The translations under genes and the position numbers were made by a program. Of a stretch of DNA of 64,000 nucleotides, positions 1 through 64,000 are shown in pieces. Origin of the DNA: an archaeon GW2011_AR5 (GTDB taxonomy: Archaea > Aenigmatarchaeota > Aenigmatarchaeia > GW2011-AR5). Within the stretch, counting starts at the first letter, position 1. The number at the start of each line of letters is the position of its first letter. The notes below the pieces were generated by a model. It searched no databases, was not told the origin of the DNA, and saw only the letters and a list, made by a program, of their open reading frames with translations. Where the stretch lies: the NCBI GenBank assembly GCA_000806115.1, contig JWKQ01000001.1, forward strand, positions 217,784 through 281,783, in the 5' to 3' direction.

Positions 1-1
1 C

Positions 2-106
2 CACATAAGCAGACGATATCAGGATATAGAAGAGATGAAGGAGAAGATATCGGGGCACGGCAACGTGAAGATTGCGAAAGATTTGATGAAGATCGTGATA
101 AAATAG
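2..106 (+). CDS. 3' end of an unidentified CDS entering from upstream (partial)
   Basis: Frame 2 is open from the window edge to TAG at 104-106 (...GNVKIAKDLMKIVIK*). Only 34 codons are visible and no motif is recognisable. Confidence 0.3.
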   Translation, partial: HISRRYQDIEEMKEKISGHGNVKIAKDLMKIVIK

Positions 107-1102
107 TTATTTCGTAACAGAGCCGTAAACAGAAAACCCCCTTTTGGTGTCCCAACTTCCTACCAGCCTTACGGGACCGATGACTTTGCCTCCGCTGATC
201 TTATGGCTTGTTATTTCCTTGTCTGCTTTTCGCGAATGCTCGAATCCGTACCCTCCTATGAAACTGTCGTGCATGCAGAACCCTTCTGCGCTGTACATAG
301 CAGTCCTTGTTTCTTCGTTCCTTGAGAATCTCGGTGAAAATGCACACGCTCCCTGTTCGCTCAGGTGAGTGTTCTGCGGGGGAAGTATTGGGTGGTACGT
401 CCAGTATCTCGAGTGCACTATGGGCTGCTGAAGGAAATCGAACCTGTCGGCATCGAACGCGCCCCTCGTGTAGGGAAGATAGCGCCCGCCCAGTCTGACG
501 AACCCGAAAAGCGACTGAAGATTCCCGTCATTTGCATAAAAGAATTTTGCCAGGCCGTCCCTTGAATAGTAAAGCAGCACCTGATTTTTCTCACTGAACG
601 GTATTTTCAGCTCCTTGCCGAGGTTGTCCGTTCTTTTTGCAAGGCCTGCAGCGACATGATTCCTTCCAACATCCGACATTCCGCCGACGGTTACTGTCGA
701 TATGCCATTTGTATTTCCGTAACCGGCGAAAGCAGCATGATTCTTACTGATGTTGATTTTCGCATGTACCTCTGCCGACAAGCCTCCATTGAGATGCTCC
801 GCCCCGGTTCCCATCAGCAAAGGACCCTTTTCCTGTGTGAAATATATGCCCTGTTCTTCGATGTCTCCCGTGTTGCCTGCCGCTATTTTCAGCTTGCTCT
901 TTGAAAGCGGTATGAACGTGCCAAACGTGAATTTATCATCGCCTTCGTAGCATAACCTGATACGCGGATTCGGATTCCAGTAGCTTGCGCAAACGTATTT
1001 CTGACCGTCGGAATAATTTGTCGTTAGTTTTCCTGATTGGGCAGCTGCGGCAGCAGGAACCAAGCTTATTGCAAGAGCACCAAGGAGTTTCTTGAACTTC
1101 AT
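107..1102 (-). CDS. secreted hypothetical protein
   Basis: ORF 107..1126. The likely start is the internal ATG at 1100-1102, giving MKFKKLLGALAISLVPAAAAAQSG, a classic signal peptide. No family recognised. Confidence 0.7.
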   Translation of the reverse strand: MKFKKLLGALAISLVPAAAAAQSGKLTTNYSDGQKYVCASYWNPNPRIRLCYEGDDKFTFGTFIPLSKSKLKIAAGNTGDIEEQGIYFTQEKGPLLMGTGAEHLNGGLSAEVHAKINISKNHAAFAGYGNTNGISTVTVGGMSDVGRNHVAAGLAKRTDNLGKELKIPFSEKNQVLLYYSRDGLAKFFYANDGNLQSLFGFVRLGGRYLPYTRGAFDADRFDFLQQPIVHSRYWTYHPILPPQNTHLSEQGACAFSPRFSRNEETRTAMYSAEGFCMHDSFIGGYGFEHSRKADKEITSHKISGGKVIGPVRLVGSWDTKRGFSVYGSVTK

Positions 1103-1164
1103 TGAAGTTTCTTGTACAACCGGCATTTAAACAAGACGAACTCATTTTTGAAATAATAAGATTA

Positions 1165-1198
1165 GTGGTGGTATATCAACACCACAACTTTATAAATA
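1165..1198 (+). promoter_or_regulatory. palindrome GTGGTG-N9-CACCAC followed by a TATA-like box upstream of the TrmB-family gene
   Basis: GTGGTG at 1165-1170 and CACCAC at 1180-1185. TTTATAAATA at 1189-1198 lies about 20-29 nt before the ATG at 1218. Confidence 0.4.
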
Positions 1199-1217
1199 AC
1201 CAAACTAATTAGGTTCC

Positions 1218-1955
1218 ATGGCAGACCTTACAAATATTGGGCTTTCTGAGAATGAGTCGAAGATCTATATGGCGCTTCTTGACAACGGAGCGTTGCCTGT
1301 AAGCAGAATACACGAAGAGACGGGAATTGACAGAAGAAATATTTATGACGTATTAAACAAGCTCATTTCCAAAGGACTTGTTACTTTCGCAATAGAGGAT
1401 AAAAAAAGAACATTTCAAGTCACTTCTCCAAAACGTATAATGCTTTTTCTGGAGGAGCAGAAGCAGATAATAAATGAAAAGAAGAAAATTGCAAAGAAAA
1501 TACTCTCAAGACTGGAGAGTAAATTTGAAACAAGAACGTCTTCTGTTGAAGCTGAGATATACAGAGGATATGAGGGCATAAAAACTATATGGGAAGACAC
1601 GCTGAATTATAAAGAGGCAATGATGATAGGCGCCGGCGGATTCGGCCATGACAGGATGCCGCGATACTGGATATCATTCAACAGAAAAAGGATAAAGCGC
1701 GGCATAAGATGGAAGGAGCTTGTTATAGACCGGATGAGGAATCACCCAATGCTAAAAGAAAAACTCATAGAATCCAAGTTCCTGCCGAAAGAACTGACAG
1801 GGCCGCCAAATGTGATATGGATATATGGGAATAAAGTGACAAATATACTATGGCTGGAAACAACGCCCATAGCATTCGTTGTCCATGACAAACAAATCGC
1901 TGAAAGCTACAGGAAATACTTCAATTTCCTCTGGAACAAAGTGGCAAAATGGTGA
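1218..1955 (+). CDS. TrmB-family transcriptional regulator
   Basis: The N-terminus LSENESKIYMALLDNGALPVSRIHEETGIDRRNIYDVLNKLISKGLV is a typical TrmB winged-helix. Length 245 aa. Confidence 0.85.
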   Translation: MADLTNIGLSENESKIYMALLDNGALPVSRIHEETGIDRRNIYDVLNKLISKGLVTFAIEDKKRTFQVTSPKRIMLFLEEQKQIINEKKKIAKKILSRLESKFETRTSSVEAEIYRGYEGIKTIWEDTLNYKEAMMIGAGGFGHDRMPRYWISFNRKRIKRGIRWKELVIDRMRNHPMLKEKLIESKFLPKELTGPPNVIWIYGNKVTNILWLETTPIAFVVHDKQIAESYRKYFNFLWNKVAKW

Positions 1956-1959
1956 ATTC

Positions 1960-3807
1960 ATGAAGCTAAAACAAACCATAGGCAAAAAAACCCTCCTCAT
2001 ACTCATCCTGAACTCCATACTTGGTACTGGAATATTCTTTCTTCCTGCAGTAGGCGCAGCATATTCAGGCAGCGGCTCGCTGCTCGCTTGGCTGGCGATG
2101 TCGGTTGTTGCCATAGTGATATCGCTCTATTTTGCCGAAATCGCCTCTGTAGGTTCAACATACGACTTCGTCAAGAACGCCTTCGGCAAATCAACTGGCT
2201 TTCTTTTCGGATGGATGTCGTGGATTGCGTCCAGCATAACCATATCTATGCTGATAGTCGGCTCACTCATCTACATATTCCCAGACGCTGGCATACTGCT
2301 GAAAATTTTTGCCGCACTGTTCTTCATCATACTCTTCAATTTTGTCAATTACCGTGGCATAGACTTTGCCTCGAAGATGCTCCTGATATTCGGTATTCTA
2401 ACAGTTGCTGCACTACTTGCGCTTATAATCCCAGGGATCCCTACAACAGACACGTCACGTTTTGCCGGGATGTTTTCAACGCCGCTGCCCGTGATATTGC
2501 TCACAATATATTTCATATCCGAAACATTTTTTGGATGGGAAACGGCAACCTACCTTTCGGAGGAAATAAAGGACTCAAAGAAAGTGCTTCCGAAAATGCT
2601 GGTGTTGTCGACGGCAATAATCGCCGCGATCTCCATTCTTCTGGTTTTTGTTTCCATAGGGAACGTCGGAGCAGACGCCTTCGGGGCGCAGAATGCGCCG
2701 CTGGCGTTCCTCGCCGACAGGCTTTTCGGCAGTGGAGTTGGTGCCGTATTTGCATTCATAATATTTGTGCCTTTGATAGGCACAGCCGCGTCATGGATGG
2801 TTTCCTCACCTCGTCTTCTCTACTCGATGTCCAGGGACAAGGTGCTGGTGCCGCGCTTTGCCCGTATTCATAAGAAATACAGGACGCCGCATGTCGCCAT
2901 ACTTTTCCAGACAATAGTCATAGGCGTACTCACAGTCCTTGCATTCGGGAATTTCCTCTTCCTTTTATCGCTGCTTGTGCCGCTGGTTATAGTCATGTAC
3001 TCGATTGTGATGCTGTCGGTGGTTAAACTCAGAATGTCCAAGCCAAAAATGAGGAGAGAATTCAACGCCCCGTTCCCGAAAACCGGCCCGGTTGCGATAG
3101 TCATATTCAACATAATGCTGCTTTACATATGGCTTTCACACGTGACGGGTGCAGTGTACATATTCTCCATGGGAATCATACTTGTGATACTTGGGCTGCC
3201 GCTGTATGTTGCAATCCGCCTCAGCGTCGACAAGAAATTCACGGAGAAATTCTACGACAGGATAGCTTTCTTCTGGGACAAGTTCTTCCATATATGGTAC
3301 GGGGAAAAGGAGGCTGAAAAAATCCTGAAGTACCTCAGACTCAACGACAATTCAAAAGCGCTTGATTTCGGCTGCGGTTCCGGGAACACGACTCTGTTTG
3401 TCTCGAGAAGGCTGAGGAAGGGCACGGTGGTTGCCGTGGACCTCAGCGAAAAACAGCTGGAACACGCGGTGAAAAAAATAAAGAAATATCATCTCCATAA
3501 TGTCATATTCGTCAAGGGAAGCTTCAAGCCTCCAAAGAACACTTTCGACGCCGTAACTGCCGTAGGCGTGCTCGAACATCTTGACAGGCCGCACAAATAC
3601 GTGGCGCAACTGGTCAATTCCCTAAAGAAAGGCGGGCGATTCTATTTTCTGTCTTTTGGCAAGAGCCTCGGCATACCGGGACCCGAATTCCTTGAGAACG
3701 ACAAAAAAATAAAAGAACTTTTCAAAGGAACAAAAACAGAGATACGCATAGAAAGAAAGAAGAAAAGGCTTGTTGAGTACGTCTCGATTTACGGCGTGAA
3801 GAAATAA
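1960..3807 (+). CDS. APC-family amino acid/polyamine permease fused to a C-terminal class I SAM-dependent methyltransferase domain
   Basis: Start chosen at ATG 1960 (MKLKQTIGKKTLLILILNSILGTGIFFLPA...), just after the TrmB stop. About 12 hydrophobic segments are followed by LDFGCGSGNTTLF...VGVLEHL...LKKGGRFYF, the methyltransferase motifs I and post-I. Confidence 0.85.
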   Translation: MKLKQTIGKKTLLILILNSILGTGIFFLPAVGAAYSGSGSLLAWLAMSVVAIVISLYFAEIASVGSTYDFVKNAFGKSTGFLFGWMSWIASSITISMLIVGSLIYIFPDAGILLKIFAALFFIILFNFVNYRGIDFASKMLLIFGILTVAALLALIIPGIPTTDTSRFAGMFSTPLPVILLTIYFISETFFGWETATYLSEEIKDSKKVLPKMLVLSTAIIAAISILLVFVSIGNVGADAFGAQNAPLAFLADRLFGSGVGAVFAFIIFVPLIGTAASWMVSSPRLLYSMSRDKVLVPRFARIHKKYRTPHVAILFQTIVIGVLTVLAFGNFLFLLSLLVPLVIVMYSIVMLSVVKLRMSKPKMRREFNAPFPKTGPVAIVIFNIMLLYIWLSHVTGAVYIFSMGIILVILGLPLYVAIRLSVDKKFTEKFYDRIAFFWDKFFHIWYGEKEAEKILKYLRLNDNSKALDFGCGSGNTTLFVSRRLRKGTVVAVDLSEKQLEHAVKKIKKYHLHNVIFVKGSFKPPKNTFDAVTAVGVLEHLDRPHKYVAQLVNSLKKGGRFYFLSFGKSLGIPGPEFLENDKKIKELFKGTKTEIRIERKKKRLVEYVSIYGVKK

Positions 3808-3810
3808 GCC

Positions 3811-3833
3811 CCTTTCTTTTCAAAAAAGAAAGG
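3811..3833 (+). terminator. T-rich hairpin 4 nt after the permease stop codon
   Basis: CCTTTCTTTT at 3811-3820 pairs with AAAAGAAAGG at 3824-3833 around a 3-nt loop. Confidence 0.4.
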
Positions 3834-4003
3834 CCCTTGGATTCAACTCGAGATTGAACAAGTTCAATCTGAGTTCCCGAAAGCAATCATGCTTTCGAGG
3901 AAAGAAAATTATTACGAATTTGGCTCACTGCAAGCATGAAGAAATCAAATCCGAAGGACACAAAGCGTCAGTCAATAGGAAAGGAAGAAAGTTCTTAATA
4001 TCA

Positions 4004-5698
4004 TCATTGTCCGCCGCCGCGCCCTCTCCCCTGCGCAGGCTGCGGCATCCTCAGCATTTCTCCGACAGCCCTGCCTCCCTGGCTTATTCCCTGGTTAATC
4101 ATCTGCCTGCTCCTTTCTGCGCCCTGCATTATGCCCTGCTGTGTAGCCCTGTCCATCTGCCCCGCGCTTTCGCGGATTGTCTGCGGCGGCGGGCGGCTGT
4201 TCAGGTACCTCGGATCTCCAGGCACATCAACAGGATTGAACGTGCGGGAGCTTCCGCTGCCTGACTGCGACGACCAGCTCCCGTAATTGGAAGAGTCCCC
4301 GCTTCCTCTTGCAGGTATTTTATCCTCCCTGACAACATTGTTTCGCGCGCTCCACAGTTCCTCTTCTGTCTGCGGATAGCGCCCTGTTGCATTCATGTGC
4401 GCCGCTATGAATCCGCTTTTATTCTGCGCGCGGTTCCACAAATCCATGTGGCGCTCCCAGTCGCTCCTCCCAAGCCTCTTCAATGTCATTACAAGCGATG
4501 CGCCGACGACGGATTTAGGATTTGAAATGTCAAGAAATACCGGTTCTGAAGAACGGCTATAAACTGCCTTGAAGAAGCCGCCGGGATCATCGGCATAGCG
4601 CGTCAGTGCGCGTTCACCCATCCCGGGATTTGTCCTTTCGACTTCCATTGCGTACTGCCTTACGTATTCGACATATTCGCTGCCCGTAGGCATTGTAAAG
4701 CCCGGCGGCGCCTGAGCCTGGAGGAATGCGCGCAATGCATTGTCTGTGCCTATTGTTTTTTCAAGTTCCCCGAGAAGCCTGCTTGTTTCTCCCGGATTCC
4801 TGTTGTCAAAGGACGATCGTATACTGTCGGCAACGGGCGGCAAAAATTCCGGCATAAAAAAGCTGTCACCTGTTGAGAATCTTTGTCCATCCCATGAGTA
4901 TTCAACAACCATGTCTATGAACCCGCCTCCCGGCAGGTAATGTTTTCTGATGTCAGAAACTACGGGCTTACCATTCACAGTTCTGCGCGATATACTGTCT
5001 ATATGAGTGTCAAGAATTTCCACATAGCCGGAGCCGTTGTTCTGATAAATTCTTCCGGAACATCCTCCGCTGCCGCATCCTTCCTGCAAATAGATCTCCT
5101 CGGCTCCGTCCCCTTCTATGTCAAATGCGAATGCGCCCGCGCCCAAGCCGTCGCCAAGCGGCGGCAAGCCCTCAGGGACGGGTATTTGCCTCATGTCACT
5201 CCCGGCAATCCGGCGGCTACTCCTGAAGTCTTCATGCCTTTCTTCTGACTGCCTTTGGTATTCATTGAATGCCGCTGTGTTGATATTCAAATTCATTCGC
5301 GGAGGCGTATTCGAACCGCCAGCTTGCCCGGTTGCATAAGCCTGTTCATTCTTTGGCGGGGAATAAAACCTGCCAAAAAAGTTGCCATTATATGCTCCGA
5401 TCAGAATAGTGGCTGCTGTTAAACCGAGAAACAATCCTTTTATTGGAAGATGATGGTTTACTGATGGATGCCCGGTTTCCCCTCTATGCACGTTGTCCCC
5501 GGTTGGCACATATAACTTACTGCGCGGTTCCTCCGGCGGCGCGGCACGTCTTGGCACCGGTTCCCATCCGAAACTTGCAGTCCTGAACGCGTCCTGCCCG
5601 TCGTCGCTTGTATCATGTCCCCGATAAGAATTCGTTTCACGGTCGTATACAATCCTTCTCCTGTCCGTGATTTTTAACGGCACTTCTTCTCCGCTCAT
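4004..5698 (-). CDS. single-pass membrane protein with an FG-GAP/VCBS-like motif and a low-complexity C-terminus
   Basis: ORF 4004..5824. The upstream part overlaps a repeat element, so ATG 5696-5698 (MSGEEVPLKITD...) is preferred. Features: TM segment GLFLGLTAATILIGAY, motif FDIEGDGAEEIYLQ, and an S/G/R/Q-rich tail. Confidence 0.7.
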   Translation of the reverse strand: MSGEEVPLKITDRRRIVYDRETNSYRGHDTSDDGQDAFRTASFGWEPVPRRAAPPEEPRSKLYVPTGDNVHRGETGHPSVNHHLPIKGLFLGLTAATILIGAYNGNFFGRFYSPPKNEQAYATGQAGGSNTPPRMNLNINTAAFNEYQRQSEERHEDFRSSRRIAGSDMRQIPVPEGLPPLGDGLGAGAFAFDIEGDGAEEIYLQEGCGSGGCSGRIYQNNGSGYVEILDTHIDSISRRTVNGKPVVSDIRKHYLPGGGFIDMVVEYSWDGQRFSTGDSFFMPEFLPPVADSIRSSFDNRNPGETSRLLGELEKTIGTDNALRAFLQAQAPPGFTMPTGSEYVEYVRQYAMEVERTNPGMGERALTRYADDPGGFFKAVYSRSSEPVFLDISNPKSVVGASLVMTLKRLGRSDWERHMDLWNRAQNKSGFIAAHMNATGRYPQTEEELWSARNNVVREDKIPARGSGDSSNYGSWSSQSGSGSSRTFNPVDVPGDPRYLNSRPPPQTIRESAGQMDRATQQGIMQGAERSRQMINQGISQGGRAVGEMLRMPQPAQGRGRGGGQ

Positions 5699-5724
5699 AA
5701 TACTCCTTTCTCCTGCAAAGTTCT

Positions 5725-5795
5725 TATAGTGAACCCAGAAAATAAACAGGATATGAATTCTGGGTTCACAGATAGTTCCCAAGGAAATAATACAA
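5725..5795 (+). repeat. structured repeat family, copy A (3' half diverged)
   Basis: TATAGTGAACCCAGAA...TTCTGGGTTCACAGATAG matches copies at 27406, 30105 and 52396(-). Hairpin arms are 5729-5740 and 5758-5769. Confidence 0.6.
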
Positions 5796-6053
5796 GAAAG
5801 AACGAAGTTCTTTCTGTACGGCAAGAATCTTTGATTCTTGCTCGTATCCAGATTGTTTCCTTGGAGAACTATAAACGAACTCCGAATTTAAGGTTTTCCA
5901 GGCAACTGACATGTAAGAAAAGAGGCCGGTGTATGCCCTACCAATGGATTCAGCGGTTTTAGCGGAGAACGCATCATGCTTAGGCATTTTTCTATTTCTC
6001 AGAGCTTTTAATTGGCAAATCCATAATAATCAAAGGAGTGGATTGACATCGCA

Positions 6054-7163
6054 ATGAAAGTGACGCCCTGGGAAGTTTCCGGGCGCATAGACTACGAGAA
6101 GCTGATAAAGGAGTTCGGCACGAGCCATATCACCCAGCCGCTGTTGAAGAGAATGGAGAAGCTCGCGGGCGAAAGCCATTTCATGCTGGAGCGCAAGATT
6201 TTTTTCAGCCACCGCGATCTGGACTGGCTGCTTGACCGCTATGAGCGCGGCGAGCAGTTCGCATTGTACACGGGGCGAAAGCCGTCCCTGGGAATACACA
6301 TAGGACACCTGCTTCCCTGGATGTTCTCAAAGTGGATTCAGGATAAATTCGATGCAGACCTTTATTTTCAGATGGTGGACGACGAGGGATTCCTTGCCAA
6401 AGAGGACATGGAGCTCCCTGAATCGACGCGCGTCGGCTACGAGAACGCGCTGGACGTAATAGCGCTGGGATTCGACCCGGACAAGACATCAATCATAATA
6501 GACACGGAGAACATCAAGCCCCTCTATAAAATCGCTCTTCAGGTTGCGAAGCGGACGACGTTCTCCACGGCAAAGGCTGTCTTCGGCTTTGACAACAGCA
6601 CGAACGTCGGCCTGCCATTTTATACTTCAATCCAGGCAGCCCCGTGTTTCCTCCCGAGCTACCTGAAAAAGATGAACGTCCCGGTGCTCATACCCGCGGG
6701 AATAGACCAGGATCCCTATTGGAGAATAACGAGGGATATAGCTCCCAAGCTCGGCTACTACAAGCCCGCCGCCATTCATAATACGTTCCTCCCGGGTCTC
6801 GAAGGGCCGGAAGGAAAGATGAGCTCGAGCAAGCCGGAGACGACAATATTCACGACAGACTCAGCCGAGCAGGTGAAGAAGAAAATACAGCGCGCGTTCA
6901 GCGGCGGCGGCGCGACGATGAAGGAGCACAAGGAGAAGGGAGGCAACCCGGACATAGACGCGGCTTGCCAGTACCTCTACTATATGTTCGAGCCTGACAA
7001 CGACAAGATAAAGGAAATATTCGACGGATACAGGTCCGGAGCGATAAGCACCGGCGAAGTAAAAGACATGCTCACGAAGAAAATAGTCGCATTCCTGACC
7101 GAACACCAGAAGAAGAGGGAGCAGGCACGCAAGCACATAGACAAGTTTTTGCTCAAAGATTGA
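6054..7163 (+). CDS. trpS: tryptophanyl-tRNA synthetase (archaeal/eukaryotic type)
   Basis: Features: N-terminus MKVTPWEVSGRIDYEKLIKEFG, HIGH-type motif (GIHIGHLLP), and the KMSKS variant KMSSSKP. Length 369 aa. Confidence 0.85.
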   Translation: MKVTPWEVSGRIDYEKLIKEFGTSHITQPLLKRMEKLAGESHFMLERKIFFSHRDLDWLLDRYERGEQFALYTGRKPSLGIHIGHLLPWMFSKWIQDKFDADLYFQMVDDEGFLAKEDMELPESTRVGYENALDVIALGFDPDKTSIIIDTENIKPLYKIALQVAKRTTFSTAKAVFGFDNSTNVGLPFYTSIQAAPCFLPSYLKKMNVPVLIPAGIDQDPYWRITRDIAPKLGYYKPAAIHNTFLPGLEGPEGKMSSSKPETTIFTTDSAEQVKKKIQRAFSGGGATMKEHKEKGGNPDIDAACQYLYYMFEPDNDKIKEIFDGYRSGAISTGEVKDMLTKKIVAFLTEHQKKREQARKHIDKFLLKD

Positions 7164-7164
7164 C

Positions 7165-7479
7165 ATGAAAATAAATTTGCAAGGGAAGATGAAAGCGATA
7201 AAGAAAGCTTGGACTCCGATAGACGTGGCTAAGTTCAATGACCAGGCTGTCAGGATGGCGCTGTTCAAGGGCGAATATCACTGGCATGTCCATAAGGAAG
7301 ATGAACTTTTCTACGTGCTAAAGGGACACATGACAATTCAGACAAAAGCAAAAGACATCAAATTAGCCAAAGGTGAAATGGCGACGGTTCCAAAGGGCAT
7401 GAAGCATTGCACAAAGAGCGAAAAAGGCGCTTATGTTTTAATGTTTGAGCCGTCTGTCCTGAAAAGCAAAGGCAATTAG
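7165..7479 (+). CDS. cupin-domain protein
   Basis: 104 aa. HWHVHKEDELFYVLKGHMTIQ...ATVPKGMKH resembles the two cupin His-containing motifs. The start lies 1 nt after the trpS stop. Confidence 0.7.
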   Translation: MKINLQGKMKAIKKAWTPIDVAKFNDQAVRMALFKGEYHWHVHKEDELFYVLKGHMTIQTKAKDIKLAKGEMATVPKGMKHCTKSEKGAYVLMFEPSVLKSKGN

Positions 7480-7490
7480 AAAGGGTTGAT

Positions 7491-9539
7491 ATGCTAACGA
7501 ACAAATTCCATCATAGAGTGACGATAACATCGGCAATTCCGTACGTTAACGGCGTGAAGCATCTCGGCAACCTTGTCGGTTCCATATTGCCGGCTGACAT
7601 ATTCCACCGTTTCTTGGACATCTTTTGCGTAGACAACATATTCATCTGCGGCACCGACGAACACGGCACAGCTGTAGAGCTTGCTGCGCTGGAAGAAGGA
7701 TTGACGCCGGAGAAATACTCGGAGAAGTATTACAAGATACAGAAGGACATATACGCAAAGTGGAATTTTGACTTCACGTTCTTCGGGCGCTCGTCGTCGG
7801 AGAGCAACCATCAAATCACACGGGACCTTTTCCTCTCCGGTTACGAGAACGGCTACATCAAGGAAGACATCATCATTGTTCCTTTCTGCAGGCATGATAA
7901 ACGCTTCCTTCCTGACAGATACATAATCGGCACATGCCCCGTCTGTGGATACGATTCCGCAAGGGGCGACCAGTGCGAGAAATGCAGCACCGTGCTGGAC
8001 CCGGAACAGCTGCAGAATCCCAGATGCAACGTGTGCAAAAAGCAGGAGATAGAGTTCAGAAAGGAGAAGCACCTTTTTCTCAACCTGCCTCTTCTTGAAG
8101 ACAGGCTGAAGGAATGGATTTTGCAGCAAAGCCACTGGCCCGACAACACGAGAAACCTCGCCCTGGGCTGGCTCAAGACGGGATTAAAACAGAGATGCAT
8201 AACACGCAACCTGAAGTGGGGCGTACAGGTGCCGCTCAAAGGGTACGAGCATCTTATATTTTATGTCTGGTACGACGCGCCCACGGCATATATTTCTATG
8301 ACAAAGGATGCGCATGACGCAAAAATAATCGGAGATTGGAAGAGCTACTGGAAAGACTCGCGAATTTATCAGTTCATGGGAAAGGACAACATACCTTTTC
8401 ACTCAATAATATGGCCGGCTATCTTATTGGCGGCGCGTGATTCAGAGCATCGCGACACAAATTACAGCCTTGTGCATCACCTCGCCGGCTATGAATACCT
8501 CAACTGGAACGGCGAGAAATTCTCCACGAGCAAAGGAGTCGGGCTCTTCAGCGACGAGGCTCTCGAGCTGTTTCCGGCTGATTACTGGCGGTTCTACCTT
8601 GCATCTATCCTGCCGGAGTCAAAGGATTCCAACTTCGACTGGAATGATTTTCAGAGCCGCGTGAACGGCGAGCTTATAGGCAACTACGGCAACCTCTTCT
8701 ACCGGACAACCTACTTCATAGAGAAGTATTTCGGCGGGGCTGTGCCAACCCCCGCATTGGGCGAGGCGGAGCGCAATCTCCAATGGAACCTGGAAAAGAC
8801 AATAAGCAAAGTGGAAGAACTGGTAGAGCAAGTCAAGTTAAGGGAGGCGCTGAAAGAGACGCTGGCTTTTGCCTCTCTGGTGAACAAGTACTTTCAGGAC
8901 AGCAAGCCGTGGGAGACCGTGAATACCGATAGGGAGAAAGCAGCGACCGCTCTTTATACTGCCGTGAACCTACTTAGACCTATATCAGTATTGCTATCGT
9001 CCTATATACCGGAAAGCGCACAGAAAGCTTTGGACTGCCTAGGAGGCGGAGCCGAACTAAATGACAAGTTCACAATAGCTCCAGGCAGCCCCGTAAGGGC
9101 GGAAATCCTTTTCAGGAAGATAGAGGACAGCGAGATAGAAAAGGTAAAGAAGTACAGGACGAAATATATTAAATCCGGGGACGTCCCGAAAGAAACCGCG
9201 GACGACTCGATAACTATTGTTGATGATATGCTTCCATACAAAGAATTCCAGAAAGTTGACATGAGAGTGGGTACTATCACCGACGTGAAGGAGCATCCCA
9301 ACGCGGAAAAGCTCTACATACTCAAGGTTGACATGGGCGACAGCCAGCGCCAGGTTGTGGCAGGGCTCCGCCAGCGCTACACAAAGGAACAGCTGGAGGG
9401 GCAGCAGATAATCGTACTGGTCAATCTAGAGCCCCGCGAATTAAGGGGAGTGCTAAGCGAGGGAATGCTACTGGCTGCCGAGGACGGCACCATACTTGAG
9501 CCTGCATCCGGCGTCCAGAACGGGTCGCGGATAATGTGA
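7491..9539 (+). CDS. metG: methionyl-tRNA synthetase with a C-terminal tRNA-binding (Trbp111/EMAP-like) domain
   Basis: Features: ITSAIPYVNGVKHLGNL, zinc knuckle CPVCGYDSARGDQCEKC, KFSTSKG, and the C-terminal VDMRVGTITDVKEHPNAEKLYILKVDMG. Confidence 0.93.
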   Translation: MLTNKFHHRVTITSAIPYVNGVKHLGNLVGSILPADIFHRFLDIFCVDNIFICGTDEHGTAVELAALEEGLTPEKYSEKYYKIQKDIYAKWNFDFTFFGRSSSESNHQITRDLFLSGYENGYIKEDIIIVPFCRHDKRFLPDRYIIGTCPVCGYDSARGDQCEKCSTVLDPEQLQNPRCNVCKKQEIEFRKEKHLFLNLPLLEDRLKEWILQQSHWPDNTRNLALGWLKTGLKQRCITRNLKWGVQVPLKGYEHLIFYVWYDAPTAYISMTKDAHDAKIIGDWKSYWKDSRIYQFMGKDNIPFHSIIWPAILLAARDSEHRDTNYSLVHHLAGYEYLNWNGEKFSTSKGVGLFSDEALELFPADYWRFYLASILPESKDSNFDWNDFQSRVNGELIGNYGNLFYRTTYFIEKYFGGAVPTPALGEAERNLQWNLEKTISKVEELVEQVKLREALKETLAFASLVNKYFQDSKPWETVNTDREKAATALYTAVNLLRPISVLLSSYIPESAQKALDCLGGGAELNDKFTIAPGSPVRAEILFRKIEDSEIEKVKKYRTKYIKSGDVPKETADDSITIVDDMLPYKEFQKVDMRVGTITDVKEHPNAEKLYILKVDMGDSQRQVVAGLRQRYTKEQLEGQQIIVLVNLEPRELRGVLSEGMLLAAEDGTILEPASGVQNGSRIM

Positions 9540-9665
9540 CGCGCCGTTTTTTGTGAGAAAACTGTCTTTCCAAAAGCCCATTACCGCCTTTAAGCGGTAG
9601 TTTTCAATGAATCCGGGATAAAAAGAACTCCGTTTTTTGAATCATTCTTTTTAATGCGAAGTCTT

Positions 9666-9792
9666 AACATTCCACCTATCTTCAGATGGTGGTATTATGT
9701 GTGGAATGTTGGACATAAAAAACACTGCGATTATATCAGTGGCATCTTATTCAAAAACTTCAGGATGCCACTGCCTTCAGGCAGTGGTTTTT
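9666..9792 (+). promoter_or_regulatory. two sets of overlapping (mutually exclusive) hairpins, the last followed by a T5 tract, upstream of the giant-protein operon
   Basis: First set: AACATTCCAC 9666-9675 pairs with GTGGAATGTT 9701-9710, against the inner pair CCACC 9672-9676 / GGTGG 9688-9692. Second set: CAGTGGCATC 9737-9746 pairs with GATGCCACTG 9764-9773, against CCACTGCC 9768-9775 / GGCAGTGG 9780-9787 followed by TTTTT 9788-9792. Confidence 0.35.
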
Positions 9793-9909
9793 CACGCAAA
9801 TAAAAGGCAATGATATCATAAATTTGCTTCACTTAAACCGTTCCGAGTCATGGTATTCAAACCTTTTCTTTGAACACTTTATATATCGGGAAATCCAAAT
9901 ATCATTTCA

Positions 9910-12900
9910 ATGGAATCGGGGAAATTTGTAGGCTTAGTTATATTGGCCGCCTTGATTATGGTTAGCGTTCCGCTACCTACTATTGGAGCTGGTGTGGTCA
10001 ATGCCGTCGATTTCCCAAGGGCCTTTGGCAGCCCCCCCGCAGACGGGGGCACATGCCTGTCTCGCGATTTCGAGAACAGGTGCATACTCAAAGGCGGCAG
10101 ATATGGCGTTGGCAGATGCGTAGGAGCATTTTCATATTCCTGGCACGTTGAACAGACATTGTATCTTACTGACATACCCACCCAGACTTCCCTAAGCGCC
10201 TGCTATGACTATTGCAAAAACAATTATGCGCAGACCTGCAGGGAACCTTACATAGATTCTTCTTCCACTGTGGCTGACGGAACGAACGTTCCTGTGGGAC
10301 AGACGGTCACTGTTACTTATTCCAGGAACCCCAACCTGCAGAACAGTGTCATAGGACAGCCCCTCAAAATAACGTTTAAACTGAGTAACGAGCCTACATC
10401 GTATGTTGATTCGTGCCAGTCGGCATCATGCCAGAAACCATTCATTGTCGGCAACAACCTCGGGCTCGATGTGAAGGCCGGAGATACTTTGCATTACTGG
10501 ATAGACATGAGCCTTACAGACGGCACATACATAAGGTCGCCGGCTTCTGGAGTGCATTCTTTCACTTTTGCATCAGGCGCAACGCCGCCAACGAACCCGC
10601 CTGCGCAGGGCAAACAGCGGCTCGCAGTGACTAAAACAGGCACAGGCACTGTAACCAGCAACCCACCCGGCATAAATTGCGGCAATACATGTACATTTGA
10701 TTTCAACACAGGCACCCCGGTAACGCTTACGGCGAACCCCGACACAGGCCAGACATTTTCCGGCTGGAGCGGCGGCTGCACCGGCACAGGAATATGCCAG
10801 GTGATTATGAACGGACAAAAAAATGTTGCTGCCGCATTCAGCAGCACCACCCCGCCCGGCACGACGGGCACAATAACAATGGAGGTTCTTGGACAGACAG
10901 TTGTCGGCGGCTCTGTGATGCTCAGGTTCAGGGACTTGCCTGCCAATGCCGATCCCGGAAGATCGCAGCTTGAGATTCGTGATCCAGGCGGGTTAAGAGT
11001 TTACAACAGTTTCCTGACTTCGACATTGACTCAGGGCGAATTTGACGCAAGGATAGCTTTTACGCCGAGAACCCAGGGCGAACATTCTGTTATCCTGGTT
11101 GTAAACAACAACGCAGGGCAAAGGCTGGGAGAACTGCGCGACCAGAAATTCACAGTTGCAGCTGCAGGCACGACACCAGCCGGCCAGTGCAATAGCGCAT
11201 GCATAGGCGACGGATTCGGTTCCGGCAGGTGCGAGAACACGCCGCTGTCAAATCCCCAAGCGACTTCGTCGGCAGGAGGATACGGCTGTCCATCAACCCA
11301 GTATTGCAATTGTTATTCAACTAGTGCTCCGCCCGGCACGCCTGGCGCAGGATGCTGCGCGGTGAAAGAAGTCAATACTTACAATTCAGAAAATAGCATA
11401 CGCACAAGGGATGAATGCTCGCGCCAAGGCGGAGTATGGGGCAGCACCTGCGACCAGGCACATAACAGTGCGTGCAACCAATTCTGCTCGGGCAACGGCT
11501 ACGGCACCGCCGGCACTTGCAATCCCGCCGGCACGTCATCGTTCACCAACATCTGCCTAAACCCAACCACACCGTGCGTATGTACAGGCACCGGACAGCT
11601 TCGTAATACAAACATCCCGTGCAGGCAGGCGTGCAGCACTGATACAAGGGTATCGAGTGGCTATGGATACGGCGGCTATGGATATCCCGGCTACAGCTCT
11701 CCAGTGGTGCAGTCACAAGCTGCGCAGATTCCGTTCGGGCAGTGCACTAACAACCCCGAAGCTCTGCGCTTCGCATGGATGGCAAGCACACAAACAACCG
11801 GTACATCCGGACAGTATGTGCGCGAGCCGTTCCCGCTGTCACAGATTCCGGGACAATACCAATGCGGTGACGACGAGTTCTGCGTCTGTACTTTTCTCAG
11901 CCTGAGCTCTTTCAGCGCGACTAATCCTTCTCCCGTGAGAAACACGCCGGGGAGCATACAATGGGATGCACCCGATGCCATACCCAACCCGCCGGTAAAG
12001 CAGCCGAACCAGCGCGACTGCACAGTGGCGGCGAACGCGACAATCACGGCGATGTTCGCAGGCAACCAGACGGTGGGCGCCGGCGCAGCTTCACCTACGC
12101 GACTGATTCAGGCAGGCGACTCGGTTACCATAACAGGCAACGTGGGCAAATTGTCGGATAGTTGCGAAGGCTACACGTACACATGCAGGAAAGAAAAGAT
12201 AATCCCTTGCGATACGCACAACCGCGTTTTGTGGACGTCATTAAGCGCCGAAGACTGCCCGGCGGGAACAACACTGGTGAATGACCCGCAGGAAGGCAGG
12301 ACAGCGAATTGGCGCACTATCGTAGGAATCGCGCTTATAGCTGCGAGCTTTACCCCGTGCGACGGGGCGTGCATGAGTGCAGGAATATCAAGTATAATAG
12401 ACGGCGCGGTGGCAGGATTGAATTGCGACAGCGGACGGACACCGCAGAGCAACGCGCTTTTATATTACTCGATGCTGCAGCAGGTTCAGGAAAGGAGCAG
12501 TCAAAATAATCCCAATAATCAGGGAGGCGGGGCTAATTTGAACTTCTGTTGCAGCCAGAATGACAATGCCTTCTGCGAGGACAACAGCAAGAGAGGCACG
12601 GGATACTGCATAGGTTCGTCGGTAAGCTGCCCGAACAGATATACAAAAAGGACTTGCCCCGGCACGAACACTAATGCAAATCAAAACGCGAACACCGGCG
12701 GAAACAATAACGCAGACATAGACTGCGTAAACCCAAGCGAGTATTGTTCTTTGGACGGTAATTGCAACGCCGGCAGTCAGGAAGAATGCTGGATAGGCGG
12801 GACGCAGGGAACTTGTTGTAGCTATTCTCCCACCGGCGCTGCCGTCGCCAGCAACGCAGGAACATCAGCAAGTGCGGCAAACAATGCTGCCAAATACAAC

Positions 12901-13254
12901 CCATATGCCATTGCCGCCACTGTGGCGCTCAGCCAGATACCCATTTGTCCTTCAGCGGAAGACCAGCAGGAATGCTTCTCTGTATGCGGCAGCACCTACA
13001 CGACGAACGTTTCGGCTGCGCCTGTCTGCCAGGGTCCCGTAATCGGATACCAGGATGCAAGGTACAAATGCCTGCCCGGAACATGCGGAGGCTATGATAA
13101 CAAACAGGTGAAGATTCTGGTTAAGGGGCCCGATGGAAGCACAGCCATAGATGACACAACCACAACGGACAGCAACGGCGACTTCAGTTACACGTTTATT
13201 GCGCCGGGCGCCGACGGCGAGTTCACCATCATTGCAAGCGTGCCAAGAAGTTAA
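9910..13254 (+). CDS. giant secreted cysteine-rich surface protein (1114 aa)
   Basis: Features: N-terminal anchor/signal FVGLVILAALIMVSVPLPTIGAG; a segment at about 10621-10842 (TGTGTVTSNPPGINCGNTCTFDF..VTLTANPDTGQTFSGWSGGCTG..ICQV) resembling divergent InlB B-repeat domains; many Cys-rich blocks; and a C-terminal Ig/CarboxypepD_reg-like KILVKGPDGST...DSNGDFSYTF. Confidence 0.85.
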   Translation: MESGKFVGLVILAALIMVSVPLPTIGAGVVNAVDFPRAFGSPPADGGTCLSRDFENRCILKGGRYGVGRCVGAFSYSWHVEQTLYLTDIPTQTSLSACYDYCKNNYAQTCREPYIDSSSTVADGTNVPVGQTVTVTYSRNPNLQNSVIGQPLKITFKLSNEPTSYVDSCQSASCQKPFIVGNNLGLDVKAGDTLHYWIDMSLTDGTYIRSPASGVHSFTFASGATPPTNPPAQGKQRLAVTKTGTGTVTSNPPGINCGNTCTFDFNTGTPVTLTANPDTGQTFSGWSGGCTGTGICQVIMNGQKNVAAAFSSTTPPGTTGTITMEVLGQTVVGGSVMLRFRDLPANADPGRSQLEIRDPGGLRVYNSFLTSTLTQGEFDARIAFTPRTQGEHSVILVVNNNAGQRLGELRDQKFTVAAAGTTPAGQCNSACIGDGFGSGRCENTPLSNPQATSSAGGYGCPSTQYCNCYSTSAPPGTPGAGCCAVKEVNTYNSENSIRTRDECSRQGGVWGSTCDQAHNSACNQFCSGNGYGTAGTCNPAGTSSFTNICLNPTTPCVCTGTGQLRNTNIPCRQACSTDTRVSSGYGYGGYGYPGYSSPVVQSQAAQIPFGQCTNNPEALRFAWMASTQTTGTSGQYVREPFPLSQIPGQYQCGDDEFCVCTFLSLSSFSATNPSPVRNTPGSIQWDAPDAIPNPPVKQPNQRDCTVAANATITAMFAGNQTVGAGAASPTRLIQAGDSVTITGNVGKLSDSCEGYTYTCRKEKIIPCDTHNRVLWTSLSAEDCPAGTTLVNDPQEGRTANWRTIVGIALIAASFTPCDGACMSAGISSIIDGAVAGLNCDSGRTPQSNALLYYSMLQQVQERSSQNNPNNQGGGANLNFCCSQNDNAFCEDNSKRGTGYCIGSSVSCPNRYTKRTCPGTNTNANQNANTGGNNNADIDCVNPSEYCSLDGNCNAGSQEECWIGGTQGTCCSYSPTGAAVASNAGTSASAANNAAKYNPYAIAATVALSQIPICPSAEDQQECFSVCGSTYTTNVSAAPVCQGPVIGYQDARYKCLPGTCGGYDNKQVKILVKGPDGSTAIDDTTTTDSNGDFSYTFIAPGADGEFTIIASVPRS

Positions 13255-13297
13255 CTGAGATATACACAAACACTTTGTTAGCGTAAAGGAGCCAAAA

Positions 13298-16200
13298 ATG
13301 AGAAAAAAATTCTCACCGAACGCCAAAATGGGAATGGCATCACTTGTACTTCTGGCAATCCTTTTCTCAGCCGTTATTCTTTCACAGCCGTCTTCGGCGT
13401 CGCTCACCTTTCAGGGAAGGGCGTGCAACCAGAACAGCATCTGCGACGTGATACGCAACTGCGACTCTAACGGATGCACAAGCCGCTATGAGAACTGCCA
13501 GGCTTGCGGCACAACCAGCAAGGTGTGTCCCAACGGGGTGGCTACCGCACCCAATTCTTGTGTCGACTCGGGAACGCCGCGTTGCGTCCCCGGCGTGCCT
13601 GTTTGCGGCGCCAGCCAGGGAAGCACCGATCCCCATGTCATTCTCACTTTCACTGTTTTCACCAAGAAGAACCTGATTATGAACGTTTCTCCTGAAAGTC
13701 AAACCGCGCTCGCAGGCAAAACCCTGAACTACAAAATCAGCGCAGAAAACAAGAACCCCAAACAGCTGAGCTTCCAGATTAGTCACCAGATACCGGTGAA
13801 CTGGCAGATAAACATACCGGCCACCGTGTCAATTGCGGCAAACGGAAAAACAGAAATACCTTTCCGGGTAACATCCAATGATTCCGCTTCAGACGCGAGC
13901 TACCCGATAGTTGTAGGCTTGTTCAACTCGGAGCTCAACCTTTTCGGCACGGCAACCGCGCAGTACATCGTCGCATCGCGCGGCTCGCCGACAATTTCCG
14001 CCAGCCCAAGGAGACAGAGAGGATACCCTGGACAACAGGTTCTCTATAATGTTTCTATAACAAACAACGATCCGACTGATTTCGACCCGTCAACAATAAG
14101 CCTGCGCACAAACGCGCCCGCAGGATTCAACGCAGTGTTCACGCCGAACAGCGTGAACCTGCAGCCCGGTGAAACTCGCTATGTGCGCCTTGATGTCACA
14201 TCTCCAAACAACGCGACAGAGGCTCTATACGGGCTCACAATCAACGCCACCGCCAACAGGCTTACCGCAGTGGAGTTCATAGAATACGAGATAGACTTCT
14301 GCGGCGACGGCGTATGCCAGCAGGGCGAGGAAGCAGGTGCTGACGCCTCCGGCGTATCTCGTTTTTGCAGCACGGACTGCCCGGCTGACAGCAATTTCAT
14401 TTGCAACGGACGCTGCGAGAGGGAGGTGGACGACGGGCTTGAATTTTCGGCAACCGTCACCGTACCTTACACGAAGTTCATCGTATGCAGCAGGAACTCT
14501 TCCCTGCAAACCTGCGTTGCGTCCGCCGGAAGGGCGTCGACAAGCCCTTTTCCCGGCATAAATAATACTAACACCTCGGCGAATTGCGGCATAGGCAAGC
14601 CGTGCCTGTGCACGTCGCAGCAACCGGCATGCAAGACGCTCTGCGTCGACAACCGCGGAGTATACTATCTTGCCGCTAGCACAGGGAACAGTTCCTTGCG
14701 GGGCATAGTGAACTGGAGCTACGCATGTCCATGGGTTGATTTGCCCGAGATAAAGGCACTGAGAGAAAGCTTTTCAAATGCAAGGAATGAATACGAGAAG
14801 GCGCAGAGCGCGCTGAGGGAATCTCTGAACGCGCCGAACATGACAGTGCAGCGGAAGGCTGAAATCCGCCCGTGCATTGATGCGCTGTCGACAATAATAT
14901 CCGACACGACAAACTACGTTTCTTACCTTGACGCTGTCATAGCGTGGCCCGGCATCACCAACACAACCGCCGCGCGGCTCCGCGCATCTTCGCTGCGCGC
15001 AACCATAGAATCAACCTATAATGCTTACTGCCGCGGCGCCTCGGGCCTGCTGCAGATTGACAGCATAGTCGCGCCGCAGCTTGAAAAAGGCGAAATCGGA
15101 CAGGTAGTTGTGTCCGTGAGCAACGTCGGCAACACGCCTTACTACGGCTATGTCCAGTGTGACTTCACAGGCGCCGCGGGCGAACGGACATCAGGCAACG
15201 GCACATGCATCGCCATCGCCGGGAGCACGGGATTCGGCTTCGACGTCAATGCCAGCTCGGCAGGCAGGTGGAACGCCCGCTGCCGCACATACGGCTCACT
15301 TTTGACCAACTGCACGCTTGCGGCAATTCACAGCGAAGCGTCATCTCAATTCAACGTTTCAACGCGCGAAACCTTCGTGGTTGACGTCTCAGGCACCTGC
15401 ACAAACACCACTCTAACCTGCAACGTGCGAGGGTCCCAGGCGAATTGTGCGGGATGTGCAGCGCTTGACATCGGAGAGTGTACTTTGACATCTGCCGGGA
15501 ACGGCACAAATTCCACCAGCAGATTTGACTGTCCAAGAGCCGCATACGGCAACCATACTCTGGTAGGCTATGTCCTCGACAACGCAAGGTGCAAGCCCGT
15601 TGCACCGGAACAGAAGAACGTTACTGTGAGATGCACCGGATGCGGCGACGGAATTGTCGATACAAACGAACAATGCGAACTGCCCTACACAAACAACAAC
15701 CAGCGATGCAGCCAGGCTCAGAGCACCTGCCAGGGGCGGCTGTTCGGCATCCGCGATTCAGCCGGATTCTGCAACACCGACTGTTCATGCAGCCCGGACC
15801 AGTATGAATTCTCATGCACACGCGGGCAGTGCGGAGCCGAGTGTGCCGATGGGAACACAAGAACCGTAACCATAAACAAGACTGGCGGAAGCTGCGTATG
15901 CACCCAGCAGTGCTCGCCTTCGTGCGGATGGAACGCCTGCGACTGCGAACCGGGCGGCGGTGGAGGAGGAGGCGGAGGTGGAATATTCACGACACCGCCA
16001 TCTGTCCTGATAAGTCATGCTCCGCAGTCACCGACGTCAACAGGGACAGTTATGCTTACGGCAACAGCAGTCAACGCCACTGAAGTGGAGATATATGTTG
16101 ACGGCTTCATCGTCAGGAGCTGCCAGTCATCAACCTGCGCGCTTACAGCATCGTACACTCCGGGTGTACACAGTTATTTCGCGCGCGCAGTGAACACGGT

Positions 16201-18268
16201 TGGCACGGACACAGACCCCGACCAGGGAACGAAGTCATTTACTATTCCTGCATCAGGCGGAGGAGGAAGCACGAATCAAACCGGCAACCAGACTGTCAAC
16301 GCAAGCGGTATATCTCTTGGAATATCACACTCGCCGCAGAGCCCGACAACAGCAGATACAGTAGCAATAACAGCCACAGCAAGCTCGAACGCCAACAGGA
16401 TAGAAGTTTATGCCGACGGGCTGTTGTCGACGGTATGCAGCAGCTCCCCGTGCATTTTCGAAAGCACATACACAACAGGCACTCACACATACTTTGCAGT
16501 CGCTTATAATTCTGCCGGCAATTCGGTATCAAACCCTGCAAGCGGAACAAGGTCTTTCACTGTGAGGGCTATCAGCACGCCGAACCAGACAACCCCGCCA
16601 GGCCAAACACCGCCGAACCAGACAACTCCACCCAACCAGACAACCACTACAAACAACAGCATATCACTAACGGTTTCGCACAACCCCCAGAGCCCGACCA
16701 CTGCGAACACCGTCACGATAACCGGCGCCGCAAGCGTCAATGCAAACCGCGTAGACATATATGTTGACGGGTTCCTGGCAAGGAGCTGCACCGAGTTCGT
16801 ATGTTCTTACGCATCGTCCTATGCCGCAGGCAGCCACACTTATTTTGCGCTGGCGTCCGACTCTGCCGGCAACTTCGTCACAAATCCTCTAACAGGCACA
16901 AGAAGCTTCACTGTAACACAAACGAACGTTGCCAACGGCACGGGCGGCACCAACGGCACTGGCGGCCTTGGAACTACCAATATTATACTGGATATCAGCC
17001 ATAACCCTCTTGAAATAACCACGAGAGACGCGGTTACGTTAACGGCTGTCGCGCACGGACCGCGCAGCTTCAGGGAGGTCAATATATTTGTCGACGGCAG
17101 CCTCAGGAAAACCTGCACCAACTCGCCGTCGTCACAACCTTGCACTTTCCGCTCCACGTTCCCGGAAGGAAGCCATGAATACTTCGCAACGGCCGTTGAC
17201 GTGACGAACAGCTCGGCTCGCGACCCGGCGTCTGGCTCGGAAGGCTTCACGGTGTCTGCGCCGGCGCCCATTGAGGAGCCGCCGCCTCCGGGCGGGCCCC
17301 CGATAGGAAGCGGGCCTCCGCCGTCGACAGGCGGATCGTCGCAGGGAGCGTGCTTCGCAAAAATCACCGACAGGAACTGCACGTACAACACCGCCACGAG
17401 GCGCTATGACTTGCGGATAGCGGCGATGTGGGACAACGGAACTCACGCGCACTGGGAGATTGACAACGGCGGCGAGAGCAAGATGATTTACACGAAGAAC
17501 TTCACCCACACGGAGCCGCTGTCTGCGCCCGGCATGAAGTCTGTCGAACTGCTAGTGCACAATGTCAACAACTCGCTGCTATGCAAGGACAGTACTGAAG
17601 TATATTGCGGGCCCGGCTCGGCAACAGGAAAGGACATTGACATGATAATAGACGTCAAGGACGTCGTGAAAACCGGACTCATAGACGTGCGCGTCATCGT
17701 TGCGCCTTACATCAACATCAACGGGCTACGCCTCCTCAGCTACGTGGAGAGCCCGCTGAACGTCACCAACGTACGCATGGAAGGCAACACGAGCCTGTCG
17801 AGCATCAGCGTGCCGGCACGCGTGGCCGAGGACAAGTCGTACACTGTCCACACCGCAAGCACGAACCTGCTTGCCGGGAAGAACGTCTCGCTGCTGTACA
17901 AGGTGCGCATAGACAACCCCGGCGAATACAAGCTCATGGCTGTCGCCAACTATTCGGGCACAAGCCAGAGAGTTACAAAGACCCTCAAGGCGACGAACTG
18001 CCCGCAGGCGTTCCCTGTGCTCGCGGTGTCGCCGAGCGGACTGTGCTTCGAATATGCCACGCCATGCGACAAGCCCGAGGGATGGACAATAGTGGAGAAG
18101 TGCCCGGACGCCACGCAGCCGGAGGAATCCAACCCATGGCCGCTTGTCATACTCATAATAATAGTCGTTGTCGCGGCGCTCCTGATATTCAAGAACAGGG
18201 AAAGGCTGAGGGGCATTTCTTTGAGAAGAAAGCCGAAAGAGGAGCTGCCGCGGTTCGAGGAAGAATAA
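13298..18268 (+). CDS. giant membrane-anchored surface protein (1656 aa) with CARDB/NEW3-like domains, Cys-rich CGDG repeats and four Ig-like repeats
   Basis: Features: signal peptide MGMASLVLLAILFSAVILSQPSSA; CGDGVCQQGEE and CGDGIVDTNEQCE motifs; a G9 run; four repeats of about 95 aa; and a C-terminal TM WPLVILIIIVVVAALLIF followed by KNRERLR. Confidence 0.9.
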   Translation: MRKKFSPNAKMGMASLVLLAILFSAVILSQPSSASLTFQGRACNQNSICDVIRNCDSNGCTSRYENCQACGTTSKVCPNGVATAPNSCVDSGTPRCVPGVPVCGASQGSTDPHVILTFTVFTKKNLIMNVSPESQTALAGKTLNYKISAENKNPKQLSFQISHQIPVNWQINIPATVSIAANGKTEIPFRVTSNDSASDASYPIVVGLFNSELNLFGTATAQYIVASRGSPTISASPRRQRGYPGQQVLYNVSITNNDPTDFDPSTISLRTNAPAGFNAVFTPNSVNLQPGETRYVRLDVTSPNNATEALYGLTINATANRLTAVEFIEYEIDFCGDGVCQQGEEAGADASGVSRFCSTDCPADSNFICNGRCEREVDDGLEFSATVTVPYTKFIVCSRNSSLQTCVASAGRASTSPFPGINNTNTSANCGIGKPCLCTSQQPACKTLCVDNRGVYYLAASTGNSSLRGIVNWSYACPWVDLPEIKALRESFSNARNEYEKAQSALRESLNAPNMTVQRKAEIRPCIDALSTIISDTTNYVSYLDAVIAWPGITNTTAARLRASSLRATIESTYNAYCRGASGLLQIDSIVAPQLEKGEIGQVVVSVSNVGNTPYYGYVQCDFTGAAGERTSGNGTCIAIAGSTGFGFDVNASSAGRWNARCRTYGSLLTNCTLAAIHSEASSQFNVSTRETFVVDVSGTCTNTTLTCNVRGSQANCAGCAALDIGECTLTSAGNGTNSTSRFDCPRAAYGNHTLVGYVLDNARCKPVAPEQKNVTVRCTGCGDGIVDTNEQCELPYTNNNQRCSQAQSTCQGRLFGIRDSAGFCNTDCSCSPDQYEFSCTRGQCGAECADGNTRTVTINKTGGSCVCTQQCSPSCGWNACDCEPGGGGGGGGGGIFTTPPSVLISHAPQSPTSTGTVMLTATAVNATEVEIYVDGFIVRSCQSSTCALTASYTPGVHSYFARAVNTVGTDTDPDQGTKSFTIPASGGGGSTNQTGNQTVNASGISLGISHSPQSPTTADTVAITATASSNANRIEVYADGLLSTVCSSSPCIFESTYTTGTHTYFAVAYNSAGNSVSNPASGTRSFTVRAISTPNQTTPPGQTPPNQTTPPNQTTTTNNSISLTVSHNPQSPTTANTVTITGAASVNANRVDIYVDGFLARSCTEFVCSYASSYAAGSHTYFALASDSAGNFVTNPLTGTRSFTVTQTNVANGTGGTNGTGGLGTTNIILDISHNPLEITTRDAVTLTAVAHGPRSFREVNIFVDGSLRKTCTNSPSSQPCTFRSTFPEGSHEYFATAVDVTNSSARDPASGSEGFTVSAPAPIEEPPPPGGPPIGSGPPPSTGGSSQGACFAKITDRNCTYNTATRRYDLRIAAMWDNGTHAHWEIDNGGESKMIYTKNFTHTEPLSAPGMKSVELLVHNVNNSLLCKDSTEVYCGPGSATGKDIDMIIDVKDVVKTGLIDVRVIVAPYININGLRLLSYVESPLNVTNVRMEGNTSLSSISVPARVAEDKSYTVHTASTNLLAGKNVSLLYKVRIDNPGEYKLMAVANYSGTSQRVTKTLKATNCPQAFPVLAVSPSGLCFEYATPCDKPEGWTIVEKCPDATQPEESNPWPLVILIIIVVVAALLIFKNRERLRGISLRRKPKEELPRFEEE
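15985..17255 (+). repeat. four tandem in-frame repeats of about 95-100 codons (Ig-like) separated by N/T/P-rich linkers
   Basis: The repeated peptide pattern is ISH.PQSPT....V.ITA.A......V.IYVDG.....C....C......Y..G.H.YFA.A....G......P..G..SFTV, seen four times. Linkers include TPNQTTPPGQTPPNQTTPPNQTTTTNN. Confidence 0.75.
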
Positions 18269-18275
18269 TACCGAT

Positions 18276-18296
18276 CTTTTTCTTTGGAAGAAAAAG
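18276..18296 (+). terminator. conserved T-rich hairpin 8 nt after the stop codon
   Basis: CTTTTTCTT 18276-18284 pairs with AAGAAAAAG 18288-18296 around the loop TGG. Almost the same sequence occurs at 59407 and 29388(-). Confidence 0.45.
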
Positions 18297-18330
18297 CTAG
18301 GTGTCCCAAAAAGAACTATAAGGTGATAAA

Positions 18331-18753
18331 ATGGAACTGCCGCTGAAAATAATTATAATTGTAGCGATACTGGCGCTTGTCCTTGTCCTGCTAAGCACGT
18401 ACTTCCTGCGCTCGAGCACCGAGTCTATAAGCAGGTCCGAGGCTGAGAGAATCTTCAATTCCGACTGCATCACGTACGCACAACGCGACTGCACATGGGA
18501 AGTAACCCGCGAGCCGGAGTTCGAGAACTATCTCAAGGCATGCAGGGTGCTCTACGGACCGTACAGGGAGGCTTATTCCTGCCTCTACTCGCTTTGCAAC
18601 GGATGTTTTGAGTCAATGGACCTCAAATGCAGCGGACTGTGCAAGATATGCAACGGGCACGATTACGCGAGCGTGGAGAGGGAAAGCTGCTGCCTGCGGT
18701 ACGGAAGCGAATGTTCCTCGAGCAGCGTCGACTGCACCGCCGCATGCCCTTAG
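18331..18753 (+). CDS. small N-terminally anchored cysteine-rich protein (MELPL family)
   Basis: MELPLKIIIIVAILALVLVLLSTYF is followed by 12 Cys. The SD-like GGTGAT lies 3 nt upstream of the ATG. It is a paralog of 25734..26105. Confidence 0.7.
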   Translation: MELPLKIIIIVAILALVLVLLSTYFLRSSTESISRSEAERIFNSDCITYAQRDCTWEVTREPEFENYLKACRVLYGPYREAYSCLYSLCNGCFESMDLKCSGLCKICNGHDYASVERESCCLRYGSECSSSSVDCTAACP

Positions 18754-18825
18754 GGGTATTTAAAGTAGTTACTTATAAATAGTGAAAATTGGAATCTTTA
18801 AATACACCGCAAGAAGAATACGATA

Positions 18826-19686
18826 ATGATAATCAGCCGGCGGGATTTCTTGACAGGCGCGGCGTGCGCAGCCGCTGTTGGGATAGCGTCAGACGGGCCT
18901 GCTTTCACATACGACAGCGCAAGCTGGGAGAATGTCCGGGAAGGGCTTGAATTCTCAAGAATACGCGTTTATGAAAGGGGAAAACCCATCGACACGCTGG
19001 CAGTACTCAGGGCAGACCCTGAAAGGAACAAATTCGATTTGTATCATGACAGGAACGGAAGAAAAACGGCAGAAGACTGGAGAAGGCATGTAGGCGCCGA
19101 TGCAGTTTTCAATGCGGGATTCTACAGGTATGTAAGAGGATACGGACTGTCCACAGAACCTGCTGCCCTTTCCATAAGCGAGGGAAGCATTCTTGGGCCC
19201 AGAAACAACAGAAGCGTAAAGGGCGCATTCGTTGCCGAACCAATGAGCGGAAGAAGACCGTACGCAAGGCTCATAGACATGGATCATGAAAAGGGGTATA
19301 ACCAATACAACTGGAACACTGCGGTTAATTCATGGCCCATGTTAGTTCATGCAAACGGAACTCTTGGAGGCTCCGGCTCCAAAAGCGACAGCCGGACAGC
19401 CGTTTGCGAGGACGGGCATGGAAGGATACTGGCGGTCACCACCGAGGACAATAACCTGACGCTTCCCGGCTTTGCCCGTGCACTGCGCGACAGCGGACTT
19501 GACGTGAAAAAAGCACTGAATCTGGACGGCGGGCATGCGGCACAAATGTATATCGAGCGCGGCGGGATAAGATATGCGACATACGGAAAGGAACAAAAAA
19601 TGCTTGGCATACAGTTCTTGGACAGGCTCGTGGAAAGCGTGAAAGTCCCAATACCCGGCGTCATAGGCATTTCGGAGAGGCGATAA
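18826..19686 (+). CDS. phosphodiester glycosidase (NAGPA/DUF2233) family protein with a twin-arginine signal
   Basis: The Tat motif is MIISRRDFLTGAACAAAVG. The C-terminal SRTAVCEDGHGRILAVTTED...LNLDGGHAAQMY is typical of the family. Confidence 0.7.
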   Translation: MIISRRDFLTGAACAAAVGIASDGPAFTYDSASWENVREGLEFSRIRVYERGKPIDTLAVLRADPERNKFDLYHDRNGRKTAEDWRRHVGADAVFNAGFYRYVRGYGLSTEPAALSISEGSILGPRNNRSVKGAFVAEPMSGRRPYARLIDMDHEKGYNQYNWNTAVNSWPMLVHANGTLGGSGSKSDSRTAVCEDGHGRILAVTTEDNNLTLPGFARALRDSGLDVKKALNLDGGHAAQMYIERGGIRYATYGKEQKMLGIQFLDRLVESVKVPIPGVIGISERR

Positions 19687-19688
19687 AG

Positions 19689-20261
19689 ATGAAGAAATTC
19701 CTCGCAGCTGCCGCTGCTTTGACTTATCTTGCACAGCCGGCACAGAACGATGCAACAGCCAGAACAGCGACTGATAATTTCAAGAGTTCGGCTTCGATAC
19801 TTATTGACAAGAGCGAAAGAAAAGTCATGGTTTACCAGAATGAAGTGCTTGCTTTCTCTTTTCCGGCCGACTTCGGAAAAGACTGCACAGACATGAGGGA
19901 CAAATCGGACGCAATAGACACTTGCACGCCCGAGGGCTCTTATAAAGTCCTTGAAAAACGCGGGATAAATCGGACAAGACGATACAAGGAACTTCTATTG
20001 GATTATCCGACCCAAGACGACCTGTCCGCCGGAGCAAGGGCCGGCGCCGTAGGCTGGCGGGATATTGTGAGGGATCTTTATTACAGGATAAGAAGGGGAC
20101 ATCCTGCTTACGACACGAAGCTTGGCGGACCGTTCGGCATACAGGGCTATGGCGGAACAGGCAAGGACTGGACAGACGGCTATGTCGCCATCAGCAACGA
20201 AGCTATGGACAAGATTTTTCCGATTGTCGTGAAAGGCAGCGCCGTGAACATAGTTAAGTAA
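19689..20261 (+). CDS. secreted L,D-transpeptidase (YkuD)-like protein, apparently lacking the catalytic His and Cys
   Basis: Features: signal-like MKKFLAAAAALTYLAQPAQ; ILIDKSERKVMVYQNEVL...TPEGSYKV; and FGIQGYGG...TDGYVAISNEAMDKIF, which aligns by eye to the GIHG...SxGCIR motif with Q152 and Y165 at the catalytic positions. Confidence 0.55.
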   Translation: MKKFLAAAAALTYLAQPAQNDATARTATDNFKSSASILIDKSERKVMVYQNEVLAFSFPADFGKDCTDMRDKSDAIDTCTPEGSYKVLEKRGINRTRRYKELLLDYPTQDDLSAGARAGAVGWRDIVRDLYYRIRRGHPAYDTKLGGPFGIQGYGGTGKDWTDGYVAISNEAMDKIFPIVVKGSAVNIVK

Positions 20262-23210
20262 TCAGGCATTAGTTCCAAGATGCAGCGCATCGACATCCGC
20301 CGTCACCTGCACCGGATTCTTGCAAAACAAATTTGTGCAATAGAAATTGTAGCTGTTTTTTGTCGCCTGCGCGTATGTCTTTGAGGTTTGTCCGTCTTTG
20401 CGCTTCTTGGCTTCAGGAACTATCGCATAGTCCGGCTCCTTTCCGAACTTCCTCTTCCATGCCTTCTTGATTTCCCTATAAACTGTCGTCTGCTCGAACG
20501 CCTTCGTCTTCTCCTTTCTCAGCTCGTTGCCAACCTGGATGTTCGTCATCTGGATATTTTGCGCGCTCAGGAAATCCCTTACTACGAGCTCGGTATTGCT
20601 TGGCCTGTCGACAGGTTCCGGCGGACACGTATCCTCATAGCTCAGCATGTCGCCGTCGAGCACAAGATTACTGCTCATCAATTCGTTGAGCTGCTTCTGC
20701 AGCGCCGCGTTCCTTGAGGAATATTCTCCGGCAGCGTAGTCGCCCGCTATGTACATGAGAGACGCGTCAGTGAAAGCGCCGTTGGGGGCGTATATGCCTG
20801 CCAATTCCTCCACGTACTTGTTTCCGTAGAGGAGGCAGCCGTTCATAGTGAGCATGCTGTTGTATATGTCTCCCATCCTCCGGGGCGGCACACCTGTCAG
20901 CACCGCAGCCTTGCAAAGCCGTATCTGCATGCATCCCAGCGTCGGGCCTCCCGTGTTCATTCTGAAAAGATCCTGGAACCAATACTGAGTCTTCGCGGCG
21001 GCTTCCTTGACGTTGAACGGGTTCGCCTCGAATTTTGATTCCTGTCCAGTGAAAGACGCAATGAGAGAAACATATTCAGGCTTCTTGTATTTCGCAGTAT
21101 TGACAATTGCGACCGCCCATTCGCGCGCATCCGGTTTTCCGTATTTTTCCTTTATGGATTTCTCAAGCTGCATAATCAAATCCTGGTTCTCTGCCCCCAG
21201 GCTGGCGTACTGATAAGAATATTTATCCGGAATATTTTGCGGTATCCGTATCGTGTTTCCTTCGTACTTTTCGATATTTGAATTTTCAACAAGTGAATTA
21301 ATTTGCGCCGTTAACCACATGTATTCCTCTTTCCTGCTGCCGAAAATCCCGGGCACAACCGAACGCAGCGTGTCACCCTCCTCTATCACCTTTGTTTCAA
21401 ATGAAGGGTTATAGTTCTCAACTACCCTGTACAGCTTCTCCCGGTTTGGCTTCATTAAAAACCTTATCTTGAAGCTGCTGCCGAATCTTGCCAGAAAATT
21501 TTCAAGCGACTCTATTCTTACAGGATCTTCGCTGCTTTTGGGAGGATGAAAAAGATGCGTTATTATGTGCTCTCTGCCGCGCTTTCCGAGGTACATTGCA
21601 GCGTGCGTGAAATCAATGTCAGGTGTGTTGCCAAGTTCGCGGCCTTTTTCCTTGTCAGCCCTGTAATCGCTGCCTGAATAATAGAAACCTATTATGTCGC
21701 CAGGCTCCATTATGTCGTAGTTGGTAAATATTTCACCGTTCCTCCAGTCAAATTTCGTTGCCGTGCCGCCGTGTTCTTCTATATTCTCCGGCATGTCCCA
21801 GGCATTTCCGCCGACGCCCGTAATGAAATGTTTCCCTATGCCGAAAACATATTCATGGACTCTTGTTACATACTGCGCGCAGTTCGCGCCAAGGCAAAGA
21901 GGGTCTTTCCTTATGAAGCCTTTGAAACCCCCCATAACCGAGCTGAGTCTTTCCGGAATTGTGCCTGCAGTTTCATAAACCTCTATATCGGTGCATATTT
22001 TGTAATTGCTGTTGTATGAGCATCCCAACTTCTCGCAGGAACTCTTTGAACAGCCTGAAATGAAGCCAAAGAGCCCTGAGCCGCATGATGAGCAGTCTTC
22101 TGAATTGTCTTTGCATGAGATTGATTTCGGATCCTTCGAACTTATCATGCCTGAAATCGAATTAATCAGCGCGACAAACGCCCTGTTGTAGTCAGATTTC
22201 TGGATAGCCGCCTTTATTTCTTCCTTCCCGATTATCCTGTCAATTTCCCCCGTAACGACACCGCATTTTGACGAATGCCCTATCACAAATTTGTTTTCCT
22301 TCTTTCCATAGAAAATAACCATGTTAAGAGCCGGCGTCCCAAGAGTTCTCATTTCTCTTTCAGTGAATTTTTTTGACACAAGCAATGCGCTGTCAGCACC
22401 GATAGAATTCAAGGTTTCAATAATAATCAGAACATTTTTTCTCTTATAGATATCCGACAGGATTTTTTTAATCTCGGCGTCATTTGTCAGAATATTTGCC
22501 CGGTCTTTCAGGTAGTCCGGCGATTCATCGTCAGGATTTGTTTCCTCCCCCATTATGCAGCATTGATTACCGGCAGCGCCCGGGCAGAGCCCTTTGACAG
22601 GCGTTCCGCTTTTTGACTTGCACAGTGCGGTGTCCATGCAGTAAAATTCCTCCTTTGGCGACCTGCATCTTGTTGTGCTTATCTCGAAAGTTCCTGCCCT
22701 GTGCGTCATGCCAAAAATTCCGCCATTGGACCATACGATGCACTCTCCGGATTCCTTGCAGTCCCCGTCACTTCCTACTCTTATGACAACTTCCGAATCA
22801 CATTCGATAGATGTCACCTCCCGAGTCCTGACTCCGTTATTCTCAACCCAATATCCGCAATCGGTGTTCCCCTCGATCCTGACAGTGAAGTCCGAGGTTT
22901 TTATGACACCCGTAAGCTCCTCACTCCTTGACGGTCCGCAGAACGTGTACTCCCCTTTCAGAATTTTTTCCTTTGTGCCGGTTCCTTCACTGCTCTTCAG
23001 ATAAGGACCCTCCGGCGTGCCGGGCAGCCCGCACATCTGTATCTTATTCGGGCCCGTACACCATCCCCTTATTTTCTCGAGCCCTGAGGGGCATTCAAAG
23101 TTCGCGGCAGACGTGTCAAAGCATGAGTATTTTTGGCACGGCGCCGCCGCATTAATCCCGTAAACGACGGGAAGCATCATGAGGATTAACACAAAATATA
23201 CAATTTTCAT
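20262..23210 (-). CDS. secreted multidomain cell-wall hydrolase-like protein (982 aa): Cys modules, TPM-like, papain-like (NlpC/P60/CHAP-like), LysM-like and lytic-transglycosylase-like regions
   Basis: Features:
- signal peptide MKIVYFVLILMMLPVVYG
- Cys modules CPSGLEKIRGWCTGPNKIQMC and GTPVKGLCPGAAGNQCC
- GANCAQYV (Cys444) paired with FTHAAMYLG (His536)
- IEEGDTLRSV...GNTIRIP, which looks LysM-like
- TGQESKFEANP...GPTLGCMQI, which looks SLT-like
The start overlaps the upstream gene by 4 nt. Confidence 0.85.
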   Translation of the reverse strand: MKIVYFVLILMMLPVVYGINAAAPCQKYSCFDTSAANFECPSGLEKIRGWCTGPNKIQMCGLPGTPEGPYLKSSEGTGTKEKILKGEYTFCGPSRSEELTGVIKTSDFTVRIEGNTDCGYWVENNGVRTREVTSIECDSEVVIRVGSDGDCKESGECIVWSNGGIFGMTHRAGTFEISTTRCRSPKEEFYCMDTALCKSKSGTPVKGLCPGAAGNQCCIMGEETNPDDESPDYLKDRANILTNDAEIKKILSDIYKRKNVLIIIETLNSIGADSALLVSKKFTEREMRTLGTPALNMVIFYGKKENKFVIGHSSKCGVVTGEIDRIIGKEEIKAAIQKSDYNRAFVALINSISGMISSKDPKSISCKDNSEDCSSCGSGLFGFISGCSKSSCEKLGCSYNSNYKICTDIEVYETAGTIPERLSSVMGGFKGFIRKDPLCLGANCAQYVTRVHEYVFGIGKHFITGVGGNAWDMPENIEEHGGTATKFDWRNGEIFTNYDIMEPGDIIGFYYSGSDYRADKEKGRELGNTPDIDFTHAAMYLGKRGREHIITHLFHPPKSSEDPVRIESLENFLARFGSSFKIRFLMKPNREKLYRVVENYNPSFETKVIEEGDTLRSVVPGIFGSRKEEYMWLTAQINSLVENSNIEKYEGNTIRIPQNIPDKYSYQYASLGAENQDLIMQLEKSIKEKYGKPDAREWAVAIVNTAKYKKPEYVSLIASFTGQESKFEANPFNVKEAAAKTQYWFQDLFRMNTGGPTLGCMQIRLCKAAVLTGVPPRRMGDIYNSMLTMNGCLLYGNKYVEELAGIYAPNGAFTDASLMYIAGDYAAGEYSSRNAALQKQLNELMSSNLVLDGDMLSYEDTCPPEPVDRPSNTELVVRDFLSAQNIQMTNIQVGNELRKEKTKAFEQTTVYREIKKAWKRKFGKEPDYAIVPEAKKRKDGQTSKTYAQATKNSYNFYCTNLFCKNPVQVTADVDALHLGTNA

Positions 23211-25732
23211 GCCGTGTCCTCCCCGAAAAGATCGATTCCAACTATGTCAAACCCGACCTCTCCATAGACATTTGCTTCCTGGCTGCACAAAGATGCCGGC
23301 ACGCACGCGCCGCCGGACCACATGCATCCCATCCGCGCGCAGGATTTTTGGCACCCTGACGAGTCGATAATGCTCCCCATGCTTTCAAGAATTCCGGAGC
23401 ATACAGAGCCGCACTGGACGCTGCTGCTCTTCACTGTGACGCGCGTGCCTGCCGCGACGCTGCCGAATACGCCTGAAATATCGTCGCACTCCGTGTCGTG
23501 CATGCCGACGCACTGAAAGCTGCGCTCGTTGTTGTTGATGCCGAGCCAGTAGTTGCCGGCTATATTGCATGACGAAGCCGCACCTTTTGTCGCTTTCTCG
23601 GTTATCTCCAGCCTGCCTTCCGGCAGCACGAAGGAATTGTCCTCATTCACAGTCTGCCGGCTAAGGCACGCCTTCCATCTTTGGTAATTTGCCGTGTACC
23701 TCGGGTTTTCCCTCTGTCCCATTATGTCCTCGACGAAATTCTCATCTTCCCGCAGGGGGTCGTTCAGACATCGCGCCGGCCAGCCGTTGTAGTAGCGAAG
23801 AACAACCTCTTCTATAGTGCCGTATGTTTTGCCCTTGCAGTCGTACACTTTCCTTCCCACGTCTCCTGCCTGCGTCCTTGCAAGGTTAGAGAGGTACTTC
23901 ACCCCGCAGTCTATTGTTGCGTCAACGTCATGTTCGCGTATTTTCTGCTGGTCACACTCCGGATGCACGGGAACGTTGATTTGCATTATGCCCGTGGACG
24001 AGCCGCTCTCTGCATTCTCGTTCCACGCGGACTCCTTGGAGATAAGCGCGGCGACTAATGCCTGAGGACTGTCTGTTAACGTCATACGGTATTTTTCTAT
24101 CTTCGAGTTGATGACGTCCCTGTAGGCGTTATACTTGTCTATGAAAGTTTGCGGTATGCCTTCGCACTGGCTTGATATGCCGGCGCTTGCCGTGGTTTTG
24201 CTAACTGCGGCTTTTATCGGATTGTCGGGCATTCCGTTCCTGCAAAGGTAAACGTCGTTACAATCAAGTTGCACGACGCCTCCGTCGTCATTCGGCGTGT
24301 TGCATTTCTCGCCCTTCTTCATCACTACGACTTCTGTGCGCCGCTCGCCCGGGCAGATGTTCTCGCATGCGCCGCCCTGCGGCGCATTGTTGTTCCACAT
24401 GCATCCGTCAATGCTGACGCATTTCTCCATGCTACAGCCGGGGAATGAGTCGCACTCTGTCCTGCAGTCTTTCACGTCGAACTTCTCGCGGCAGACGTCA
24501 CCAGAGGCAGATTTTTCTGCGATGACAGCTTCCAGCAATCTCACAAGATTGTTGAATGCCTCGTCGTACTGCTTCAGTTCCGCCTTCTTTCCCACGCTAT
24601 CGTCGGATATTATCTTCCTGAGCGTAGCCTCCTCGACGCCGCAATTCTCCGAGCCGCGCAGGATGTGCCACTGATTTCTCGCCTTGCCGTAAAGTATTAT
24701 CATGGTAAGCTTCTTTCCGCTCTGGTGAAGCTTGTACTTGAAATCAAACCTGTTCAGCATGCTCTGTTCCGCATCAGGCGGTATTTCATCAACCATCTCA
24801 ATTATTATTTTCGCGTCATAGTTCTGGCTTATCAGGTTTAGCCGGTTGTCGATTTCCGACAGTGAAAGCGTGCCTGTTGCGTCGTACGCAAAAGAATCGG
24901 ACGCCGCGTAGGTTTGCTGGTATATGCAGCATTCGATATTGCTCGGCGCGCTTGGACAGTAAGTTCTGATAGGCGTGCCGCCGGTGGCTGTGCATTCCGC
25001 CTTGTCAATGCACTGGCTTGTTGTGTATTTTCTGCACGATCCGTACGCGCCGGACGGGCGGTAGAATGTTATGCTGAATGTCCTGCTCTCCCCGCCGTTT
25101 GCAACGGTGCAGACGTTCTCCCCCTCGTCGCGGCAGTCGCCGTTGGGGCCCACCGTTATGGTTACCCACGAGCCGCAAGCCGCGCTGTCACGCTTCGTCT
25201 CGACATCCTTGCTCTTCACGGAGTATGTACATGTGCCCGTGCCGTCAAGGAAGAATCTGAAGTCCTGCACCTGCACGTTGGACGGAAGGCTCGTGACGAT
25301 ACCGGGGCCGTAAACGCGCCTGCCAACCGGCGTCCCGGGAGACGCGCAGCACTGGATATCATTCCCGCCAAGGCACCAGCCTCTCACATACGTAAGCCCG
25401 TCCTGACATGAATGCCTGTTTATGTCGTAGCATTTGTAAGTGCCGAGAGGCGCATCGCAGTATCCAACATAGCCCAGTCCTGGACCGCCCACCCTCGGCC
25501 CTTCGGGAGTGCCTGCAGGCGCGCAGCACTGTATGTTGTTTCCGCCGGGACACCATCCACGCACGTAGGTAAGTCCCTCTCCCGGACAGTAGGGAGTTTC
25601 TGTCTTGTCATAGCAATTGTAGGCTGCAGAAGACGAACTCAGCGGATTATCACAATTCCCATATGTTGTTCCCTGCGCCGCGAAGGCGGGAACTGCAAGC
25701 AGCAATGCAAACGCGATTAATACCAGTTTCAT
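23207..25732 (-). CDS. secreted multidomain protein (841 aa) with three RGWC..CC Cys modules, a TPM-like region and a soluble lytic transglycosylase (SLT/goose-lysozyme-like) domain
   Basis: Features: signal peptide MKLVLIAFALLLAVPAFA; LTYVRGWCPGGNNIQCC, LTYVRGWCLGGNDIQCC and TPIRTYCPSAPSNIECC; and the SLT motif LISKESAWNENAESGSSTGIMQINV, with the Glu567 codon at 24032-24034. Confidence 0.88.
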   Translation of the reverse strand: MKLVLIAFALLLAVPAFAAQGTTYGNCDNPLSSSSAAYNCYDKTETPYCPGEGLTYVRGWCPGGNNIQCCAPAGTPEGPRVGGPGLGYVGYCDAPLGTYKCYDINRHSCQDGLTYVRGWCLGGNDIQCCASPGTPVGRRVYGPGIVTSLPSNVQVQDFRFFLDGTGTCTYSVKSKDVETKRDSAACGSWVTITVGPNGDCRDEGENVCTVANGGESRTFSITFYRPSGAYGSCRKYTTSQCIDKAECTATGGTPIRTYCPSAPSNIECCIYQQTYAASDSFAYDATGTLSLSEIDNRLNLISQNYDAKIIIEMVDEIPPDAEQSMLNRFDFKYKLHQSGKKLTMIILYGKARNQWHILRGSENCGVEEATLRKIISDDSVGKKAELKQYDEAFNNLVRLLEAVIAEKSASGDVCREKFDVKDCRTECDSFPGCSMEKCVSIDGCMWNNNAPQGGACENICPGERRTEVVVMKKGEKCNTPNDDGGVVQLDCNDVYLCRNGMPDNPIKAAVSKTTASAGISSQCEGIPQTFIDKYNAYRDVINSKIEKYRMTLTDSPQALVAALISKESAWNENAESGSSTGIMQINVPVHPECDQQKIREHDVDATIDCGVKYLSNLARTQAGDVGRKVYDCKGKTYGTIEEVVLRYYNGWPARCLNDPLREDENFVEDIMGQRENPRYTANYQRWKACLSRQTVNEDNSFVLPEGRLEITEKATKGAASSCNIAGNYWLGINNNERSFQCVGMHDTECDDISGVFGSVAAGTRVTVKSSSVQCGSVCSGILESMGSIIDSSGCQKSCARMGCMWSGGACVPASLCSQEANVYGEVGFDIVGIDLFGEDTA

Positions 25733-25733
25733 G

Positions 25734-26105
25734 TCAGACGCTCCCCGGCCTTGTGTATATGTACAGCGAGTCAGAGCCTGCGTTCACTGCAGACAAGCTC
25801 TGCCCCGTTTCGCCGTCGGGCACATAGCAGCCGCACGCTTTCGCGCACTGGGCAGTGTCGCCAAAACCGCTCCTGCCGCATACGAAGCCGAAATTTGCCT
25901 CCTCAACGCTGATGCTGTTGACTTCCTTGTGGTCGCAGTCGTGGAAAGCCCGCAAAGATGCGCAGCCTTCGAGGAACAGCTTCTTGTTATTGACGCTGTC
26001 GTCGTTGAAGAATCCGAAGAAGAAGCCTCCTATGGCTGCGAGCACCAGCAGCGCTACGGCGACGAATATTATCACGTTAAGAGGGAGTTCCATACCCTTG
26101 GGCAT
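25734..26105 (-). CDS. small N-terminally anchored cysteine-rich protein (MELPL family), first gene of the minus-strand operon
   Basis: The N-terminus is MPKGMELPLNVIIFVAVALLVLAAIGGFFF. The stop lies 1 nt before the start of the 841 aa gene. A TATA-like TTATATAAC sits about 20-27 nt upstream on the minus strand. An alternative start is the ATG at 26093. Confidence 0.7.
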   Translation of the reverse strand: MPKGMELPLNVIIFVAVALLVLAAIGGFFFGFFNDDSVNNKKLFLEGCASLRAFHDCDHKEVNSISVEEANFGFVCGRSGFGDTAQCAKACGCYVPDGETGQSLSAVNAGSDSLYIYTRPGSV

Positions 26106-26664
26106 AATATTCTATTGTTTTGTGTTATATAACTGCTTTCGAGAGAAAAAAGGGGAAAACCCCGGGAGCCAGAAAAAGACGTTCTCCGAACGTCGTCCTG
26201 GACTTCCTCAGGGCTTAGGGGGTGCAACATTTCTTTTTTCAGACCACGTCTTGCCGAACAAACAGACGCACAATGTACGTCATGCATTTACCAGAACATA
26301 TCCGGGAGGTCTGCTGTAACTATCAATTTCTGCATAAATAGGGCTTTTGGTGCAATCGCTGAAAATTAGTGCATTTTATGAAACGAAGGAAATTTGTCTC
26401 ATGTGATGACATTTAGTGCAATAAATTTTTACTGTGCAACTGAAATAGCATTTGTGTTACTATGTTGGTATTCACTAAAAAGTAATGAAAATTACATCGC
26501 TTTAAGTAGTAGTCAGTAGATGTAAGGTTAGGTGGGAGTCATGAGATACAAAAAAATAAGGATAGAAAGAAGTTCTTCATTGACGCAATCGATATGGCAG
26601 ATGCAATCCAGATTCTTACCGTTTTATCCTATGCCAAATGTTTGATCTTCGATCAAGGACTGAT

Positions 26665-26758
26665 TTAAAGCGTTCCAAGAAAAAAAATCGAGATACTATA
26701 CCTTGGAACGCTTTAAGTGAACCAAATTTATAGTATCACGATTTATTATTTGGTTCAC
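26665..26758. repeat. two adjacent perfect inverted repeats in a long non-coding AT-rich region
   Basis: TTAAAGCGTTCCAAG 26665-26679 pairs with CTTGGAACGCTTTAA 26702-26716. GTGAACCAAAT 26717-26727 pairs with ATTTGGTTCAC 26748-26758. The second pair resembles hairpin 1 of the repeat family. Confidence 0.55.
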
Positions 26759-27059
26759 ATTGATAGGCGGATGACATGGAATCAAGGCTCGTCCGGAGCC
26801 GACTGACACAATCCGGCGATTTTGCCGGAAGAGACTCGTATCCTTCCAAGGATAACCTGAAATGCTAATTTGTCATTAACGTGTTTCTGATTCGTTAGCA
26901 ACGTGGTTTTGGGTTGCAGATTTGGCGTGTACAGTCTTTCTGGAAATTAACAGTAATCTGAATAAAATTTCCGGGATTCAGTCGCCAAAACCATGTTGTC
27001 CCTATTGAAATTTTTACCTTTTCAAATTTTACTGAAATTTTTCGATAATGGTGATAGGC

Positions 27060-27170
27060 ATGAAAGTATGCATCGAATGCAACAGAGGGTTTAGTGAGCA
27101 CAGAAGTTATAATACACGGTGTTTTGACTGCTGGCGAATTGGCTTGAAAGAAAGGAAAGGGTATTACTAA
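27060..27170 (+). CDS. 36 aa mini zinc-ribbon protein (below the ORF-track cutoff)
   Basis: Hand translation gives MKVCIECNRGFSEHRSYNTRCFDCWRIGLKERKGYY*, with a CxxC-N13-CxxC pattern. It resembles the Cys motif of 28266..28493. Confidence 0.4.
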   Translation: MKVCIECNRGFSEHRSYNTRCFDCWRIGLKERKGYY

Positions 27171-27187
27171 TTGAGGATGTGATTTAT

Positions 27188-27337
27188 ATGGCAAACAAAA
27201 TAAGCATGGACTGGTCCAAGATTTCAGTGGTTTCAGTGATAGCGTTTCTGGCTGGCTGGCTTATATTCGGACTTCTTGGAGCTGTAGTATTGGCTATTGT
27301 AGCCCTGGCTCTGATGGGAATCCTGAAAATCAGATAA
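27188..27337 (+). CDS. 49 aa small membrane protein (below the ORF-track cutoff)
   Basis: Hand translation gives MANKISMDWSKISVVSVIAFLAGWLIFGLLGAVVLAIVALALMGILKIR*. It starts 17 nt after the preceding mini-ORF. Confidence 0.4.
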   Translation: MANKISMDWSKISVVSVIAFLAGWLIFGLLGAVVLAIVALALMGILKIR

Positions 27338-27405
27338 CGATTTTATTGAGAGCTCAGTAAGGATTGCAAAGACTCCAGAATGAAAGACATGGAATAACAA
27401 AGAAT

Positions 27406-27500
27406 TATAGTTAACCCAGAAAAGATTTCGGACATGAATTCTGGGTTAACAGATAGCTCACAAGAAAGTAATATACTGTTTACTTCCTTGTAGAGCTATA
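27406..27500 (+). repeat. structured repeat family, copy B
   Basis: 95 nt reading TATAGTTAACCCAGAAAAGATTTCGGACATGAATTCTGGGTTAACAGATAGCTCACAAGAAAGTAATATACTGTTTACTTCCTTGTAGAGCTATA. It forms two hairpins. Confidence 0.7.
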
Positions 27501-27514
27501 AGGGGGTAATTAAA

Positions 27515-27634
27515 ATGGCAAAAATAAGCAGAGACGGCGGAATGACTGCTGCGAAGACGCGCGCATCAAAGTCAGCCGGCGGCAAAGGTCAAGTAAACGG
27601 CCGACCGGCTGGCAAACGAATAATGCGAACTTGA
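27515..27634 (+). CDS. 39 aa basic microprotein (speculative)
   Basis: Hand translation gives MAKISRDGGMTAAKTRASKSAGGKGQVNGRPAGKRIMRT*. AGGGGGT lies 7 nt upstream of the ATG. There is no homology evidence. Confidence 0.3.
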   Translation: MAKISRDGGMTAAKTRASKSAGGKGQVNGRPAGKRIMRT

Positions 27635-27829
27635 ATAAAGTTATGGGGGCGAATTAAAATAAACCCGAAGACTTATAGTAAAAAGTGGGCACGACGTGGA
27701 ACGCTTTTGAAATCCGTCTGGGTGATACAAATCTGAATATCGGATGGAGTAATAAACCTAGGTAGCGACATTTCTAATATTGACTTCAAGCCTTAAATAT
27801 TATCTGCGCGAAGTATATCCAGTGATAAT

Positions 27830-28048
27830 ATGAAATTCAAAGTTTTAATCGAAAAAGGCGAAGATGGCTATTTCGTAGCTACGGTGCCATCTCTTCCTGG
27901 GTGTATTTCACAGGGAAAGACAGAAGCTCAGGCAAAGGAAAACATAAAGGAAGCCATTGAACTGCATCTCGAAGCTTTGGCGGAGGATGGTATACCTATA
28001 ACTCAGCCAACGCACGGCAAAGTAACAGATGTACAGGTTAAGTTATGA
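27830..28048 (+). CDS. hicB: HicB-family antitoxin (UPF0150)
   Basis: MKFKVLIEKGEDGYFVATVPSLPGCISQGKTEAQAKENIKEAIELHLEAL is a typical HicB N-terminal domain. It overlaps the next gene by 4 nt. Confidence 0.85.
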   Translation: MKFKVLIEKGEDGYFVATVPSLPGCISQGKTEAQAKENIKEAIELHLEALAEDGIPITQPTHGKVTDVQVKL

Positions 28049-28260
28049 AACTTCCTGTTGTTTCGGGCAAGGAAACAATAAAGGCTCTTTCTAAGATTGG
28101 CTATTATATTCGTGACCAGAAAGGCAGTCATGTCCACATGCGGCATCCAATAAAAAGACCGCTTACAGTTCCAATGCACAATGAGATAGACAGAGGAACA
28201 CTGAGAGCAATACTCAAGGCTGCTGAAATTTCTGAAAAAGAGTTTATTGAATTGCTGTGA
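28045..28260 (+). CDS. hicA: HicA-family mRNA interferase toxin
   Basis: LPVVSGKETIKALSKIGYYIRDQKGSHVHMRHP...LTVPMHNEIDRGTLRAILKAAEIS matches the YcfA/HicA pattern (G-SH...P.H). Confidence 0.85.
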   Translation: MKLPVVSGKETIKALSKIGYYIRDQKGSHVHMRHPIKRPLTVPMHNEIDRGTLRAILKAAEISEKEFIELL

Positions 28261-28265
28261 TAAGA

Positions 28266-28493
28266 ATGGACGAAGAAAAAGACGGTGAAGAATTTTGGAC
28301 GGAAGGCTCATTTGTGCAATCTATGAGTTCGAAAGATTGGGAGAAGAAGAAACGGACATTCCACATGAAGCATGACGAGGAGATGAATTACAACTGCAAG
28401 AAATGCAACAAGAAAATCTCCGCGCACAACAAGGACTGGCATGACGGGATGTGCGACGACTGCTTCAATGAGACATATTTTCGTGAGGAATAA
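28266..28493 (+). CDS. 75 aa zinc-ribbon protein, third gene of the hicBA operon
   Basis: ORF 28257..28493. The ATG at 28266 is preceded by GTGATAAGA, which is SD-like. The Cys motif is CKKCNKKISAHNKDWHDGMCDDC. Confidence 0.55.
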   Translation: MDEEKDGEEFWTEGSFVQSMSSKDWEKKKRTFHMKHDEEMNYNCKKCNKKISAHNKDWHDGMCDDCFNETYFREE

Positions 28494-28518
28494 TCTCATA
28501 GAGTGACCTGAAATTCAG

Positions 28519-28667
28519 TGGGCCCGACGAGATTCGAACTCGCGACATCCTGCTAACCTTTTTAGAAAAAAGCTTAACCAAAAACTTCTTTCTATATTAA
28601 GAGGCAGGCGCTAGCGGCGTATGAAATGCGAAGCATTTCGTGCACTACCAGGCTGAGCTACAGGCCC
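28519..28667 (-). tRNA. tRNA-Lys(CUU) with two introns (32 nt in the D-arm and 43 nt at 37/38)
   Basis: The spliced reading is GGGCCTG TA GCTC AGCCTGGTA GAGC G CCTGC CTCTTAA GCAGG ATGTC GCGAG TTCGAAT CTCGT CGGGCCC A. The 74 nt of exon plus 75 nt of intron equals the 149 nt observed. Confidence 0.8.
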
Positions 28668-29011
28668 TTCAACTTGGAAGTATTGTACGTTAGATTTATA
28701 TTTGTGCGCTTCAGACATTTGACATGTCATTGAAGAGTCCCTGTAAACTTCTTTATCAGATAGTTCATGCTACAAAATACGCAAAAGATGCGACAACCGC
28801 TCAGCGGACATGGAGGGCGGACGGGCTCCTGCGCGGCATCGGGCAATACTTATCAGATAACAGCGCAGAATACATGCTAAAATACCCCGAGTATGTGGGT
28901 GAGATATCGAAGGCATTAAGGCAGGCCAGAAAACGCGTTTTTTCTCATGAAAGAAGAATCAGAGCCCAGGAAAGAGTGGGCCAATAGAGGACTTTGAATA
29001 ATTATAGCTTT

Positions 29012-29257
29012 TTATTTTCCGCTCTTGTGGCGGCCCTGGCGCGCCGTCTTCACTTTCTGGTGCTTGTGCACTATCGTCTTTCTTCCTGAGCGGTTGATCG
29101 GCTTCCATTTCCATGAGTCGTGCTTCAGCTTCGCTATCGGATAACCGCACGCGCTGCATTCCTTCTTCTGGATGTGATAACTATGACGGCCGCATCTCCT
29201 GCAACGGATATGCGTTATCTTGTTGAATTTTCCCCTTGCTGATGTTCCCTTACTCAT
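29012..29257 (-). CDS. rpl37e: 50S ribosomal protein L37e (eL37)
   Basis: [40 protein letters not shown] carries the eL37 zinc ribbon. Confidence 0.92.
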
Positions 29258-29367
29258 CTTCTCAACCCTGCAATTATCTTTTGTTACTTGAAAGACAAAG
29301 CTTAAAAAGTATATTTAATCACGGGCGCTAGCGATTCATCTAATAATATGTTTCTTTTTCCCAAGGA

Positions 29368-29388
29368 TTTTTCTTTTCCAAAGAAAAA
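29368..29388 (-). terminator. conserved T-rich hairpin 8 nt downstream of the Sm-like gene stop
   Basis: The minus-strand reading is TTTTTCTTT-GGA-AAAGAAAAA, with a 9-bp stem. Confidence 0.45.
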
Positions 29389-29395
29389 GGCTTAA

Positions 29396-29620
29396 TTATT
29401 CGCTCTTTTCAGGTGAGACGTAGAGTATGTTGTCGCCGCGCACAAGAATAGTTCCGAGCTTCACCTTGTCCTCATCGGACACCTGTTCGGCGCTTTCGAG
29501 CCACATGTTCAGGTGAAGGTCCATAGCCTGAAGAATGCCGGAAATTTCCCCGCCCTTCTTCAGCTTTATCAAAACTCTCTTGCCTTTTGCGTTGTTCAAA
29601 ACGTCTATAGGCCGTTCCAT
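29396..29620 (-). CDS. archaeal Sm-like (LSm/SmAP) protein
   Basis: PIDVLNNAKGKRVLIKLKKGGEISGILQAMDLHLNMWLESAE...ILVRGDNILYVSP carries the Sm1 and Sm2 motifs. It lies upstream of rpl37e, the conserved archaeal pairing. Confidence 0.9.
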   Translation of the reverse strand: MERPIDVLNNAKGKRVLIKLKKGGEISGILQAMDLHLNMWLESAEQVSDEDKVKLGTILVRGDNILYVSPEKSE

Positions 29621-29703
29621 AAAAGTCCTCCAAATTTCAAAAAATTTTACTGATGTTTAATTTCCCGCATATGCTTAAATAGATGTGAGATTTTAAGGTG
29701 TGT

Positions 29704-30084
29704 ATGACAAAGTGGCAGCTGCCTCCGAGAAAGAAAACAACCGGCGGCGCGATTAAGAAGCACGGCAAGAAGAACAGGCTCCAGAGGGGCCGCGACTACC
29801 TGCCTACGAGAATAGCGGAGCCAAAGATAAAGCAGAAGCGGACTCTTGGCGGAAACACGAAAAGAATAGCGCTTTCCATAAACATCGCCAACGTCTCGGT
29901 GGATGGAAAACATCAAAAAGTCAAGATACTTTCCGTTGCAGAGAACAGTGCGGACAGCCAGTTCGTAAGAAGAAACATAATCACGAAAGGCGCAGTCATA
30001 CAGACGGAACTCGGCAAGGCGCGGGTTACCAGCAGGCCCGGACAGGAAGGAACTGTAAATGCCGTCTTGATTGAGAAGAAATAA
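29704..30084 (+). CDS. rps8e: 30S ribosomal protein S8e (eS8)
   Basis: MTKWQLPPRKKTTGGAIKKHGKKNRLQRGRD. The ATG at 29704 is preferred over the GTG at 29698 because AGGTG precedes it. Confidence 0.92.
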   Translation: MTKWQLPPRKKTTGGAIKKHGKKNRLQRGRDYLPTRIAEPKIKQKRTLGGNTKRIALSINIANVSVDGKHQKVKILSVAENSADSQFVRRNIITKGAVIQTELGKARVTSRPGQEGTVNAVLIEKK

Positions 30085-30104
30085 AGCATCAGACTGTTTC
30101 TACA

Positions 30105-30199
30105 TATAGTGAACCCACAAAAGATTTCGGACATGAATTGTGAGTTCACAGATAGCTCACAAGGAAGTAATACGCTGTTTATTTCCTTGTAGAGCTATA
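30105..30199 (+). repeat. structured repeat family, copy C
   Basis: 95 nt reading TATAGTGAACCCACAAAAGATTTCGGACATGAATTGTGAGTTCACAGATAGCTCACAAGGAAGTAATACGCTGTTTATTTCCTTGTAGAGCTATA. Confidence 0.7.
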
Positions 30200-30377
30200 A
30201 CCTGCGGCGCTCTTTGGTTCTTAGGAAGAAAACATCAACTTCTGTTCAATCAGAAAAAAATGAGCTCGAGGCAGAACAAAAAACGAAACAGAAAGGCGCT
30301 CCGACCTGTCAAGAAACGGCTTGCGTCTTTAATAACGGTTTTTGTGCAACCATCGAAAATTGGCGCGCTTACGGAAA

Positions 30378-30977
30378 TTAAGCCTCAATTTTAAAGTCGC
30401 CGAGAATTGACATGTCGTAAGACGGCCATTCGTAACCCATCACCACGACGTCTTCGGCAGGCGCGCCGTCTATAACCAGCCCGGGCCTTGCCTTCGGCAG
30501 CCTCATGACGGGCCTTGCACCGTGCCTGAGATGCATCTTCACAGCCGCCCTTGTAGCCGGGCTGTAAGTTATCATGAACTCCACGCCGTCGTAATGTGAT
30601 ATGAGGTCCTTGAGAGCGGCATCCGTAAGGTGCGATCCGTTGACGCTTTGATGCCGCAGCGAAGGCTCTACCGTGAACGTCACGAACACAAGTGTGTTGC
30701 CTGCAGGATCGTAGTTCATGTACGTCTCGCCGCCGGTAAGCTCTCCCGACGTCTTCGGTATTTCAAGGCTGTTGCCGCCGGACTGAAATCGCATAGTCTG
30801 AAGAACAGCCGTCGGCTCGCCGTTGAAATACGCGCCGGCTATGCCGTCTCTTGTCCTCCGCAGGCGCATGCGGAAATCGTGAAAGTCGCTTCCTGCATAA
30901 TTCCCGAAATACCTTTGATTCAACTCGAAGAAAGGAGACGGGTTTCTTATTCCAGTGCCGAACTCATAGTGCAGCAT
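30378..30977 (-). CDS. hypothetical protein (199 aa)
   Basis: A long ORF with coding-like composition. No motif recognised. Confidence 0.65.
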   Translation of the reverse strand: MLHYEFGTGIRNPSPFFELNQRYFGNYAGSDFHDFRMRLRRTRDGIAGAYFNGEPTAVLQTMRFQSGGNSLEIPKTSGELTGGETYMNYDPAGNTLVFVTFTVEPSLRHQSVNGSHLTDAALKDLISHYDGVEFMITYSPATRAAVKMHLRHGARPVMRLPKARPGLVIDGAPAEDVVVMGYEWPSYDMSILGDFKIEA

Positions 30978-31029
30978 ATCCAGAACATTCTACGTCAAAT
31001 TTATAAGCCTGCTTCTAGATAATTCCCAT

Positions 31030-31416
31030 ATGTCAAGCAAACAGCTGGTTGCGCTTTACCTCGTGCTGATAATCCTCACGGGCGCGTACCTTTTCGCCGT
31101 TGAAGGCATTTCAAGCGGCAGATTTTCGCTGGACAGCGGAGGCAGGGACCACAAGATAAGCTTCTTCGACGTGACGCTTTTCCTTGTGCTCATCCTGGCG
31201 GCAGGGCTTGCCGTTATATCGTCCATGGCGTACGGCAAGAAGAACAGCCCGCGCCTGTTCTTCGTGTCGCTGGCGTTCTTCCTGTTCACGATAATGGCAT
31301 GCCTCAGGCTGGTGGACAATTTCCTGCTGGGAGGCTACACGTACATAGGAATCTCGGTGTCCACGCTTGAGTTCCTGATTTTGCTCTCGCTGTTTTACGC
31401 GCTCTTCAGGAAATAG
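31030..31416 (+). CDS. integral membrane protein (4 predicted TM segments)
   Basis: Four hydrophobic stretches, for example LVALYLVLIILTGAYLFAV and LEFLILLSLFYALF. Confidence 0.7.
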   Translation: MSSKQLVALYLVLIILTGAYLFAVEGISSGRFSLDSGGRDHKISFFDVTLFLVLILAAGLAVISSMAYGKKNSPRLFFVSLAFFLFTIMACLRLVDNFLLGGYTYIGISVSTLEFLILLSLFYALFRK

Positions 31417-31419
31417 CGG

Positions 31420-31971
31420 ATGCGCAAACAACAGGATGTCATGTTAATGAACGGCCATCACTCCCTAGACTTAGACGTCCGCAGGCAGATATACAACTGT
31501 ATCGCCGAATCACCCGGACTGCATTTCCGCGAGATACAGAGGCGCACGGGGCTCGCGACAGGCTCCATAGACTACCACATCCACTTTCTCCACAAGAACG
31601 GGCTCATACGCACCGAGCGCGACAAGAACTATGTGCGCTACTACCCCCTTACCAAGAACTGGAGCGAGGAAGAGAAAGGCGTCCTCAACCTGCTGCGCAA
31701 CACGAAGATGCGCCACATACTCATATTCCTGCTGGAGAAGAAGCGCTCCACGCCGCTGAAGATTGCCGAAGCCACGGGCATATCGTTCTCGACTCTCTCC
31801 TGGTACCTCAAGCAGCTCAAGGAGAAGAACATAATATCCGAAAAGAAGAAGGGGCGCTTCCGCTTCTACAAGATAAACGAGCCGGACATAATTGTAAAAT
31901 ACCTGGTTGCACACAAGTCGAGCTTCCTTGACACCGTTGTGGACAGGTTCATCGAGACCTGGGAGTTCTAA
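31420..31971 (+). CDS. transcriptional regulator with two ArsR-like winged-helix domains
   Basis: IYNCIAESPGLHFREIQRRTGLATGSIDYHIHFLHKNGLI and ILIFLLEKKRSTPLKIAEATGISFSTLSWYLKQLKEKNII. It starts 3 nt after the membrane protein gene. Confidence 0.75.
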   Translation: MRKQQDVMLMNGHHSLDLDVRRQIYNCIAESPGLHFREIQRRTGLATGSIDYHIHFLHKNGLIRTERDKNYVRYYPLTKNWSEEEKGVLNLLRNTKMRHILIFLLEKKRSTPLKIAEATGISFSTLSWYLKQLKEKNIISEKKKGRFRFYKINEPDIIVKYLVAHKSSFLDTVVDRFIETWEF

Positions 31972-32034
31972 TACCGACTTTTTTCTTAAGACGGAGCTTC
32001 GCTGTTTTCTTAAATTCAGCCCCGAACTATTATC

Positions 32035-32529
32035 ATGGACGCGTCGTTCCTGATAGGGCTTGTGGTAAGCTTCGGCTACCTTGGCGTTTTTCTTGCCAGC
32101 CTGATAGGTTCCGCATCCGTGCTGCTTCCCGTGCCTTCTTTTCTCATCGTTACCGCCGCAGGCACTACGCTGAACCCGATACTTGTCGGCATCGTGGCGG
32201 GGCTGGGCTCCGCCATCGGCGAACTTGTCGGCTATCTGATAGGACTGGGGCTGCTTTACGGCAAAAAGAAGATATCCAGGAAAAAAGAGAACAAGTACTC
32301 AAAGCTTGTCAAGAAATGGTTCTCCAGGAAGAAAGGGCCCGTCATAATATTCCTGTTCGCGCTCACGCCGCTACCCGATGACATAGTAGGAGTGATATGT
32401 GGGGCAATCAAGTATGACGTGAAGAAGTTCTTCGTCGCAACGCTCGCCGGAAAGATACTGCTGCACATCGCCCTTGCCTATGCGGGCTTGTACGGGCTGG
32501 AACTGATAAGGATGTTATTTTTTGCGTAA
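32035..32529 (+). CDS. DedA/VTT-domain membrane protein
   Basis: Features: GYLGVFLASLIGSASVLLPVPSFLIVTAAG, and later TPLPDDIVGVICGAIKY. Confidence 0.8.
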   Translation: MDASFLIGLVVSFGYLGVFLASLIGSASVLLPVPSFLIVTAAGTTLNPILVGIVAGLGSAIGELVGYLIGLGLLYGKKKISRKKENKYSKLVKKWFSRKKGPVIIFLFALTPLPDDIVGVICGAIKYDVKKFFVATLAGKILLHIALAYAGLYGLELIRMLFFA

Positions 32530-32585
32530 TTCAAAGGAATCACATTTTTAAAAATTATTTATACCGCATAAAATAATATTATCGA

Positions 32586-35528
32586 ATGCGTAAAGCGTTT
32601 CTGGCGCTTGTTGTGTTCATTGCATTTTCTGCCGTCGTTTATGCAGATTCTTCCACCCTGTCAGTGACGTCGACACCAAGCGGCGCGACCGTGAGCAATA
32701 TCAACACCGGGCAGGTTTACTGCCAGCAGACGCCGTGCAGCGTTCAGGTCACCGTCCCGCCCAATTCCGTCAACATAAAGATTTCACTGGCTGGATACTA
32801 TGACTGGACTTATCTTGTTTATCTCTATGCCAACCAGACGACGAACGTGAGCGCTTCGCTGTCCGCGGTTCCGGCAGATCCCTGCGCCAACGTGACTTGC
32901 AACGTGCAGCCTATTTCGTTGTGCGAGGACAGCTACCTGAGAACTTATAATTCCACAGGAACCTGCAATAACGGCGTATGTTCTTATTCCTCGTCCACGG
33001 CGCTGTGCCCATACGGCTGCTACAACAGCGCATGCGTTTCCCAGAATGCCTGCTCCAACGTGACGTGCAACAGCCCGTACCCTTCTTACTGCAGCGGCAC
33101 AAATCTCGTGACCTATACTCTTCCCGGGACTTGCAACCTTGGCGTGTGCTCCTACTCGTGGTCAATGGCTAACTGCACAGGCGGCTGCTCCAACGGCGCA
33201 TGCCTGAACAGCACAAACAGCACTGGTGGAGGTTCAGGAAGCGGCAACAGCACAAACAGCACTGGTGGAGGTTCAGGAAGCGGCAACACAACAGGAAACA
33301 GCACAGGAGCGCCGCGGGACAACCAGACTTGTACCGACACGGACAGCGGACTTAATTATTATGCACAGGGAACTATCACAGACGCCGCACACCTCACCCC
33401 TCCGACCCGCACCGACTACTGCCTGAAAGACAGTCCCAACGACAATGCCCTGAATTATATCAGCGGATCTCCATACACCTATCTAATAGAAATGTATTGC
33501 AACAGCACATACAATTCCGGCATGAGCTATATTTACAACTGCACATACGGCTGCACCAACGGCGCCTGCCTGAACCAGACTGCCGATCCGTGCGCGGGCG
33601 TCACTTGCAATAATCCGCCTGCGCCGCACTGCACCAACGGCACCATGATAACGCGATATTTTTCTCCCGGCATATGCTCCGGCGGCGTCTGCTCCTATGT
33701 GCCCTACACTAACTGGACATGCTCCGGCGGCTGCTCCAACGGAGTATGCATAAACCAGACAAACGCTTGCGGCAACGCAACATGCAACATTCCACCGTTG
33801 CCTTCATGCAACGGCAATATTCTCAATACTTATTATCCGGGCAGCTGCAATGCCACTACCGGCTCGTGTGATTATCCGCTCGTCACCACTGTGTGCATCT
33901 ACGGGTGTTCAAACGGTTACTGTAACGGAGCGCCTTCGAACGGCTCCGGCGGAGGCGGCGGTTCCAGTGGCGGCGGAGGAGGCGGACCTAGAAGCGCACC
34001 GGCGTGCCCGCAAGGCTGCGAGTGCAGGTACGATGTTTATGGAAACATTGCTTCTTCCTACTGCCAGACAGAACAGAGCTGCAACTACAACGGCGTATGC
34101 GACAAAGGCGAAGGGACAGACTGCCGCGATTGCATAGGAGCTGAATGCCCCGTAAGCAAGACATGCGGCGACGGCTCACTTGTAAACTGCTACCGGTCCG
34201 AATCCGGATGCTCATGCGGAACATGCCCAATACCCGTGCGAAACCTGCCGTTGGGATGCACCCAGGCAACTGAAAACGGCTTTGTGCGCATCATATGCGA
34301 GAACCGTGTAATATGTCCGCCCATTCAAAGCGGGGCAAAAGAGAAGTGCATAAACATCGGCGGCAAGCCGTCGGTTATCAGGGGCGCAAACAGCTGTGAT
34401 ATGTTCCAGTGCGACCTGGACGGGCAGGATACTGCATCCTCAATATTTGCCGCACCTGCAGGATGCCCCTCCCCGGATGACATTTCAATGGGGCTTGAAA
34501 AATGCAGGAGCCTCAACCTGACGGGCGTCATGGCGTTCGAGGGCGGCTGTAAGATCGGCAAGTGCATTGAAAGAAGCACCGGCTGCAAGCCTCTTGCAAG
34601 GGAGTCTGTGGAAGACTGCAGGAACAGGGGCGGCAACATAATAACGTCGGTAGGCGAGAACGGATGCCCGTCGTTCACATGCGCCCGGAAAGAAAGCGAA
34701 TGTGAAAAAGACCTGCCCAAGGACGCTTACCAGAAGTGCGGGGAAAACGGCGGGCAGCTTGTCGTGAGACATGACGACGACGGATGCGTGTCATTCGCCA
34801 GCTGCCTCACGCGCGGAGAGGTCTCGGATTCGTTTGTGGAAGACATAAAGGAAGTGCCAAGCCCGACGGAGATGCTTTCAATTGCATTAAAGCTGGAGAA
34901 CCTGAGGCTTGAATTTGACAAGCTGGCGAAGAAGACAAATGACATCGCGGACTATTACAAATCCGCCGGCTCCCCTGAGGAGAACCGGTTCAGGCGCGTG
35001 TCGGACATGTTCTCTTCGGCGAAAGACAAGGTGGACGAGATAAAGACTAAGATTCGCGACAACCTGGACAGCATTGACGCGGACAAGCTGCTGCAGATAA
35101 AGCAGGATGTCAGGTACCTGAAGGACGTTGTCATAAAGGACATATTGTACGTGATGCTGAGCAGCGGCGACGACATCGAACATATCAAGAGCGGGACAAC
35201 AAAGGACTGCGGAACCGACAACAGCTGCTTTGACCGGGCGATACGGGTATGCCAGCCCGTCACATTCATGCCGGACGGAACGCGCGGCATGCTTGTCGAA
35301 CTGGACGGACTTGAGGGCGACTCGTGCGTCATGCGCGCCAGCATCCCCGAAAGCAGCCTGAGCGCAAGCGGTATAAACCCGCCGTATGAAATGACGTGCA
35401 AGATTCAGAAGTACACCCTTGGCGTGAGCAACCCCGAGAGGGACATATTCCCCTACTGCACCGGCAATTTGCTGCAGGTAATAAAAACAGGCGGAGCAGG
35501 CTCGGCTGTGAAACAAACAGCCGGATGA
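32586..35528 (+). CDS. secreted giant Cys-module protein, paralog 1 (980 aa) with an N-terminal PEGA domain
   Basis: Features: signal peptide MRKAFLALVVFIAFSAVVYA; a PEGA-like segment LSVTSTPSGATVSNINTG...ISLAGYYDW; four modules of about 50 aa with the pattern C.NVTCN.P....C......Y...G.C..G.CSY....C..GC.NG.C; and a conserved C-terminal half with a coiled-coil segment. Confidence 0.9.
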   Translation: MRKAFLALVVFIAFSAVVYADSSTLSVTSTPSGATVSNINTGQVYCQQTPCSVQVTVPPNSVNIKISLAGYYDWTYLVYLYANQTTNVSASLSAVPADPCANVTCNVQPISLCEDSYLRTYNSTGTCNNGVCSYSSSTALCPYGCYNSACVSQNACSNVTCNSPYPSYCSGTNLVTYTLPGTCNLGVCSYSWSMANCTGGCSNGACLNSTNSTGGGSGSGNSTNSTGGGSGSGNTTGNSTGAPRDNQTCTDTDSGLNYYAQGTITDAAHLTPPTRTDYCLKDSPNDNALNYISGSPYTYLIEMYCNSTYNSGMSYIYNCTYGCTNGACLNQTADPCAGVTCNNPPAPHCTNGTMITRYFSPGICSGGVCSYVPYTNWTCSGGCSNGVCINQTNACGNATCNIPPLPSCNGNILNTYYPGSCNATTGSCDYPLVTTVCIYGCSNGYCNGAPSNGSGGGGGSSGGGGGGPRSAPACPQGCECRYDVYGNIASSYCQTEQSCNYNGVCDKGEGTDCRDCIGAECPVSKTCGDGSLVNCYRSESGCSCGTCPIPVRNLPLGCTQATENGFVRIICENRVICPPIQSGAKEKCINIGGKPSVIRGANSCDMFQCDLDGQDTASSIFAAPAGCPSPDDISMGLEKCRSLNLTGVMAFEGGCKIGKCIERSTGCKPLARESVEDCRNRGGNIITSVGENGCPSFTCARKESECEKDLPKDAYQKCGENGGQLVVRHDDDGCVSFASCLTRGEVSDSFVEDIKEVPSPTEMLSIALKLENLRLEFDKLAKKTNDIADYYKSAGSPEENRFRRVSDMFSSAKDKVDEIKTKIRDNLDSIDADKLLQIKQDVRYLKDVVIKDILYVMLSSGDDIEHIKSGTTKDCGTDNSCFDRAIRVCQPVTFMPDGTRGMLVELDGLEGDSCVMRASIPESSLSASGINPPYEMTCKIQKYTLGVSNPERDIFPYCTGNLLQVIKTGGAGSAVKQTAG
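33207..33284 (+). repeat. perfect 39-bp tandem duplication inside the CDS
   Basis: AACAGCACAAACAGCACTGGTGGAGGTTCAGGAAGCGGC occurs at 33207-33245 and again at 33246-33284. It encodes NSTNSTGGGSGSG twice. Confidence 0.9.
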
Positions 35529-35537
35529 GGCGACTAC

Positions 35538-35723
35538 ATGAACAAGAAAACTTTGATACTGATTGCGATCGTACTGGCATCAACGATATTCATAAGCGGA
35601 TGCGCGCAGAGCTCGATAAAGAACGTGGAAGAAGCGAGCGAGGCTGTGACAAATGTCAGCACTGATATCGACGACGTTGCGGGCACGCTCCAGGACATCG
35701 ACTCGCAGCTTGGCGGCGGGTAG
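35538..35723 (+). CDS. 61 aa lipobox microprotein ending in GGG, cassette copy 1
   Basis: MNKKTLILIAIVLASTIFISGCAQSSIKNVEEASEAVTNVSTDIDDVAGTLQDIDSQLGGG. The lipobox-like sequence is ISGC. It starts 9 nt after the giant gene. Confidence 0.75.
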   Translation: MNKKTLILIAIVLASTIFISGCAQSSIKNVEEASEAVTNVSTDIDDVAGTLQDIDSQLGGG

Positions 35724-35829
35724 CTTTTCCTTGCATTATGACAACAGAAAGGCGCCGCGCAGGAAACGTAATTAGAGCCAATCACGGCGCAGGAAAACTT
35801 AATATACAGCCCGGAACGATGTTATTAAA

Positions 35830-38800
35830 ATGCGTAAAGCGTTTCTGGCGCTTGTTGTGTTAATCGCAATTTCTACTGTTGTTTATGCAGAAAATGAAAC
35901 CGCTCCTGTTGACCCGTGCGCTAATGTGCAATGCAACAGCCCGCCGGCAACCGCATGCGAAGGCGGCAGCGTCAAGACATATTCTTCCGCAGGCACATGT
36001 TCCGGCGGCACATGTTCATATTCTTCTTCGCTGACAAGCTGCCCGAACGGGTGCGAGAACGGGCAATGCAAGGCGAACTTCTGTGACACAGCTTCGTGCG
36101 CTCCCGCCAGCAGAACATGCCCCGACGGGTTCACGGCAAGCTGCACAAACACCTGCGACAGGACAACACAGGCGTGCAGCACGTGTGAACCGAGCTGCGC
36201 CGGACATGAGACAGCCCCGACGTCAAACGGAACCTCGGGCGGTTCCGGCGGCGGTGGAGGCGAAGGTTCATCGAACACAAGCGGTTCCGGCGGCACTTCT
36301 TCGGACGCTTGCGCCACAATGACGTGCAACACGCCGCCTGCGAATACGTGCAACGATAATTTTGTGAGGATATTCTCGTCGCCAGGCGCATGCAGTAACG
36401 GACAATGCAGCTACCCTGAAACGGGATATGCGTGCCAGAACGGATGCTCGAACGGCGCGTGCGTCAGCGGGACGGGCGGAAGCGGAGGCACCACGGATGT
36501 TTCTTGCACAGACTCTGATGGCGGAAAAAATTATTTTTCCAGGGGGACCGCCGAATCCAGAAGATCTTCCCAAGACGTTCAGGTGCTCACTGACGGCTGC
36601 ACCTCATCCAGTACGCTGGCTGAGCAATACTGCGCTTCAGATGGTTTGCGAACGGATTATTATACCTGCCCCGGCGCCTGCAGTGACGGCGCGTGCGTTG
36701 AGGGCGGCACGGCCACTAATGGAACAGGTTCGGGAGGCGGCGGGACGACAGGTCAGCATTGCGAGTCAAGACAAACGCTTGGTGTGGACGGCTCAGGCAG
36801 GTGTTCATCATTCCCAAGCACGTGCCTACCACCCGGCTGGAGAGTAGTGGAATCCTGCCCGACTGAAGTACAGTGCGATAATGATAATGTTTGTGACAAA
36901 GGCGAGGAGTATGGCTGCAATGACTGCATTGGCGCAGATTGTCCCATCAAAAAGCAATGCCCTGACGGAAGCAGCGTCAGGTGCGAAAGGACTGAAAGGG
37001 GATGCAACTGCGAGCCCTGCCGGCTGGAAGAAATCCCAGATGACTGCAGGCAGGAAACCGACCAAAGCGGACTAATACGCGTGGTGTGCGACAGGCAGCA
37101 GGAATGTCCGCCTGTGCCGCAGGAAGTGCGGCTGAAGTGTGCGGACGAGGGCGGCACGCCGAGATTCAACAAGGACCACCGCGGCTGCAACGTTTTCCAG
37201 TGCGACTTCGGCGGAGAGAAAGGCAGCTCACCGGTATTCGCGAGCCGCGCGAACTGTCCGTCGCCTGATGCCGTCATAGCTTCGCTCGAGAAATGCAGGG
37301 ACTTGGGGCTGCCCGGCGTTATAGGCTTCGAGGGCGGCTGCAAGATAGGCAAGTGCCAGCAGCGCGAGGAGCGGCACGAGTGCCCGAATCCCACCGAGCC
37401 CGAGAAAATGGAGATGGAAAAGAAATGCAGAGAGGAGGGACAACAGCTTGTCTTCCAGTTTGACGGACAATGCAACCAGCCGAAGTGCGGACAGCGGAGA
37501 GGTAGCCAGTGCGAACGCGACCTGCCGAAGGAGGCTTATGACAGATGCGCCGACGGGGGCGGACAGCTCGTTGTGAGACGAAGCCAGGACGGATGCGTGT
37601 CATACTCGAACTGCATCAGAAGAGGAAACGCCGAGGAATCACTTGTCGACGACATTGACGAGATTCCGGACACGACCGAGTTGCTTTCCATAGCATTCAA
37701 GCTTGAGGAGCTGAAGCTTGAGTTTGACAAATTGTCCGCAAAAACGAATGACATAGCCGAATATTACAAGTCTACAGGCTCATCTGAAGAGAAGAGGTTC
37801 CGCCGGGTGTCGGACATGTTCTCGTCGGCGAAGGACAAGGTCGACGAGGTAAAGACAAAGCTGAAGGACAGGGCGAGGGATATCGACAAGGACGACGTGC
37901 TTGAGATAAAGCAGGATCTCAGGTATCTAAAGGACGTCGTGCTCAAGGACATACTGTTTATGATGCTCGGCAGCGGAGAAGAAATCGAAGAGATAAAGAG
38001 CGGTTCTGTAAAGAGCTGCGGCACTGACGAGAGCTGCTTCGACAGGGGATTCCGCGTCTGCCAGCCGCTCACGTTCAGGCCTGACGGAAGGGAAGGGCCT
38101 GTTGTTGAAGTGACGGGGCTTGACGGCGACGCGTGCGTGATGGAGGTCAAAATGGAAGCGGGACAGGGGCCTCCGGGAGGACCTTACTCAATGACGTGCA
38201 AGATTCAGAAGTACACATTGGGCGTGAGCAACCCGGAGACGGATATATTCCCGTACTGCTCCGGCAACCTTCTTGACATGATAAAGAAGTATGGAAACGG
38301 GCCTCCGGGCGTTCCGGGAAAGTGCAGCGGCGACGAATGCAAGGACTACTGCGGACGGGGGCCGACAGAGGCAAAGGAATGCCTGCAATACATGAGCGAT
38401 GTCCTGCCGCCTGAGGCGAAGCAGCACCTGACGGCGCTTGCTGAAGGCAAAAGTCCCGGCGGCTTTGGATTCGGAGGAAGAGATGAATCCGGGGACGACT
38501 TCGGCGAGGGCGAGTTCCGCGATGACTTCGGAGGCGATGATTTCAATCAGGGAGAGTTTCAGGACGATTTCAGCGGAGGCGGCGAATTTGAAGGGGAGTT
38601 CAACGAAGAATTCGGCGGGCAGCAGCTCTGCCCAGATGGCGACTGCGACGACTTCGAGCAGCGCACGGGCGCGTGTCCGCAGGATTGCGGCGGCTCTTCA
38701 GCTTCAGGCGGAGGCGGGGGCGAGTTTGAAAACGAGTTTGAAGGCGGCTTTGAATCAGGAAGTTCAAGCGGCGGAGGCGGCGGCTCCGGCGAATGCAGCG

Positions 38801-38868
38801 GCTGCCTGAACAATGGAATATGTGATCAGGGCGAATGCAGCGACTGCGGAGACTGCCGAAGAAGATAG
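35830..38868 (+). CDS. secreted giant Cys-module protein, paralog 2 (1012 aa) with an acidic D/E/F/G-rich C-terminal extension
   Basis: The first 13 residues (MRKAFLALVVLIA) match paralog 1 at all but one position. It carries the same Cys modules and a conserved C-terminal half (DLPKEAYDRCADGGGQLVVRR...). The tail contains GDDFGEGEFRDDFGGDDFNQGEFQDDF. Confidence 0.9.
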   Translation: MRKAFLALVVLIAISTVVYAENETAPVDPCANVQCNSPPATACEGGSVKTYSSAGTCSGGTCSYSSSLTSCPNGCENGQCKANFCDTASCAPASRTCPDGFTASCTNTCDRTTQACSTCEPSCAGHETAPTSNGTSGGSGGGGGEGSSNTSGSGGTSSDACATMTCNTPPANTCNDNFVRIFSSPGACSNGQCSYPETGYACQNGCSNGACVSGTGGSGGTTDVSCTDSDGGKNYFSRGTAESRRSSQDVQVLTDGCTSSSTLAEQYCASDGLRTDYYTCPGACSDGACVEGGTATNGTGSGGGGTTGQHCESRQTLGVDGSGRCSSFPSTCLPPGWRVVESCPTEVQCDNDNVCDKGEEYGCNDCIGADCPIKKQCPDGSSVRCERTERGCNCEPCRLEEIPDDCRQETDQSGLIRVVCDRQQECPPVPQEVRLKCADEGGTPRFNKDHRGCNVFQCDFGGEKGSSPVFASRANCPSPDAVIASLEKCRDLGLPGVIGFEGGCKIGKCQQREERHECPNPTEPEKMEMEKKCREEGQQLVFQFDGQCNQPKCGQRRGSQCERDLPKEAYDRCADGGGQLVVRRSQDGCVSYSNCIRRGNAEESLVDDIDEIPDTTELLSIAFKLEELKLEFDKLSAKTNDIAEYYKSTGSSEEKRFRRVSDMFSSAKDKVDEVKTKLKDRARDIDKDDVLEIKQDLRYLKDVVLKDILFMMLGSGEEIEEIKSGSVKSCGTDESCFDRGFRVCQPLTFRPDGREGPVVEVTGLDGDACVMEVKMEAGQGPPGGPYSMTCKIQKYTLGVSNPETDIFPYCSGNLLDMIKKYGNGPPGVPGKCSGDECKDYCGRGPTEAKECLQYMSDVLPPEAKQHLTALAEGKSPGGFGFGGRDESGDDFGEGEFRDDFGGDDFNQGEFQDDFSGGGEFEGEFNEEFGGQQLCPDGDCDDFEQRTGACPQDCGGSSASGGGGGEFENEFEGGFESGSSSGGGGGSGECSGCLNNGICDQGECSDCGDCRRR

Positions 38869-38880
38869 GAGGTTATGCAA

Positions 38881-39066
38881 ATGAACAAGAAGGCAATGGT
38901 GTTGATAATCCTTGTGCTGACATCCATGGTTTTCATAAGCGGATGCGCGCAGAGCTCGATAAAGAACGTTGAAGAAGCGAGCGAGGCTGTGACGAACGTG
39001 TCGACAGACATCGACGACGTTGCGGGCACGCTCCAGGACATCGACTCGCAGCTTGGCGGCGGGTAA
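38881..39066 (+). CDS. 61 aa lipobox microprotein ending in GGG, cassette copy 2
   Basis: ORF 38875..39066. The ATG at 38881 (MNKKAMVLIILVLTSMVFISGC...) is preferred by analogy with copy 1 and by its spacing from GGAGGT. The last 45 residues are identical to copy 1. Confidence 0.75.
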   Translation: MNKKAMVLIILVLTSMVFISGCAQSSIKNVEEASEAVTNVSTDIDDVAGTLQDIDSQLGGG

Positions 39067-39127
39067 ATATAAATTGACCGTGCTACTTTCATGCGGAAAT
39101 ATTTCGGGCTAAAGTCTGAAGATATTT

Positions 39128-39553
39128 ATGAAGATATTCGGAAAGACCATGAAGGAATACCTGTGGCCAGTAAAATATCATGTTCTGGTTTCTGTACTGG
39201 TTGTTATTTTCCAGTATTATGTTGCAGCTCCACTGTCGGATAGGTATCCTTTTCTCCTGAACCTCACGCAGGCGCTTTGGGCCTTGATTGTCGCGCTTGC
39301 GGTGATGAAGCTTGTCAAGGAGCACAATTTTAACATGAAAAACGTGATAGTAGCAGGCATCATTTTCTCGATCATAATTCACGGGCTGAAGGCATTCTTT
39401 TTTCGCGCATTCCTGTTTCCATACAGCATCCCCACCGAGCAGGTCCCGGCACAGCTCATGGGGAAATTCCTTTACGGAAGCTCTCTTGTAATGGCCACTG
39501 CAATCATCATCGGCGCCGTATTCATCTATGCAAAAAAGAAAAAGCTTCTGTAG
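39128..39553 (+). CDS. integral membrane protein (141 aa)
   Basis: Four hydrophobic segments. No family recognised. Confidence 0.65.
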   Translation: MKIFGKTMKEYLWPVKYHVLVSVLVVIFQYYVAAPLSDRYPFLLNLTQALWALIVALAVMKLVKEHNFNMKNVIVAGIIFSIIIHGLKAFFFRAFLFPYSIPTEQVPAQLMGKFLYGSSLVMATAIIIGAVFIYAKKKKLL

Positions 39554-39673
39554 AAAAATAAAAGTCAAGTAGTTTTCCGGCTAATTCTATTCATGGACAA
39601 GTAACAGCTGCTGCGCGAGCTCATAGAAGGGAAATATCTCAGGACAAGAGTTGTTATAGACGCGTTCAGGAAA

Positions 39674-40204
39674 GTGCCGCGCGAGAATTTTGTTCTTCCG
39701 GAGCAGGGACGCTACGCCTACGCAAACTATCCGCTGCCGATACCCGGGCAGCAGACTATCTCGCAGCCGCTAACAGTGGCGGTCATGACAGAAGCGCTTG
39801 AGGCGCGACGCGGCGACAAGATTCTTGAGGTCGGGACAGGCTCAGGATACCAGGCTGCTATATTGTCGGAAATCGTCGGGACGACCGGAAAAATAATCAC
39901 CACTGAAATAATTCCCGAGCTGTTTGAGTTCGCCAAGAAGAATCTTGCAGGATATGAAAACACGAAAGTGATATGCGCCGACGGCTCAAAAGGCTATCCT
40001 CCGGAAAAACCTTACGACGGGATAATCGTAACGGCAAGCGCGCCGAGCGTGCCCGAGCCGCTCACGGAGCAGCTGAAGGAAGGCGGACGGCTGGTCATAC
40101 CTGTAGGCGACCAGATGATAATTGTGGAAAAGAAAGACGGACTGCAGCAGAAATTCCTCGGCTATTACGCATTCGTGCCGCTCACCGGGAAACACGGACA
40201 CTAG
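39674..40204 (+). CDS. pcm: protein-L-isoaspartate O-methyltransferase; conserved N-terminal coding sequence continues upstream to 39605 but is cut off from ATG 39593 by an in-frame TAA
   Basis: Features: TISQPLTVAVMTEAL, ILEVGTGSGYQAAILSEIVG and GGRLVIPVG. The ORF track starts at GTG 39674. Upstream, in the same frame, the reading is MDK*QLLRELIEGKYLRTRVVIDAFRK. Confidence 0.85.
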   Translation: MPRENFVLPEQGRYAYANYPLPIPGQQTISQPLTVAVMTEALEARRGDKILEVGTGSGYQAAILSEIVGTTGKIITTEIIPELFEFAKKNLAGYENTKVICADGSKGYPPEKPYDGIIVTASAPSVPEPLTEQLKEGGRLVIPVGDQMIIVEKKDGLQQKFLGYYAFVPLTGKHGH

Positions 40205-40778
40205 CGTTCCCATTCATGGCGTCAAACTTGAAGAAGTAAGCGTGTACATCAGGAAATTCTTCTTTCAGTTCCATGTTTGAGTTGTCATCGCAGTAAAATC
40301 TTCCATAGCTCTCCGCCCAATGATCGTATGAACCCATCAGGGCTGCAGGCGTGAGGTTTCTAAAACGCGAATTCTGTGACGGGAAACCGTAAGCTTCATC
40401 AACCATATGACCTGCTTCGTGCAGTTCCGGAACGGTCATTCCATTTGAGGAGCCGCAGGTTTCGGAGTTCTCGGCGACATAGGCTTTTTTGTTGGCGTAA
40501 CCTGCGCCTGCAATGCTCAATAGGATAAGCTCCGACCTTCCAAGACCTTCGAGACTTGACACGCGGTCAAATATCACGAACTCCCCTCCGAATCCGTTCA
40601 GCTTCGCCCTCATGGGCTCAGGAACCCTTTGTAGATAACGGAGGATTTTCCCAACTTTTCTGCCGTCAGGGTTTTTTGAGACAACTGAATACCTTATTTC
40701 TTCAGACATGCGTTCAACAGGGCTGTAAATTGGCGACAGAAGTACAGCTGCAATGCCCAGTGCAGGCAAAAAACGCAT
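40182..40778 (-). CDS. secreted zinc metallopeptidase-like protein (HExxH)
   Basis: The internal start at 40778 gives MRFLPALGIAAVLLSPIYSP, which looks like a signal peptide. VPELHEAGHMVDEAYG has the form HExGHxxD, as in M34/ATLF-like peptidases. The 3' end overlaps pcm by 23 nt in convergent orientation. Confidence 0.6.
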   Translation of the reverse strand: MRFLPALGIAAVLLSPIYSPVERMSEEIRYSVVSKNPDGRKVGKILRYLQRVPEPMRAKLNGFGGEFVIFDRVSSLEGLGRSELILLSIAGAGYANKKAYVAENSETCGSSNGMTVPELHEAGHMVDEAYGFPSQNSRFRNLTPAALMGSYDHWAESYGRFYCDDNSNMELKEEFPDVHAYFFKFDAMNGNASVRVSR

Positions 40779-40818
40779 GTGAAAACTATAATAAAAGTCT
40801 TTATAACATAAATTTCTC

Positions 40819-41604
40819 ATGATAGACGCGCACTGCCACATGGAATACATGGAAGACCCCGACGACATAATATATCATGCCAAGAAGGCAGGAATGAGCG
40901 CGATAGTTACCTCCATCGCAGACATCAAGGACAGGGAAAAAGTAATCGCGATGAAGAAGAAGCATCCGGACTTCATATTCATCTGCCTCGGCTTCCACCC
41001 CGAGATAATGGGCAAATATGCTTCTGAAGATATTGACGACTATATGGAATTCATCAGGCAGAACAGGAAATTAATATCCGCAATCGGCGAGGTGGGCACC
41101 GACTACAACTGGCTGCCAAAAAGCGAGGACCAGGCGAAGTCGCAGATTATTTTTGAAAAATTCATTGATCTTTCAAAGGAGCTCGGACTCCCGCTTGTCG
41201 TACACTCGAGAAACGGAAGAGACAACAGGGAAGGCGAGAACGACGGGATAGGGGATGCAATAGAGATCCTGCGAAACAGGGGATGCAAGGACGTGATGAT
41301 GCACTGCTTCTCCGGAAATGAAGCACAGCTGAAAGACTGCCTGGAGCAGGGCTGGCTGATTTCTTACGCAACCGTTCTCGTGAAGAGCCCCAAACACCAG
41401 AAATTAGCTAAAATGACGCCGCCGGAGCAGATGGTTCTCGAGACTGATTCGCCGTGGCTCGACCCGGACAGCAAGGAACTTGTGAACAGGCCGTGGAAAA
41501 TAGAGAGGAGCGCAGAGATATTAGCCGGCATGATGAATATTGACAAGGATGAAATCCTTCGCACGACAGAGAAAAACGCCAGAAGGTTCTTCAGGATTGG
41601 ATGA
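40819..41604 (+). CDS. tatD: TatD-family metal-dependent hydrolase
   Basis: Features: MIDAHCHMEY, a GEVGTDY-type motif, LVVHSR and METDSPWL. Confidence 0.88.
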   Translation: MIDAHCHMEYMEDPDDIIYHAKKAGMSAIVTSIADIKDREKVIAMKKKHPDFIFICLGFHPEIMGKYASEDIDDYMEFIRQNRKLISAIGEVGTDYNWLPKSEDQAKSQIIFEKFIDLSKELGLPLVVHSRNGRDNREGENDGIGDAIEILRNRGCKDVMMHCFSGNEAQLKDCLEQGWLISYATVLVKSPKHQKLAKMTPPEQMVLETDSPWLDPDSKELVNRPWKIERSAEILAGMMNIDKDEILRTTEKNARRFFRIG

Positions 41605-41605
41605 A

Positions 41606-42526
41606 ATGAAAAAGATCATGCTGATTATTATTCTGTTTGCATCTGTTGCATTCGCTTCCCATCTTCCCCAGCCGACGGGATATGTCAGCGATTTCGCCGG
41701 CATACTCACCGATACTGCGGGACTTGAAAGCGAACTGCGCGCTTATGAGCAGAACACCACCATAGAGATAGCGGTAGTTACCATAAGCAATCTTCCACCC
41801 GACCAGACGCTGTTCAGCTACGGCGTGGAACTGTTCGAGGAGTGGGGCATTGGCAAAAGGGGCGAGGACAACGGGATACTTGTCCTGATCAATAAGGAGA
41901 ATGCGCCGGGCAACAGGCTCCGCATAGAACTGGGCTACGGCATACAGGGTTATATTACAGGCGCAGAAGCGGGACAGATACTTGACAACGCGCTGCCTTA
42001 TTATGAGCAGGGCGATTACCAGCTTGCCGCGGAAATAATATTGAACGGCTTGTCCGAGGAGCTTGCCGATTATGTTCCGGGACAGGAACCCCCAGATGAT
42101 TTTGGACTTTCTTCTGATGTGTACATGTTTGTGATACCGTTCTTCCTTTTATGGCTTGGACTTCCGCTCTTCTCAGCTTACTTCAGCGTAGAAGACAAGA
42201 AATGCCGGAAGAGCCTCAGACCGATATTTCTCATACTGCCCGCAGTCATAGCGGTCATTATCGTAAACGTTTTTATCGGATTTTTCCTTGCTATTGCCGT
42301 CTTTTTCGCCTTGATAATCTTTATGTCAGGAAGATGCCCGCGCTGCGGCTCCAGAAAAATAAAATGCACCGAACACGGCTGTACGTGCCAGAAATGCGGC
42401 AAGAAGTTCAAGTCGAGACGCTCAGGCAGCGGATGGATTCTGGCAGGAGCTGGAGGCTTCAGCGGCGGAGGCGGCGGAGGGGGTTTTGGCGGCGGCGGCT
42501 CGGGCGGCGGCGGAGCGGGACGATAA
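41606..42526 (+). CDS. TPM-domain membrane protein with an inserted zinc ribbon and a Gly-rich tail
   Basis: ATG 41606 gives MKKIMLIIILFASVAFA. Features: GYVSDFAGILTD...IEIAVVTISNLP...WGIGKRGEDNGILVLINKE...ELGYGIQGYI; TM segments; CPRCGSRKIKCTEHGCTCQKCG; and a GGFSGGGGGGGFGGGGSGGGG tail. Confidence 0.85.
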   Translation: MKKIMLIIILFASVAFASHLPQPTGYVSDFAGILTDTAGLESELRAYEQNTTIEIAVVTISNLPPDQTLFSYGVELFEEWGIGKRGEDNGILVLINKENAPGNRLRIELGYGIQGYITGAEAGQILDNALPYYEQGDYQLAAEIILNGLSEELADYVPGQEPPDDFGLSSDVYMFVIPFFLLWLGLPLFSAYFSVEDKKCRKSLRPIFLILPAVIAVIIVNVFIGFFLAIAVFFALIIFMSGRCPRCGSRKIKCTEHGCTCQKCGKKFKSRRSGSGWILAGAGGFSGGGGGGGFGGGGSGGGGAGR

Positions 42527-42560
42527 AATCTTTATAATCTTGAACTACAAGGGATAAACA

Positions 42561-43148
42561 ATGGCGCAGCAAAAATCTTTTCCGAAGAAATGGATTGGCA
42601 TAGGCATAGTCGTGCTTCTTTTTTTGATAGTTGTTGCCACAATCTGGGGTTCGTACAACAGCCTTGTGCGGCTGAATCAGGGCGTTGACAGCAGCTGGGC
42701 GAACGTCGAAACGCAGTACCAGAGAAGGATTGATTTGATACCCAACCTCGTGAACGTTGTTGAGAGCTACGCCCAGTTCGAAAGGGAACTTATCACCAAC
42801 GTGACTGCTATTCGTTCTCAATGGCAGACTGCCCAGACGCCTGAGCAGCAGGTCAATGCCGCAAACCAGTTTGAGTCGGCGATATCGAAACTGCTTTTGA
42901 TAAGCGAGAACTACCCTGAGCTCAAGGCAAGCGAGCAGTTCAGGGCGCTTCAAGATAACTTGGTTGAGACGGAGAACATGATATCAGTTGCGCGCACGAG
43001 ATACAACGAGGCAGTGAGGCAGTACAATACCGCGACAAAGGTGTTCCCGTCGAATATGATTGCAGGCTGGTTCGGCTTCTCCGAGAGAACGTACTTCCAG
43101 TCAAGGCCGGGCGCGGAGAACGCGCCTGTTGTCGACCTGAATGTTTAA
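42561..43148 (+). CDS. lemA: LemA family protein
   Basis: An N-terminal TM segment is followed by YNSLVRLNQGVDSSWANVETQYQRRIDLIPNLV...ENYPELKA...TENMISVARTRYNEAV...FP. Confidence 0.9.
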   Translation: MAQQKSFPKKWIGIGIVVLLFLIVVATIWGSYNSLVRLNQGVDSSWANVETQYQRRIDLIPNLVNVVESYAQFERELITNVTAIRSQWQTAQTPEQQVNAANQFESAISKLLLISENYPELKASEQFRALQDNLVETENMISVARTRYNEAVRQYNTATKVFPSNMIAGWFGFSERTYFQSRPGAENAPVVDLNV

Positions 43149-43171
43149 TAGTATTTGTTCTAATTAGAATC

Positions 43172-43849
43172 ATGGATTCGAAGGACGCAGTCAAGAAACT
43201 GAAGTCCCTTTCTTCTAAGGAAGCGCGCGAAAGCAATGAAAGGTTTGCCATACTTGGCAGTAGCATGCTGGGGGTCAGGGTGCCTGATATCCGCGCTCTT
43301 GCAAAGGGGATAGGAAAAGACCATCTTCTAGCCATAGAACTCTGGAAAACTGGCATACATGAGGCGCGAATACTCGCTACCATGATAGACCATCCCGACC
43401 ACGTTACGGAAGAGCAGATGGACAACTGGACGAAAGATTTCAACTCGTGGGATATCTGCGACCACGCATGTGGCAACCTCTTCGACAAAACAAAATTTGC
43501 CTACAAGAAAGCAGTCGAATGGACGAGCCGAGAGCGCGAATATGAGAAGCGCGCCGGCTTTGCACTGATGGCGTACCTTGCCGTGCACGACAAGAAGTCT
43601 GATGACAAACGATTTCTCAAGTTCCTGCCTATAATCAGGCGCGAATCAGGCGACGACAGGAACTTCGTGAAGAAAGCCGTCAACTGGGCGCTGCGCGAAA
43701 TCGGGAAGCGGAGCGCCGCTTTGAACAAGGCGGCGACAGAGACTGCGACGGAGATATGCAACTCGGGAAAGGGAAAATGGGTTGCTTCCGACGCGCTGCG
43801 CGAACTCCGGAGCGACGCCGTGCAGAAACGGCTTAAAGCAAAGAAATAA
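43172..43849 (+). CDS. DNA alkylation repair (AlkD-like HEAT-repeat) protein
   Basis: Features: RVPDIRALAK, LWKTGIHEARILATMI, SWDICDHACGNLF and FVKKAVNWALREIGKR. Confidence 0.8.
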   Translation: MDSKDAVKKLKSLSSKEARESNERFAILGSSMLGVRVPDIRALAKGIGKDHLLAIELWKTGIHEARILATMIDHPDHVTEEQMDNWTKDFNSWDICDHACGNLFDKTKFAYKKAVEWTSREREYEKRAGFALMAYLAVHDKKSDDKRFLKFLPIIRRESGDDRNFVKKAVNWALREIGKRSAALNKAATETATEICNSGKGKWVASDALRELRSDAVQKRLKAKK

Positions 43850-43856
43850 TAATTTC

Positions 43857-45038
43857 TCAGACATTATACCTAAGCAGCGCCCCGACGCCGCCGAGCTCGA
43901 GGAACTGCTGCCCTTCGCGCGTGTCCGCGGAGACGGCTGCAACCTTGCTCCCGTAGTTCTCCGCGAGCTCTTCCAGGAAATCAATTATATCCTTTTCGCC
44001 TATCAGGTCAAACCTCGGCTCGTTCGGCTTTGTCGCCGAAAAAACTATCTTCTTTTCCTGCGTCTGCGGATCGAGAAGTTCGTACGCTTTCAGCGGAGAC
44101 GCTTCGCTTACAATTATCTTGTCCACGGCGCCAGCCTCCGTTTTCTTCAGGACGTCTTCGATGCCGTAAGATACCCTGCCGTGGGGCTTCTGAAGTTCGG
44201 TGAGAAATTGTGTGAGGAGTTTCTTCTCCTTTGTCACTTCAGCCTCCTTTAACAGTTCATCTGACTTTGCCACTGTTTCCTCGACGCCGAATGCGCCTGT
44301 ATAGCTTGTGTCTATCATTCCTATTACTTTTTTCTTCACGTCAGCGTGCATATAATCTTCCTTCATGAACATCTCCTTTATTGGTCCAGAGCCGCTCACT
44401 ATAATACCTATCACCTCATCCTTATGTTCCTCAAAAATTTTGTTCGCAGCCTCCCCGACGTTCTTGAGCCAGTCATTCAGCATGCCTTCGCGGACACGTG
44501 AGAAACGCTGGCTGCTCTGTCCACCGGCGCGTGTCTTCCCCGGCACGATTGATTCCTTCTGGAAAATAGTCTCGATTCGCTTGCCTATGAGCAGCGCGAT
44601 GGTGCCCTCGCTTTTGTCAAGGCAGATTATGCCATAGATTTCTTTTTCCTTCACCATTTCTTGGAGAGGTTCCATGACGAAACGCTGGTCGCACCAGTAC
44701 ATCTTCACCTTGATGTCTTCAGGCGGCTCGACAACCCAGAGTTCTATGTCCGCGACGCCCTCTCGCTCGGAGATGTTGCCGCAGAAAATTGCCATGCCTT
44801 TCTCCGGCGTCTTCTTGTACAGCTGCATGTGCCGGATGATTTTGTCCAGCGCCGTTGTAACGTTCTTCCTTACCTGCTTCGACTTGATATTCTCGGCTGT
44901 GCTTTCCTCGTTGCGTAGCTGCGCAGCCACCTCGTGCAGGTTGGCGCCTTTGGGTATGTAAACAGTTACAAGCTCGGTATGCCTGCCCTTTATGGCTGCA
45001 AGCTGGCGTATCAGTTTTTTCAGCGAAACTTTTGACAT
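43857..45038 (-). CDS. prf1: peptide chain release factor aRF1
   Basis: The NIKS motif is TAENIKSK and the GGQ motif is RAGGQSSQRF. The start at ATG 45038 (MSKVSLKKLI) is preceded by GGTGA and lies 4 nt after the valS stop. Confidence 0.92.
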   Translation of the reverse strand: MSKVSLKKLIRQLAAIKGRHTELVTVYIPKGANLHEVAAQLRNEESTAENIKSKQVRKNVTTALDKIIRHMQLYKKTPEKGMAIFCGNISEREGVADIELWVVEPPEDIKVKMYWCDQRFVMEPLQEMVKEKEIYGIICLDKSEGTIALLIGKRIETIFQKESIVPGKTRAGGQSSQRFSRVREGMLNDWLKNVGEAANKIFEEHKDEVIGIIVSGSGPIKEMFMKEDYMHADVKKKVIGMIDTSYTGAFGVEETVAKSDELLKEAEVTKEKKLLTQFLTELQKPHGRVSYGIEDVLKKTEAGAVDKIIVSEASPLKAYELLDPQTQEKKIVFSATKPNEPRFDLIGEKDIIDFLEELAENYGSKVAAVSADTREGQQFLELGGVGALLRYNV

Positions 45039-45042
45039 CTTC

Positions 45043-47397
45043 TCACCTAATCTCCAGGTTCCCATAGCTTATTTTTTTCACGGAATGCGTAAGCATGATA
45101 TCTTTCTCTATTATCCTGAACTTCTCGTCCATAGTAAGCTCTTCAACTTCTGCCTTCAGCGAAAGCCCCTTGTCCTTCTTGTGCTTCCAGATTGCACTGT
45201 TCATGTCCATCAGTTCTTCCTTGGTGAACTGCGCAACCGGCACGCCAAGTGGCTGCGGAAACCTTTCCCCGTGGATGTCCTTTTCCGCAAGCTCCTTGTA
45301 CAACTTTGCCGTCACGAACGGCAGGATGGGCGCCAGGAGCTTGAGCATGTTCTCGAGGCAGTAGTGCAGCGCAAACAATGCGGAAGCCTGCTCGCTCTTG
45401 GCGAATTTCTCGTGCTCATTGTACGCGCGGTTCTTGACAAGCTCGAGGTAATGCGACGCGAATGTTTCCCACAAGAAGTTTCTGATGCGCACGGCAGGAT
45501 TGTGAAAATCGTAGCTCTCGTAGCATTTCCTTGAATAATCAATGAGGCTGTTCATCTCGTTTATTATCCATTCGTCAAGCGGCTGAAGCCTTTCAGGCTT
45601 GTTGACGTGCGGGAACATGGAGACAAACTTTGCGACGTTCCACAGCTTCGACAGCGTCTTGCCGGCGCCCTCAATCCTCTGGAAGGAACATTTCATGTCG
45701 CCCTCGGTCAGGTTGCCTTCAACAGCGCACCACAGCCTGAAAGGCTCTGCGCCAAAGCGCTGCAATATTTCGTGCGGATCAATGACATTACCGACGCTCT
45801 TTGACATTTTTTTGCCGTGGTCGTCCACGATGTGATAATGAATCCATATGTCGCGGAAAGCCGGCTTGCCTGTGAGCAGGTGAACCTTGAGCAGTGTATA
45901 GTACAGCCACGTTCTCACGATCTCCTTGCCCTGCGGGCGGAGCGTGCAGGGAGAATGTTTCGCGTAAAAATCGCTTCCCCATTTCATAACGTATAGCGGG
46001 CTGTTCGCCGAGTCGAACCATGTGTCGAACACGCGCTCCTCGCCGCGCGCTGTTGAGCCGCACTTGCATTTTTTCTGCTCCTTCCACGGCTGCACGTACC
46101 TGCCTTTTTCTCCGAGAATTATTTCCCCGCAGGACTCGCATTTCCAAAGAGGGATTTCAGTGGCATAGTAGCGCCGGCGCGAGATGGGCCAGTCGATTGA
46201 CACGGATTCAATCCAGTCGAGCAGTATCTGTCGCGAATGCGGCGCGAAGAACCCGCTTTCTTCTGCAATTCTCCTCATCTCTTTCTTGAACTCAACCTGT
46301 TTCAGGTAATATTCCGGCATCGAGATAAACTCTATCGGGTGCTTCGAGCGCTCGCATATCGGGGTTCTGTGAACCATCTGGCGCTGCTTCACCAGCAGCT
46401 GCCTTGTTTTCAGCTCCCCGATTATTTTTTCCCTCGCTTCCTTGACTTTCAGCCCTTCCAGAAAGCCTGCGTTTTCATTCATCCTGCCGTCAGCGTTGAT
46501 TGCAATTCTCGGCTCGATTCGCTGCTCACGAAAAAACCGTATGTCAGTCTGGTCGCCGAAAGCGCACATCATCATCAAGCCTGTGCCCTTTTCCATGTCG
46601 GCGTAAGGATGAGACTTGATTGGAACCTCCCTTTCGAAGACGGGCGTTACCGCAGTCTTTCCCTCGAGGTGCCTGTACCTCTGGTCTTCGGGATTGAAAA
46701 TAACCATACCGCACGTGCACACGAGCTCGGGGCGGGTGGTGCCGATTACTATCTTCTCGCCCGTTTCCTTCACGGTAAATATTATGTCATTGAACGCCGA
46801 CGGCAGCTCGACGTAATCGATTTCCGCGTCGGCTATTGTTGTGCGGCAGCCGGGGCAGTAGTTGTTCGTACGACTATCCTCATAAATCAGCCCTTTCTCC
46901 CAAAGGTCGACGAACGTTGCCTGGGTAAGCGCGCGATATTCCGGTGAATCGGTGAAGTAAACGTCGCCCGTTCCCGTGCCCTCCTTCCACGAGTTGAAGC
47001 TGATGCCAAGCCTGAGAAAAGAGTCAATCGACGACGCGCTGGACTCCTCCAGAAGCTTCTTGCAAGCCTCGGTGAATTTTTCGCGGGGCGTGGAGACAAA
47101 TGAAATTCCGAACTTCTTCTCCGCCGCGACTTCTATGGGCAGCCCGTTCCTGTCAAGTCCAAGGGGGAAAAGCACGGATTTCCCGCACATCCTCTGGAAG
47201 CGGGCAAACATGTCCATCATGGTGTACGTTGCAGCGTGCCCTATGTGGATGGGCGTGTTGACGTACGGAGGCGGCGTGTCTATCGCAAAAACTTCCTTCC
47301 CGGCATGGAATTTGTAATCCTCATTATGCTTCCATTTTTCGAAGATGTCCTGTTCCATCTCCTTTGACCAGTTTTTTTCCTGTATTTTCGATTCCAT
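45043..47397 (-). CDS. valS: class I aminoacyl-tRNA synthetase, most likely valyl-tRNA synthetase
   Basis: Features: DTPPPYVNTPIHIGHA, DWPISRRRYYATEIPLW and KMSKSVGN. The ATG at 47397 is preferred over the TTG at 47403. The choice of Val over Ile or Leu is judged from motifs only. Confidence 0.78.
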   Translation of the reverse strand: MESKIQEKNWSKEMEQDIFEKWKHNEDYKFHAGKEVFAIDTPPPYVNTPIHIGHAATYTMMDMFARFQRMCGKSVLFPLGLDRNGLPIEVAAEKKFGISFVSTPREKFTEACKKLLEESSASSIDSFLRLGISFNSWKEGTGTGDVYFTDSPEYRALTQATFVDLWEKGLIYEDSRTNNYCPGCRTTIADAEIDYVELPSAFNDIIFTVKETGEKIVIGTTRPELVCTCGMVIFNPEDQRYRHLEGKTAVTPVFEREVPIKSHPYADMEKGTGLMMMCAFGDQTDIRFFREQRIEPRIAINADGRMNENAGFLEGLKVKEAREKIIGELKTRQLLVKQRQMVHRTPICERSKHPIEFISMPEYYLKQVEFKKEMRRIAEESGFFAPHSRQILLDWIESVSIDWPISRRRYYATEIPLWKCESCGEIILGEKGRYVQPWKEQKKCKCGSTARGEERVFDTWFDSANSPLYVMKWGSDFYAKHSPCTLRPQGKEIVRTWLYYTLLKVHLLTGKPAFRDIWIHYHIVDDHGKKMSKSVGNVIDPHEILQRFGAEPFRLWCAVEGNLTEGDMKCSFQRIEGAGKTLSKLWNVAKFVSMFPHVNKPERLQPLDEWIINEMNSLIDYSRKCYESYDFHNPAVRIRNFLWETFASHYLELVKNRAYNEHEKFAKSEQASALFALHYCLENMLKLLAPILPFVTAKLYKELAEKDIHGERFPQPLGVPVAQFTKEELMDMNSAIWKHKKDKGLSLKAEVEELTMDEKFRIIEKDIMLTHSVKKISYGNLEIR

Positions 47398-47555
47398 AGA
47401 CAATTACCCAGGTTTTACCCTGCCATGATATTGTCAAGAGAAAAAGCAGGGCAAGCTAAACAAGTCTTAATTGCTACTTTACAATTACGTACAGGCTAAA
47501 GAGCGAAGCTCTCACCCGACTTGTGCTTTGCATAATTATCATTGAAGCGCGAGGC

Positions 47556-48407
47556 TTAAAAACCTGATTTTTTCTTCAGCTGGGACGCGGCCAGGGTGGA
47601 CAAATCAAGCGACATGAAGTCCTCTGCGTGTATCGTCCTCACCTTTGTGGCGTCCTGTATGATTTTCTCCTGTTTCCATAGGTTCGAGCGCAGGAACCAG
47701 AAGGAGAAGTGCGTGAGCACAACGAGAGACGGCTTCTGCTTCATCGCGTTCAGCAGCGTTATTATTCCGTCGACGCTCATGTAGCCCGGGCGTTTCGCCT
47801 CGCCTCCTTTCGGTATCACCACGTTTATTATGAGCACCCTGCAGCCGTCGTAATGGCGTTCCATGCCCCTGTAGTACTGCCCGTCTGACGTGTAGCCTAC
47901 GTCGAAAGATTGCATCACACCTTTGGCGTCAGTCTGACTTCCTGAAATCCTGAAGCCCGTTGTCGGTATATAGTGCGAGGCTTTGACTGCGGTGATTTTC
48001 ACTCCATTGACCTCGGCCGAAGTCCCGTCCTTCATTGCATGCACGCTTGATTTCTCCTGATGGTACGCGGTGACGCACGGATGATAGTCAAAATCAGTCT
48101 TTTCTTTTCCACGTTCCAGCGCCCTCTTCTCTATCAGGCAGTGCTCCTCAGCCACGAGGAACGGCGACGTCATGCCGTCAAGATATGCATTGACATCGGA
48201 AGCATGGTCCGGATGGAGATGAGAGAGCAGGACGCCGTTCCACTTGTCCGGCTGAAGACCGAGCGAGACTGCATGATAAAGCGAGCCGGGACCGGGGTCG
48301 AGGATGAACTTGGTTTTGTCAAAGTCAAAAAACAGCCCGCCGGTCCTGCGTTCCTGCGCAATCATCATGTCGCGCCCTCCGCCCGTGCCAAGAAAAACAA
48401 TTTTCAT
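47556..48407 (-). CDS. MBL-fold metallo-hydrolase
   Basis: KIVFLGTGGG...LLSHLHPDHASD is the HxHxDH motif. The start lies 5 nt after the methyltransferase stop. Confidence 0.8.
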   Translation of the reverse strand: MKIVFLGTGGGRDMMIAQERRTGGLFFDFDKTKFILDPGPGSLYHAVSLGLQPDKWNGVLLSHLHPDHASDVNAYLDGMTSPFLVAEEHCLIEKRALERGKEKTDFDYHPCVTAYHQEKSSVHAMKDGTSAEVNGVKITAVKASHYIPTTGFRISGSQTDAKGVMQSFDVGYTSDGQYYRGMERHYDGCRVLIINVVIPKGGEAKRPGYMSVDGIITLLNAMKQKPSLVVLTHFSFWFLRSNLWKQEKIIQDATKVRTIHAEDFMSLDLSTLAASQLKKKSGF

Positions 48408-48412
48408 GGACT

Positions 48413-49510
48413 TTACTTCTTTCTCAGAATTATTAAGCTTTCCCTCAGCGTCCCGACTTTTACGGTCCTGTTTTCCAGCGCGAACCGCTTGTTGAGAACG
48501 CAGATTTTCTCGACATCGAAGCCGATTTCGCCTGCCATGTGTGCCAGGATGAAGTCCGTTTCAATCTCTTTCTTGATATAAGCATTCCCTATGACAATCG
48601 CCGCGTGCGCGCCTGGCTTGCAGACACGATGCATTTCCGAAATCACATCTTTCATGTCATCAAAGTACGCCTCAGCCTGCTCCTGGCTCTCGCGTACCCC
48701 CACGAAGGAGCGAAGGGCGGGCACGTGCCTCATCTTCATGAAGAAATCCTCGATTGCGTAAAGCCTCGTGTAATCTATGTTGTTCAGGTACGGCGGGCTT
48801 GTGATGACTGCGTCGACTGAATCGTCGTCCAGCGATATCTCGCGCGCATCCTGCTGCAGTACACGGACAGACGCTTCAGAAGGCAGCGACTCCTCAATGT
48901 CTTTTATCATCTTATAGACTACCCTCTGGAAGAGCTTGCGCAGCGGCGGCACCGGGTGCTTCTTTATCTTGATTACGCCGCCGTCCTTCCATGCCCAGCT
49001 GACCTTTATTGACGCGTTCAGCAGGGCGAGCGTGAAGAAATCCTTGTTCTTCAAGCCGTCTATTATGCTTGAAAAGAAAGCAATGTCGTCAAGCGCGTAC
49101 TTGTTTATCATGCCCCTCATGATTTTCGGGAACTCCCATTCGAGCTTCCTGAACTTCCTCCTGAACAGTATCTTTGCCTCCTCCCTGAGATCTTCGGTGC
49201 TGTAATTAATTGTCTTTACCTGGCTTGCGAAAACAGCCGTGGGCAACACGTCCAATCCTATTGAATTAATATTATTCTGTTTGCAGGCGAGCAGCGTCGT
49301 GCCGCTCCCGCAGAAAGGGTCCAGCGCCGTATCGCCTTCCTTCAGCCCGAACATTTCTATAAGTTTTTCAACAAGCTCCTTCGCGAAGCCTTCCTTGTAA
49401 TAGAACCAGTTGTATATCGGCTGCGTCTTGTTCGGGACGAACGTCGCAAGTTCGCGCCAGTCAAGCTTCTCCTCAACCTTTAGCCGGCTTCTGAATTCCT
49501 CGTATTCCAT
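48413..49510 (-). CDS. SAM-dependent DNA methyltransferase-like protein (N6-A or N4-C type, SPPY motif)
   Basis: Motif I is ALDPFCGSGTTLLA and motif IV is VITSPPYLNNIDY. No adjacent endonuclease gene was recognised. Confidence 0.7.
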   Translation of the reverse strand: MEYEEFRSRLKVEEKLDWRELATFVPNKTQPIYNWFYYKEGFAKELVEKLIEMFGLKEGDTALDPFCGSGTTLLACKQNNINSIGLDVLPTAVFASQVKTINYSTEDLREEAKILFRRKFRKLEWEFPKIMRGMINKYALDDIAFFSSIIDGLKNKDFFTLALLNASIKVSWAWKDGGVIKIKKHPVPPLRKLFQRVVYKMIKDIEESLPSEASVRVLQQDAREISLDDDSVDAVITSPPYLNNIDYTRLYAIEDFFMKMRHVPALRSFVGVRESQEQAEAYFDDMKDVISEMHRVCKPGAHAAIVIGNAYIKKEIETDFILAHMAGEIGFDVEKICVLNKRFALENRTVKVGTLRESLIILRKK

Positions 49511-49560
49511 AAGGAAATCTTTTATAGTAGATTTTTAAACGGCACATTACAATTGATATT

Positions 49561-50637
49561 ATGCCGGTAATAGTCATTTCAGGCAAGCCCGGGTGCGGTT
49601 CAAGCACTACCGCGAAGCTGCTTGCCAAACGCCTTCAGCTACGCCATTTCTCCCTTGGCGACTACAACAAGAGCCACTCCAGGGCAAAAAAAGAGACTGA
49701 CAAGAGCCTGGACATGTGGAAAATTAAGGGGCAAAAACTGAAGTCTTTTCACCTGCATTCCGACAAGCTTGCCCGCAGCATCGCGAAGCACGGCGACGTC
49801 GTGATAGACGCGAAGCTTGGCATAAGGATGATAAAAGGATTGTACGACTGCGGAATCTGGCTTACGGCTTCCGGTTCCGTCAGGACAAAAAGATACGCGA
49901 AGAGGGACAGCATCACCCTTTCGGATGCCGCAAGGAAGCTTCGCGAGAAGGAACTGGCTGAAAGGAAGAACTGGAAAAACATATACGGCTTTGATTATTT
50001 CACGCAGGAAAAAGAGGCGGACATAGTCATAGACACGGGAAACAGGACGCCTGAACAGATAGTTGACATGATAATATCAAGGATGAAGAGGGTTTTCATC
50101 GTGCACAGATGGAACGCCAATCCGAAAAGCGACTGGTACGTTCACTGCAGGGAAGAACTGGAGAAGAAAGGCTTCATAGCGAGCGTGCCAAGAATGCCCA
50201 ATACCAGGAAGCCGGCGCTCGCCGAATGGCTGCCGTTCCTCAGGAAAGCGATAGGCGCGCCGACCGGCAACACTTTCCTTGTCGGGCACAGCGCAGGCGT
50301 GGCAACCATACTCAGATATCTTGAAACTTTGAAGAAGGGCGAAAAGATAGGCGGCTGCGTGCTGGTGGCGGGCTGGACGGACAACCTTGGATACAAACAG
50401 CTCACAAGCTTTGTCAGCAAACCTTTCAACTGGAAGAAAATCAGGAGACACTGCAAAAGCTTTGTTGTGATAGACAGCGACAACGACCCGTACGTGAAGC
50501 TTTACCACGGCAAAGCCTTCGAGAAGCAGCTGAAAGCGAAGCTGATAACGGAGCGCGGGAAGGGACATCTTGACGACGATTCCAGGGTAAAGAAGCTGCC
50601 CAGCGTGATAAAGACGATAAAAGGAATGACTAAATGA
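49561..50637 (+). CDS. cmk: fusion of archaeal-type cytidylate kinase and a YdeN/RBBP9-like serine hydrolase
   Basis: The N-terminal part has MPVIVISGKPGCGSSTTAKLLAKRL (P-loop) and ADIVIDTGNRTPEQIVDMI. The C-terminal part has VFIVHRWNANP...FLVGHSAGV (GxSxG) and DSDNDPYV. Confidence 0.78.
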   Translation: MPVIVISGKPGCGSSTTAKLLAKRLQLRHFSLGDYNKSHSRAKKETDKSLDMWKIKGQKLKSFHLHSDKLARSIAKHGDVVIDAKLGIRMIKGLYDCGIWLTASGSVRTKRYAKRDSITLSDAARKLREKELAERKNWKNIYGFDYFTQEKEADIVIDTGNRTPEQIVDMIISRMKRVFIVHRWNANPKSDWYVHCREELEKKGFIASVPRMPNTRKPALAEWLPFLRKAIGAPTGNTFLVGHSAGVATILRYLETLKKGEKIGGCVLVAGWTDNLGYKQLTSFVSKPFNWKKIRRHCKSFVVIDSDNDPYVKLYHGKAFEKQLKAKLITERGKGHLDDDSRVKKLPSVIKTIKGMTK

Positions 50638-51236
50638 AATCAATACACCGCAAAATCTGGAATCTAGCTCTGCCTTACCAGGACAAGCGGGACGACAAAG
50701 GCCATGCCAAGACAGTGGTCAGTTTTGCAATAAAACTTCTGAAAACTGAAAAGGCGGATCCTGATGTTGTTATACCTGCAGCAATCCTCCATGACATAGG
50801 ATGGAGCAGACTTTCCAAGAAAGAACGCTTCTCTATCTTCAAACCAGAACCTGCTGAAACTGGAAAAACGTTTTCAGGAGACATTGAAATAAGAAAAAAG
50901 CATCAGGACGAAGGCGTCAAAATAGCAAGACGCATACTTTCAAAAACAAAGTATAACAAAACCCTTGTTTCTGAAATCCTCGAAATTATATCCGAACACG
51001 ATACGAGGATCGGCTTTATCTCCAAAAACGAAGGCGTCATGCGCGATGCCGACAAGCTTTGGAGGTTCTCAAGAACAGGGTTCCTGGCCGACAGCAGAAG
51101 AAGAAACATGCCGCACTTGGAGAACCTGAGGCGATTGAAGCAAAAAACCCGGATGCATGGCTTCTTCTACTCTAAAACTGCAAAAAAGATAGCTGCAGAA
51201 GAGCTTAAGAAAAGAAAGAAGGAATTCAAGCTATAA
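50634..51236 (+). CDS. HD-domain phosphohydrolase
   Basis: GHAKTV...AAILHDIGW...SEHD. It overlaps the preceding gene by 4 nt. Confidence 0.8.
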   Translation: MKSIHRKIWNLALPYQDKRDDKGHAKTVVSFAIKLLKTEKADPDVVIPAAILHDIGWSRLSKKERFSIFKPEPAETGKTFSGDIEIRKKHQDEGVKIARRILSKTKYNKTLVSEILEIISEHDTRIGFISKNEGVMRDADKLWRFSRTGFLADSRRRNMPHLENLRRLKQKTRMHGFFYSKTAKKIAAEELKKRKKEFKL

Positions 51237-51237
51237 C

Positions 51238-51431
51238 GGGCTCGTGGTCTAATACAAATCCCTTCTTTGTAAAGAAGGTCTTTGTGAACCCCAAGAAACA
51301 GAGGGCTTCGCAAATATTAGGGATTTGTGGAGATTGGAATGACACTACGTTCGCATAACCTTTCCAGACCTCATGAAAACGGAAGGGTTCGAGGCACGTA
51401 GAGGCTCCGGGTTCAACTCCCGGCGAGTCCA
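51238..51431 (+). tRNA. tRNA-Ala(CGC) with two introns (82 nt in the D-loop, 51254-51335; 40 nt at 37/38, 51356-51395)
   Basis: Features: acceptor GGGCTCG/CGAGTCC with G3:U70; anticodon stem CTACG/CGTAG; loop TT-CGC-AA; T-arm CCGGG TTCAACT CCCGG. Exons total 72 nt and introns 122 nt, which equals the 194 nt observed. Confidence 0.75.
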
Positions 51432-51434
51432 TTT

Positions 51435-51806
51435 TCAGGCTTCAACTATAGTCTTGAACCCGCCGTAAGCCATGCGCTTCATGTCGAAAGGCATTGGCAT
51501 GTCCTTCCATTTCGGGTCGCTCATCGACTCTTTCATCACTTTTGTGTTTACCTTGTTGCGGTGGGCTTTCGACTTGAACACTATGAACGAGAACACGACC
51601 GTCTCCCCCGGCTTGGGCTTTGCCATCTTCGGGAACGTAGACAGCTTCATGTCGCCCGTGTCAGGGTTGAGGTCGTCGCCGACGCATTCAAAATACCTCA
51701 GCGCCCCGTGCTTCTTCCAGAGCTTCGCGCCCATCTGCGCCATCTTCCTGTACTGACCAAGCTTCTTCTTCGGCACAGTAAGAACAAATCCGTCGACATA
51801 CGCCAT
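51435..51806 (-). CDS. DUF1428-family protein
   Basis: MAYVDGFVLTVPKKKLGQYRKMAQMGAKLWKKHGALRYFECVGDDL...GGFKTIVEA resembles the DUF1428 pattern. Confidence 0.7.
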   Translation of the reverse strand: MAYVDGFVLTVPKKKLGQYRKMAQMGAKLWKKHGALRYFECVGDDLNPDTGDMKLSTFPKMAKPKPGETVVFSFIVFKSKAHRNKVNTKVMKESMSDPKWKDMPMPFDMKRMAYGGFKTIVEA

Positions 51807-51857
51807 GATACCAACCCCCGGTTATTTGTATATACGCAATATATGTCTGCACCTTTG

Positions 51858-52010
51858 CTAAAACGGCAGCAGATATCCGAAATAATAAAGGATGATTAGC
51901 AGAACCACGAACAGCACGATTGCAACAACCACGTTCTTGAGTATCTTGAACGCGATTATTACTACGGCTATCAATACCAGTATAGCCAGAATGCTCTCAA
52001 GGACAGCCAT
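51858..52010 (-). CDS. 50 aa small hydrophobic protein (below the ORF-track cutoff)
   Basis: Hand translation gives MAVLESILAILVLIAVVIIAFKILKNVVVAIVLFVVLLIILYYFGYLLPF*. It is more plausible than the antisense listed ORF 51892..52098. Confidence 0.4.
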   Translation of the reverse strand: MAVLESILAILVLIAVVIIAFKILKNVVVAIVLFVVLLIILYYFGYLLPF

Positions 52011-52083
52011 TTTCAATCACCGAATCCAACAAAAAAAGCAGCTTATTAAATGTAGTGTTGTAAAGTTATTAAAAACCAATTTG

Positions 52084-52217
52084 GGGCTCGTGGTCTAAAC
52101 TGGAAAAGCTTTTCTTTTGGCAGCAATGGAAAAGAACTATTATCCAGAGTGATGCTTCCATGGCATAGAGATTTTCGCCGAAGGAAGAGGCTCCGGGTTC
52201 AAATCCCGGCGAGTCCA
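52084..52217 (+). tRNA. tRNA-Ala(GGC) with two introns (44 nt at D-arm position about 21/22, 52106-52149; 16 nt at 37/38, 52166-52181)
   Basis: It has the same acceptor and T-arm as the other tRNA-Ala, including G3:U70. The anticodon stem is CTTCC/GGAAG and the loop is AT-GGC-AA. Exons of 74 nt plus introns of 60 nt equal the 134 nt observed. Confidence 0.75.
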
Positions 52218-52250
52218 TAAAATACTGACGGTTGGATAACAGGCATTACT

Positions 52251-52396
52251 TATGGCTCTACAAGGAAACAGTCTGACATTATTTCCTTGTAAGCTACAAG
52301 GTGAAGCTATGCTTCACCTGTACGGGAGAACCTTCGGTTCTCCCTGTATCTGCGAACCCAGAATTTATATCGGGATTCTTTTCTGGGTTCACTATA
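52251..52396 (-). repeat. structured repeat family, copy D (long variant with two extra internal hairpins)
   Basis: The minus-strand reading is TATAGTGAACCCAGAAAAGAATCCCGATATAAATTCTGGGTTCGCAGATA, then GGGAGAACCGAAGGTTCTCCC and GGTGAAGCATAGCTTCACC, then ...CTTACAAGGAAATAATGTCAGACTGTTTCCTTGTAGAGCCATA. Confidence 0.65.
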
Positions 52397-52428
52397 ACAC
52401 TTTTTAATCTGCGCAGCCAATTCTATTT

Positions 52429-52899
52429 ATGCGAATCAGAAAGCTGCGCGAGGACGACATAGGCAACATAGTCGCCATGATACACGACGTCATGGGACCC
52501 GACGACGCGAAGAAAGCGCTGCAGGACATAAGGATAAGCCTTGACAAGCACATTTACAAATTCGAGGAATTCTACGTCCTTGAGGTTGACAGCGAAATAG
52601 TCGCCGCCGGCGGGTTCTGGTCACTCAAGTACGACCCTGACATAGCGAGGCTTGACTGGTTCGTGGTGCCGAGGAAGCACCAGCGGCGCGGCTTCGGCAG
52701 GATGCTGATGAAGCACATAGTCAGCCGCGCAAAAATGCTAAAGCTGAGATTAATCCTTGCCGAAACAAGCGACGGGCAGCAGTACAAGGCGGCGAGGGAG
52801 TTCCTGATGAAGAACAGCTTCAAAAAAGCCGCAGTCATAAAGAATTACTGGAACGACGGCTCCTCCGCCGTTTATTTTATAAGACGATTGAAAAAGTGA
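52429..52899 (+). CDS. GNAT-family N-acetyltransferase
   Basis: WFVVPRKHQRRGFGRMLMKHIV is the acetyl-CoA binding motif Q/RxxGxG. Confidence 0.85.
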   Translation: MRIRKLREDDIGNIVAMIHDVMGPDDAKKALQDIRISLDKHIYKFEEFYVLEVDSEIVAAGGFWSLKYDPDIARLDWFVVPRKHQRRGFGRMLMKHIVSRAKMLKLRLILAETSDGQQYKAAREFLMKNSFKKAAVIKNYWNDGSSAVYFIRRLKK

Positions 52900-52903
52900 T
52901 ATC

Positions 52904-53785
52904 ATGAAACTAAGGAAAAAAAAGGCGCGCCTGAACAAGAAAGGCATCAACAGCGTCCTCATTGTTGCCAAGCAGAACAACGTCGGATTGCAGCACGCGA
53001 AAAAACTTGAGAAAATGCTGCAGAACAGGGTTCGCGAGGTTCATTTTGACAGGTCCACCGCCATACGCTTCAGGAAAATCGGCCATTCAATAAGGAAGTT
53101 CAACGGCGACCTTATAATAACGCTCGGCGGCGACGGAACTTTCCTCTGGACTGCGCACAAGACAGAGGTTCCCGTGCTTCCCGTAAAGCTTGAGGGTCAG
53201 GGATTCCTTTGCAGCTGCAATTTCAAGCAGCTCACCGAGAACCTGGAAAGGATACTCAAGAAGGATTTTGCCATAAAGGAGCGCATGAGGCTGCGCTGTT
53301 CCAGGATGCCTCTGGGAAAGATACAGAAATACATGAAAACCATACGGCACGGCGACTATCCATTAGCATTGAACGAGATCGCTTTTGCCCGCAAGCGCCC
53401 GTCGAAAATACTCAACATAGAGTTCAAGATAGACGGCGTGGTGTTCGACATGATAGGCGACGGCGTGATGTTTTCCACCCCAAGCGGCTCGACGGCATAC
53501 AGTTCCTCTGCAGGCGGCTCCATGATAGACCCCTCGATGGAAATGGTAAGCATAATACCGCTCTACCCGTTCTTCTCGAAAATCAAGCCGCTCATAGTGC
53601 CGAAGGACAAGAAAATAGAGGTGACGGTTGCGGGCGGCGACTGCGCCCTTGTGATAGACGGGCACGGCGGGGATTACATAAAGAAGAACTCAAGCTTTGT
53701 CATAGAGACAGCCACGCCGGTAAAGATAGTGTCGCTCTTTGAACAGAACTTCTACGAGAAGATACGGAAGAACCTGATGGGCTGA
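52904..53785 (+). CDS. nadK: NAD kinase
   Basis: Features: LIITLGGDGTFL and GDGVMFSTPSGSTAYSSSAGG. Confidence 0.9.
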   Translation: MKLRKKKARLNKKGINSVLIVAKQNNVGLQHAKKLEKMLQNRVREVHFDRSTAIRFRKIGHSIRKFNGDLIITLGGDGTFLWTAHKTEVPVLPVKLEGQGFLCSCNFKQLTENLERILKKDFAIKERMRLRCSRMPLGKIQKYMKTIRHGDYPLALNEIAFARKRPSKILNIEFKIDGVVFDMIGDGVMFSTPSGSTAYSSSAGGSMIDPSMEMVSIIPLYPFFSKIKPLIVPKDKKIEVTVAGGDCALVIDGHGGDYIKKNSSFVIETATPVKIVSLFEQNFYEKIRKNLMG

Positions 53786-53939
53786 CTATAATTAAAAGAC
53801 GAACTCAAGATTTTCCCAAGCTTTGCGCCTTTCTTTTGCATCTCCCCGTATCAACTGAATCCACGGCACCAAATATAATTTTCTTAAATACCTCAGACAA
53901 AGAAATAGCACAAGCAGGATATTGAGTTTTGCTGTGCTC

Positions 53940-54026
53940 GGGACGGTAGCTTAGCCTGGTAGAGCACTTGACTGATATCGCATGTCAGAGATCAAGAGGT
54001 CGCCAGTTCAAATCTGGTCCGTCCCA
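53940..54026 (+). tRNA. tRNA-Ile(GAU) with a 13-nt intron at 37/38
   Basis: The reading is GGGACGG TA GCTT AGCCTGGTA GAGC A CTTGA CTGATA[TCGCATGTCAGAG]A TCAAG AGGTC GCCAG TTCAAAT CTGGT CCGTCCC A. Confidence 0.85.
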
Positions 54027-54032
54027 CTCATT

Positions 54033-54048
54033 TTTTTCTCCGGAAAAA
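54033..54048 (+). terminator. T-rich hairpin immediately after tRNA-Ile
   Basis: TTTTTC 54033-54038 pairs with GAAAAA 54043-54048 around the loop TCCG. A T7 run precedes it. Confidence 0.4.
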
Positions 54049-54113
54049 TATCCCAAAAACAATTACAAATGAATTACACGCCCTGACTCCGTCAGGTTTT
54101 TAAGCATTTACGG

Positions 54114-54545
54114 ATGAGTAGTAACATGAAAAAGCAGGGCAATGCAAATTCAAGCAAAATGTACGTGCTCCCGATAGCCATACTTTTTGGAATCCTCACG
54201 TTCAGCAGCGGACAGTACCAGAGCGGCTCAGGCGCCAACGCAAACCTTTTCCTGCAGCCTACCATGCCGATGTTCTCCAACCCCAGCGGACTGGGTTCAT
54301 TCTACTTTGCCGCATCGCCGGTGCGCGTGAATCCAACTTACAACATGAACCCGAGCAGCGCGTTCCTCAACATAAACTACAGGTCCAAGCTGCCGACTTC
54401 GCCGACATTCTTCTACGCACAGCCGTCGCCAGTGCTTGTGAAATACTCAGCCATAGGAACTCCAGTGCAGCCGATTTACTACACGCCGACGCGCGCGCTT
54501 TTCGGAGTGCGCTACACTTATGACAATTTCGGACAGGTTTGGTAA
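54114..54545 (+). CDS. secreted or anchored P/N/S/Y-rich hypothetical protein
   Basis: The hydrophobic segment MYVLPIAILFGILTFSSG follows a polar N-terminus. No family recognised. Confidence 0.55.
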   Translation: MSSNMKKQGNANSSKMYVLPIAILFGILTFSSGQYQSGSGANANLFLQPTMPMFSNPSGLGSFYFAASPVRVNPTYNMNPSSAFLNINYRSKLPTSPTFFYAQPSPVLVKYSAIGTPVQPIYYTPTRALFGVRYTYDNFGQVW

Positions 54546-54563
54546 GAGAACGCCTTAATTCTC

Positions 54564-55682
54564 ATGAATTCAAACAGATTAGACGTCTCCGGGATTGCAG
54601 CAAACCAGACAGGGTTACTTACCGGAGCATTTGACAGGTTTTTAATAACAAACTATTTTGACGCCATGCAAAAAGGACTGTTTTCAAAAGGTGGAATATA
54701 CGCGGCTATTGACGGACATGTCCGGAGGCCTGACAGCCTCTATTTTGAAGTTCCCGAAACAAAAGCGCATGACGTAGCAGGTTATATTGGAAGAACACTG
54801 CAGCAGCACGGCTCGGCGTATCTGAAGGATGTCACGACAACGGTCGGCGGAGGCTGCGGAGTGATTAAAATCTACGCCGACGACGACCATGTTCACCTGG
54901 TTATTCCGCATTCTGCAACGAGAGAAAGAATAGAGAGAAACCTTGGAAGCTTGCACGGCACGGAGGATTTCCTTTACTTTTTTGCGTCACATCATCTTTC
55001 AGAAAACCCAAGGAATGTCCGCATTCCAATATTGAGAACAAGAGCGGACCAGCCTGCAGGAAGAATATTCGATGTAATGGCTCGCAGAGTCCTGAACCCG
55101 GGCGAATATGCGGTTGAAGCGCCTATAAAAATCCCCCTTTACAACGGGAAGACGTGGGAGGTAAGAAACCTGGTGCAGTGCCCCGGAGGAATACCTTCAG
55201 TCACGGCACATTATACAAAAGTGGGCGCGGGAGCGGATTTCAGCAACCTGCTTCTTGGCGGGGAGGCGCACGATTCACTGGAAGTTTTGCGCGAAATTCA
55301 CAAACACGCCGAAAAACCCGAGTCGGCGGCCCTGGAATACCTGCATGAAAACAAAAGAACGGCGCTTGCGGCGGCGGATGCATTTGTTTCGTACTGCCGC
55401 AAACTGGCACTTACACATCTTGAAGGCACGGAAGCTGAACAATTCTATCCAAGAGAATTTTCAGTTGATGTAACAGGAGAGTTTTTTGACGGAACCTTGA
55501 GGCCTGTAGTCGGGGAACTGCAATATCCCCTCGGTTTCAACAGCTTTCGCGATTCCCTGCTTGAAGTGGACCCAGTCGCACTTGGAAGATTCGATGAAAT
55601 TCATGATTTCATGATGCGCCATGACTCCGAACTTTTTCTGAATTTGGCTGCAAGGGCTGAAAAGACGACATCAACCCTTTAA
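54564..55682 (+). CDS. hypothetical protein (372 aa)
   Basis: A long ORF with coding-like composition. No motif recognised. Confidence 0.65.
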   Translation: MNSNRLDVSGIAANQTGLLTGAFDRFLITNYFDAMQKGLFSKGGIYAAIDGHVRRPDSLYFEVPETKAHDVAGYIGRTLQQHGSAYLKDVTTTVGGGCGVIKIYADDDHVHLVIPHSATRERIERNLGSLHGTEDFLYFFASHHLSENPRNVRIPILRTRADQPAGRIFDVMARRVLNPGEYAVEAPIKIPLYNGKTWEVRNLVQCPGGIPSVTAHYTKVGAGADFSNLLLGGEAHDSLEVLREIHKHAEKPESAALEYLHENKRTALAAADAFVSYCRKLALTHLEGTEAEQFYPREFSVDVTGEFFDGTLRPVVGELQYPLGFNSFRDSLLEVDPVALGRFDEIHDFMMRHDSELFLNLAARAEKTTSTL

Positions 55683-55850
55683 AACATTTAAATACTTTCT
55701 TTTTCAAGTTTAGTTTGCTCTCATGACTGGATATATGCCGAACGGTCAGAAATCGTTTGGCTTATTTCTGCAGTTAACTACGTACTAGTCGAGAGACTAG
55801 AGTCATGACTCGGGAAAATCGGAAATTAATGCTTAGACAGAGGTACGAGA

Positions 55851-56801
55851 ATGCCCAAGAGAACAAGACCGCGACACGGGTCGCTTCAGTACTGGCCGCG
55901 CAAACGCGCGAAGCGCATAGTCACACGGACGCGCCACTGGGCTCCGTCAAAGGACGCAAAGCCGCTGGGCTTTGCCGGATGGAAAGCCGGAATGACGCAC
56001 GTTCAACTGGTTGACCAGAACAGCAAGTCACCGACTTTCGGCAAGACAATCGTCAAGCCGGTGACGGTCCTGGACGCTCCTTCTCTCTTTGTTGCTGCAA
56101 TTCGCTTTTACAAAACTTCCTTCAACGGAGACCGCGCCGTCGGCGAAAAATGGTCGAAGCTTCCGAAAGACATCAAGCTGAAGCTCAAGACAGACATCAA
56201 GTCAGAAATGCCAAAGGAATTTGATAATATTACTCTCGTGGTTGCCACACAGCCGGCTAAAAGCGGCATGAGGCAGATAAAGAGCGACCTTTTCGAGATA
56301 GGAATCGGCGGAACCAGCGACCAGAAGCTTGCCTACGCAGACTCAGTTCTTGGCAAGGAGATAAACGCAAAGGATATTTTCAAGCCGGGAGAGTTTGTTG
56401 ACGCTTCCGCAGTCACGAAAGCGTTCGGCTTCACGGGCCCTGTAAAGAGGTTCGGCATCAGGATACAAACAAGAAAAGACAAGCAGATGCACCGACATGT
56501 TGGAAGCATTGGAAGCACAGTGCCCCGTCACATAGATTGGAGGGTTCCGGCAGCCGGACAACATGGATTTCACACACGTACTGACTTCACAAAAAAATTG
56601 ATAATGATCGATGACGCTTCGAAAGTTACTCCATCCGGCGGATTTGTCGGCTATGGCTTGCCGAAATCAGTAATACTTATAGAGGGTTCAGTTCCCGGGC
56701 CAAGAAAAAGGCTGGTAAGGATAAGGAAGGCTGCAAGGGACTCGAGAACAATCCCGATTGACGTAAAGTACATCTCAGTCGAGAGCAAGCAGGGGAAATA
56801 A
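55851..56801 (+). CDS. rpl3: 50S ribosomal protein L3 (uL3)
   Basis: MPKRTRPRHGSLQYWPRKRAKR...GFAGWKAGMTHV. Confidence 0.95.
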   Translation: MPKRTRPRHGSLQYWPRKRAKRIVTRTRHWAPSKDAKPLGFAGWKAGMTHVQLVDQNSKSPTFGKTIVKPVTVLDAPSLFVAAIRFYKTSFNGDRAVGEKWSKLPKDIKLKLKTDIKSEMPKEFDNITLVVATQPAKSGMRQIKSDLFEIGIGGTSDQKLAYADSVLGKEINAKDIFKPGEFVDASAVTKAFGFTGPVKRFGIRIQTRKDKQMHRHVGSIGSTVPRHIDWRVPAAGQHGFHTRTDFTKKLIMIDDASKVTPSGGFVGYGLPKSVILIEGSVPGPRKRLVRIRKAARDSRTIPIDVKYISVESKQGK

Positions 56802-56803
56802 TC

Positions 56804-57004
56804 ATGTCAGAATTAATGGGCGATTTGTGGTGCGGAATGGGCAACGGAAAAAGGTTCGTCATAGGCACCGTTCCTGTCGACATGCCGGTCGGCTATCACA
56901 GAAAAGGCGCAGTGAAAATAGGCATGGTAGTTTACGGGTCATCGGACACTGACGTGAAACAAAAAATCGGCAGGAAATATCCGGCAGCAGAAATTGCAGA
57001 GTGA
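56804..57004 (+). CDS. 66 aa unknown protein inserted between rpl3 and rpl4
   Basis: It fills the whole 208-nt gap. It starts at TAATCATG, 2 nt after the rpl3 stop, and ends in the conserved GAGTGATAATCATG junction before rpl4. Confidence 0.5.
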   Translation: MSELMGDLWCGMGNGKRFVIGTVPVDMPVGYHRKGAVKIGMVVYGSSDTDVKQKIGRKYPAAEIAE

Positions 57005-57009
57005 TAATC

Positions 57010-57798
57010 ATGAAAGCAAAAGTTTACGACATGAAAGGGACACAGACGTCGGAAGTGGAACTGCCCGGCGTATTCAGCACGCCTTACAGGCCGGACGTCA
57101 TAAAGCGCGCAGTGCTCGCGCAGCAGTCGGCGAAGCGCCAACCTTACGGCACAGACCCGCTCGCAGGTCTGCGCTCCTCAGCCCACTACCACGGCTCGCG
57201 GCACTACAGATACGCCATGATGAACAAGGAGATGTCAAGGATGCCCCGAATACACGGCAAGGTAGGCTACATGGCGTGGAGGGCGCGCGTTGCTCCGCAG
57301 GCAGTGAAGGGGCGAAGAGCGCACCCGCCAAAGGCGCAGAAGATATGGCTCCAGAAGATAAATCAACAGGAACGCAATCTTGCCATCCGGTCCGCCCTTG
57401 CAGCCTCAACCAGCCCGGAACTGCTGAAGATGAGGGGACACACCCACAAGTCGCCGATAATATTTACAGATGATTTTGACAACGTGAAAAGCACGAAGGA
57501 AGTGTACGGACTGCTGGAGAAGGTTGCGGGCGCGGAACTCGAGAGGGCTGAGAAGAGGAAGGTTCGCGCAGGCAAGGGGAAGATGAGAGGCAGGCGGTAC
57601 CAGCAAAAGAAAGGACCGCTAGTGATACTTCCGAAAACCTGCCCCGCAATAAAGGCGTCAAGGAACATACCCGGAATCGACGCAATCTCGGTGAGCAACA
57701 TCAACGTCGAGCTGCTCGCGCCGGGCACGCAGGCGGGAAGGCTTATAATCACAACGAAGTCCGCCATTGAAGCGCTTCAAAAAAGATTTGGTGAATGA
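57010..57798 (+). CDS. rpl4: 50S ribosomal protein L4 (uL4)
   Basis: MKAKVYDMKGTQTSEVELPGVFSTPYRPDVIKRAVLAQQSAKRQPYG. The ATG at 57010 follows the GTGATAATC junction. Confidence 0.93.
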   Translation: MKAKVYDMKGTQTSEVELPGVFSTPYRPDVIKRAVLAQQSAKRQPYGTDPLAGLRSSAHYHGSRHYRYAMMNKEMSRMPRIHGKVGYMAWRARVAPQAVKGRRAHPPKAQKIWLQKINQQERNLAIRSALAASTSPELLKMRGHTHKSPIIFTDDFDNVKSTKEVYGLLEKVAGAELERAEKRKVRAGKGKMRGRRYQQKKGPLVILPKTCPAIKASRNIPGIDAISVSNINVELLAPGTQAGRLIITTKSAIEALQKRFGE

Positions 57799-57800
57799 TA

Positions 57801-58202
57801 ATGGCAAAAGAAAACGACAAAAAAGCCGAAGAGAAGACAAAGCTGCCTGCAAAGGAAGCGAAGCCGAAAGAGGTAAAAAGCGCCAAGCCTGCAAAGAAAA
57901 AGCAGGAAAAGGAGATACCGAAGGCGGACGCAAAAGCTGTGTCGGACGCTTTCGACATCGTAAAGTTCGTGCTGATGACTGAAAAGTCAATCAGGATGGT
58001 TGAGAGCCAGAACAAGCTCGTATTCATAGTGAACCGGTCGTCAAAAAGGAACCAGATAAGGAAGTCAATAGAACACGCGTTCGGCTCACCCGTGTCCGGC
58101 ATCTCGATTGTCATAGACCAGTCGGGAAGGAAGAAGGCGTTCGTGAAGTTCAGCAACCCGGGCGCCGCGGGCGACATCGCGATAAAATTGGGAGTCATAT
58201 AA
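57801..58202 (+). CDS. rpl23: 50S ribosomal protein L23 (uL23) with a Lys/Glu/Ala-rich N-terminal extension of about 50 aa
   Basis: The core is FDIVKFVLMTEKSIRMVESQNKLVFIVNRSSKRNQIRKSIEHAFG. The N-terminus is MAKENDKKAEEKTKLPAKEAKPKEVKSAKPAKKKQEKE. Confidence 0.9.
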   Translation: MAKENDKKAEEKTKLPAKEAKPKEVKSAKPAKKKQEKEIPKADAKAVSDAFDIVKFVLMTEKSIRMVESQNKLVFIVNRSSKRNQIRKSIEHAFGSPVSGISIVIDQSGRKKAFVKFSNPGAAGDIAIKLGVI

Positions 58203-58222
58203 AGTAATAATCACGAAGACCA

Positions 58223-58290
58223 AAGGTCGAGTCTGAACCCTTTCTTGGGGTTAAGACCTAGACCTTCTTTCGGGAAAGAAGGGATTGGTA
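58223..58290 (+). ncRNA. structured intercistronic element, copy 1 (rpl23/rpl2 junction)
   Basis: Hairpin A is AACCC 58236-58240 with GGGTT 58248-58252. Hairpin B is CCTTCTTT 58263-58270 with AAAGAAGG 58275-58282. It ends in GGGATTGGTA directly before ATG 58291. The copy is about 85 percent identical, by eye, to 62942-63005. Confidence 0.5.
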
Positions 58291-59004
58291 ATGGGAAAGA
58301 ATCTTAGACAGCAGAGAAGGGGCAAGGGAAGCCCAAGATACAGCGCACATTCGCACAGGTACGACGGCAAAACCAGATACTCCGACGTTCAGGGCGAAGG
58401 CGTAGTCGTCGACATAGTCCACTCGCCCGGCAGGAGAGTGCCGGCTGCCGTTGTAGATTACAAGCATACAGACGCCAAAGGCGTCATCAGCTGGCGAAAA
58501 AGTCTGATGCTCCCGGCCGAGGGTTTGTTCGTCGGGCAAAAAATATCCAACACAAACGAGACTGGAAACATCACGCACCTCAAAAACCTCCCGGAAGGAA
58601 CCAAGATATTCAATATTGAACTTCATCCCGGGGACGGCGGCAGGCTCTGCAGGGCGTCCGGGAGCTTTGCCACTATAATTTCAAAAGATGTAAACAACTG
58701 CACGGTGCTTATGCCGTCGAGGGAGAAAAAAGTCATATCCACAGACTGCCGCGCGACTGTCGGCATCGGCGCATCCTCGGGACGCACCGAGAAGCCGTTC
58801 ATGAAGGCGGGAACGAAGCACTACTCAATGAAGGCGCTCGGCAAGCTCTATCCTCACGTGCAGGGCGTATCGATGAACGCATGCAACCACCCGTTCGGCG
58901 GACAAACAAGGCCGGGCAAGCCGAAGACGGTGTCGCGCCACATGCCTCCCGGCAAGAAAGTCGGAAGCATATCGCCGAAGAGAACCGGCAAGAGAAAGAA
59001 GTGA
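58291..59004 (+). CDS. rpl2: 50S ribosomal protein L2 (uL2)
   Basis: MGKNLRQQRRGKGSPRY...HPFGGQTRPGKPKTVSR. The ATG at 58291 is preferred over the TTG at 58285. Confidence 0.95.
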   Translation: MGKNLRQQRRGKGSPRYSAHSHRYDGKTRYSDVQGEGVVVDIVHSPGRRVPAAVVDYKHTDAKGVISWRKSLMLPAEGLFVGQKISNTNETGNITHLKNLPEGTKIFNIELHPGDGGRLCRASGSFATIISKDVNNCTVLMPSREKKVISTDCRATVGIGASSGRTEKPFMKAGTKHYSMKALGKLYPHVQGVSMNACNHPFGGQTRPGKPKTVSRHMPPGKKVGSISPKRTGKRKK

Positions 59005-59010
59005 TGAATA

Positions 59011-59400
59011 ATGGCAAAGATTTACAAATTCCGGGGCAAGACGCAGGAAGAACTCGAAGCGATGAGCCTTGAGGAGTTCTCCGGGCTGCTCAAATCAAGG
59101 CAGCGAAGGGCGCTGAGGAGAGGGCTTCCGAAGCAGCAGAAGAAGCTCCTTGAAAAGATAAGGAAGCAGAAAGGCAAGGACAAGCTGATCAGGACGCACT
59201 CGCGGGAAATGATAATACTTCCGGAGATGGTAGGCGCCAAGCTCGGGATTCACAACGGAAGGGAATTCGTCATGGTTGTAATAGACTCAAGCATGCTGGG
59301 ACACAGGCTCGGCGAGTTCAGCCAGACAAGGAAGAAGGTGCAGCACAGCGCACCCGGACTGGGAGCAACACGCTCGTCCAAGTTCGTGCCGCTGAAGTAA
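59011..59400 (+). CDS. rps19: 30S ribosomal protein S19 (uS19)
   Basis: Features: [24 protein letters not shown] and [12 protein letters not shown]. Confidence 0.95.
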
Positions 59401-59406
59401 GTGAGC

Positions 59407-59425
59407 TTTTCTTTGGAAAAGAAAA
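59407..59425 (+). terminator. conserved T-rich hairpin 6 nt after the rps19 stop
   Basis: TTTTCTTT 59407-59414 pairs with AAAGAAAA 59418-59425 around the loop GGA. Confidence 0.45.
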
Positions 59426-59466
59426 TCTCAATCAAAAGAAACATAATAATATGATGGTGGAATAAG

Positions 59467-60060
59467 ATGACAACAAAGCAAAAAACAAGCCCGGGGCAGA
59501 CTTTCGTGCCTGGACATAACTATGCAAGGGCTTTCGGCACAAGCATGAGGATATCGCAGAAGTCCGCCTCGATCGTGTGCAAGGCAATAAAGAACAAGCC
59601 GCTCACGCGCGCGAAGCGCCTGCTGGAAGACCTCAAGGCGGAAAGGCGTACGCTGGGCGGGAAATATTATTCCAAGGCTGTAAAGAACATGCTCATGCTG
59701 CTCAACAGCTGCGAGAAGAACGCGGAGTTCAAAGGACTTGACGCCGACAGGCTTTTCGTCCACGCGTCGGCGCACAAGGGCGCCAACGTTCGAAGGCGCA
59801 GGAGAAAGGGCGCGTTCGGCTCGACCATGAAGAACACCAACATGGAGATACTGCTCATAGAGCGCGGGAAGGAGCGCAAGGACAAGGTTTCGAAGAAGAA
59901 AGTGAAGGAACAGATGACAAAGAAGCCGACGGCTGCCGAGCAGGAAATCCGCGCGGAGAAGGAAGAAACAAAGAGGGAACTTGAGAGGCTGAAGGAAGAA
60001 CAGAAAGAGCTGCTGAAGGATGTGGAAGAGGCTGAAATGAAATCGGCTGCAAAAGAGTGA
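59467..60060 (+). CDS. rpl22: 50S ribosomal protein L22 (uL22) with a Lys/Glu-rich C-terminal extension
   Basis: ARAFGTSMRISQKSASIVCKAIKNKPLTRAKRLLEDL. The tail is KKKVKEQMTKKPTAAEQEIRAEKEETKRELERLKEEQKELLKD. Confidence 0.9.
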   Translation: MTTKQKTSPGQTFVPGHNYARAFGTSMRISQKSASIVCKAIKNKPLTRAKRLLEDLKAERRTLGGKYYSKAVKNMLMLLNSCEKNAEFKGLDADRLFVHASAHKGANVRRRRRKGAFGSTMKNTNMEILLIERGKERKDKVSKKKVKEQMTKKPTAAEQEIRAEKEETKRELERLKEEQKELLKDVEEAEMKSAAKE

Positions 60061-60065
60061 TAATC

Positions 60066-60770
60066 ATGAAAGAAAGACTTTTCATAGCAAAATCGAAGGA
60101 ACACGTCAAGCTTGAGGAATTCGTAAGAAAGCAGTTTGCCCAGGCGAAGTGCGGTTCCATTGAGGTGCAGTACACGCCCGTCGTGACGAGGATAATACTC
60201 CACACCACCACGCCCGGGCTCATAATCGGCAGCGGCGGGGAACGAATAAAGGAGACGGTCGAACTCATCAAGAAGGAGTTCAAGATAGACAATCCCCAGA
60301 TTGACGTGCAGAGAATAGAGGACCCGGACATCGACCCGATAATAATCGCGCAAACCCTCGCGGCGTCAATAGAGAGCGGGGTGAACTTCAAGAAGCTCGG
60401 GAACTTCTACCTCCAGCGCATAATGGAAGCGGGCGCAATCGGCTGCGAGATAGTGCTTTCAGGAAAGATCAGCGGGCAGCGCGGAAGGCGGGAAAGATTC
60501 GTAGCAGGATACCTGAAGAAGTGCGGCGAGCCGGCAAAGCGCGATGTGCTGAAGGGCTTCGCGGTGGCAAACCCAAAGCTCGGGAACATAGGAATAACGG
60601 TGAAAATCATGCTGAAGAGGACGGAACTTTCGATGAACATAAAAAAGCCCGAAGCTCCCAAGGAAGAGCCGAAGGCTGAGAAGGAAGCGCCTCCGAAAGA
60701 ACCTTCAAAAGAAGAGCCTGCCACAGAGCAGACAGAACAGATAGTGAACGAAGAGGGAACAGAGGAATAA
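60066..60770 (+). CDS. rps3: 30S ribosomal protein S3 (uS3)
   Basis: MKERLFIAKSKEHVKLEEFVRKQF...PGLIIGSGGERIKE contains the KH domain. The ATG at 60066 follows GTGATAATC. Confidence 0.93.
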   Translation: MKERLFIAKSKEHVKLEEFVRKQFAQAKCGSIEVQYTPVVTRIILHTTTPGLIIGSGGERIKETVELIKKEFKIDNPQIDVQRIEDPDIDPIIIAQTLAASIESGVNFKKLGNFYLQRIMEAGAIGCEIVLSGKISGQRGRRERFVAGYLKKCGEPAKRDVLKGFAVANPKLGNIGITVKIMLKRTELSMNIKKPEAPKEEPKAEKEAPPKEPSKEEPATEQTEQIVNEEGTEE

Positions 60771-60772
60771 TC

Positions 60773-60979
60773 ATGGCGATACTCAAGGCAAAGAAGATCC
60801 GGGAAATGAACGAGAAGGACATAGCGGAAAAAATGAAGGAGCTCCACCTGGAACTGTCAAAGGAAATGGCGTCCAGTGAGATAGGAAGCTCGGTGAAAAA
60901 CCCGGGAAGAATCCATGAGATAAAGAGAACGATTGCAAGGATAAAGACGATTGAAGGAAAAAAAGCGGTTAAACAATAA
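60773..60979 (+). CDS. rpl29: 50S ribosomal protein L29 (uL29)
   Basis: MAILKAKKIREMNEKDIAEKMKELHLELSKE...IKRTIARIKTI. Confidence 0.9.
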   Translation: MAILKAKKIREMNEKDIAEKMKELHLELSKEMASSEIGSSVKNPGRIHEIKRTIARIKTIEGKKAVKQ

Positions 60980-60987
60980 TGAGGTGA

Positions 60988-61299
60988 TTGAAGATAGCAG
61001 TTTGTCCCAAATGCGGATTGCCAATGGAACTGTGCGTATGCCAGACCATAGCAAAGGAGGCGCAGAAGATACGCGTCGAGATGGTACAGAAGCGCTATGG
61101 AAAGAGCATGACGATCATCAGGGGAATAGACACGGGCAAGATTGATGTCAGGGACCTGATGAAGAAGCTGAAGTCGAAGCTGGCTTGCGGCGGAACGTAC
61201 AAGAACAACGAAATAGAGCTCCAGGGCGATCACCGCGACCAGGTCAGGGAGATACTCGTGAAGGAAGGATTCCCGAGGGACATAATAGAGGTTTCGTAA
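60988..61299 (+). CDS. sui1: translation initiation factor aSUI1 (eIF1 homolog), apparent TTG start
   Basis: KIAVCPKCGLPMELCVCQTIAKEAQKIRVEMVQKRYGKSMTIIRGID...ACGGT. The frame opens immediately after a TGA at 60985-60987, so TTG 60988 is the first possible start. Confidence 0.88.
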   Translation: MKIAVCPKCGLPMELCVCQTIAKEAQKIRVEMVQKRYGKSMTIIRGIDTGKIDVRDLMKKLKSKLACGGTYKNNEIELQGDHRDQVREILVKEGFPRDIIEVS

Positions 61300-61563
61300 A
61301 TGAGGAACGCCGGCAACATACTCCGCCACGAGCTGATAGGGCTGAGATGCAAAGTGGTAAAGTCGAAGAACGCCACCCAGGCGGGCATTGAAGGAAAGAT
61401 CGTTGACGAGACCATGAAAACTGTTATAATTGACGGCAAAAGGGTCCAGAAGAAGGGCAGCGTATTCAGCGTGGCGCTTGGCGCGAAGCGCGTCGAGATT
61501 GACGGGAATTACCTGCTATCGCGCCCCGAGGACCGGATAAAGAAGAAGATATCAAAATGGTAA
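61300..61563 (+). CDS. rnp1: RNase P protein component 1 (Rpp29/Pop4 homolog)
   Basis: The call rests on LRHELIGLRCKVVKSKNATQAGIEGKIVDETMKTVII and on the conserved position between sui1 and rps17. Confidence 0.85.
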   Translation: MRNAGNILRHELIGLRCKVVKSKNATQAGIEGKIVDETMKTVIIDGKRVQKKGSVFSVALGAKRVEIDGNYLLSRPEDRIKKKISKW

Positions 61564-61573
61564 AGTGATGATA

Positions 61574-61909
61574 ATGGCAAAGAAAAAGAAAACAATCGGA
61601 ATCGAGGCGAAGCAGCCGAAGGAAGACTGCGGCAGCGGGAAGTGCCCGTGGCACGGACACACGAAGATACGCGGCAGAGTGTTTATCGGCAAGGTCGTGT
61701 CCTCAAAAGCTGCGAACACCGCCATCGTTCAGTGGGACTACTACACGCTGGTGCCGAAGTACGAGCGGTACGAGAGGAGAAAGACGAGGATAGCCGCGCA
61801 CAACCCGAAATGCATCTCGGCAAAAACCGGCGACATGGTGCGCATAGGGGAATGCCGCCCGCTGTCTAAGTCAAAAGCGTTTGTAATATTTGAGAAGGTG
61901 ACTGAGTAA
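61574..61909 (+). CDS. rps17: 30S ribosomal protein S17 (uS17)
   Basis: Features: CPWHGHTKIRGRVFIGKVVSSK and GDMVRIGECRPLSKSKAFV. The ATG at 61574 follows GTGATGATA. Confidence 0.92.
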   Translation: MAKKKKTIGIEAKQPKEDCGSGKCPWHGHTKIRGRVFIGKVVSSKAANTAIVQWDYYTLVPKYERYERRKTRIAAHNPKCISAKTGDMVRIGECRPLSKSKAFVIFEKVTE

Positions 61910-62094
61910 TGGCAATATGCAGATACGTTGGAAAATTTGCCGGAGACGGAACAAGGGTTACAAGAAGAGAACTGAGAAGAGCGTACCAAAGGCATGAAGA
62001 GTACCTAAGAATGCTATACGGAAACGACATTGGAAACATAAACCAGCCCAAACCCAGAAGTTCCTATCCGCGACACGAAACTCAGAGGCAGTGA
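61909..62094 (+). CDS. 61 aa basic unknown protein inserted between rps17 and rpl14
   Basis: MAICRYVGKFAGDGTRVTRRELRRAYQRHEEYLRMLYGNDIGNINQPKPRSSYPRHETQRQ. Its ATG overlaps the rps17 TAA (TAATG). It ends in the CAGTGATAATCATG junction before rpl14. Confidence 0.5.
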   Translation: MAICRYVGKFAGDGTRVTRRELRRAYQRHEEYLRMLYGNDIGNINQPKPRSSYPRHETQRQ

Positions 62095-62099
62095 TAATC

Positions 62100-62501
62100 A
62101 TGAAAGGATTAACTTCAAAGATGACGAGGCCGCTTCCGCTGGGAGCCAGGCTTGTTTGCGCCGACAATTCGGGCGCGAAGGAGCTTGCAATCATAGCCGT
62201 GAAAGGCTATCACGGACGCATCAGGAGACTGCCCCGCGCCGGAGTCGGCGACGTCGTTATCTGCTCGGTGAAAAAAGGGAAGGAAAAGGTCAGGCATACC
62301 GTCGTGCATGCCGTGATCGTCCGCCAGAAGAAAGAGTACATGAGATACGACGGCACGCGCGTGAAGTTCAGCGACAACGCGGCAGTGGTGGTCAACCCGA
62401 AGACGTACGAGCCGACCGGTACTGAGGTGCGGAGCGTTATCGCTAAGGAAGTCGTGGAAAGATTCACGGTAATAGGAAAAATCGCAAGCATGGTGTTGTA
62501 A
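62100..62501 (+). CDS. rpl14: 50S ribosomal protein L14 (uL14)
   Basis: LPLGARLVCADNSGAKELAIIAVKGYHGR...AVVVN. Confidence 0.95.
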   Translation: MKGLTSKMTRPLPLGARLVCADNSGAKELAIIAVKGYHGRIRRLPRAGVGDVVICSVKKGKEKVRHTVVHAVIVRQKKEYMRYDGTRVKFSDNAAVVVNPKTYEPTGTEVRSVIAKEVVERFTVIGKIASMVL

Positions 62502-62503
62502 TT

Positions 62504-62929
62504 ATGAAAGAATTTTCAGTAAAATGGATCTCGAGCAAGCAGCCCAGGAAGCAGAGAAAATACCGTTATAACGCTCCGATGCACGTCAGGCAGCGGCTCG
62601 TGAGCGCGCATCTCGAGAAAATGCTCCGCAAAGAATACGGCAAGAGGTCGCTTACCGTGAGGAAGGGCGACGAAGTCAGGATAATGACCGGGCAGTTCCG
62701 CGGCACGCGCGGCAAAGTATCGCGCGTGGACATGAAGGCGCTGAAGGTTTACGTCGAGAACGCAAAGATGAAGAAGGTCTCCGGGCAGGAAGTGGAAGTT
62801 GCAATAGACCCGAGCAACATAATGATAACAAAGCTGAACTTCGACGACAAGAGAAGAAGGAAGTTCATAATCAGGAAAGGCAAGAAGCAGGAAACGAAAG
62901 AAACCGGAGGAAAGGCAAAGGGAAAATAA
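62504..62929 (+). CDS. rpl24: 50S ribosomal protein L24 (uL24)
   Basis: Features: SKQPRKQRKYRYNAPMHVRQRL and VRKGDEVRIMTGQFRGTRGKV. Confidence 0.92.
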   Translation: MKEFSVKWISSKQPRKQRKYRYNAPMHVRQRLVSAHLEKMLRKEYGKRSLTVRKGDEVRIMTGQFRGTRGKVSRVDMKALKVYVENAKMKKVSGQEVEVAIDPSNIMITKLNFDDKRRRKFIIRKGKKQETKETGGKAKGK

Positions 62930-62941
62930 TATCCGAAACCG

Positions 62942-63005
62942 AAGGTTGAGTCAAACCCTTCTTTGGGGTAAGACCTAGACCTTTCTTCGGAAGAAAGGGA
63001 TTGGT
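62942..63005 (+). ncRNA. structured intercistronic element, copy 2 (rpl24/rps4e junction)
   Basis: Hairpin A is ACCC 62955-62958 with GGGT 62966-62969. Hairpin B is CCTTTCTT 62980-62987 with AAGAAAGG 62991-62998. It ends in GGGATTGGT directly before ATG 63006. Confidence 0.5.
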
Positions 63006-63683
63006 ATGGCAGTAACAAAAAGATACAACGCACCGAAATTCTGGGCAGTGAAGACGAAGGAAAAGAAATACGTAGTCACGCCGGCATCGGGCCCGCACAG
63101 CAAGTTCGAGTGCATACCTCTCGGCATAACTCTGAGGGACATACTCGGGCACGCGAGGACGATGAACGAGTCCAGGAGCATACTGCTCTCTGGCACCGTT
63201 AAGGTTAACAACATTGTCAGGAAAGAACACAACTTCCCGGTCGGACTAATGGACACGCTTGACATTGGCGGGGACTTTTACAGGGTGGTGCCATCAAAGA
63301 AGGGGCTCATGATACTCAAGATTGACGGCGACGCGGACATCAAGCTCGCGAAAATCGACAACAAAACTTCGGTGAGCGGTGGCAAAACCCAGCTCAACTT
63401 CCACGACGGAACCAACATGCTTGTGGAGAAGGGCGACTACAAGACTTCGGACGTCGTCGCAATAGACACCCGCCACAGCAAAATCACGGAGACAATAAAG
63501 TTCGAGAAGGGCAGCTTCGCCGTGGTAACGGGCGGCAACAACACGGGCTTCAAGGGAACAATAGAGTTCATTGACAGAGTCCTCAAGACTGTCGTGATGG
63601 CAGCCGGCGACACCAAGCTTCTGGTCCCGATAAGGTACGTGTTCGTTGTTGGAAAAACGTCGCCTCTTGTAAACATCGGATGA
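63006..63683 (+). CDS. rps4e: 30S ribosomal protein S4e (eS4)
   Basis: MAVTKRYNAPKFWAVKTKEKKYVVTPASGPHSKFECIPLGITLRDIL. Confidence 0.93.
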   Translation: MAVTKRYNAPKFWAVKTKEKKYVVTPASGPHSKFECIPLGITLRDILGHARTMNESRSILLSGTVKVNNIVRKEHNFPVGLMDTLDIGGDFYRVVPSKKGLMILKIDGDADIKLAKIDNKTSVSGGKTQLNFHDGTNMLVEKGDYKTSDVVAIDTRHSKITETIKFEKGSFAVVTGGNNTGFKGTIEFIDRVLKTVVMAAGDTKLLVPIRYVFVVGKTSPLVNIG

Positions 63684-63740
63684 ACTTTGCAGCAGAAAAA
63701 TAATGAAAGGTGAAACAAAAACGGAAAATAAGGGATTGAT

Positions 63741-64000
63741 ATGGGAATGAGAGACATCAGGATTGAAAAGGTAACACTGAACATAGGATGCGGGACGAAG
63801 ACCCCGCTGGAAACTGCGAAGACAGTCCTAAAGAACGTTTCCGGCGGAAAGGTCGTGCTTACCAAGACGAAGAAGCGAAGCACGTTCAACGTCCCCAAGA
63901 ACAAGGCAATCGGCTGCAAGATCACGCTCAGGAAGAACACGGAAAGCTTCCTGAAGAGGCTGTTCGAAGCCAAGGAGAACAGGCTCCGCGCGACGAACTT
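63741..64000 (+). CDS. rpl5: 50S ribosomal protein L5 (uL5), 5' part (runs off the window)
   Basis: Hand translation gives MGMRDIRIEKVTLNIGCGTKTPLETAKTVLKNVSGGKVVLTKTKKRSTFNVPKNKAIGCKITLRK.... It is absent from the ORF track because there is no stop inside the window. Confidence 0.85.
   Translation, partial: MGMRDIRIEKVTLNIGCGTKTPLETAKTVLKNVSGGKVVLTKTKKRSTFNVPKNKAIGCKITLRKNTESFLKRLFEAKENRLRATN

Follow-up and report, generated by a model that had tools for sequence, protein, structure and literature searches.

Large extracellular proteins with a murein lytic-transglycosylase (SLT) domain have been described in DPANN archaea, in a 2021 study (PMC8204110) and by Vigneron et al. 2022 (PMC9723730), where they were read as tools directed against the bacterial wall. 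Killing of bacteria by secreted archaeal peptidoglycan hydrolases was shown experimentally by Strock et al. 2025 (PMC12352652). The survey in that paper required a recognised cell-wall-binding domain beside the catalytic domain; SLT, YkuD, DUF1615, NAGPA and the Aenigmarchaeota go unmentioned. For the locus analysed below, secreted murein hydrolases aimed at bacteria are a plausible reading, one with published precedents in DPANN archaea and in others.

The locus analysed here lies in a window of 64,000 nucleotides from archaeon GW2011_AR5, which is a small groundwater archaeon of the Aenigmatarchaeota (DPANN). It consists of eight ORFs between positions 9910 and 26105, all matched exactly in their coordinates. 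The claim of the sequence-only reading that no described system has this composition was too strong, as DPANN murein lytic-transglycosylase proteins are published (PMC8204110, PMC9723730). The Aenigmatarchaeota cluster and its scaffold family appear undescribed within the literature searched, and, at the level of a single locus, they illustrate a published idea, namely that certain DPANN archaea attack bacteria or attach to them.

Like the published DPANN systems, the AR5 locus encodes exported, large SLT proteins that may be read as binding or degrading the bacterial wall, and its SLT domain is closest to archaeal SLT proteins of 1.6-2.0 kaa. It differs from them in several respects: AR5 belongs to another phylum; its enzymes use a Cys-module/beta-sandwich/TPM scaffold of ~450 aa, on which SLT, YkuD, NlpC-like and DUF1615 modules are interchangeable; two such enzymes lie in one operon; the cluster is conserved with a prepilin-like protein and adhesin-like giants; and the family avoids N-X-S/T sequons nearly completely. 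With the proteins of Strock et al. it shares domain shuffling and the secretion of archaeal murein-cleaving proteins, presumably against bacteria.

Setting and origin of the locus

The genes are tightly packed, with a 4-nt overlap at 23207-23210, a 1-nt gap at 25733 and stop codons of the two operons abutting at 20261/20262, as follows from the ORF coordinates. Export of all eight products had been proposed, and an N-terminal hydrophobic or Tat signal was indeed found in eight of eight, using Kyte-Doolittle windows and the Tat model TIGR01409. Six of the eight proteins contain 3.3-10% Cys. The flanks are archaeal, as had been asserted, encoding ribosomal proteins S8e and L37e, LSM, eRF1 and intron-containing tRNAs. 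Synteny in related genomes, suggested earlier as a check, was observed: the arrangement is kept in at least seven Aenigmatarchaeota loci (L005-L011).

Since the catalytic domains are bacterial in type, and since total GC at 10-19 kb (0.54-0.57) exceeds that of the flanks, one could suspect an assembly chimera or a recent bacterial or viral island, uninformative on archaeal biology. The GC excess, however, sits in codon position 2 and therefore reflects amino-acid composition, whereas GC3 (0.54-0.73) is in the housekeeping range (0.47-0.78), and no tetranucleotide break was found across the locus. Moreover, the locus is identical in at least four independent assemblies, including its junctions to archaeal ribosomal protein genes, which the 440-kb AR5 contig carries too. 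The closest homologues are all archaeal, phage hallmark genes were not found, and the sequon avoidance described below points to long residence in an N-glycosylating lineage. Identical junctions, native GC3 and archaeal relatives exclude chimerism and recent bacterial import; this hardly credible explanation is already effectively refuted.

Two large enzymes on one scaffold

The minus-strand operon, which converges on the plus-strand one, would produce a prepilin-like small protein together with a pair of enzymes that are Sec-exported, rich in disulfides and free of glycans. These two enzymes share the Cys-rich/TPM scaffold. The 982-aa protein (20262-23210, minus strand) comprises a signal peptide (residues 1-22), a Cys module (24-61), a beta-sandwich (~105-180), a further Cys module (182-218), a TPM domain (235-353; 22152..22508, minus strand), a Cys knot (373-400), a papain-like Cys/His module (~430-590; 21441..21923, minus strand), a beta-alpha-alpha-beta segment (~600-660) and a DUF1615 domain (~680-945; 20376..21173, minus strand). 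In the 841-aa protein (23207-25732, minus strand), a signal peptide (1-19) is followed by Cys modules (27-70 and 92-129), a beta-sandwich (~150-225), a Cys module (241-269), TPM (283-402), a Cys knot (423-460), SLT (~520-690; 23663..24175, minus strand), a truncated YkuD-like remnant without the Cys loop (~700-775) and a last Cys knot (794-810). All motifs quoted in the sequence-only reading were found in place: NCAQYV (443-448), THAAMYLG (535-542), QESKFEANP (723-731) and GCMQI (759-763) in the 982-aa protein, and ISKESAWNE (564-572) and GIMQINV (581-587) in the 841-aa protein. A Pfam search matched TPM twice, once per large enzyme. For the 982-aa protein, TPM_phosphatase was matched at E = 2.8e-5, its 24.5 bits exceeding the cutoff (22.1 bits), and Foldseek matched the TPM structures 5anp, 2kw7, 2lt2 and 7tbr (probability 1.00, TM(target) 0.63-0.68).

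The scaffold family is very rare, with 43 matches among 1.84 billion representatives, and its relatives carry SLT, canonical YkuD (His and Cys kept), NlpC-like and DUF1615 modules shuffled upon the one scaffold. Sequons are absent from the 982-aa and 841-aa proteins (7.2 and 6.4 expected, respectively). Among ~25 family members, each has 0-1 where 4-16 are expected, and the family shows ~1-2 against an expectation of well over 100; the controls, cytoplasmic proteins and bacterial DUF1615 lipoproteins, are at expectation. Such near-total avoidance implies long extracellular exposure to an archaeal N-glycosylation system.

The lytic-transglycosylase motif noticed in the 841-aa protein proved to belong to a family-1 SLT domain above the Pfam cutoff (27.6 bits against 21.3, E = 2.3e-6), in which the catalytic motif set (E567-S568, GIMQ, YYNGW) is intact; all five members of the SLT alignment share E, S, A and W. 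Residues 515-697 also match the phrog_669 endolysin (E = 1.4e-5). The nearest relatives of the domain are the archaeal proteins of 1.6-2.0 kaa mentioned above, titled 'transglycosylase SLT domain-containing protein [archaeon]'.

The region of the 982-aa protein described as a second SLT-like domain is, at the level of family, Pfam DUF1615 (PF07759, 96 bits, 3.1e-27); what stands of the earlier description is its lytic-transglycosylase-like motifs (QES, GCMQ, DYAAG) and predicted fold. The AlphaFold model (pLDDT 85.3, pTM 0.82) found Slt, MltF, MltC, MltE, phi6 lysin, phage LT_GEWL proteins and tail lysins as its best Foldseek matches, with probabilities up to 0.98 but E values all at or above 0.08. 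Profile-profile comparison with SLT covered 24 columns only, at 45% probability. On these models, DUF1615 would be a divergent lytic-transglycosylase-like module. The AR5 domain is a bona fide member of the family, sharing the motifs ES, G.MQ, YN.G and (Y/F)-(N/A)-x-G-x-Y-S-S-R-N-A with the bacterial lipoproteins; these, however, are stand-alone, 340-450 aa long and uncharacterised, whereas the archaeal domain follows a papain-like module, to which it is fused, on a secreted scaffold.

That papain-like (NlpC/P60-superfamily-like) module stands on its conserved residues, with Cys444, His536, His548 and His552 invariant in a seven-member alignment; profile support did not rise above threshold. 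Peptidase_C92 was matched sub-threshold in three of seven family members (best E 0.003), the Pfam NlpC/P60 and CHAP profiles gave no match, nor did a PDB sequence search. Predicted secondary structure places Cys444 by a helix start and the His residues on neighbouring strands, at low pLDDT. The LysM-like region proposed for the same protein was not recovered at E<=1, even with the isolated segment. Among the profiles proposed earlier, then, SLT, NAGPA, YkuD and TPM were found, and LysM, NlpC/P60 and CHAP were not. Profile searches matched no LysM, SH3b or PG_binding domain in the locus proteins. The AR5 proteins have no detectable cell-wall-binding domain and therefore escape the survey criteria of PMC12352652.

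The enzyme operon opens with the gene of the 123-aa protein (25734-26105, minus strand), whose leader (MPKG) is short and charged and which also has a hydrophobic segment and an ectodomain with Cys. It is a candidate for a signal peptide of class III (prepilin-like). In L005, L008, L006, L009 and L010, homologues whose leader reads MPKG or MNKG lie directly upstream of scaffold enzymes. A comparison may be drawn with the specialised lytic transglycosylases of bacterial trans-envelope machines (VirB1-, EtgA- and FlgJ-type), whose genes neighbour those for secretion, pili or flagella and which open the producer's own wall. Here, too, an SLT-type gene adjoins genes for surface structures, a pilin-like protein included, although the AR5 cluster contains no secretion or pilus motor genes. 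By analogy, a sacculus would be opened locally and under control, and not lysed in bulk. The AR5 producer has no murein, so that the wall opened, unlike that of the VirB1, EtgA or FlgJ type, would belong to another cell.

Accessory enzymes and the proposed bacterial target

The 286-aa protein (18826-19686, plus strand) matches Pfam NAGPA (3.8e-17) and, at 21.1 bits, passes the 16.7-bit cutoff of the Tat signal TIGR01409. It is a Tat-exported NAGPA-family phosphodiester glycosidase and a variable accessory gene product: in L005, L006, L007 and L010 NAGPA is missing from the equivalent slot, which holds NlpC-like, YkuD-like or Amidase_2 genes instead. NAGPA is not known to act on peptidoglycan and is not a murein enzyme; its classification as peptidoglycan-directed was not borne out. 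It might instead strip GlcNAc-1-phosphate-linked wall polymers.

NAGPA, and the Amidase_2 of relatives, would also aid the dismantling of wall fragments, as expected if murein debris (necromass) in groundwater were digested as a source of amino sugars and amino acids for a cell that is auxotrophic and genome-reduced, with wall particles bound by the surface proteins. DPANN archaea have been proposed as recyclers of cellular polymers (PMC9723730), and the cluster combines several complementary bond specificities. Yet neither the window nor seven related loci showed genes for MurNAc, GlcNAc or muropeptide uptake or catabolism within the cluster or next to it, although the anhydro-muropeptides released by lytic transglycosylases need dedicated catabolism; adhesin-like giants that vary between strains also better match the recognition of living partners. 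We consider nutrient scavenging unlikely.

The 190-aa protein (19689-20261, plus strand) is secreted, with an N-terminal signal, and matches Pfam YkuD (2.3e-10). It was aligned with the relatives' canonical YkuD domains and with the L,D-transpeptidases and carboxypeptidases of PDB entries 7o21 (Bd1075), 6xj6 (Pgp2) and 1y7m (YkuD). The family match holds at fold level, and the relatives' scaffold enzymes have the canonical H-G...G-C motifs, whereas the AR5 protein has Gln in the His column (GIQG) and Tyr in the Cys column (DGYVA); its homologue in L007 has Gln and Gly there. The YkuD-like assignment thus survives as a fold, and an active L,D-transpeptidase is ruled out by the loss of the catalytic His and Cys, which makes the protein a predicted pseudo-enzyme. 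Together with the truncated remnant in the 841-aa protein, it may at most bind stem peptides.

On balance, we regard the locus as a conserved cell-surface cluster in which the exported enzymes are probably murein hydrolases aimed at bacterial peptidoglycan and the adhesin-like giants probably mediate contact. Of the earlier proposal of a bacterial target, the exported locus, the archaeal genome and the murein-type modules are confirmed, and the target itself is plausible: the archaeon makes no murein, and we therefore infer bacterial peptidoglycan as the substrate. The 841-aa protein would act as a lytic transglycosylase, and the 982-aa enzyme would combine a papain-like Cys peptidase or amidase with a DUF1615-type second lytic-transglycosylase-like domain, so that glycan strands would be cut by SLT and DUF1615, and peptide stems by the Cys/His module.

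GH23-type domains may also act on chitin-like GlcNAc polymers, papain-like peptidases include pseudomurein endoisopeptidases, and the known hosts of DPANN archaea are archaea. The enzymes might accordingly be autolysin-like and remodel a GlcNAc-containing glycan or glycoprotein layer of the producer or of an archaeal host, for growth, division or surface-structure insertion; the neighbouring envelope protein genes and the lack of a matched murein-specific binding domain would fit. This is improbable, since several independent murein-associated families (SLT, DUF1615, canonical His/Cys YkuD, NlpC-like, Amidase_2) come together in the cluster and in its relatives. In addition, lytic transglycosylases release a 1,6-anhydro product, which the talosaminuronic acid of pseudomurein cannot form, and no archaeal wall polymer with such bonds is known beyond the Methanobacteria and Methanopyri.

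Surface giants and their linkage to the enzymes

The plus-strand operon would supply envelope or adhesin-like proteins. The 1114-aa protein (9910-13254, plus strand) has an N-terminal hydrophobic signal, is Cys-rich (60 Cys) and is predicted to be secreted and adhesin-like, with no membrane anchor. Its only Pfam match is Flg_new_2 (InlB B-repeat, 2.2e-6), and it is depleted in sequons (3 against 14.6 expected). The 1656-aa protein (13298-18268, plus strand) has an N-terminal signal, a C-terminal TM segment (residues 1613-1631), Ig-like repeats (Pfam NPCBM_assoc and Big_7) and low-complexity linkers; with 41 sequons against 23.6 expected, this anchored surface protein is probably N-glycosylated.

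Giant genes are exchanged between strains that are identical elsewhere. In strain L002, the 1656-aa gene has 75-81% nucleotide identity inside a background of 99.96-100%, and in L003 a gene of 1272 aa replaces the 1114-aa gene. In this allele exchange the giants behave like contact or antigenic determinants. The 982-aa enzyme, by comparison, shows 100% identity to its counterparts in four further assemblies.

Across the Aenigmatarchaeota, the giants and the enzymes are linked. The set retained in L005-L011 comprises the small protein, scaffold enzymes, variable small wall enzymes (NlpC-like, YkuD-like, Amidase_2, NAGPA), and 140-like and 1656-like/1114-like genes. Homologues of the 1656-aa protein occupy the equivalent position in L005, L008, L010 and L011, as does a 36%-identical homologue of the 1114-aa protein in L011. 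The synteny suggests a functional tie between the two operons and fits a single functional system, in which the giants would mediate contact and the enzymes would locally breach or lyse a bacterial host, prey or competitor.

This linkage, across divergent lineages, to 140-like, 1656-like and prepilin-like genes is unexpected if the giants are unrelated envelope proteins and the enzymes are freely released, bacteriocin-like peptidoglycan hydrolases that, like those known from haloarchaea, kill competitors at a distance. Such release is suggested by the cleavable-looking signal peptides, the lack of a membrane anchor and a glycan-free, disulfide-rich build that suits a diffusible protein. Module shuffling between relatives would be expected in an arms race, and there is the precedent of secreted archaeal hydrolases that kill bacteria (PMC12352652). 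However, invariant enzymes beside variable giants are the opposite of the usual arms-race turnover, and the family is chromosomal and lineage-restricted, whereas the M23 peptidases tested in that study are haloarchaeal, patchy and often plasmid-borne. A released weapon is thus rather unlikely.

The 140-aa protein (18331-18753, plus strand) has an N-terminal anchor (MELPLK...) and an ectodomain with 14 Cys. It has no leader ahead of MELPL, because a stop codon lies three codons upstream. Homologues with 56-76% identity lie directly 3' of the 1656-like gene in L005, L008, L010, L011 and L007, and every difference between strains in this gene is synonymous. The 140-aa protein accompanies the giants as a conserved partner.

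Layout, export signals and origin of the locus

The locus at 9910-26105 consists of eight ORFs, whose coordinates match exactly those claimed when the DNA was read without database searches (hereafter the sequence-only reading). The plus-strand operon encodes the 1114-aa (9910-13254) and 1656-aa (13298-18268) adhesin-like giants, followed by proteins of 140, 286 and 190 aa, and the minus-strand operon encodes proteins of 982 aa (20262-23210), 841 aa (23207-25732) and 123 aa. The tight packing claimed for these genes is borne out by the coordinates: there is a 4-nt overlap at 23207-23210, a 1-nt gap at 25733, and the stop codons of the two operons abut at 20261/20262; the genes of the 286-aa (NAGPA) and 190-aa (YkuD-like) proteins are, from the ORF coordinates, 2 nt apart. 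Every motif that had been quoted was recovered in the proteins. As for the claim that the whole locus is secreted, a Kyte-Doolittle scan found a hydrophobic segment at the N-terminus of each of the eight proteins, as well as a C-terminal transmembrane segment at residues 1613-1631 of the 1656-aa protein. Cysteine content is 3.3 to 10% in six of the eight. With no intergenic base between the convergent operons at 20261/20262, there is no space for terminators, so that the transcripts must overlap at their 3' ends or extend into the opposing gene.

An identical copy of the 841-aa protein is QT00_C0001G0272 of archaeon GW2011_AR5, annotated as 'hypothetical protein', and its relatives carry the label Candidatus Aenigm(at)archaeota. 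The locus and its junction to the archaeal ribosomal protein S8e, L37e and LSM genes are the same in at least four independent metagenome assemblies, across which the enzyme operon and right flank are 99.96-100% identical. The flanks are archaeal, as had been claimed: besides S8e, L37e and LSM, the window holds intron-containing tRNAs, eRF1 and aminoacyl-tRNA synthetases. GC is raised at 10-19 kb, and the excess sits in codon position 2, because the proteins encoded there are rich in Gly, Ala, Thr, Pro and Cys; GC3 of the locus genes (0.54-0.73) falls inside the housekeeping range (0.47-0.78), and no tetranucleotide break was found at the locus. The shared junctions, native GC3 and lack of such a break lead us to reject chimerism and recent import. 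Together with the archaeal relatives and the sequon avoidance described below, they rule out chimerism, contamination and recent horizontal transfer, and an artefact or island is an extremely improbable explanation. A prophage or lysis cassette was also ruled out, since phage genes are absent and the locus sits in a conserved chromosomal setting.

Upstream of the enzyme operon lies an AT-rich spacer of about 1.7 kb (26106-27830, GC about 0.40), followed by a HicB-HicA toxin-antitoxin pair (27830-28260, +), which separates the operon from the ribosomal protein genes. The spacer was checked for repeats and ORFs, and nothing notable was found except mini-ORFs, two of which encode a zinc-ribbon-like peptide of 40 aa (27048-27170) and a transmembrane peptide of 52 aa (27179-27337). 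Three tRNA genes of the window lie at 28519-28667 (-), 52084-52217 (+) and 53940-54027 (+). Two of them are 134-149 nt long and evidently contain introns; the third received an odd four-base anticodon loop call (gata) from ARAGORN and is a normal tRNA according to Rfam.

Catalytic and accessory modules

The lytic-transglycosylase region of the 841-aa protein was identified as an SLT domain (PF01464, family-1 lytic transglycosylase, GH23-like; residues 554-623, 27.6 bits against a cutoff of 21.3, 2.3e-6), the motifs of which are intact: E567-S568, GIMQ at 581-584 and YYNGW at 647-651 are all present, and the E, S, A and W residues are invariant across a five-member family alignment. The PHROGs search contributed one match only, to an endolysin (phrog_669; residues 515-697, E = 1.4e-5).

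The region of the 982-aa protein that had been described as a second SLT-like one corresponds in Pfam to DUF1615 (PF07759), found at the C-terminus (residues 756-934) with 96 bits against a cutoff of 25 (3.1e-27). The domain profile brought up bacterial homologues, lipoproteins of 340-450 aa that have the ES, G.MQ and YN.G-YSSRNA motifs in common with the domain of the window. A model built from a 19-sequence alignment reached a pLDDT of 85.3 and a pTM of 0.82. About two-thirds of its top 50 Foldseek matches in the PDB were family-1 lytic transglycosylases (Slt, MltF, MltC, MltE, phi6 lysin), with probabilities up to 0.98, but all had E >= 0.08 and a TM(query) of about 0.3, and none was statistically significant. 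The best named viral matches were LT_GEWL domain proteins and a tail lysin (probability 0.97-0.98), and hhalign aligned DUF1615 with SLT over a short local stretch of 24 columns around the ES motif (45% probability). From this model and these alignments we take DUF1615 to be a divergent lytic-transglycosylase-like domain, an assignment that is probable and not proven.

The papain-like region of the same protein stood in part. C444, H536, H548 and H552 are invariant in a seven-member alignment, and the predicted structure places the Cys near the N-terminus of a helix (442-455) and the His residues on strands 536-544 and 547-552, with pLDDT values of 33-76. No superfamily profile exceeded its threshold: Pfam gave no match to NlpC/P60 (PF00877) or CHAP (PF05257), and Peptidase_C92 remained below threshold (15.5 bits against 27), appearing in three of seven family members with a best E of 0.003 (residues ~430-590). 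From 7 sequences, AlphaFold gave a full-length model of poor quality (pLDDT 58); with it, Foldseek returned only TPM and generic Ig-like or beta-sandwich matches, and papain-like folds were not among them, this region being of low confidence. PDB sequence searches with the whole 982-aa protein, the DUF1615 profile and the papain-like profile gave nothing meaningful. The proposed LysM (PF01476) at residues ~600-660 was not confirmed: no family was matched at E <= 1 with the isolated segment or at E <= 0.1 with the whole protein, and this stretch yields only a low-confidence beta-alpha-alpha-beta prediction. The isolated N-terminal Cys modules and the C-terminus of the 841-aa protein likewise gave no credible Pfam family.

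The 286-aa protein contains an NAGPA domain (PF09992, 63.4 bits against 25, 3.8e-17). Its N-terminus, MIISRRDFLTGAA, is matched above cutoff by the Tat-signal model TIGR01409 (21.1 bits against 16.7), the only contribution of the NCBIfam search; the Pfam TAT_signal model stays under cutoff (17.3 against 22.7). The proposal of a Tat-signal phosphodiester glycosidase thus agrees with both PF09992 and TIGR01409.

The 190-aa protein belongs to the YkuD family, as had been proposed (PF03734, 41.7 bits against 23.4, 2.3e-10), but both of its catalytic residues are replaced. Columns were anchored on the canonical YkuD domains found in related scaffold enzymes (IGIHGS...TLGCVKI), an alignment whose profile matches Bd1075 (7o21), Pgp2 (6xj6) and YkuD (1y7m). 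The protein has GIQG in place of GIHG and DGYVA in place of LGCVK, which puts Gln in the catalytic His column and Tyr in the nucleophilic Cys column; its homologue in the related locus L007 has Gln and Gly there. A truncated YkuD-like remnant was also found within the 841-aa protein (23408-23635, -; residues ~700-775), where related scaffold enzymes have an intact, homologous YkuD domain. It keeps LPEGRLEI and CVGMHD and retains the His, and the G-C loop bearing the Cys is gone. From these two observations, the window contains no catalytically competent YkuD enzyme.

TPM (PF04536) is found in the 982-aa protein (24.5 bits against 22.1, 2.8e-5) and, slightly under cutoff, in the 841-aa protein (20.3 bits, 5.6e-4); in the model of the former, this region matches 5anp, 2kw7, 2lt2 and 7tbr with a Foldseek probability of 1.00. 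Elsewhere, at 41540-43148 (+), LemA (5.7e-54) comes after a canonical TPM-domain protein (9.5e-30). An ordinary TPM-LemA pair is therefore present in this genome as well, and the TPM domains of the hydrolases are divergent extra copies. In the giants, Pfam detected an InlB B-repeat-like region as sole domain of the 1114-aa protein, and NPCBM_assoc and Big_7 Ig-like domains in the 1656-aa protein.

In bacterial peptidoglycan, SLT and DUF1615 would cut the glycan part and the Cys/His module the peptide part. Such modules might also serve to scavenge murein debris, an explanation that we find rather unlikely.

A scaffold family within a conserved cluster

The 982-aa and 841-aa proteins are paralogues across their first 400-450 residues (28% identity). 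The scaffold that they share begins with one or two small Cys modules (C..C..G..GWC.G.N.QCC) and a beta-sandwich, and continues with a further Cys module, the TPM domain and a Cys knot (C...C...GC.W). Relatives carry on this scaffold SLT alone, canonical YkuD with NlpC-like, YkuD with NlpC-like and DUF1615, SLT with papain-like, or papain-like with DUF1615. Searched exhaustively with phmmer, 1.84 billion representatives yielded only 43 proteins at E <= 1e-3, 13 of them at E <= 1e-30. The matches with SLT only are proteins of 1.6-2.0 kaa, the named ones being 'transglycosylase SLT domain-containing protein [archaeon]'. When 185,579 species genomes were scanned with a pattern, four loci came up; all belong to archaea, and two bear the label Aenigmatarchaeota.

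Synteny had been put forward as a check on the locus, and the same gene order was indeed found in the related Aenigmatarchaeota loci L005/L008, L006, L007, L009, L010 and L011. A small protein (112-131 aa), whose leader is MPKG or MNKG and which has a hydrophobic segment, comes with one or two scaffold enzymes; next are convergent small wall enzymes of variable nature (a 350-390-aa NlpC-like protein, a 245-aa YkuD-like protein, Amidase_2 or, in the window, NAGPA with the YkuD-like protein), then a 135-151-aa homologue of the 140-aa protein, and finally homologues of the 1656-aa and 1114-aa giants. The small protein, the scaffold enzymes, the 140-like protein and the giants thus form the core of the cluster, and the NAGPA and YkuD-like proteins are accessory. 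Their slot is filled by an N-acetylmuramoyl-L-alanine amidase family member (Amidase_2) in L006 (13742-14392, -), and by 350-390-aa proteins with the NlpC-like motif pair G-x-D-C-A ... H-H-V-A-V-F in L005 (6777-7952, -), L007 (7171-8253, -) and L010 (7819-8874, -). The accessory wall enzymes are interchangeable between related loci. Diffusible, bacteriocin-like hydrolases whose neighbouring genes are unrelated to them must be set against this common gene order; we leave that explanation a modest chance of being right.

Archaeal class III (type IV prepilin-like) signals, processed by prepilin peptidase, are defined by a short, charged leader that ends in [KR]-[GA] and precedes a hydrophobic stretch. 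In the 123-aa family, which has no Pfam match, four of five homologues have the MPKG/MNKG leader and then about 22 hydrophobic residues. The 140-aa family, also with no Pfam match, begins at MELPL without a leader.

Sequon avoidance, strain variation and possible role

N-X-S/T sequons were counted in both window enzymes (20262-25732) and in the scaffold homologues P0002-P0014 and P0026-P0046. No sequon occurs in the 982-aa or the 841-aa protein, where shuffling gives means of 7.2 and 6.4. About 25 members of the family, at 30-70% identity, have 0 sequons each, with 1 in two or three, where 4-16 were expected. Sequons were significantly enriched in the 1656-aa protein (41 versus 23.6) and in the PEGA-domain protein encoded at 32586-35528 (23 versus 12.8), and counts were at expectation in cytoplasmic controls and bacterial DUF1615 lipoproteins. 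This argues that the scaffold enzymes are really exported past an archaeal oligosaccharyltransferase, have long been in the lineage and must stay glycan-free, presumably so that they can reach into the murein mesh or form their disulfides on folding.

Strains near-identical to the window were compared. In L002, the enzymes, NAGPA, the YkuD-like gene and the flank are 99.96-100% identical to the window, whereas its segment 16980-22020, compared with window positions 13298-18753, shows only 75-81% nucleotide identity in the 1656-aa gene and 93% in the 140-aa gene, with a gene for a 94-aa nucleotidyltransferase (NTP_transf_2/Polbeta) inserted between the two. In L003 the 1114-aa gene is replaced by one of 1272 aa, and in L003 and L004 all differences in the 140-aa gene are synonymous. 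The surface-protein genes at 13298-18753 look like a recombination hot spot. The giants thus behave like recombining contact or antigenic determinants, and the enzymes are fixed.

This conserved, chromosomally fixed cluster belongs to a lineage that does not make murein, and it brings several murein-specific catalytic modules together with variable adhesin-like proteins. On balance we lean towards viewing it as a conserved surface cluster of Aenigmatarchaeota, with adhesin-like envelope proteins and exported enzymes that cut bacterial peptidoglycan; the archaeon would use it where it touches a bacterium, whether host, prey or competitor. To our knowledge, hosts have been identified for only a minority of DPANN archaea, and the pairs cultivated so far are all archaeon-on-archaeon. 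Action of the enzymes on the archaeon's own envelope or on that of an archaeal host is, in our view, improbable.

A more specific reading, possible though doubtful, is that of a dedicated apparatus of Aenigmatarchaeota that live on bacteria and not on archaea. The strain-variable giants and the pilin-like protein would select and hold the bacterial partner; the scaffold enzymes, disulfide-locked and kept without N-glycans, would penetrate the murein mesh, and their local cuts in glycan and peptide bonds would open the sacculus for cell-to-cell exchange. If true, this would be the first molecularly defined machinery by which an archaeon breaches a bacterial wall, and scaffold enzymes that avoid sequons totally would be a genomic marker predicting DPANN lineages with bacterial hosts.

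The sequence-only reading knew of no described system of this kind, and in this respect it needs correction, as the central idea is not new. Large extracellular lytic transglycosylase proteins of murein type are known from Woesearchaeota and Pacearchaeota, where they were read as tools against bacterial walls (PMC8204110), and predatory, 'vampiristic' lifestyles were proposed on the basis of the same kind of proteins (PMC9723730). Among archaeal genomes, about 5% have genes for modular peptidoglycan hydrolases, and two such enzymes from haloarchaea kill a bacterium (PMC12352652). In that survey, Strock et al. 2025 required at least one recognised catalytic domain and at least one recognised cell-wall-binding domain; the window enzymes have catalytic domains, but no recognised wall-binding domain was detected in them, so these criteria would have missed them (PMC12352652).

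The AR5 genome was reportedly first published by Castelle et al. in 2015. That publication aside, no description was found in the searched literature of the Aenigmatarchaeota cluster or the TPM/Cys scaffold family, nor of DUF1615 or a dead YkuD as its components, nor of the avoidance of sequons; a text search of the literature for GW2011_AR5 found no paper. The cluster offers concrete, testable evidence that at least some Aenigmatarchaeota physically interact with bacteria. Its SLT, DUF1615 and Cys/His modules are defined reagents for activity tests and candidate antibacterial enzymes, and a lytic-transglycosylase-like function is suggested for DUF1615, an uncharacterised bacterial family. Near-absolute sequon avoidance marks exported archaeal proteins that need a glycan-free state, and could serve in mining for other archaeal effectors.

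Two further giant ORFs lie in another stretch of high GC2, with a VTT-domain membrane protein and a double-wHTH regulator upstream. The first (32586-35528, +; 980 aa) has an N-terminal PEGA domain and is the sequon-enriched PEGA protein, and the second (35830-38868, +; 1012 aa) has no Pfam match; the pair are candidate S-layer or envelope proteins. Finally, a 642-aa ORF at 1879-3807 (+) has an unusual architecture, an amino-acid permease (residues 37-450) fused to a C-terminal SAM-methyltransferase (480-597).

Follow-up and report, generated by a model that had tools for sequence, protein, structure and literature searches.

The closest described counterparts of the module discussed here are the cysteine-rich repeats (CRRs, or CysRReps), which were first reported in ascidian rusticalin (PMC6339383) and for which later catalogues list 382 and then 1246 proteins (PMC7379824; bioRxiv 10.64898/2026.06.07.730663). 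In the work published from 2019 to 2026, these repeats are found on fungal and animal peptidoglycan hydrolases, with PF00959, PF01510, PF13539, PF01832 and PF01183 as partner domains, and the authors call their function unclear. The preprint gives their spacing as Cx6-9Cx5-7Cx8-11Cx7-8CC. They are listed from 324 eukaryotic, 13 bacterial and only 2 archaeal species; their authors state that evidence for a prokaryotic origin is lacking, and the published view is that the CRR is a eukaryotic element marking gene transfer sites. The sole experiment on a CRR domain is a study of Trichoplax PLys (PMC12855814). Separately, lytic transglycosylases of DPANN archaea have been proposed to target bacteria (Castelle et al. 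2021; Vigneron et al. 2022).

The DNA analysed here (the window, 64,000 nucleotides) comes from the very small groundwater DPANN archaeon GW2011_AR5. Intron-bearing tRNAs and exact matches to its proteins KHO48258.1 and KHO48257.1 speak for this, and orthologues of the proteins described bear the name Candidatus Aenigmarchaeota. On balance, the window probably holds an operon in which a small cysteine-rich protein is encoded together with two paralogous secreted peptidoglycan-degrading enzymes that share a platform and are meant for bacterial walls (Table 1). The two large reading frames lie on the minus strand and overlap in an ATGA start/stop, and only 2 nt separate the end of the 123 aa gene from the start of the 841 aa gene. 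Both large proteins have N-termini that read as signal-peptide-like. For the 123 aa protein, a family search (Pfam among the models used) gave no match; its orthologue at the related locus L003 is 75% identical and occupies the equivalent position.

Table 1. Features of the locus in order of position in the window (residue numbers refer to the protein named)
Feature	Position	Strand	Basis or remark
TAT-signal NAGPA phosphodiester glycosidase, neighbour	18826..19686	+	Pfam PF09992, E = 3.8e-17; TAT signal TIGR01409
Secreted YkuD L,D-transpeptidase-fold protein, convergent neighbour	19689..20261	+	Pfam PF03734, E = 2.3e-10
982 aa multidomain hydrolase, predicted secreted	20262..23210	-	KHO48257.1 is the same gene with a later start, 972 aa
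982 aa, DUF1615 domain (756-934)	20409..20945	-	PF07759, E = 3.1e-27
982 aa, papain-like (NlpC/P60-type) candidate (~420-600)	21411..21953	-	conserved Cys...His
982 aa, six-cysteine connector (373-406)	21993..22094	-	regex search and alignment
982 aa, TPM-like domain (235-353)	22152..22508	-	PF04536, E = 2.8e-5, 24.5 bits, above gathering score 22.1
982 aa, CRR copy 2 (182-218)	22557..22667	-	spacing 8,5,11,7,CC; 33.4 bits vs non-archaeal profile
982 aa, Ig-like beta block (~100-175)	22686..22913	-	aligned to 841 aa block
982 aa, CRR copy 1 (25-60, RGWC type)	23031..23138	-	spacing 4,9,10,8; MC replaces CC
841 aa multidomain murein hydrolase, predicted secreted	23207..25732	-	KHO48258.1, exact match, archaeon GW2011_AR5
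841 aa, six-cysteine connector copy B (774-810)	23303..23413	-	regex search and alignment
841 aa, YkuD-derived region (~700-770)	23423..23635	-	aligns to the Pfam-confirmed YkuD of relative P0007
841 aa, SLT lytic transglycosylase core, SKES motif (554-623)	23864..24073	-	PF01464, E = 2.3e-6, 27.6 bits, cutoff 21.3
841 aa, six-cysteine connector copy A (423-456)	24365..24466	-	regex search and alignment
841 aa, TPM-like domain (283-402)	24527..24886	-	PF04536, E = 5.6e-4, 20.3 bits, just under gathering score 22.1
841 aa, CRR copy 3 (233-269)	24926..25036	-	spacing 7,5,11,8,CC
841 aa, Ig-like beta-sandwich block, paired cysteines (~150-225)	25058..25285	-	strands in AlphaFold model
841 aa, CRR copy 2 (92-129, RGWC type)	25346..25459	-	spacing 8,7,10,7,CC
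841 aa, CRR copy 1 (27-70, RGWC type)	25523..25654	-	spacing 12,8,11,7: first loops longer
123 aa small protein	25734..26105	-	N-terminal hydrophobic segment, six cysteines; leads the apparent operon

Alignment shows the 841 aa protein and the 982 aa protein to be paralogues in tandem. BLASTP pairs residues 94-449 of the former with residues 23-402 of the latter, with 29% identity across some 400 residues of the N-terminal part (E = 7e-37). This bears out the initial annotation, which had proposed a paralogous pair with a common N-terminal domain order and had named failure to align over these 400 residues as a result that would overturn it. In both enzymes, the platform consists of one or two CRRs followed by an Ig-like beta-sandwich, a further CRR, a TPM-fold domain and a six-cysteine connector, although AlphaFold models the complete N-terminal part poorly (mean pLDDT 59). 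The scaffold is confined to about a dozen rare protein clusters, where the wall-cleaving domains fused to it are SLT, DUF1615, YkuD, a papain-like domain and a metalloprotease-like region. Relatives carry YkuD, or SLT with a reprolysin-like metalloprotease-like region and DUF1615; at L003, the second gene at the same locus has YkuD instead. The C-terminal domains have thus been swapped on one scaffold.

The catalytic ends of the window pair also differ, as had been noticed from the sequence: SLT and a YkuD-derived region in the 841 aa protein, a papain-like region and DUF1615 in the 982 aa protein. The SLT region (PF01464, GH23) also matches the endolysin phrog_669 (E = 1.4e-5), and its catalytic Glu-Ser motif, ALISKESAW, is kept in four orthologues. 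The YkuD-derived region is probably degenerate; it is without the S-x-G-C loop and has no Pfam match of its own. Residues ~420-600 of the 982 aa protein form a probable papain-like peptidase or amidase, in which N-C-A and F-T-H-x-A-x-Y-L-G, Cys and His included, are invariant in seven orthologues. Two of these seven give weak Peptidase_C92 matches under the cutoff (E = 0.003-0.018), and a PDB sequence search with the region found no match. The DUF1615 end may itself be lysozyme-like: hhalign pairs its ES motif with that of the SLT alignment, at a probability of 41%.

The repeated cysteine module had been taken for an unfamiliar, possibly new one. Instead, its spacing, its conserved positions and its detection by profiles in both directions place it in the rusticalin-type CRR family. 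Three copies fall within the published spacing, namely numbers 2 and 3 in the 841 aa protein and number 2 in the 982 aa protein, and the repeats stand beside peptidoglycan-hydrolase domains (SLT and DUF1615, downstream) in proteins with signal-peptide-like N-termini. With a profile made from 79 copies of non-archaeal origin (fungi, rotifers and others), the 841 aa protein reaches 45.3 bits and the 982 aa protein 33.4 bits. In the opposite direction, an archaeal-only profile run against 1.84 billion representatives retrieves fungal (Onygenales, Jimgerdemannia) and other eukaryote-like multi-repeat proteins (E = 1.5e-13 to 7e-4). A mixed module profile finds a Mortierella protein, and a profile with the window copies included finds Vanrija albida Q8F55_006254, which is listed as a 'first cysteine repeat' match (bioRxiv 10.64898/2026.06.07.730663). 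Within the window, the module HMM scores solely the 841 aa and 982 aa frames among 917 six-frame ORFs.

It might be argued that the archaeal module is unrelated to the eukaryotic repeat and that the cysteine spacing is convergent, since profile scores of short, cysteine-rich sequences can be inflated and the RGWC copies are divergent when compared with the non-archaeal profile (22.6 and 23.0 bits in the 841 aa protein, 8.5 bits in the 982 aa protein). Convergence is nevertheless very improbable. Archaeal and eukaryotic copies share non-cysteine positions (G-x-C before cysteines 2 and 4, GG after the third, CPG and [ND]-I-Q-C-C) as well as their functional context, and the two-way detection is significant database-wide, while 4000 composition-preserving shuffles reach at most 15.8 bits. 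The further claim that the module lies outside the known carbohydrate- and peptidoglycan-binding families was sustained: in Pfam, at E up to 1, neither archaeal nor eukaryote-type copies match any family (LysM, SH3b, PG_binding_1, CW_7 and hevein included), and a PDB sequence search with the CRR gave nothing significant, the sole profile match being the CLIP domain 2ike at E = 0.27.

Like the eukaryotic CRR proteins, the archaeal ones combine a six-cysteine spacing with a CC end, appear to be secreted, bear one repeat or several in a row and join them to peptidoglycan hydrolases. They differ from those in the literature in their archaeal host, in a fixed platform that also holds Ig-like, TPM and connector domains, and in having internal or C-terminal copies too. 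The CRR itself is therefore known already, whereas little is known of its conserved use in archaea. The five ranges initially annotated as CC-ending modules all translate to cysteine modules; the fifth (22554-22643) holds a genuine copy but was drawn too short, leaving out the first cysteine. Copy 3 of the 841 aa protein is nearest to the eukaryotic repeats (29.3 bits against the non-archaeal profile), and the archaeal N-terminal CRRs form a divergent, aromatic-rich RGWC subtype. Two subtypes of archaeal CRR, with as many as four copies in one protein, recur in divergent members of one lineage.

The CRR has so far been treated as almost exclusively eukaryotic, and a conserved archaeal platform bears on the origin of the repeat. 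It also supports a functional reading of the CRR, in wall targeting or stabilisation, over that of a transfer-site marker. A bolder suggestion is that the CRR is by origin a prokaryotic murein-targeting module, retained by DPANN archaea, CPR bacteria and predatory Myxococcota/Bradymonadia as attackers of bacteria and acquired by eukaryotes with or alongside prokaryotic lysins. This is distinctly doubtful. It would reverse the published view and, if true, the Aenigmarchaeota scaffold would be the first example of the CRR in its native setting and the CRR would define a new peptidoglycan-binding family.

The other parts of the platform are of several kinds. A TPM-like region had been proposed in both proteins, and this is confirmed by PF04536, above the cutoff in the 982 aa protein, and by a TPM fold in Foldseek. 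For the 841 aa protein, the top Foldseek matches are the TPM structures 5anp, 2lt2, 7tbr, 4oa3 and 3pvh (probability 1.0, target TM-score 0.55-0.67), with E-values of just 3e-3 to 1e-2 because the query was a 465-residue multidomain model. Six of the seven relatives scanned match PF04536 at 19.9-24.7 bits. Fold and weak sequence membership are shared with TPM proteins such as AtTLP18.3, Psb32, BA41/BA42 and Rhom172_1776, but here the domain is fused inside a predicted secreted hydrolase. The stand-alone TPM protein reported elsewhere in the window, which is membrane-anchored, is also there (41540-42526, E = 9.5e-30); it has no pairwise similarity to the 982 aa protein, fused TPM-like domain included. 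The Ig-like block recurs up to 27 times in giant surface proteins, and in relatives it gives weak Big_3_2 and Big_13 matches. The Notch LNR repeat was rejected as an identity for the connector, as PF00066 matches one of 16 copies (E = 2.8e-5) and none in the window proteins. CRR, Ig-like block and connector are three modules that Pfam does not model yet.

With regard to function, it is plausible that the CRR binds the cell wall. Such putative binding fits its association with murein hydrolases of many folds, which among the proteins found here include GH25 (P0030) and GH24 (PF00959) enzymes; a further CRR protein, P0056, has a weak VanY/M15-like match under the Pfam cutoff. Against it, CRRs also adjoin non-wall enzymes, namely a papain C1 peptidase and, in Myxococcota, SUMF1-type enzymes.

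Alternatively, the CRRs could be chiefly structural, as disulfide rivets or as a removable pro-domain that stabilises or restrains the enzyme until maturation and takes no part in substrate recognition. This is unlikely. In its favour, an N-terminal domain of two CRRs in Trichoplax PLys shifts denaturation from 25-35 to 50-60 degrees C, specific activity is about threefold lower with the domain attached, and the mature form is without it after proteolytic removal (PMC12855814). The CRR literature also places the repeats usually at the N-terminus of eukaryotic proteins. By contrast, the archaeal copies are spread out: they lie on both sides of the Ig-like block, and in relatives they are internal and at the far C-terminus (P0005, P0009, P0012 and the L002 protein), with which a simple N-terminal propeptide fits badly. 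Archaeal copies are also rich in aromatic residues (3.9 per copy, as opposed to 0.7 in the others), and an association with murein hydrolases of many unrelated folds is not what a generic stabiliser would be predicted to show.

The CRRs could also be defensin-like antimicrobial units, whose damage to bacterial membranes would aid the hydrolase domains. The six-cysteine pattern with a CC end and the three strands predicted by AlphaFold for copy 2 of the 841 aa protein (mean pLDDT 81) resemble beta-defensins, and the best small Foldseek matches to the CRR are Hact-SCRiP1 (7lx4) and human beta-defensin 3 (1kj6), both of which we take to be defensin-like folds. These matches are, however, non-significant (E > 2; for 1kj6, E = 6 and TM-score 0.38). 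HHpred similarity of the CRR to beta-defensins and to tick carboxypeptidase inhibitor has been described by Daugavet et al. Nevertheless, Pfam defensin models do not match the CRR, and hhalign of its profile against approximate sequences of seven beta-defensins yields 3.9% probability. Instead of being cationic, the archaeal copies have almost no net charge (mean -0.4; -2 to +2 in the window). Membership in the beta-defensin family is rejected on profile, structural match and charge, and a defensin-like action is scarcely likely. More broadly, beta-defensins, tick carboxypeptidase inhibitor and arthropod CLIP domains share with the CRR six cysteines, a terminal CC, G-x-C and, going by the prediction, possibly a three-stranded sheet, but the CRR has longer loops and non-cationic copies, and no sequence or structure match among them is significant.

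The enzymes could instead act on an archaeal envelope, either that of the organism itself or that of an archaeal host, but this is highly unlikely. In its favour, the DPANN archaea in culture live, so far as is known, as episymbionts on other archaea (PMC8204110). Against it, the reactions of SLT and YkuD enzymes require MurNAc-containing glycan and stems with D-amino acids, which archaeal walls are not known to contain, and the neighbouring genes encode more murein-directed folds (YkuD in the window; Amidase_2 and YkuD at L002). Authors working on DPANN also read such genes as aimed at bacteria. By description, the window pair resembles the large extracellular lytic transglycosylases of fam00969 (Castelle et al. 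2021) and the Woesearchaeota GH23 proteins (Vigneron et al. 2022) in being SLT/GH23 proteins, secreted, of ultra-small archaea; unlike the pair, those come from Woesearchaeota and Pacearchaeota and reach 3000 aa, and CRR, TPM and connector modules or C-terminal swapping are not described in the accessible parts of those reports. Bacterial and phage wall hydrolases with LysM, SH3b, PG_binding_1 or CW_7 likewise join catalytic domains to small repeated non-catalytic modules. In the window pair, however, Pfam finds none of these modules, and the non-catalytic part is far larger, with about 460 residues and five module types.

From the sequences, we infer disulfide bonding, cell-wall binding and a bacterial target, and the following scheme may be proposed. 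The 123 aa protein, encoded ahead of the two enzymes, would be a small membrane-anchored cysteine-rich protein. Both enzymes would be Sec-secreted and disulfide-rich and would degrade bacterial peptidoglycan, while the platform would hold and stabilise them outside the cell and steer them to the bacterial envelope, with the aromatic-rich CRRs as wall-contacting units. Glycan strands and peptide stems might then be cleaved jointly while the archaeon attacks bacteria or attaches to them. What speaks against disulfide bonding is that the source aquifer is anoxic, so that the oxidation of 50 cysteines would need an explanation. The catalytic domains after the platform would be interchangeable, so that the platform would serve as a conserved base for swappable murein-degrading domains. 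Such an arrangement, with glycan- and peptide-cleaving domains on one platform, hints at interactions between Aenigmarchaeota-related archaea and bacteria, and it provides concrete proteins for tests.

The 841 aa and 982 aa open reading frames are joined by a start/stop overlap (ATGA), and both proteins begin with a hydrophobic, signal-peptide-like segment that can be read directly from the sequence. Their N-terminal regions, of about 400 residues each, align with 29% identity (BLASTP, E = 7e-37), which bears out the shared scaffold proposed in the initial annotation. In both cases, this platform comprises one or two six-cysteine modules ending in CC, a beta-rich block, a further module, a TPM-fold domain and a six-cysteine connector, after which the catalytic ends differ. 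Named orthologues come from Candidatus Aenigmarchaeota or Aenigmatarchaeota and are called 'lytic transglycosylase domain-containing', 'TPM domain-containing' or 'DUF1615 family' at NCBI. The neighbouring MetRS is an exact match to KHO48251.1, which, like the entries matched by the two hydrolases, belongs to archaeon GW2011_AR5. The promoter and terminator scan used bacterial-type models and is uninformative for an archaeon.

Positions and scores of genes and domains in the window
Feature	Residues	Window position	Strand	Remarks
841 aa ORF		23207-25732	-	50 cysteines; exact match to KHO48258.1
982 aa ORF		20262-23210	-	32 cysteines; exact match to KHO48257.1
123 aa small protein		25734-26105	-	precedes the 841 aa gene, ending 2 nt before it
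TPM, 841 aa protein	283-402			20.3 bits (Pfam cutoff 22.1)
TPM, 982 aa protein	235-353			24.5 bits, above Pfam cutoff
SLT, 841 aa protein	554-623			27.6 bits (Pfam cutoff 21.3)
DUF1615, 982 aa protein	756-934			Pfam E = 3.1e-27
Connector, 841 aa protein	423-456	24365-24466		
Connector, 841 aa protein	774-810	23303-23413		
Connector, 982 aa protein	373-406	21993-22094		
Stand-alone TPM gene		41540-42526	+	Pfam E = 9.5e-30
tRNA gene, first		28519-28667	-	the three genes are 87-149 nt, against a 71-position model
tRNA gene, second		52084-52217	+	
tRNA gene, third		53940-54027	+	

The cysteine module was initially regarded as unfamiliar and possibly new. It matches no described family model: none was found in Pfam, NCBIfam or PHROGs scans of the two proteins, whole-protein PDB sequence searches gave nothing useful, and the only match in PDB searches with module profiles was a CLIP domain (E = 0.27), no PDB sequence covering the module. 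All five ranges first listed for it do translate to cysteine modules, although the fifth omits the first cysteine, the full copy being at 22557-22667. The spacing of these copies fits the pattern Cx6-9Cx5-7Cx8-11Cx7-8CC of the CysRRep or CRR repeat (bioRxiv 10.64898/2026.06.07.730663), which was first seen in ascidian rusticalin (PMC6339383). Catalogues of 382 and then 1246 CRR proteins are nearly all eukaryotic (PMC7379824; bioRxiv 10.64898/2026.06.07.730663); in the latter, peptidoglycan hydrolase domains are usually C-terminal to the repeats, archaea account for 2 of the 339 species with CRR, and a prokaryotic origin is argued against.

Profile searches connect the two sets in both directions. 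An archaeal-only profile retrieves eukaryotic CRR proteins at database-wide significance (HMMER, 1.84 billion representatives), and a profile of 79 non-archaeal copies gives 45.3 bits with the 841 aa protein (22.6, 23.0 and 29.3 for its three copies) and 33.4 bits with the 982 aa protein, the maximum over 4000 composition-preserving shuffles being 15.8 bits. A two-module profile matches Vanrija albida Q8F55_006254 and Mycena, rotifer and Myxococcota/Bradymonadia proteins; the Vanrija protein has been tabulated as 'first cysteine repeat', alongside the same taxa (bioRxiv 10.64898/2026.06.07.730663). Within the window, the module is confined to the two hydrolase genes. Because of the reciprocal profiles, the Vanrija match and this window-wide specificity, it is concluded from sequence comparison that the module belongs to the rusticalin-type CRR family, and the claim of novelty is withdrawn. 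The repeat itself has thus been described before, if obscurely, whereas little has been known of its constant place in an archaeal platform with interchangeable wall-degrading domains.

From a 91-sequence alignment, AlphaFold predicts the module as three strands (mean pLDDT 81). The single-module model has no significant Foldseek match, and the best of the small, non-significant matches, Hact-SCRiP1 (7lx4) and human beta-defensin 3, are both taken to be defensin-like folds. An HHpred likeness of CRRs to beta-defensins and tick carboxypeptidase inhibitor has been reported by the family's authors (Daugavet et al.). At the sequence level, homology to beta-defensins was rejected (hhalign probability 3.9% against seven beta-defensins), and the archaeal copies are not cationic. 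Overall, the defensin likeness is one of pattern and possibly of topology, homology not being demonstrated.

As to function, the two-repeat N-terminal CRR domain of the Trichoplax lysozyme PLys (GH23) makes the enzyme more heat-stable but about threefold less active, and it is removed during maturation (PMC12855814). Several features argue against a simple propeptide role for the archaeal CRRs. These occur on either side of the Ig-like block and, in relatives, also at the far C-terminus; aromatic residues number 3.9 per copy in the N-terminal RGWC subtype versus 0.7 in other copies; and the repeats are paired with murein hydrolases whose folds are many and unrelated. Because of these interspersed positions, aromatic richness and diverse partners, the favoured reading is that the repeats would be envelope-contacting and stabilising.

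The beta block is read as an Ig-like sandwich because related proteins weakly match the bacterial Ig-like families Big_3_2 and Big_13. The TPM-like region recognized from the outset in both proteins is upheld by Pfam scores around the cutoff and by structure. Overall, AlphaFold models residues 1-465 of the 841 aa protein weakly (mean pLDDT 59), and only the TPM part (65-84) was of use; Foldseek ranks TPM structures first in the PDB (5anp, 2lt2, 7tbr, 4oa3 and 3pvh; probability 1.0, target TM-score 0.55-0.67); thus, the TPM assignment of the fused domain stands. The stand-alone TPM protein described for the same window is likewise confirmed. An origin of the fused domain as a copy of this gene was rejected, as pairwise comparison of its product with the 982 aa protein, fused TPM-like domain included, gave no similarity. 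At its end, the stand-alone protein has a cysteine-rich stretch (CPRCGSRKIKCTEHGCTCQKCG) with the look of a zinc ribbon, which is not known from typical TPM proteins.

After the TPM domain, every member carries the connector (C-x3-C-x(n)-C-x3-4-C-x3-4-G-C-x-[WYF]-x(n)-C), which recurs near the C-terminus of 841-type proteins and amounts to 16 copies across the 12 family members scanned. A relation to the Notch LNR repeat was discarded, with just one of the 16 copies matching, and searches gave neither a PDB match nor a convincing family assignment.

Relatives of the scaffold are rare. Word-indexed homologue searches returned only two relatives, both truncated, with the N-terminus and only four short proteins with a single-module profile, and both an exhaustive representative search and a two-module profile were needed. 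The exhaustive HMMER search, with a profile of modules plus beta block against 1.84 billion representatives, yielded 71 proteins with E <= 1e-3, of which 18 had E <= 1e-30. About a dozen have the whole arrangement. Many others match the beta block only, with up to 27 repeats in giant proteins, while a third group has only the cysteine module, as tandem arrays. For instance, nine copies precede a GH25 domain in one protein (P0030), two follow a papain C1 peptidase in another, and arrays of two to four are seen in fungi (Onygenales, Jimgerdemannia and Mortierella). A CRR with an SLT domain is also tabulated for the CPR bacterium Parcubacteria GW2011_GWA2_42_28 (A0A0G0ZY06; bioRxiv 10.64898/2026.06.07.730663, Table T4), whose name shares the GW2011 sample prefix with AR5. 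Ultra-small bacteria and archaea may have this design in common.

One set of C-terminal domains replaces another at a fixed site. According to Pfam, related proteins end in SLT (P0018), in YkuD (P0007), or in SLT, a reprolysin-like metalloprotease-like region (below cutoff) and DUF1615 (P0006); P0005, P0009 and P0012 combine DUF1615 with a conserved papain-like region, and the end of P0021 (L001) has no match in the Pfam scan. In the related contig L003, a counterpart of the 123 aa protein (611-979, 75% identical, same position) is followed by an 841-type gene and by the gene for P0007 (3486-6776), with no 982-type second gene; compared with window 20262-23210, YkuD and a different C-terminal part replace the papain-like region and DUF1615. 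Between residues 420 and 600 of the 982 aa protein, a Cys and a His are invariant in seven orthologues, and Peptidase_C92 scores are weak only. The ES motifs of DUF1615 and SLT align, with an hhalign probability of only 41%, and the YkuD domain of P0007 can be aligned with a stretch of the 841 aa protein (residues 700-770) that lacks the catalytic loop. PDB profile searches with the papain-like, DUF1615 and YkuD-like regions gave no match. A LysM-like stretch seen by eye in the 982 aa protein (residues 604-655) finds no support in Pfam and was set aside. The 841 aa protein ends in a conserved acidic tail, FDIV(G/A)(I/L)DLFG(E/G)D(T/A)A (window 23207-23260), which lacks a hydrophobic anchor and is common to P0018.

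Of the convergent neighbours of the pair, one encodes a YkuD protein and the other a TAT-signal NAGPA glycosidase, and in L002 an 841-type and a 982-type gene, in this order, are followed by an Amidase_2 plus YkuD gene. The locus is thus a small putative arsenal against murein, which fits the bacterial target already proposed for lytic transglycosylases of DPANN archaea (Castelle et al. 2021; Vigneron et al. 2022). The 123 aa protein has an N-terminal hydrophobic, pilin-like segment (MPKGMELPLNVIIFVAVALLVLAAIGG), six cysteines and no family match; it could be an anchor, partner or immunity factor for the hydrolases. Comparison with the pilin-like protein of L002 gave no clear relationship.

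Elsewhere in the window, the three overlong tRNA genes are read as carrying introns, which points to an archaeon; ARAGORN recovers only the third, with an odd four-base anticodon. Four large ORFs (980-1656 aa) lie at 9910-18268 and 32586-38868, three of them with Ig-like or PEGA domain matches, and the 1656 aa ORF has a syntenic counterpart in L003, a 1695 aa protein adjoining the hydrolase locus.

Follow-up and report, generated by a model that had tools for sequence, protein, structure and literature searches.

RUP, a 107-bp MITE of Streptococcus pneumoniae, is probably moved by a transposase of the IS630 family, and duplication of a TA dinucleotide is the signature of the IS630/Tc1-mariner superfamily. 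The Correia elements of Neisseria (CREE/NEMIS) carry 26-bp inverted repeats, fold as one hairpin over the whole element and vary in length by internal deletion. Elements of the IS200/IS605 type lack inverted repeats and have asymmetric ends, whose hairpins share one orientation on a single strand; they cause no duplication and insert 3' of a fixed tetra- or pentanucleotide.

The 95-nt repeat that we analysed in the window (the whole 64-kb stretch of DNA under study) is very probably a MITE, a non-autonomous DNA transposon of miniature size, carried by an archaeon of the Aenigmatarchaeota (DPANN). It shows the general features of MITEs, as it is small, non-coding and multi-copy, with unrelated flanks, a target duplication and presence/absence differences, and it has the TA target and TA duplication of MITEs that depend on IS630/Tc1-mariner enzymes. 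The family resembles RUP in its size of about 100 nt, its non-coding, intergenic and many-copy nature, its TA duplication, its stable fold and the lack of a transposase of its own. It differs from RUP, which is bacterial, in having no sequence similarity to it and no parent IS that we could find, whereas the inverted repeats of RUP match the resident IS630-Spn1; in addition, the element described here appears to be a dimer of hairpins, with 3-5 nt of obvious terminal identity in its main subfamily. Correia elements have in common with our family the TA duplication, the TATAG...CTATA termini, a length of 100-150 nt, the existence of short and long forms, the location next to genes, the absence of an assigned transposase and the formation of RNA hairpins upon co-transcription. 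They are, however, bacterial, with long terminal repeats and a single hairpin, and their length variants come from internal deletion, whereas those described here come from nested insertion; the common TATAG tip is probably a coincidence of a TA followed by a short tip. The BOX elements of S. pneumoniae (boxA-boxB(n)-boxC) are also modular and highly structured, with variable internal hairpin modules, but BOX modules vary by tandem copy number, while the modules found here are separate mobile elements at TA sites, with solo copies elsewhere.

Among archaea, the closest described elements are the SM1-SM4 MITEs of Sulfolobus and the DPANN MITEs of PMC11602168, which are likewise small, non-autonomous and intergenic. 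DPANN genomes are reported to rank among the archaea richest in MITEs, with up to 100-146 per Mb in the densest of them (PMC11602168), and the five copies in our 64 kb, equivalent to about 80 per Mb if the window is typical, are comparable to that range. The hierarchy found here, from hairpin unit to dimer to nested mini-module, is not known from the SM1-SM4 and DPANN families, and there is no mention of the 95-nt family or of Aenigmatarchaeota in PMC13343696 or PMC11602168. The repeat, which belongs to none of the described families against which it could be compared, represents a new MITE family of the Aenigmatarchaeota, accompanied by at least one family of nested mini-MITEs.

Five copies of the repeat are located in the window (Table 1). 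The four copies listed by a previous sequence-only reading (A to D) are all present, and a diverged fifth copy brings the total to five. Every copy is intergenic, as that reading had stated. Searches with the 5' 20-mer and the 3' 17-mer of the repeat each returned 4 matches at up to 3 mismatches, against 0.00 and 0.09 expected from shuffles, respectively. Copy A, previously described as diverged in its 3' half, is complete, and a 54-nt module plus a duplicated TA interrupts its hairpin-2 loop and displaces the 3' arm. Similarly, a supposed hairpin-1 relic at 26717-26758 is half of the complete fifth copy, which has its own empty site in relatives; this copy is located in an AT-rich non-coding islet and its subfamily recurs at another locus (L017, 1704-1793). 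Copy A is flanked by a divergent 564-aa gene and trpS. Copy B lies 14 nt 5' of the ATG of a 39-aa ORF and abuts an AGGGGG Shine-Dalgarno-like motif, copy C lies 20 nt after the stop codon of rpS8e, between convergent gene ends, and copy D is antisense to both of its neighbours, a tRNA (52084-52217, +) and an acetyltransferase gene at 52429 (+).

Table 1. Copies of the 95-nt element and nested mini-modules in the 64-kb window.
Feature	Position	Strand	Description
Copy A, composite, 149 nt	5725-5873	+	95-nt element with mini-module inside the hairpin-2 loop
Mini-module in copy A	5791-5846	+	TA-CAAG-hairpin-CTGTACGG-hairpin-...CTCG-TA; 54 nt plus duplicated TA
Fifth copy, diverged subfamily	26666-26762	-	Covariance model match, 41 bits, E 3.5e-6; hairpin 1 GTGAACCAAAT/ATTTGGTTCAC; hairpin 2 AAAGCGTTCCAAGG/CTTGGAACGCTTT
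Copy B, short form, 95 nt	27406-27500	+	TA+TAG, hairpin 1 27410-27450, AGA-TA, hairpin 2 27453-27499 (bulged A), CTA+TA
Copy C, short form, 95 nt	30105-30199	+	Hairpin 1 with CACAA/TTGTG variant
Copy D, composite, 146 nt	52251-52396	-	95-nt element with mini-module at the TA between hairpins 1 and 2
Mini-module in copy D	52295-52348	-	TA-CAGG-hairpin-CCGTACAGG-hairpin-CCTTG-TA; 52 nt including one TA
End type of the 95-nt element			TA-TAGTGAACC

The short form consists, in order, of TA-TAG, hairpin 1 (12-bp stem and 17-nt loop), AGA-TA, hairpin 2 (18 pairs and a conserved bulged A) and CTA-TA. The shared ends TATAG/CTATA noticed before are conserved, and they resolve as TA, the duplicated target, plus TAG/CTA, the tips of the element. 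Folding energies of the window copies range from -38.5 to -68.8 kcal/mol, with z scores of -8.1 to -10.5 relative to dinucleotide shuffles, and the elements are 94-150 nt long without any ORF.

To look at the distribution of the family, a degenerate hairpin-1 pattern was searched in other data sets. In the GTDB genome set it revealed three copies, all in the MAG Candidatus Aenigmatarchaeota RIFCSPLOWO2_01_FULL_48_10, and six further matches that were scattered and chance-like; it also identified 13 stretches in JGI groundwater metagenomes; the viral contigs that were scanned for the element gave 0 matches. After removal of same-locus duplicates, 16 non-redundant full copies with unrelated flanks were obtained overall, in addition to diverged subfamilies. 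A strict perfect-stem scan for TATAG-hairpin-CTATA units returned no matches because of the bulge in hairpin 2, and a covariance model built from the 16 full copies was used instead to find diverged relatives. With this model, relatives were found to contain other diverged subfamilies, hairpins on their own and copies in decay, the latter at L052 9288-9365, ~9850 and 10451-10519. The MAG and metagenome loci with other copies showed no synteny with the window, at nucleotide or protein level, and the nearest named homologues of the window's rpS8e and TrpRS belong to Aenigmatarchaeota.

The mobility of the repeat was revealed by comparison with L049, a relative fetched via its rpS8e (protein 95% identical) and collinear with positions 26452-30084 of the window. 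The two sequences are ~90-93% identical in most aligned blocks, with single blocks of 80% and 100%, and their alignment breaks exactly at the repeats. Copy B is missing from L049, where the empty site AAAGAAT-TA-AGGGGGTAA corresponds to the filled AAAGAAT-TA-[TAG...CTA]-TA-AGGGGGTAA, that is, GAAT-TA-AGGGGG against GAAT-TA-[93 nt]-TA-AGGGGG. The fifth copy is missing from both L049 and L052, with the empty sites GATT-TG-ATAGG and GATT-TA-ATAGG, respectively, against the filled GATT-TA-[...]-TG-ATAGG. Reciprocally, 151 nt at L049 3103-3253 are missing from the window, and this insert is a small repeat, "X" (also found at L007 5671-5750), with the 95-nt element nested in it at GT-TA-AT. Across the 16 copies, a T precedes the left TA in 12 and an A follows the right TA in 14. 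These base-exact filled and empty sites, together with the flank preference, indicate that the repeat is mobile DNA, with T-TA-A as its target and a duplication of the TA. The TA duplication at copy B, with filled and empty sites in L049, supplies the target-site duplication that had been proposed as a check, and of the three options offered previously (structured ncRNA, MITE-like element, protein-binding module), the MITE-like element is the one supported by the filled and empty sites and by the nested insertions described below.

Copy A is absent 5' of trpS in the syntenic L058 (TrpRS 83% identical), with flanks too diverged for a base-exact junction. The stretch from the rpS8e promoter to its ATG carries hairpin inserts that differ from one relative to another, and in the spacer between LSM and rpS8e, considered as an empty site, the inserts of relatives are composite and give no exact junction. 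Contigs with identical flanking proteins were also considered as a source of empty sites, but all were from the same strain and yielded none; two of them, L035 and L036, end at the repeat, and the extra 97 nt of L026 are a different insertion, at the 3' end of a tRNA. These tiny elements insert near promoters, start codons, ribosomal-protein and tRNA genes, fragment metagenome assemblies and create strain-level variation.

The long forms of the repeat contain a second, smaller element. The two extra perfect hairpins of copy D that had been described before are present, and we reread them as a nested element that is shared with copy A. This mini-module is ~50 nt long, with the general structure TA-CAAG-hairpin-CTGTACAG-hairpin-CTTG-TA. 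In the type D long form, 52 nt are found between the two hairpins, while in type A 51-54 nt are found inside the hairpin-2 loop, and both types of insert are bounded by TA on each side. At the same positions, uninterrupted copies have a single TA (AGA-TA-GCTC and AA-TA-TCCAG), and the copy on the minus strand of L007 retains the uninterrupted type-A target, AATA-TCCAGATTG. When the insert is taken out together with one TA, 9/9 long copies shrink to 94-98 nt, and in seven the length is then exactly 95. Solo mini-modules were found at L006 1213-1263 and L007 275-327, with stems that are entirely different yet perfectly paired, and L019 carries a mini-module in the opposite orientation; altogether there are at least 8 different mini-module stems, all perfectly paired. 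Because mini-modules occur alone and in the opposite orientation, the additional hairpins in copies A and D constitute a second element nested at internal TA sites. Composites of type A are present at four loci and those of type D at five, which indicates that their spread came after the nesting event: the ~50-nt element inserted at TA sites within the 95-nt element, and the resulting composites then spread to several loci. Even the very small genomes of DPANN symbionts harbour, as this shows, multiple families of tiny palindromic mobile elements that interact with one another.

The 95-nt element itself is also built of smaller units. Read as its reverse complement, the hairpin-1 loop matches that of hairpin 2, and the covariance model gives diverged copies nearly the same score on either strand (46.1 vs 45.0 bits and 43.4 vs 42.5 bits). 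Both observations support the reading of the element as an inverted dimer of one hairpin unit, which the symmetry of the copies shows at the level of sequence. In one subfamily (L056 7757 and L049 3142), the element is an imperfect palindrome over its full length and TATA bounds each hairpin individually. The two ends of canonical copies have only TAG/CTA at their tips and the inverted loop motif in common. Across subfamilies, hairpin 2 keeps a bulged nucleotide close to its foot. Single-hairpin relatives with TATAG/CTATA ends, the conserved loop and rebuilt stems were found at L013 (~8343-8390) and L059 (~3640-3690). Given these relatives, the inverted arrangement of the units and the near two-strand symmetry, we take both arms of a stem to be the terminal inverted repeats that a one-hairpin ancestor carried, and the 95-nt form to be a dimer of that ancestor which now moves as one piece. 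A kissing contact between the two loops was considered as another source of their complementarity; a copy's own loops pair at -4.49 kcal/mol and cross-paired loops at -4.41 kcal/mol (p = 0.43), and inverted homology is preferred.

Analysis of the stems revealed extensive pairing. Among the 16 cores, 98.5% of the cells are paired, against 31-46% with slid partners, and covariation exceeds that of shuffles. Four pairs of the canonical core change on both sides; in hairpin 1, for which 23 copies were compared, there are at least 7 Watson-Crick switches and 244/253 cells are Watson-Crick. The stems of the mini-modules show still greater variety. The two compensatory changes described previously, GTTAAC/GTTAAC in copy B and CACAA/TTGTG in copy C, are among the sequences as stated. 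Such a pattern could mean that the copies are structured-RNA genes or cis modules (a ncRNA family or a UTR element) whose hairpins are selected at each locus, a reading also favoured by the very stable folds (z = -8 to -10.5), by the loop sequences, which are conserved across subfamilies while the stems vary, and by the location of 11/16 copies within ~50 nt of a gene start, copy B even abutting a Shine-Dalgarno-like motif. We nevertheless consider it very unlikely. The compensated variants (4/4) are common to 2-7 loci and the one-sided variants (8/8) are private to one locus (Fisher p = 0.002), without a single private compensated pair. Shared compensated and private one-sided variants indicate that compensation happens in propagating source copies, while inserted copies gather mismatches.

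Further data argue against selection of an RNA at each locus. One-sided G.T changes are not in excess over A.C, with 4 vs 5 in the canonical core and 3 vs 2 in hairpin 1 (loop positions excluded), so that no strand signature is detectable, at counts too few to show a bias. Between co-directional genes, five copies are in sense and three in antisense orientation, and copy D is antisense to both neighbours. Close relatives gain or lose copies together with the target duplication, flanks are unrelated with no conserved promoter at a fixed distance, loop-loop complementarity is not kept within copies, and decayed copies persist. At gathering thresholds, Rfam recognised only three tRNAs across the window, and when copies B and D were scanned permissively the best E values were 0.06-0.3, far below gathering scores; Rfam thus has no match for the element, in line with the earlier failure to assign it to a known family. 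As for particular RNA classes, H/ACA, C/D-box and K-turn structures were rejected by inspection, as the hairpins lack a pseudouridylation pocket, C/D boxes and tandem G.A pairs. Taken with the variant sharing, the lack of a G.T excess, the mixed orientation, the decayed copies and the absence of an Rfam match suggest that pairing is maintained for propagation of the element and not as an RNA at each locus.

The covariation reported before is therefore real, with pairing and covariation above shuffles, but it gives no support for selection at each locus, and the reading of compensatory changes as a sign of a functional RNA is not supported, since the compensated ones are all shared, the uncompensated ones all private, the orientation mixed and some copies decayed. 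The case accounts for a conspicuous structured repeat of a DPANN genome and guards against the annotation of new ncRNAs from "covariation" alone. It also provides a useful test, in which shared compensated plus private uncompensated changes indicate selection on propagation instead of on the RNA of each locus.

The CTATAA sequences that point outward at both ends, the position of several copies with one end 24-32 nt from a start codon and the conserved loop motif, present twice and inverted, would be in agreement with a DNA signal of the host. Such a signal could be a palindrome bound by a chromatin protein or a regulator, or else a TATA-like promoter module that faces outward and was recruited to gene starts. 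This is highly improbable in view of the distances, which vary (copy B is 14 nt from an ATG and copy C sits between convergent gene ends), and of the neighbours of the copies, which are unrelated housekeeping genes. Moreover, the neighbour of copy D possesses a TTTTTAAT box of its own, located between its ATG and the element, and presence/absence between close relatives shows that the sites are dispensable. An outward TATA-box role of the CTATAA ends was rejected separately, as the distances to start codons are inconsistent.

In the miniature transposon that we favour, the moving unit is 93 nt long (TAG...CTA); it inserts at TA, usually T-TA-A, and duplicates it, producing the apparent ends TATAG...CTATA. 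The most likely agent of movement would be a cut-and-paste transposase with specificity for TA, supplied in trans and of the IS630/Tc1-mariner type, a type suggested only by the TA duplication. Intact palindromic arms would be needed for propagation, with compensated variants arising in source copies, and inserted copies would accumulate uncompensated mutations neutrally; effects on adjacent genes, such as hairpins in 5'- or 3'-UTRs and displaced promoters, would be a by-product. IS630-family transposases do occur in archaea (PMC13343696). No transposase of any family was found by Pfam among 20 ORFs (window ORFs and ORFs at the loci of other copies), nor in the precomputed Pfam columns of strain and relative loci, ~0.5 Mb in all, a span short of a whole genome; DDE_3, Y1 and RAYT genes had no match in the same ~0.5 Mb. 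Two findings speak against such a transposase. The canonical ends share only TAG/CTA and the loop motif, which is poor for an enzyme that binds inverted repeats of 20-30 bp, and a sequence-specific binder of double-stranded DNA alone does not explain the compensated arms, with their seven or more switches in hairpin 1. In addition, the type-A insert splits the conserved hairpin-2 loop in composites that still spread, so the loop is not obviously a binding site.

Compensated stem changes fit recognition of a folded single strand better. The repeat could accordingly be mobile DNA that moves by a hairpin-dependent single-strand mechanism, either as an archaeal counterpart of REP/REPIN-RAYT or as an IS200/IS605 derivative with a Y1 HUH transposase, the enzyme reading a folded hairpin and a short foot sequence instead of a double-stranded inverted repeat. 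Stems that vary yet pair (at least 7 switches in hairpin 1, 4 in the canonical core and at least 8 mini-module stems), the fact that the variants propagated are the compensated ones, the conserved bulge near the hairpin-2 foot, the short foot motifs (TATAG, GATAG, TACAAG and GTACAG) and the propagated G.T wobbles at two apical pairs of one strand are all in its favour. Furthermore, the TA...TA junction also formally fits insertion 3' of a TA by an element that itself ends in TA, and no IS family is more widespread among archaea than IS200/IS605 (PMC13343696).

REP, BIME and REPIN sequences, which are bacterial and RAYT-dependent, are indeed similar to our family in being short intergenic palindromes with a foot motif, mosaics, inverted doublets and compensated stems. 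They differ in having no target duplication and in their need for a single-copy RAYT flanked by REPs, whereas TA is duplicated here and no RAYT was seen. Membership in REP/REPIN was rejected on the TA duplication, on feet that are not the GTAG of REPs throughout and on the lack of a Y1 gene among the sequences searched; an IS200/IS605 derivation was rejected because the hairpins are inverted with near two-fold symmetry and the target is only the palindromic TA. As both groups are duplication-free and asymmetric, the inverted symmetry of the element and its TA duplication weaken a HUH-type mechanism, as do the lack of Y1 and RAYT genes in the ~0.5 Mb searched and the one-sided changes, which show no strand bias once apical positions are left aside (G.T 3-4 vs A.C 2-5). 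We regard this mechanism as unlikely, and keep it as the main rival on mechanism because of the scant canonical ends, the compensated stems and the fact that no transposase was found.

A further possibility, which we hold to be somewhat more doubtful, is that the hairpin units bounded by TA, which form a hierarchy from single hairpins through inverted dimers to nesting mini-modules, are propagated by their fold and not by their sequence. They would then reflect a structure-recognising mobilisation system of DPANN archaea, based on an undescribed enzyme or on an archaeal analogue of REP/RAYT with TA duplication. If the dependence on hairpins does reflect a structure-specific transposition enzyme, the family would offer a handle on an undescribed archaeal mobilisation system.

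Finally, a string related to the repeat, GTGAACCCCAAGAAACAG (51284-51301), had been placed in a tRNA intron. The gene around it is real and unannotated, tRNA-like and interrupted by long introns. The string itself finds no partner with which to form a hairpin and does not represent a copy of the element.

We compared the sequence downstream of rpS8e (window from 30085 on) with two relatives, L049 (from 4382 on) and L051 (from 1489 on), whose rpS8e proteins are 95% identical and whose DNA is ~91% and 98% identical to the window, respectively. Homology with both stops precisely at the rpS8e stop codon, and the gene content beyond it differs: the window continues with a 199-aa gene, the relatives with an 81-aa ORF. 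The end of homology is a recombination or rearrangement breakpoint, and it adjoins copy C of the 95-nt element. Variation was also observed at the other end of the gene, where the promoter carries a conserved TTAAATAG box. The spacer from this promoter to the ATG is 83 nt long in the window, whereas it reaches 152–268 nt in the relatives (orthologous spacers in L052, L055 and L056). Since the hairpin-containing inserts in this spacer differ in every relative, the 5' leader of this ribosomal-protein gene contains an insertion hot spot.

In L049 the 95-nt element is nested, at GT-TA-AT, in a small repeat designated X (TTTGTTCAAAGT..TATTGTGAACTTTGACAATCAAG...TCTCAATA) that is also present in the compared locus L007, and the entire composite of repeat and nested element is missing from the window at 29011/29012. 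We also found, in the compared loci L013 and L059, a family built of a single hairpin, (T/G)ATAG-stem-CAAAAGTTCAAWTATCA-stem-CTATAAGAC, in which the stems were rebuilt while the loop and flanks were conserved. This family is probably the monomer type ancestral to the 95-nt dimer.

Coordinates of the hairpins, repeats and genes described in this section
Feature	Locus	Position	Strand
Pyrimidine-run/purine-run hairpins	window	3811-3833, 18276-18296, 29368-29388, 59407-59425	
Pyrimidine-run/purine-run hairpins, further examples	window	58263-58282, 62980-62998	
Three-hairpin cluster	window	3808-3900	
Second hairpin cluster	window	9600-9790	
HicB/HicA pair	window	27830-28260	
rpS8e promoter-to-ATG spacer	window	29621-29703	
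tRNA-like gene	window	51238-51431	+
Intron-containing tRNA	window	52084-52217	
Repeat X	L049	3103-3145, 3237-3253	
Repeat X	L007	5671-5750	
Single-hairpin family	L013	~8343-8390	
Single-hairpin family	L059	~3640-3690	
97-nt insertion	L026	~2680-2780	

Hairpins are also clustered in other intergenic regions. Three follow one another in the spacer where the permease-methyltransferase gene and the 564-aa gene converge, and because the matching spacer of the syntenic relative L058 has only 24 nt, this cluster is lineage-specific inserted DNA too. A further cluster, downstream of the 682-aa tRNA-synthetase gene, includes TTATAT-CAGTGGCATC-(17-nt loop)-GATGCCACTG, with the stem and loop geometry of hairpin 1 of the 95-nt element.

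Several spacers of the window hold hairpins that pair a pyrimidine run with a purine run, such as CCTTTCTTTT-CAA-AAAAGAAAGG, and these may be bidirectional T-rich terminator structures. The one at 3811-3833, for which the position was checked, lies immediately 3' of a stop codon. Twin hairpins that share identical flanks (cctaga...gattgg) but have compensated stems appear to sit in ribosomal-protein operon spacers.

The entire 26.1-28.7 kb of the window is AT-rich with few long ORFs. Between copy B of the 95-nt element and the tRNA at 28519-28667 it holds a HicB/HicA toxin-antitoxin pair, recognised from the Pfam columns for L039, the strain locus that matches the window there.

A tRNA-like gene that carries long introns and lacks annotation, starting with GGGCTCGTGGTCTAA... 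and ending with ...GGCTCCGGGTTCAACTCCCGGCGAGTCCA, was detected neither by Rfam (gathering thresholds) nor by ARAGORN; the intron-containing tRNA is its close paralogue. One strain variant, L026, has a 97-nt insertion at the site equivalent to window ~52203, at the 3' end of the latter tRNA. A 17-nt direct repeat (AATCCCGGCGAGTCCAT) delimits the inserted stretch, within which there are a GAACCCCCGGGTTC palindrome and two hairpins (9-bp stems, 3-nt loops). Possible identities of the insertion are an additional intron and an att-like integration scar.
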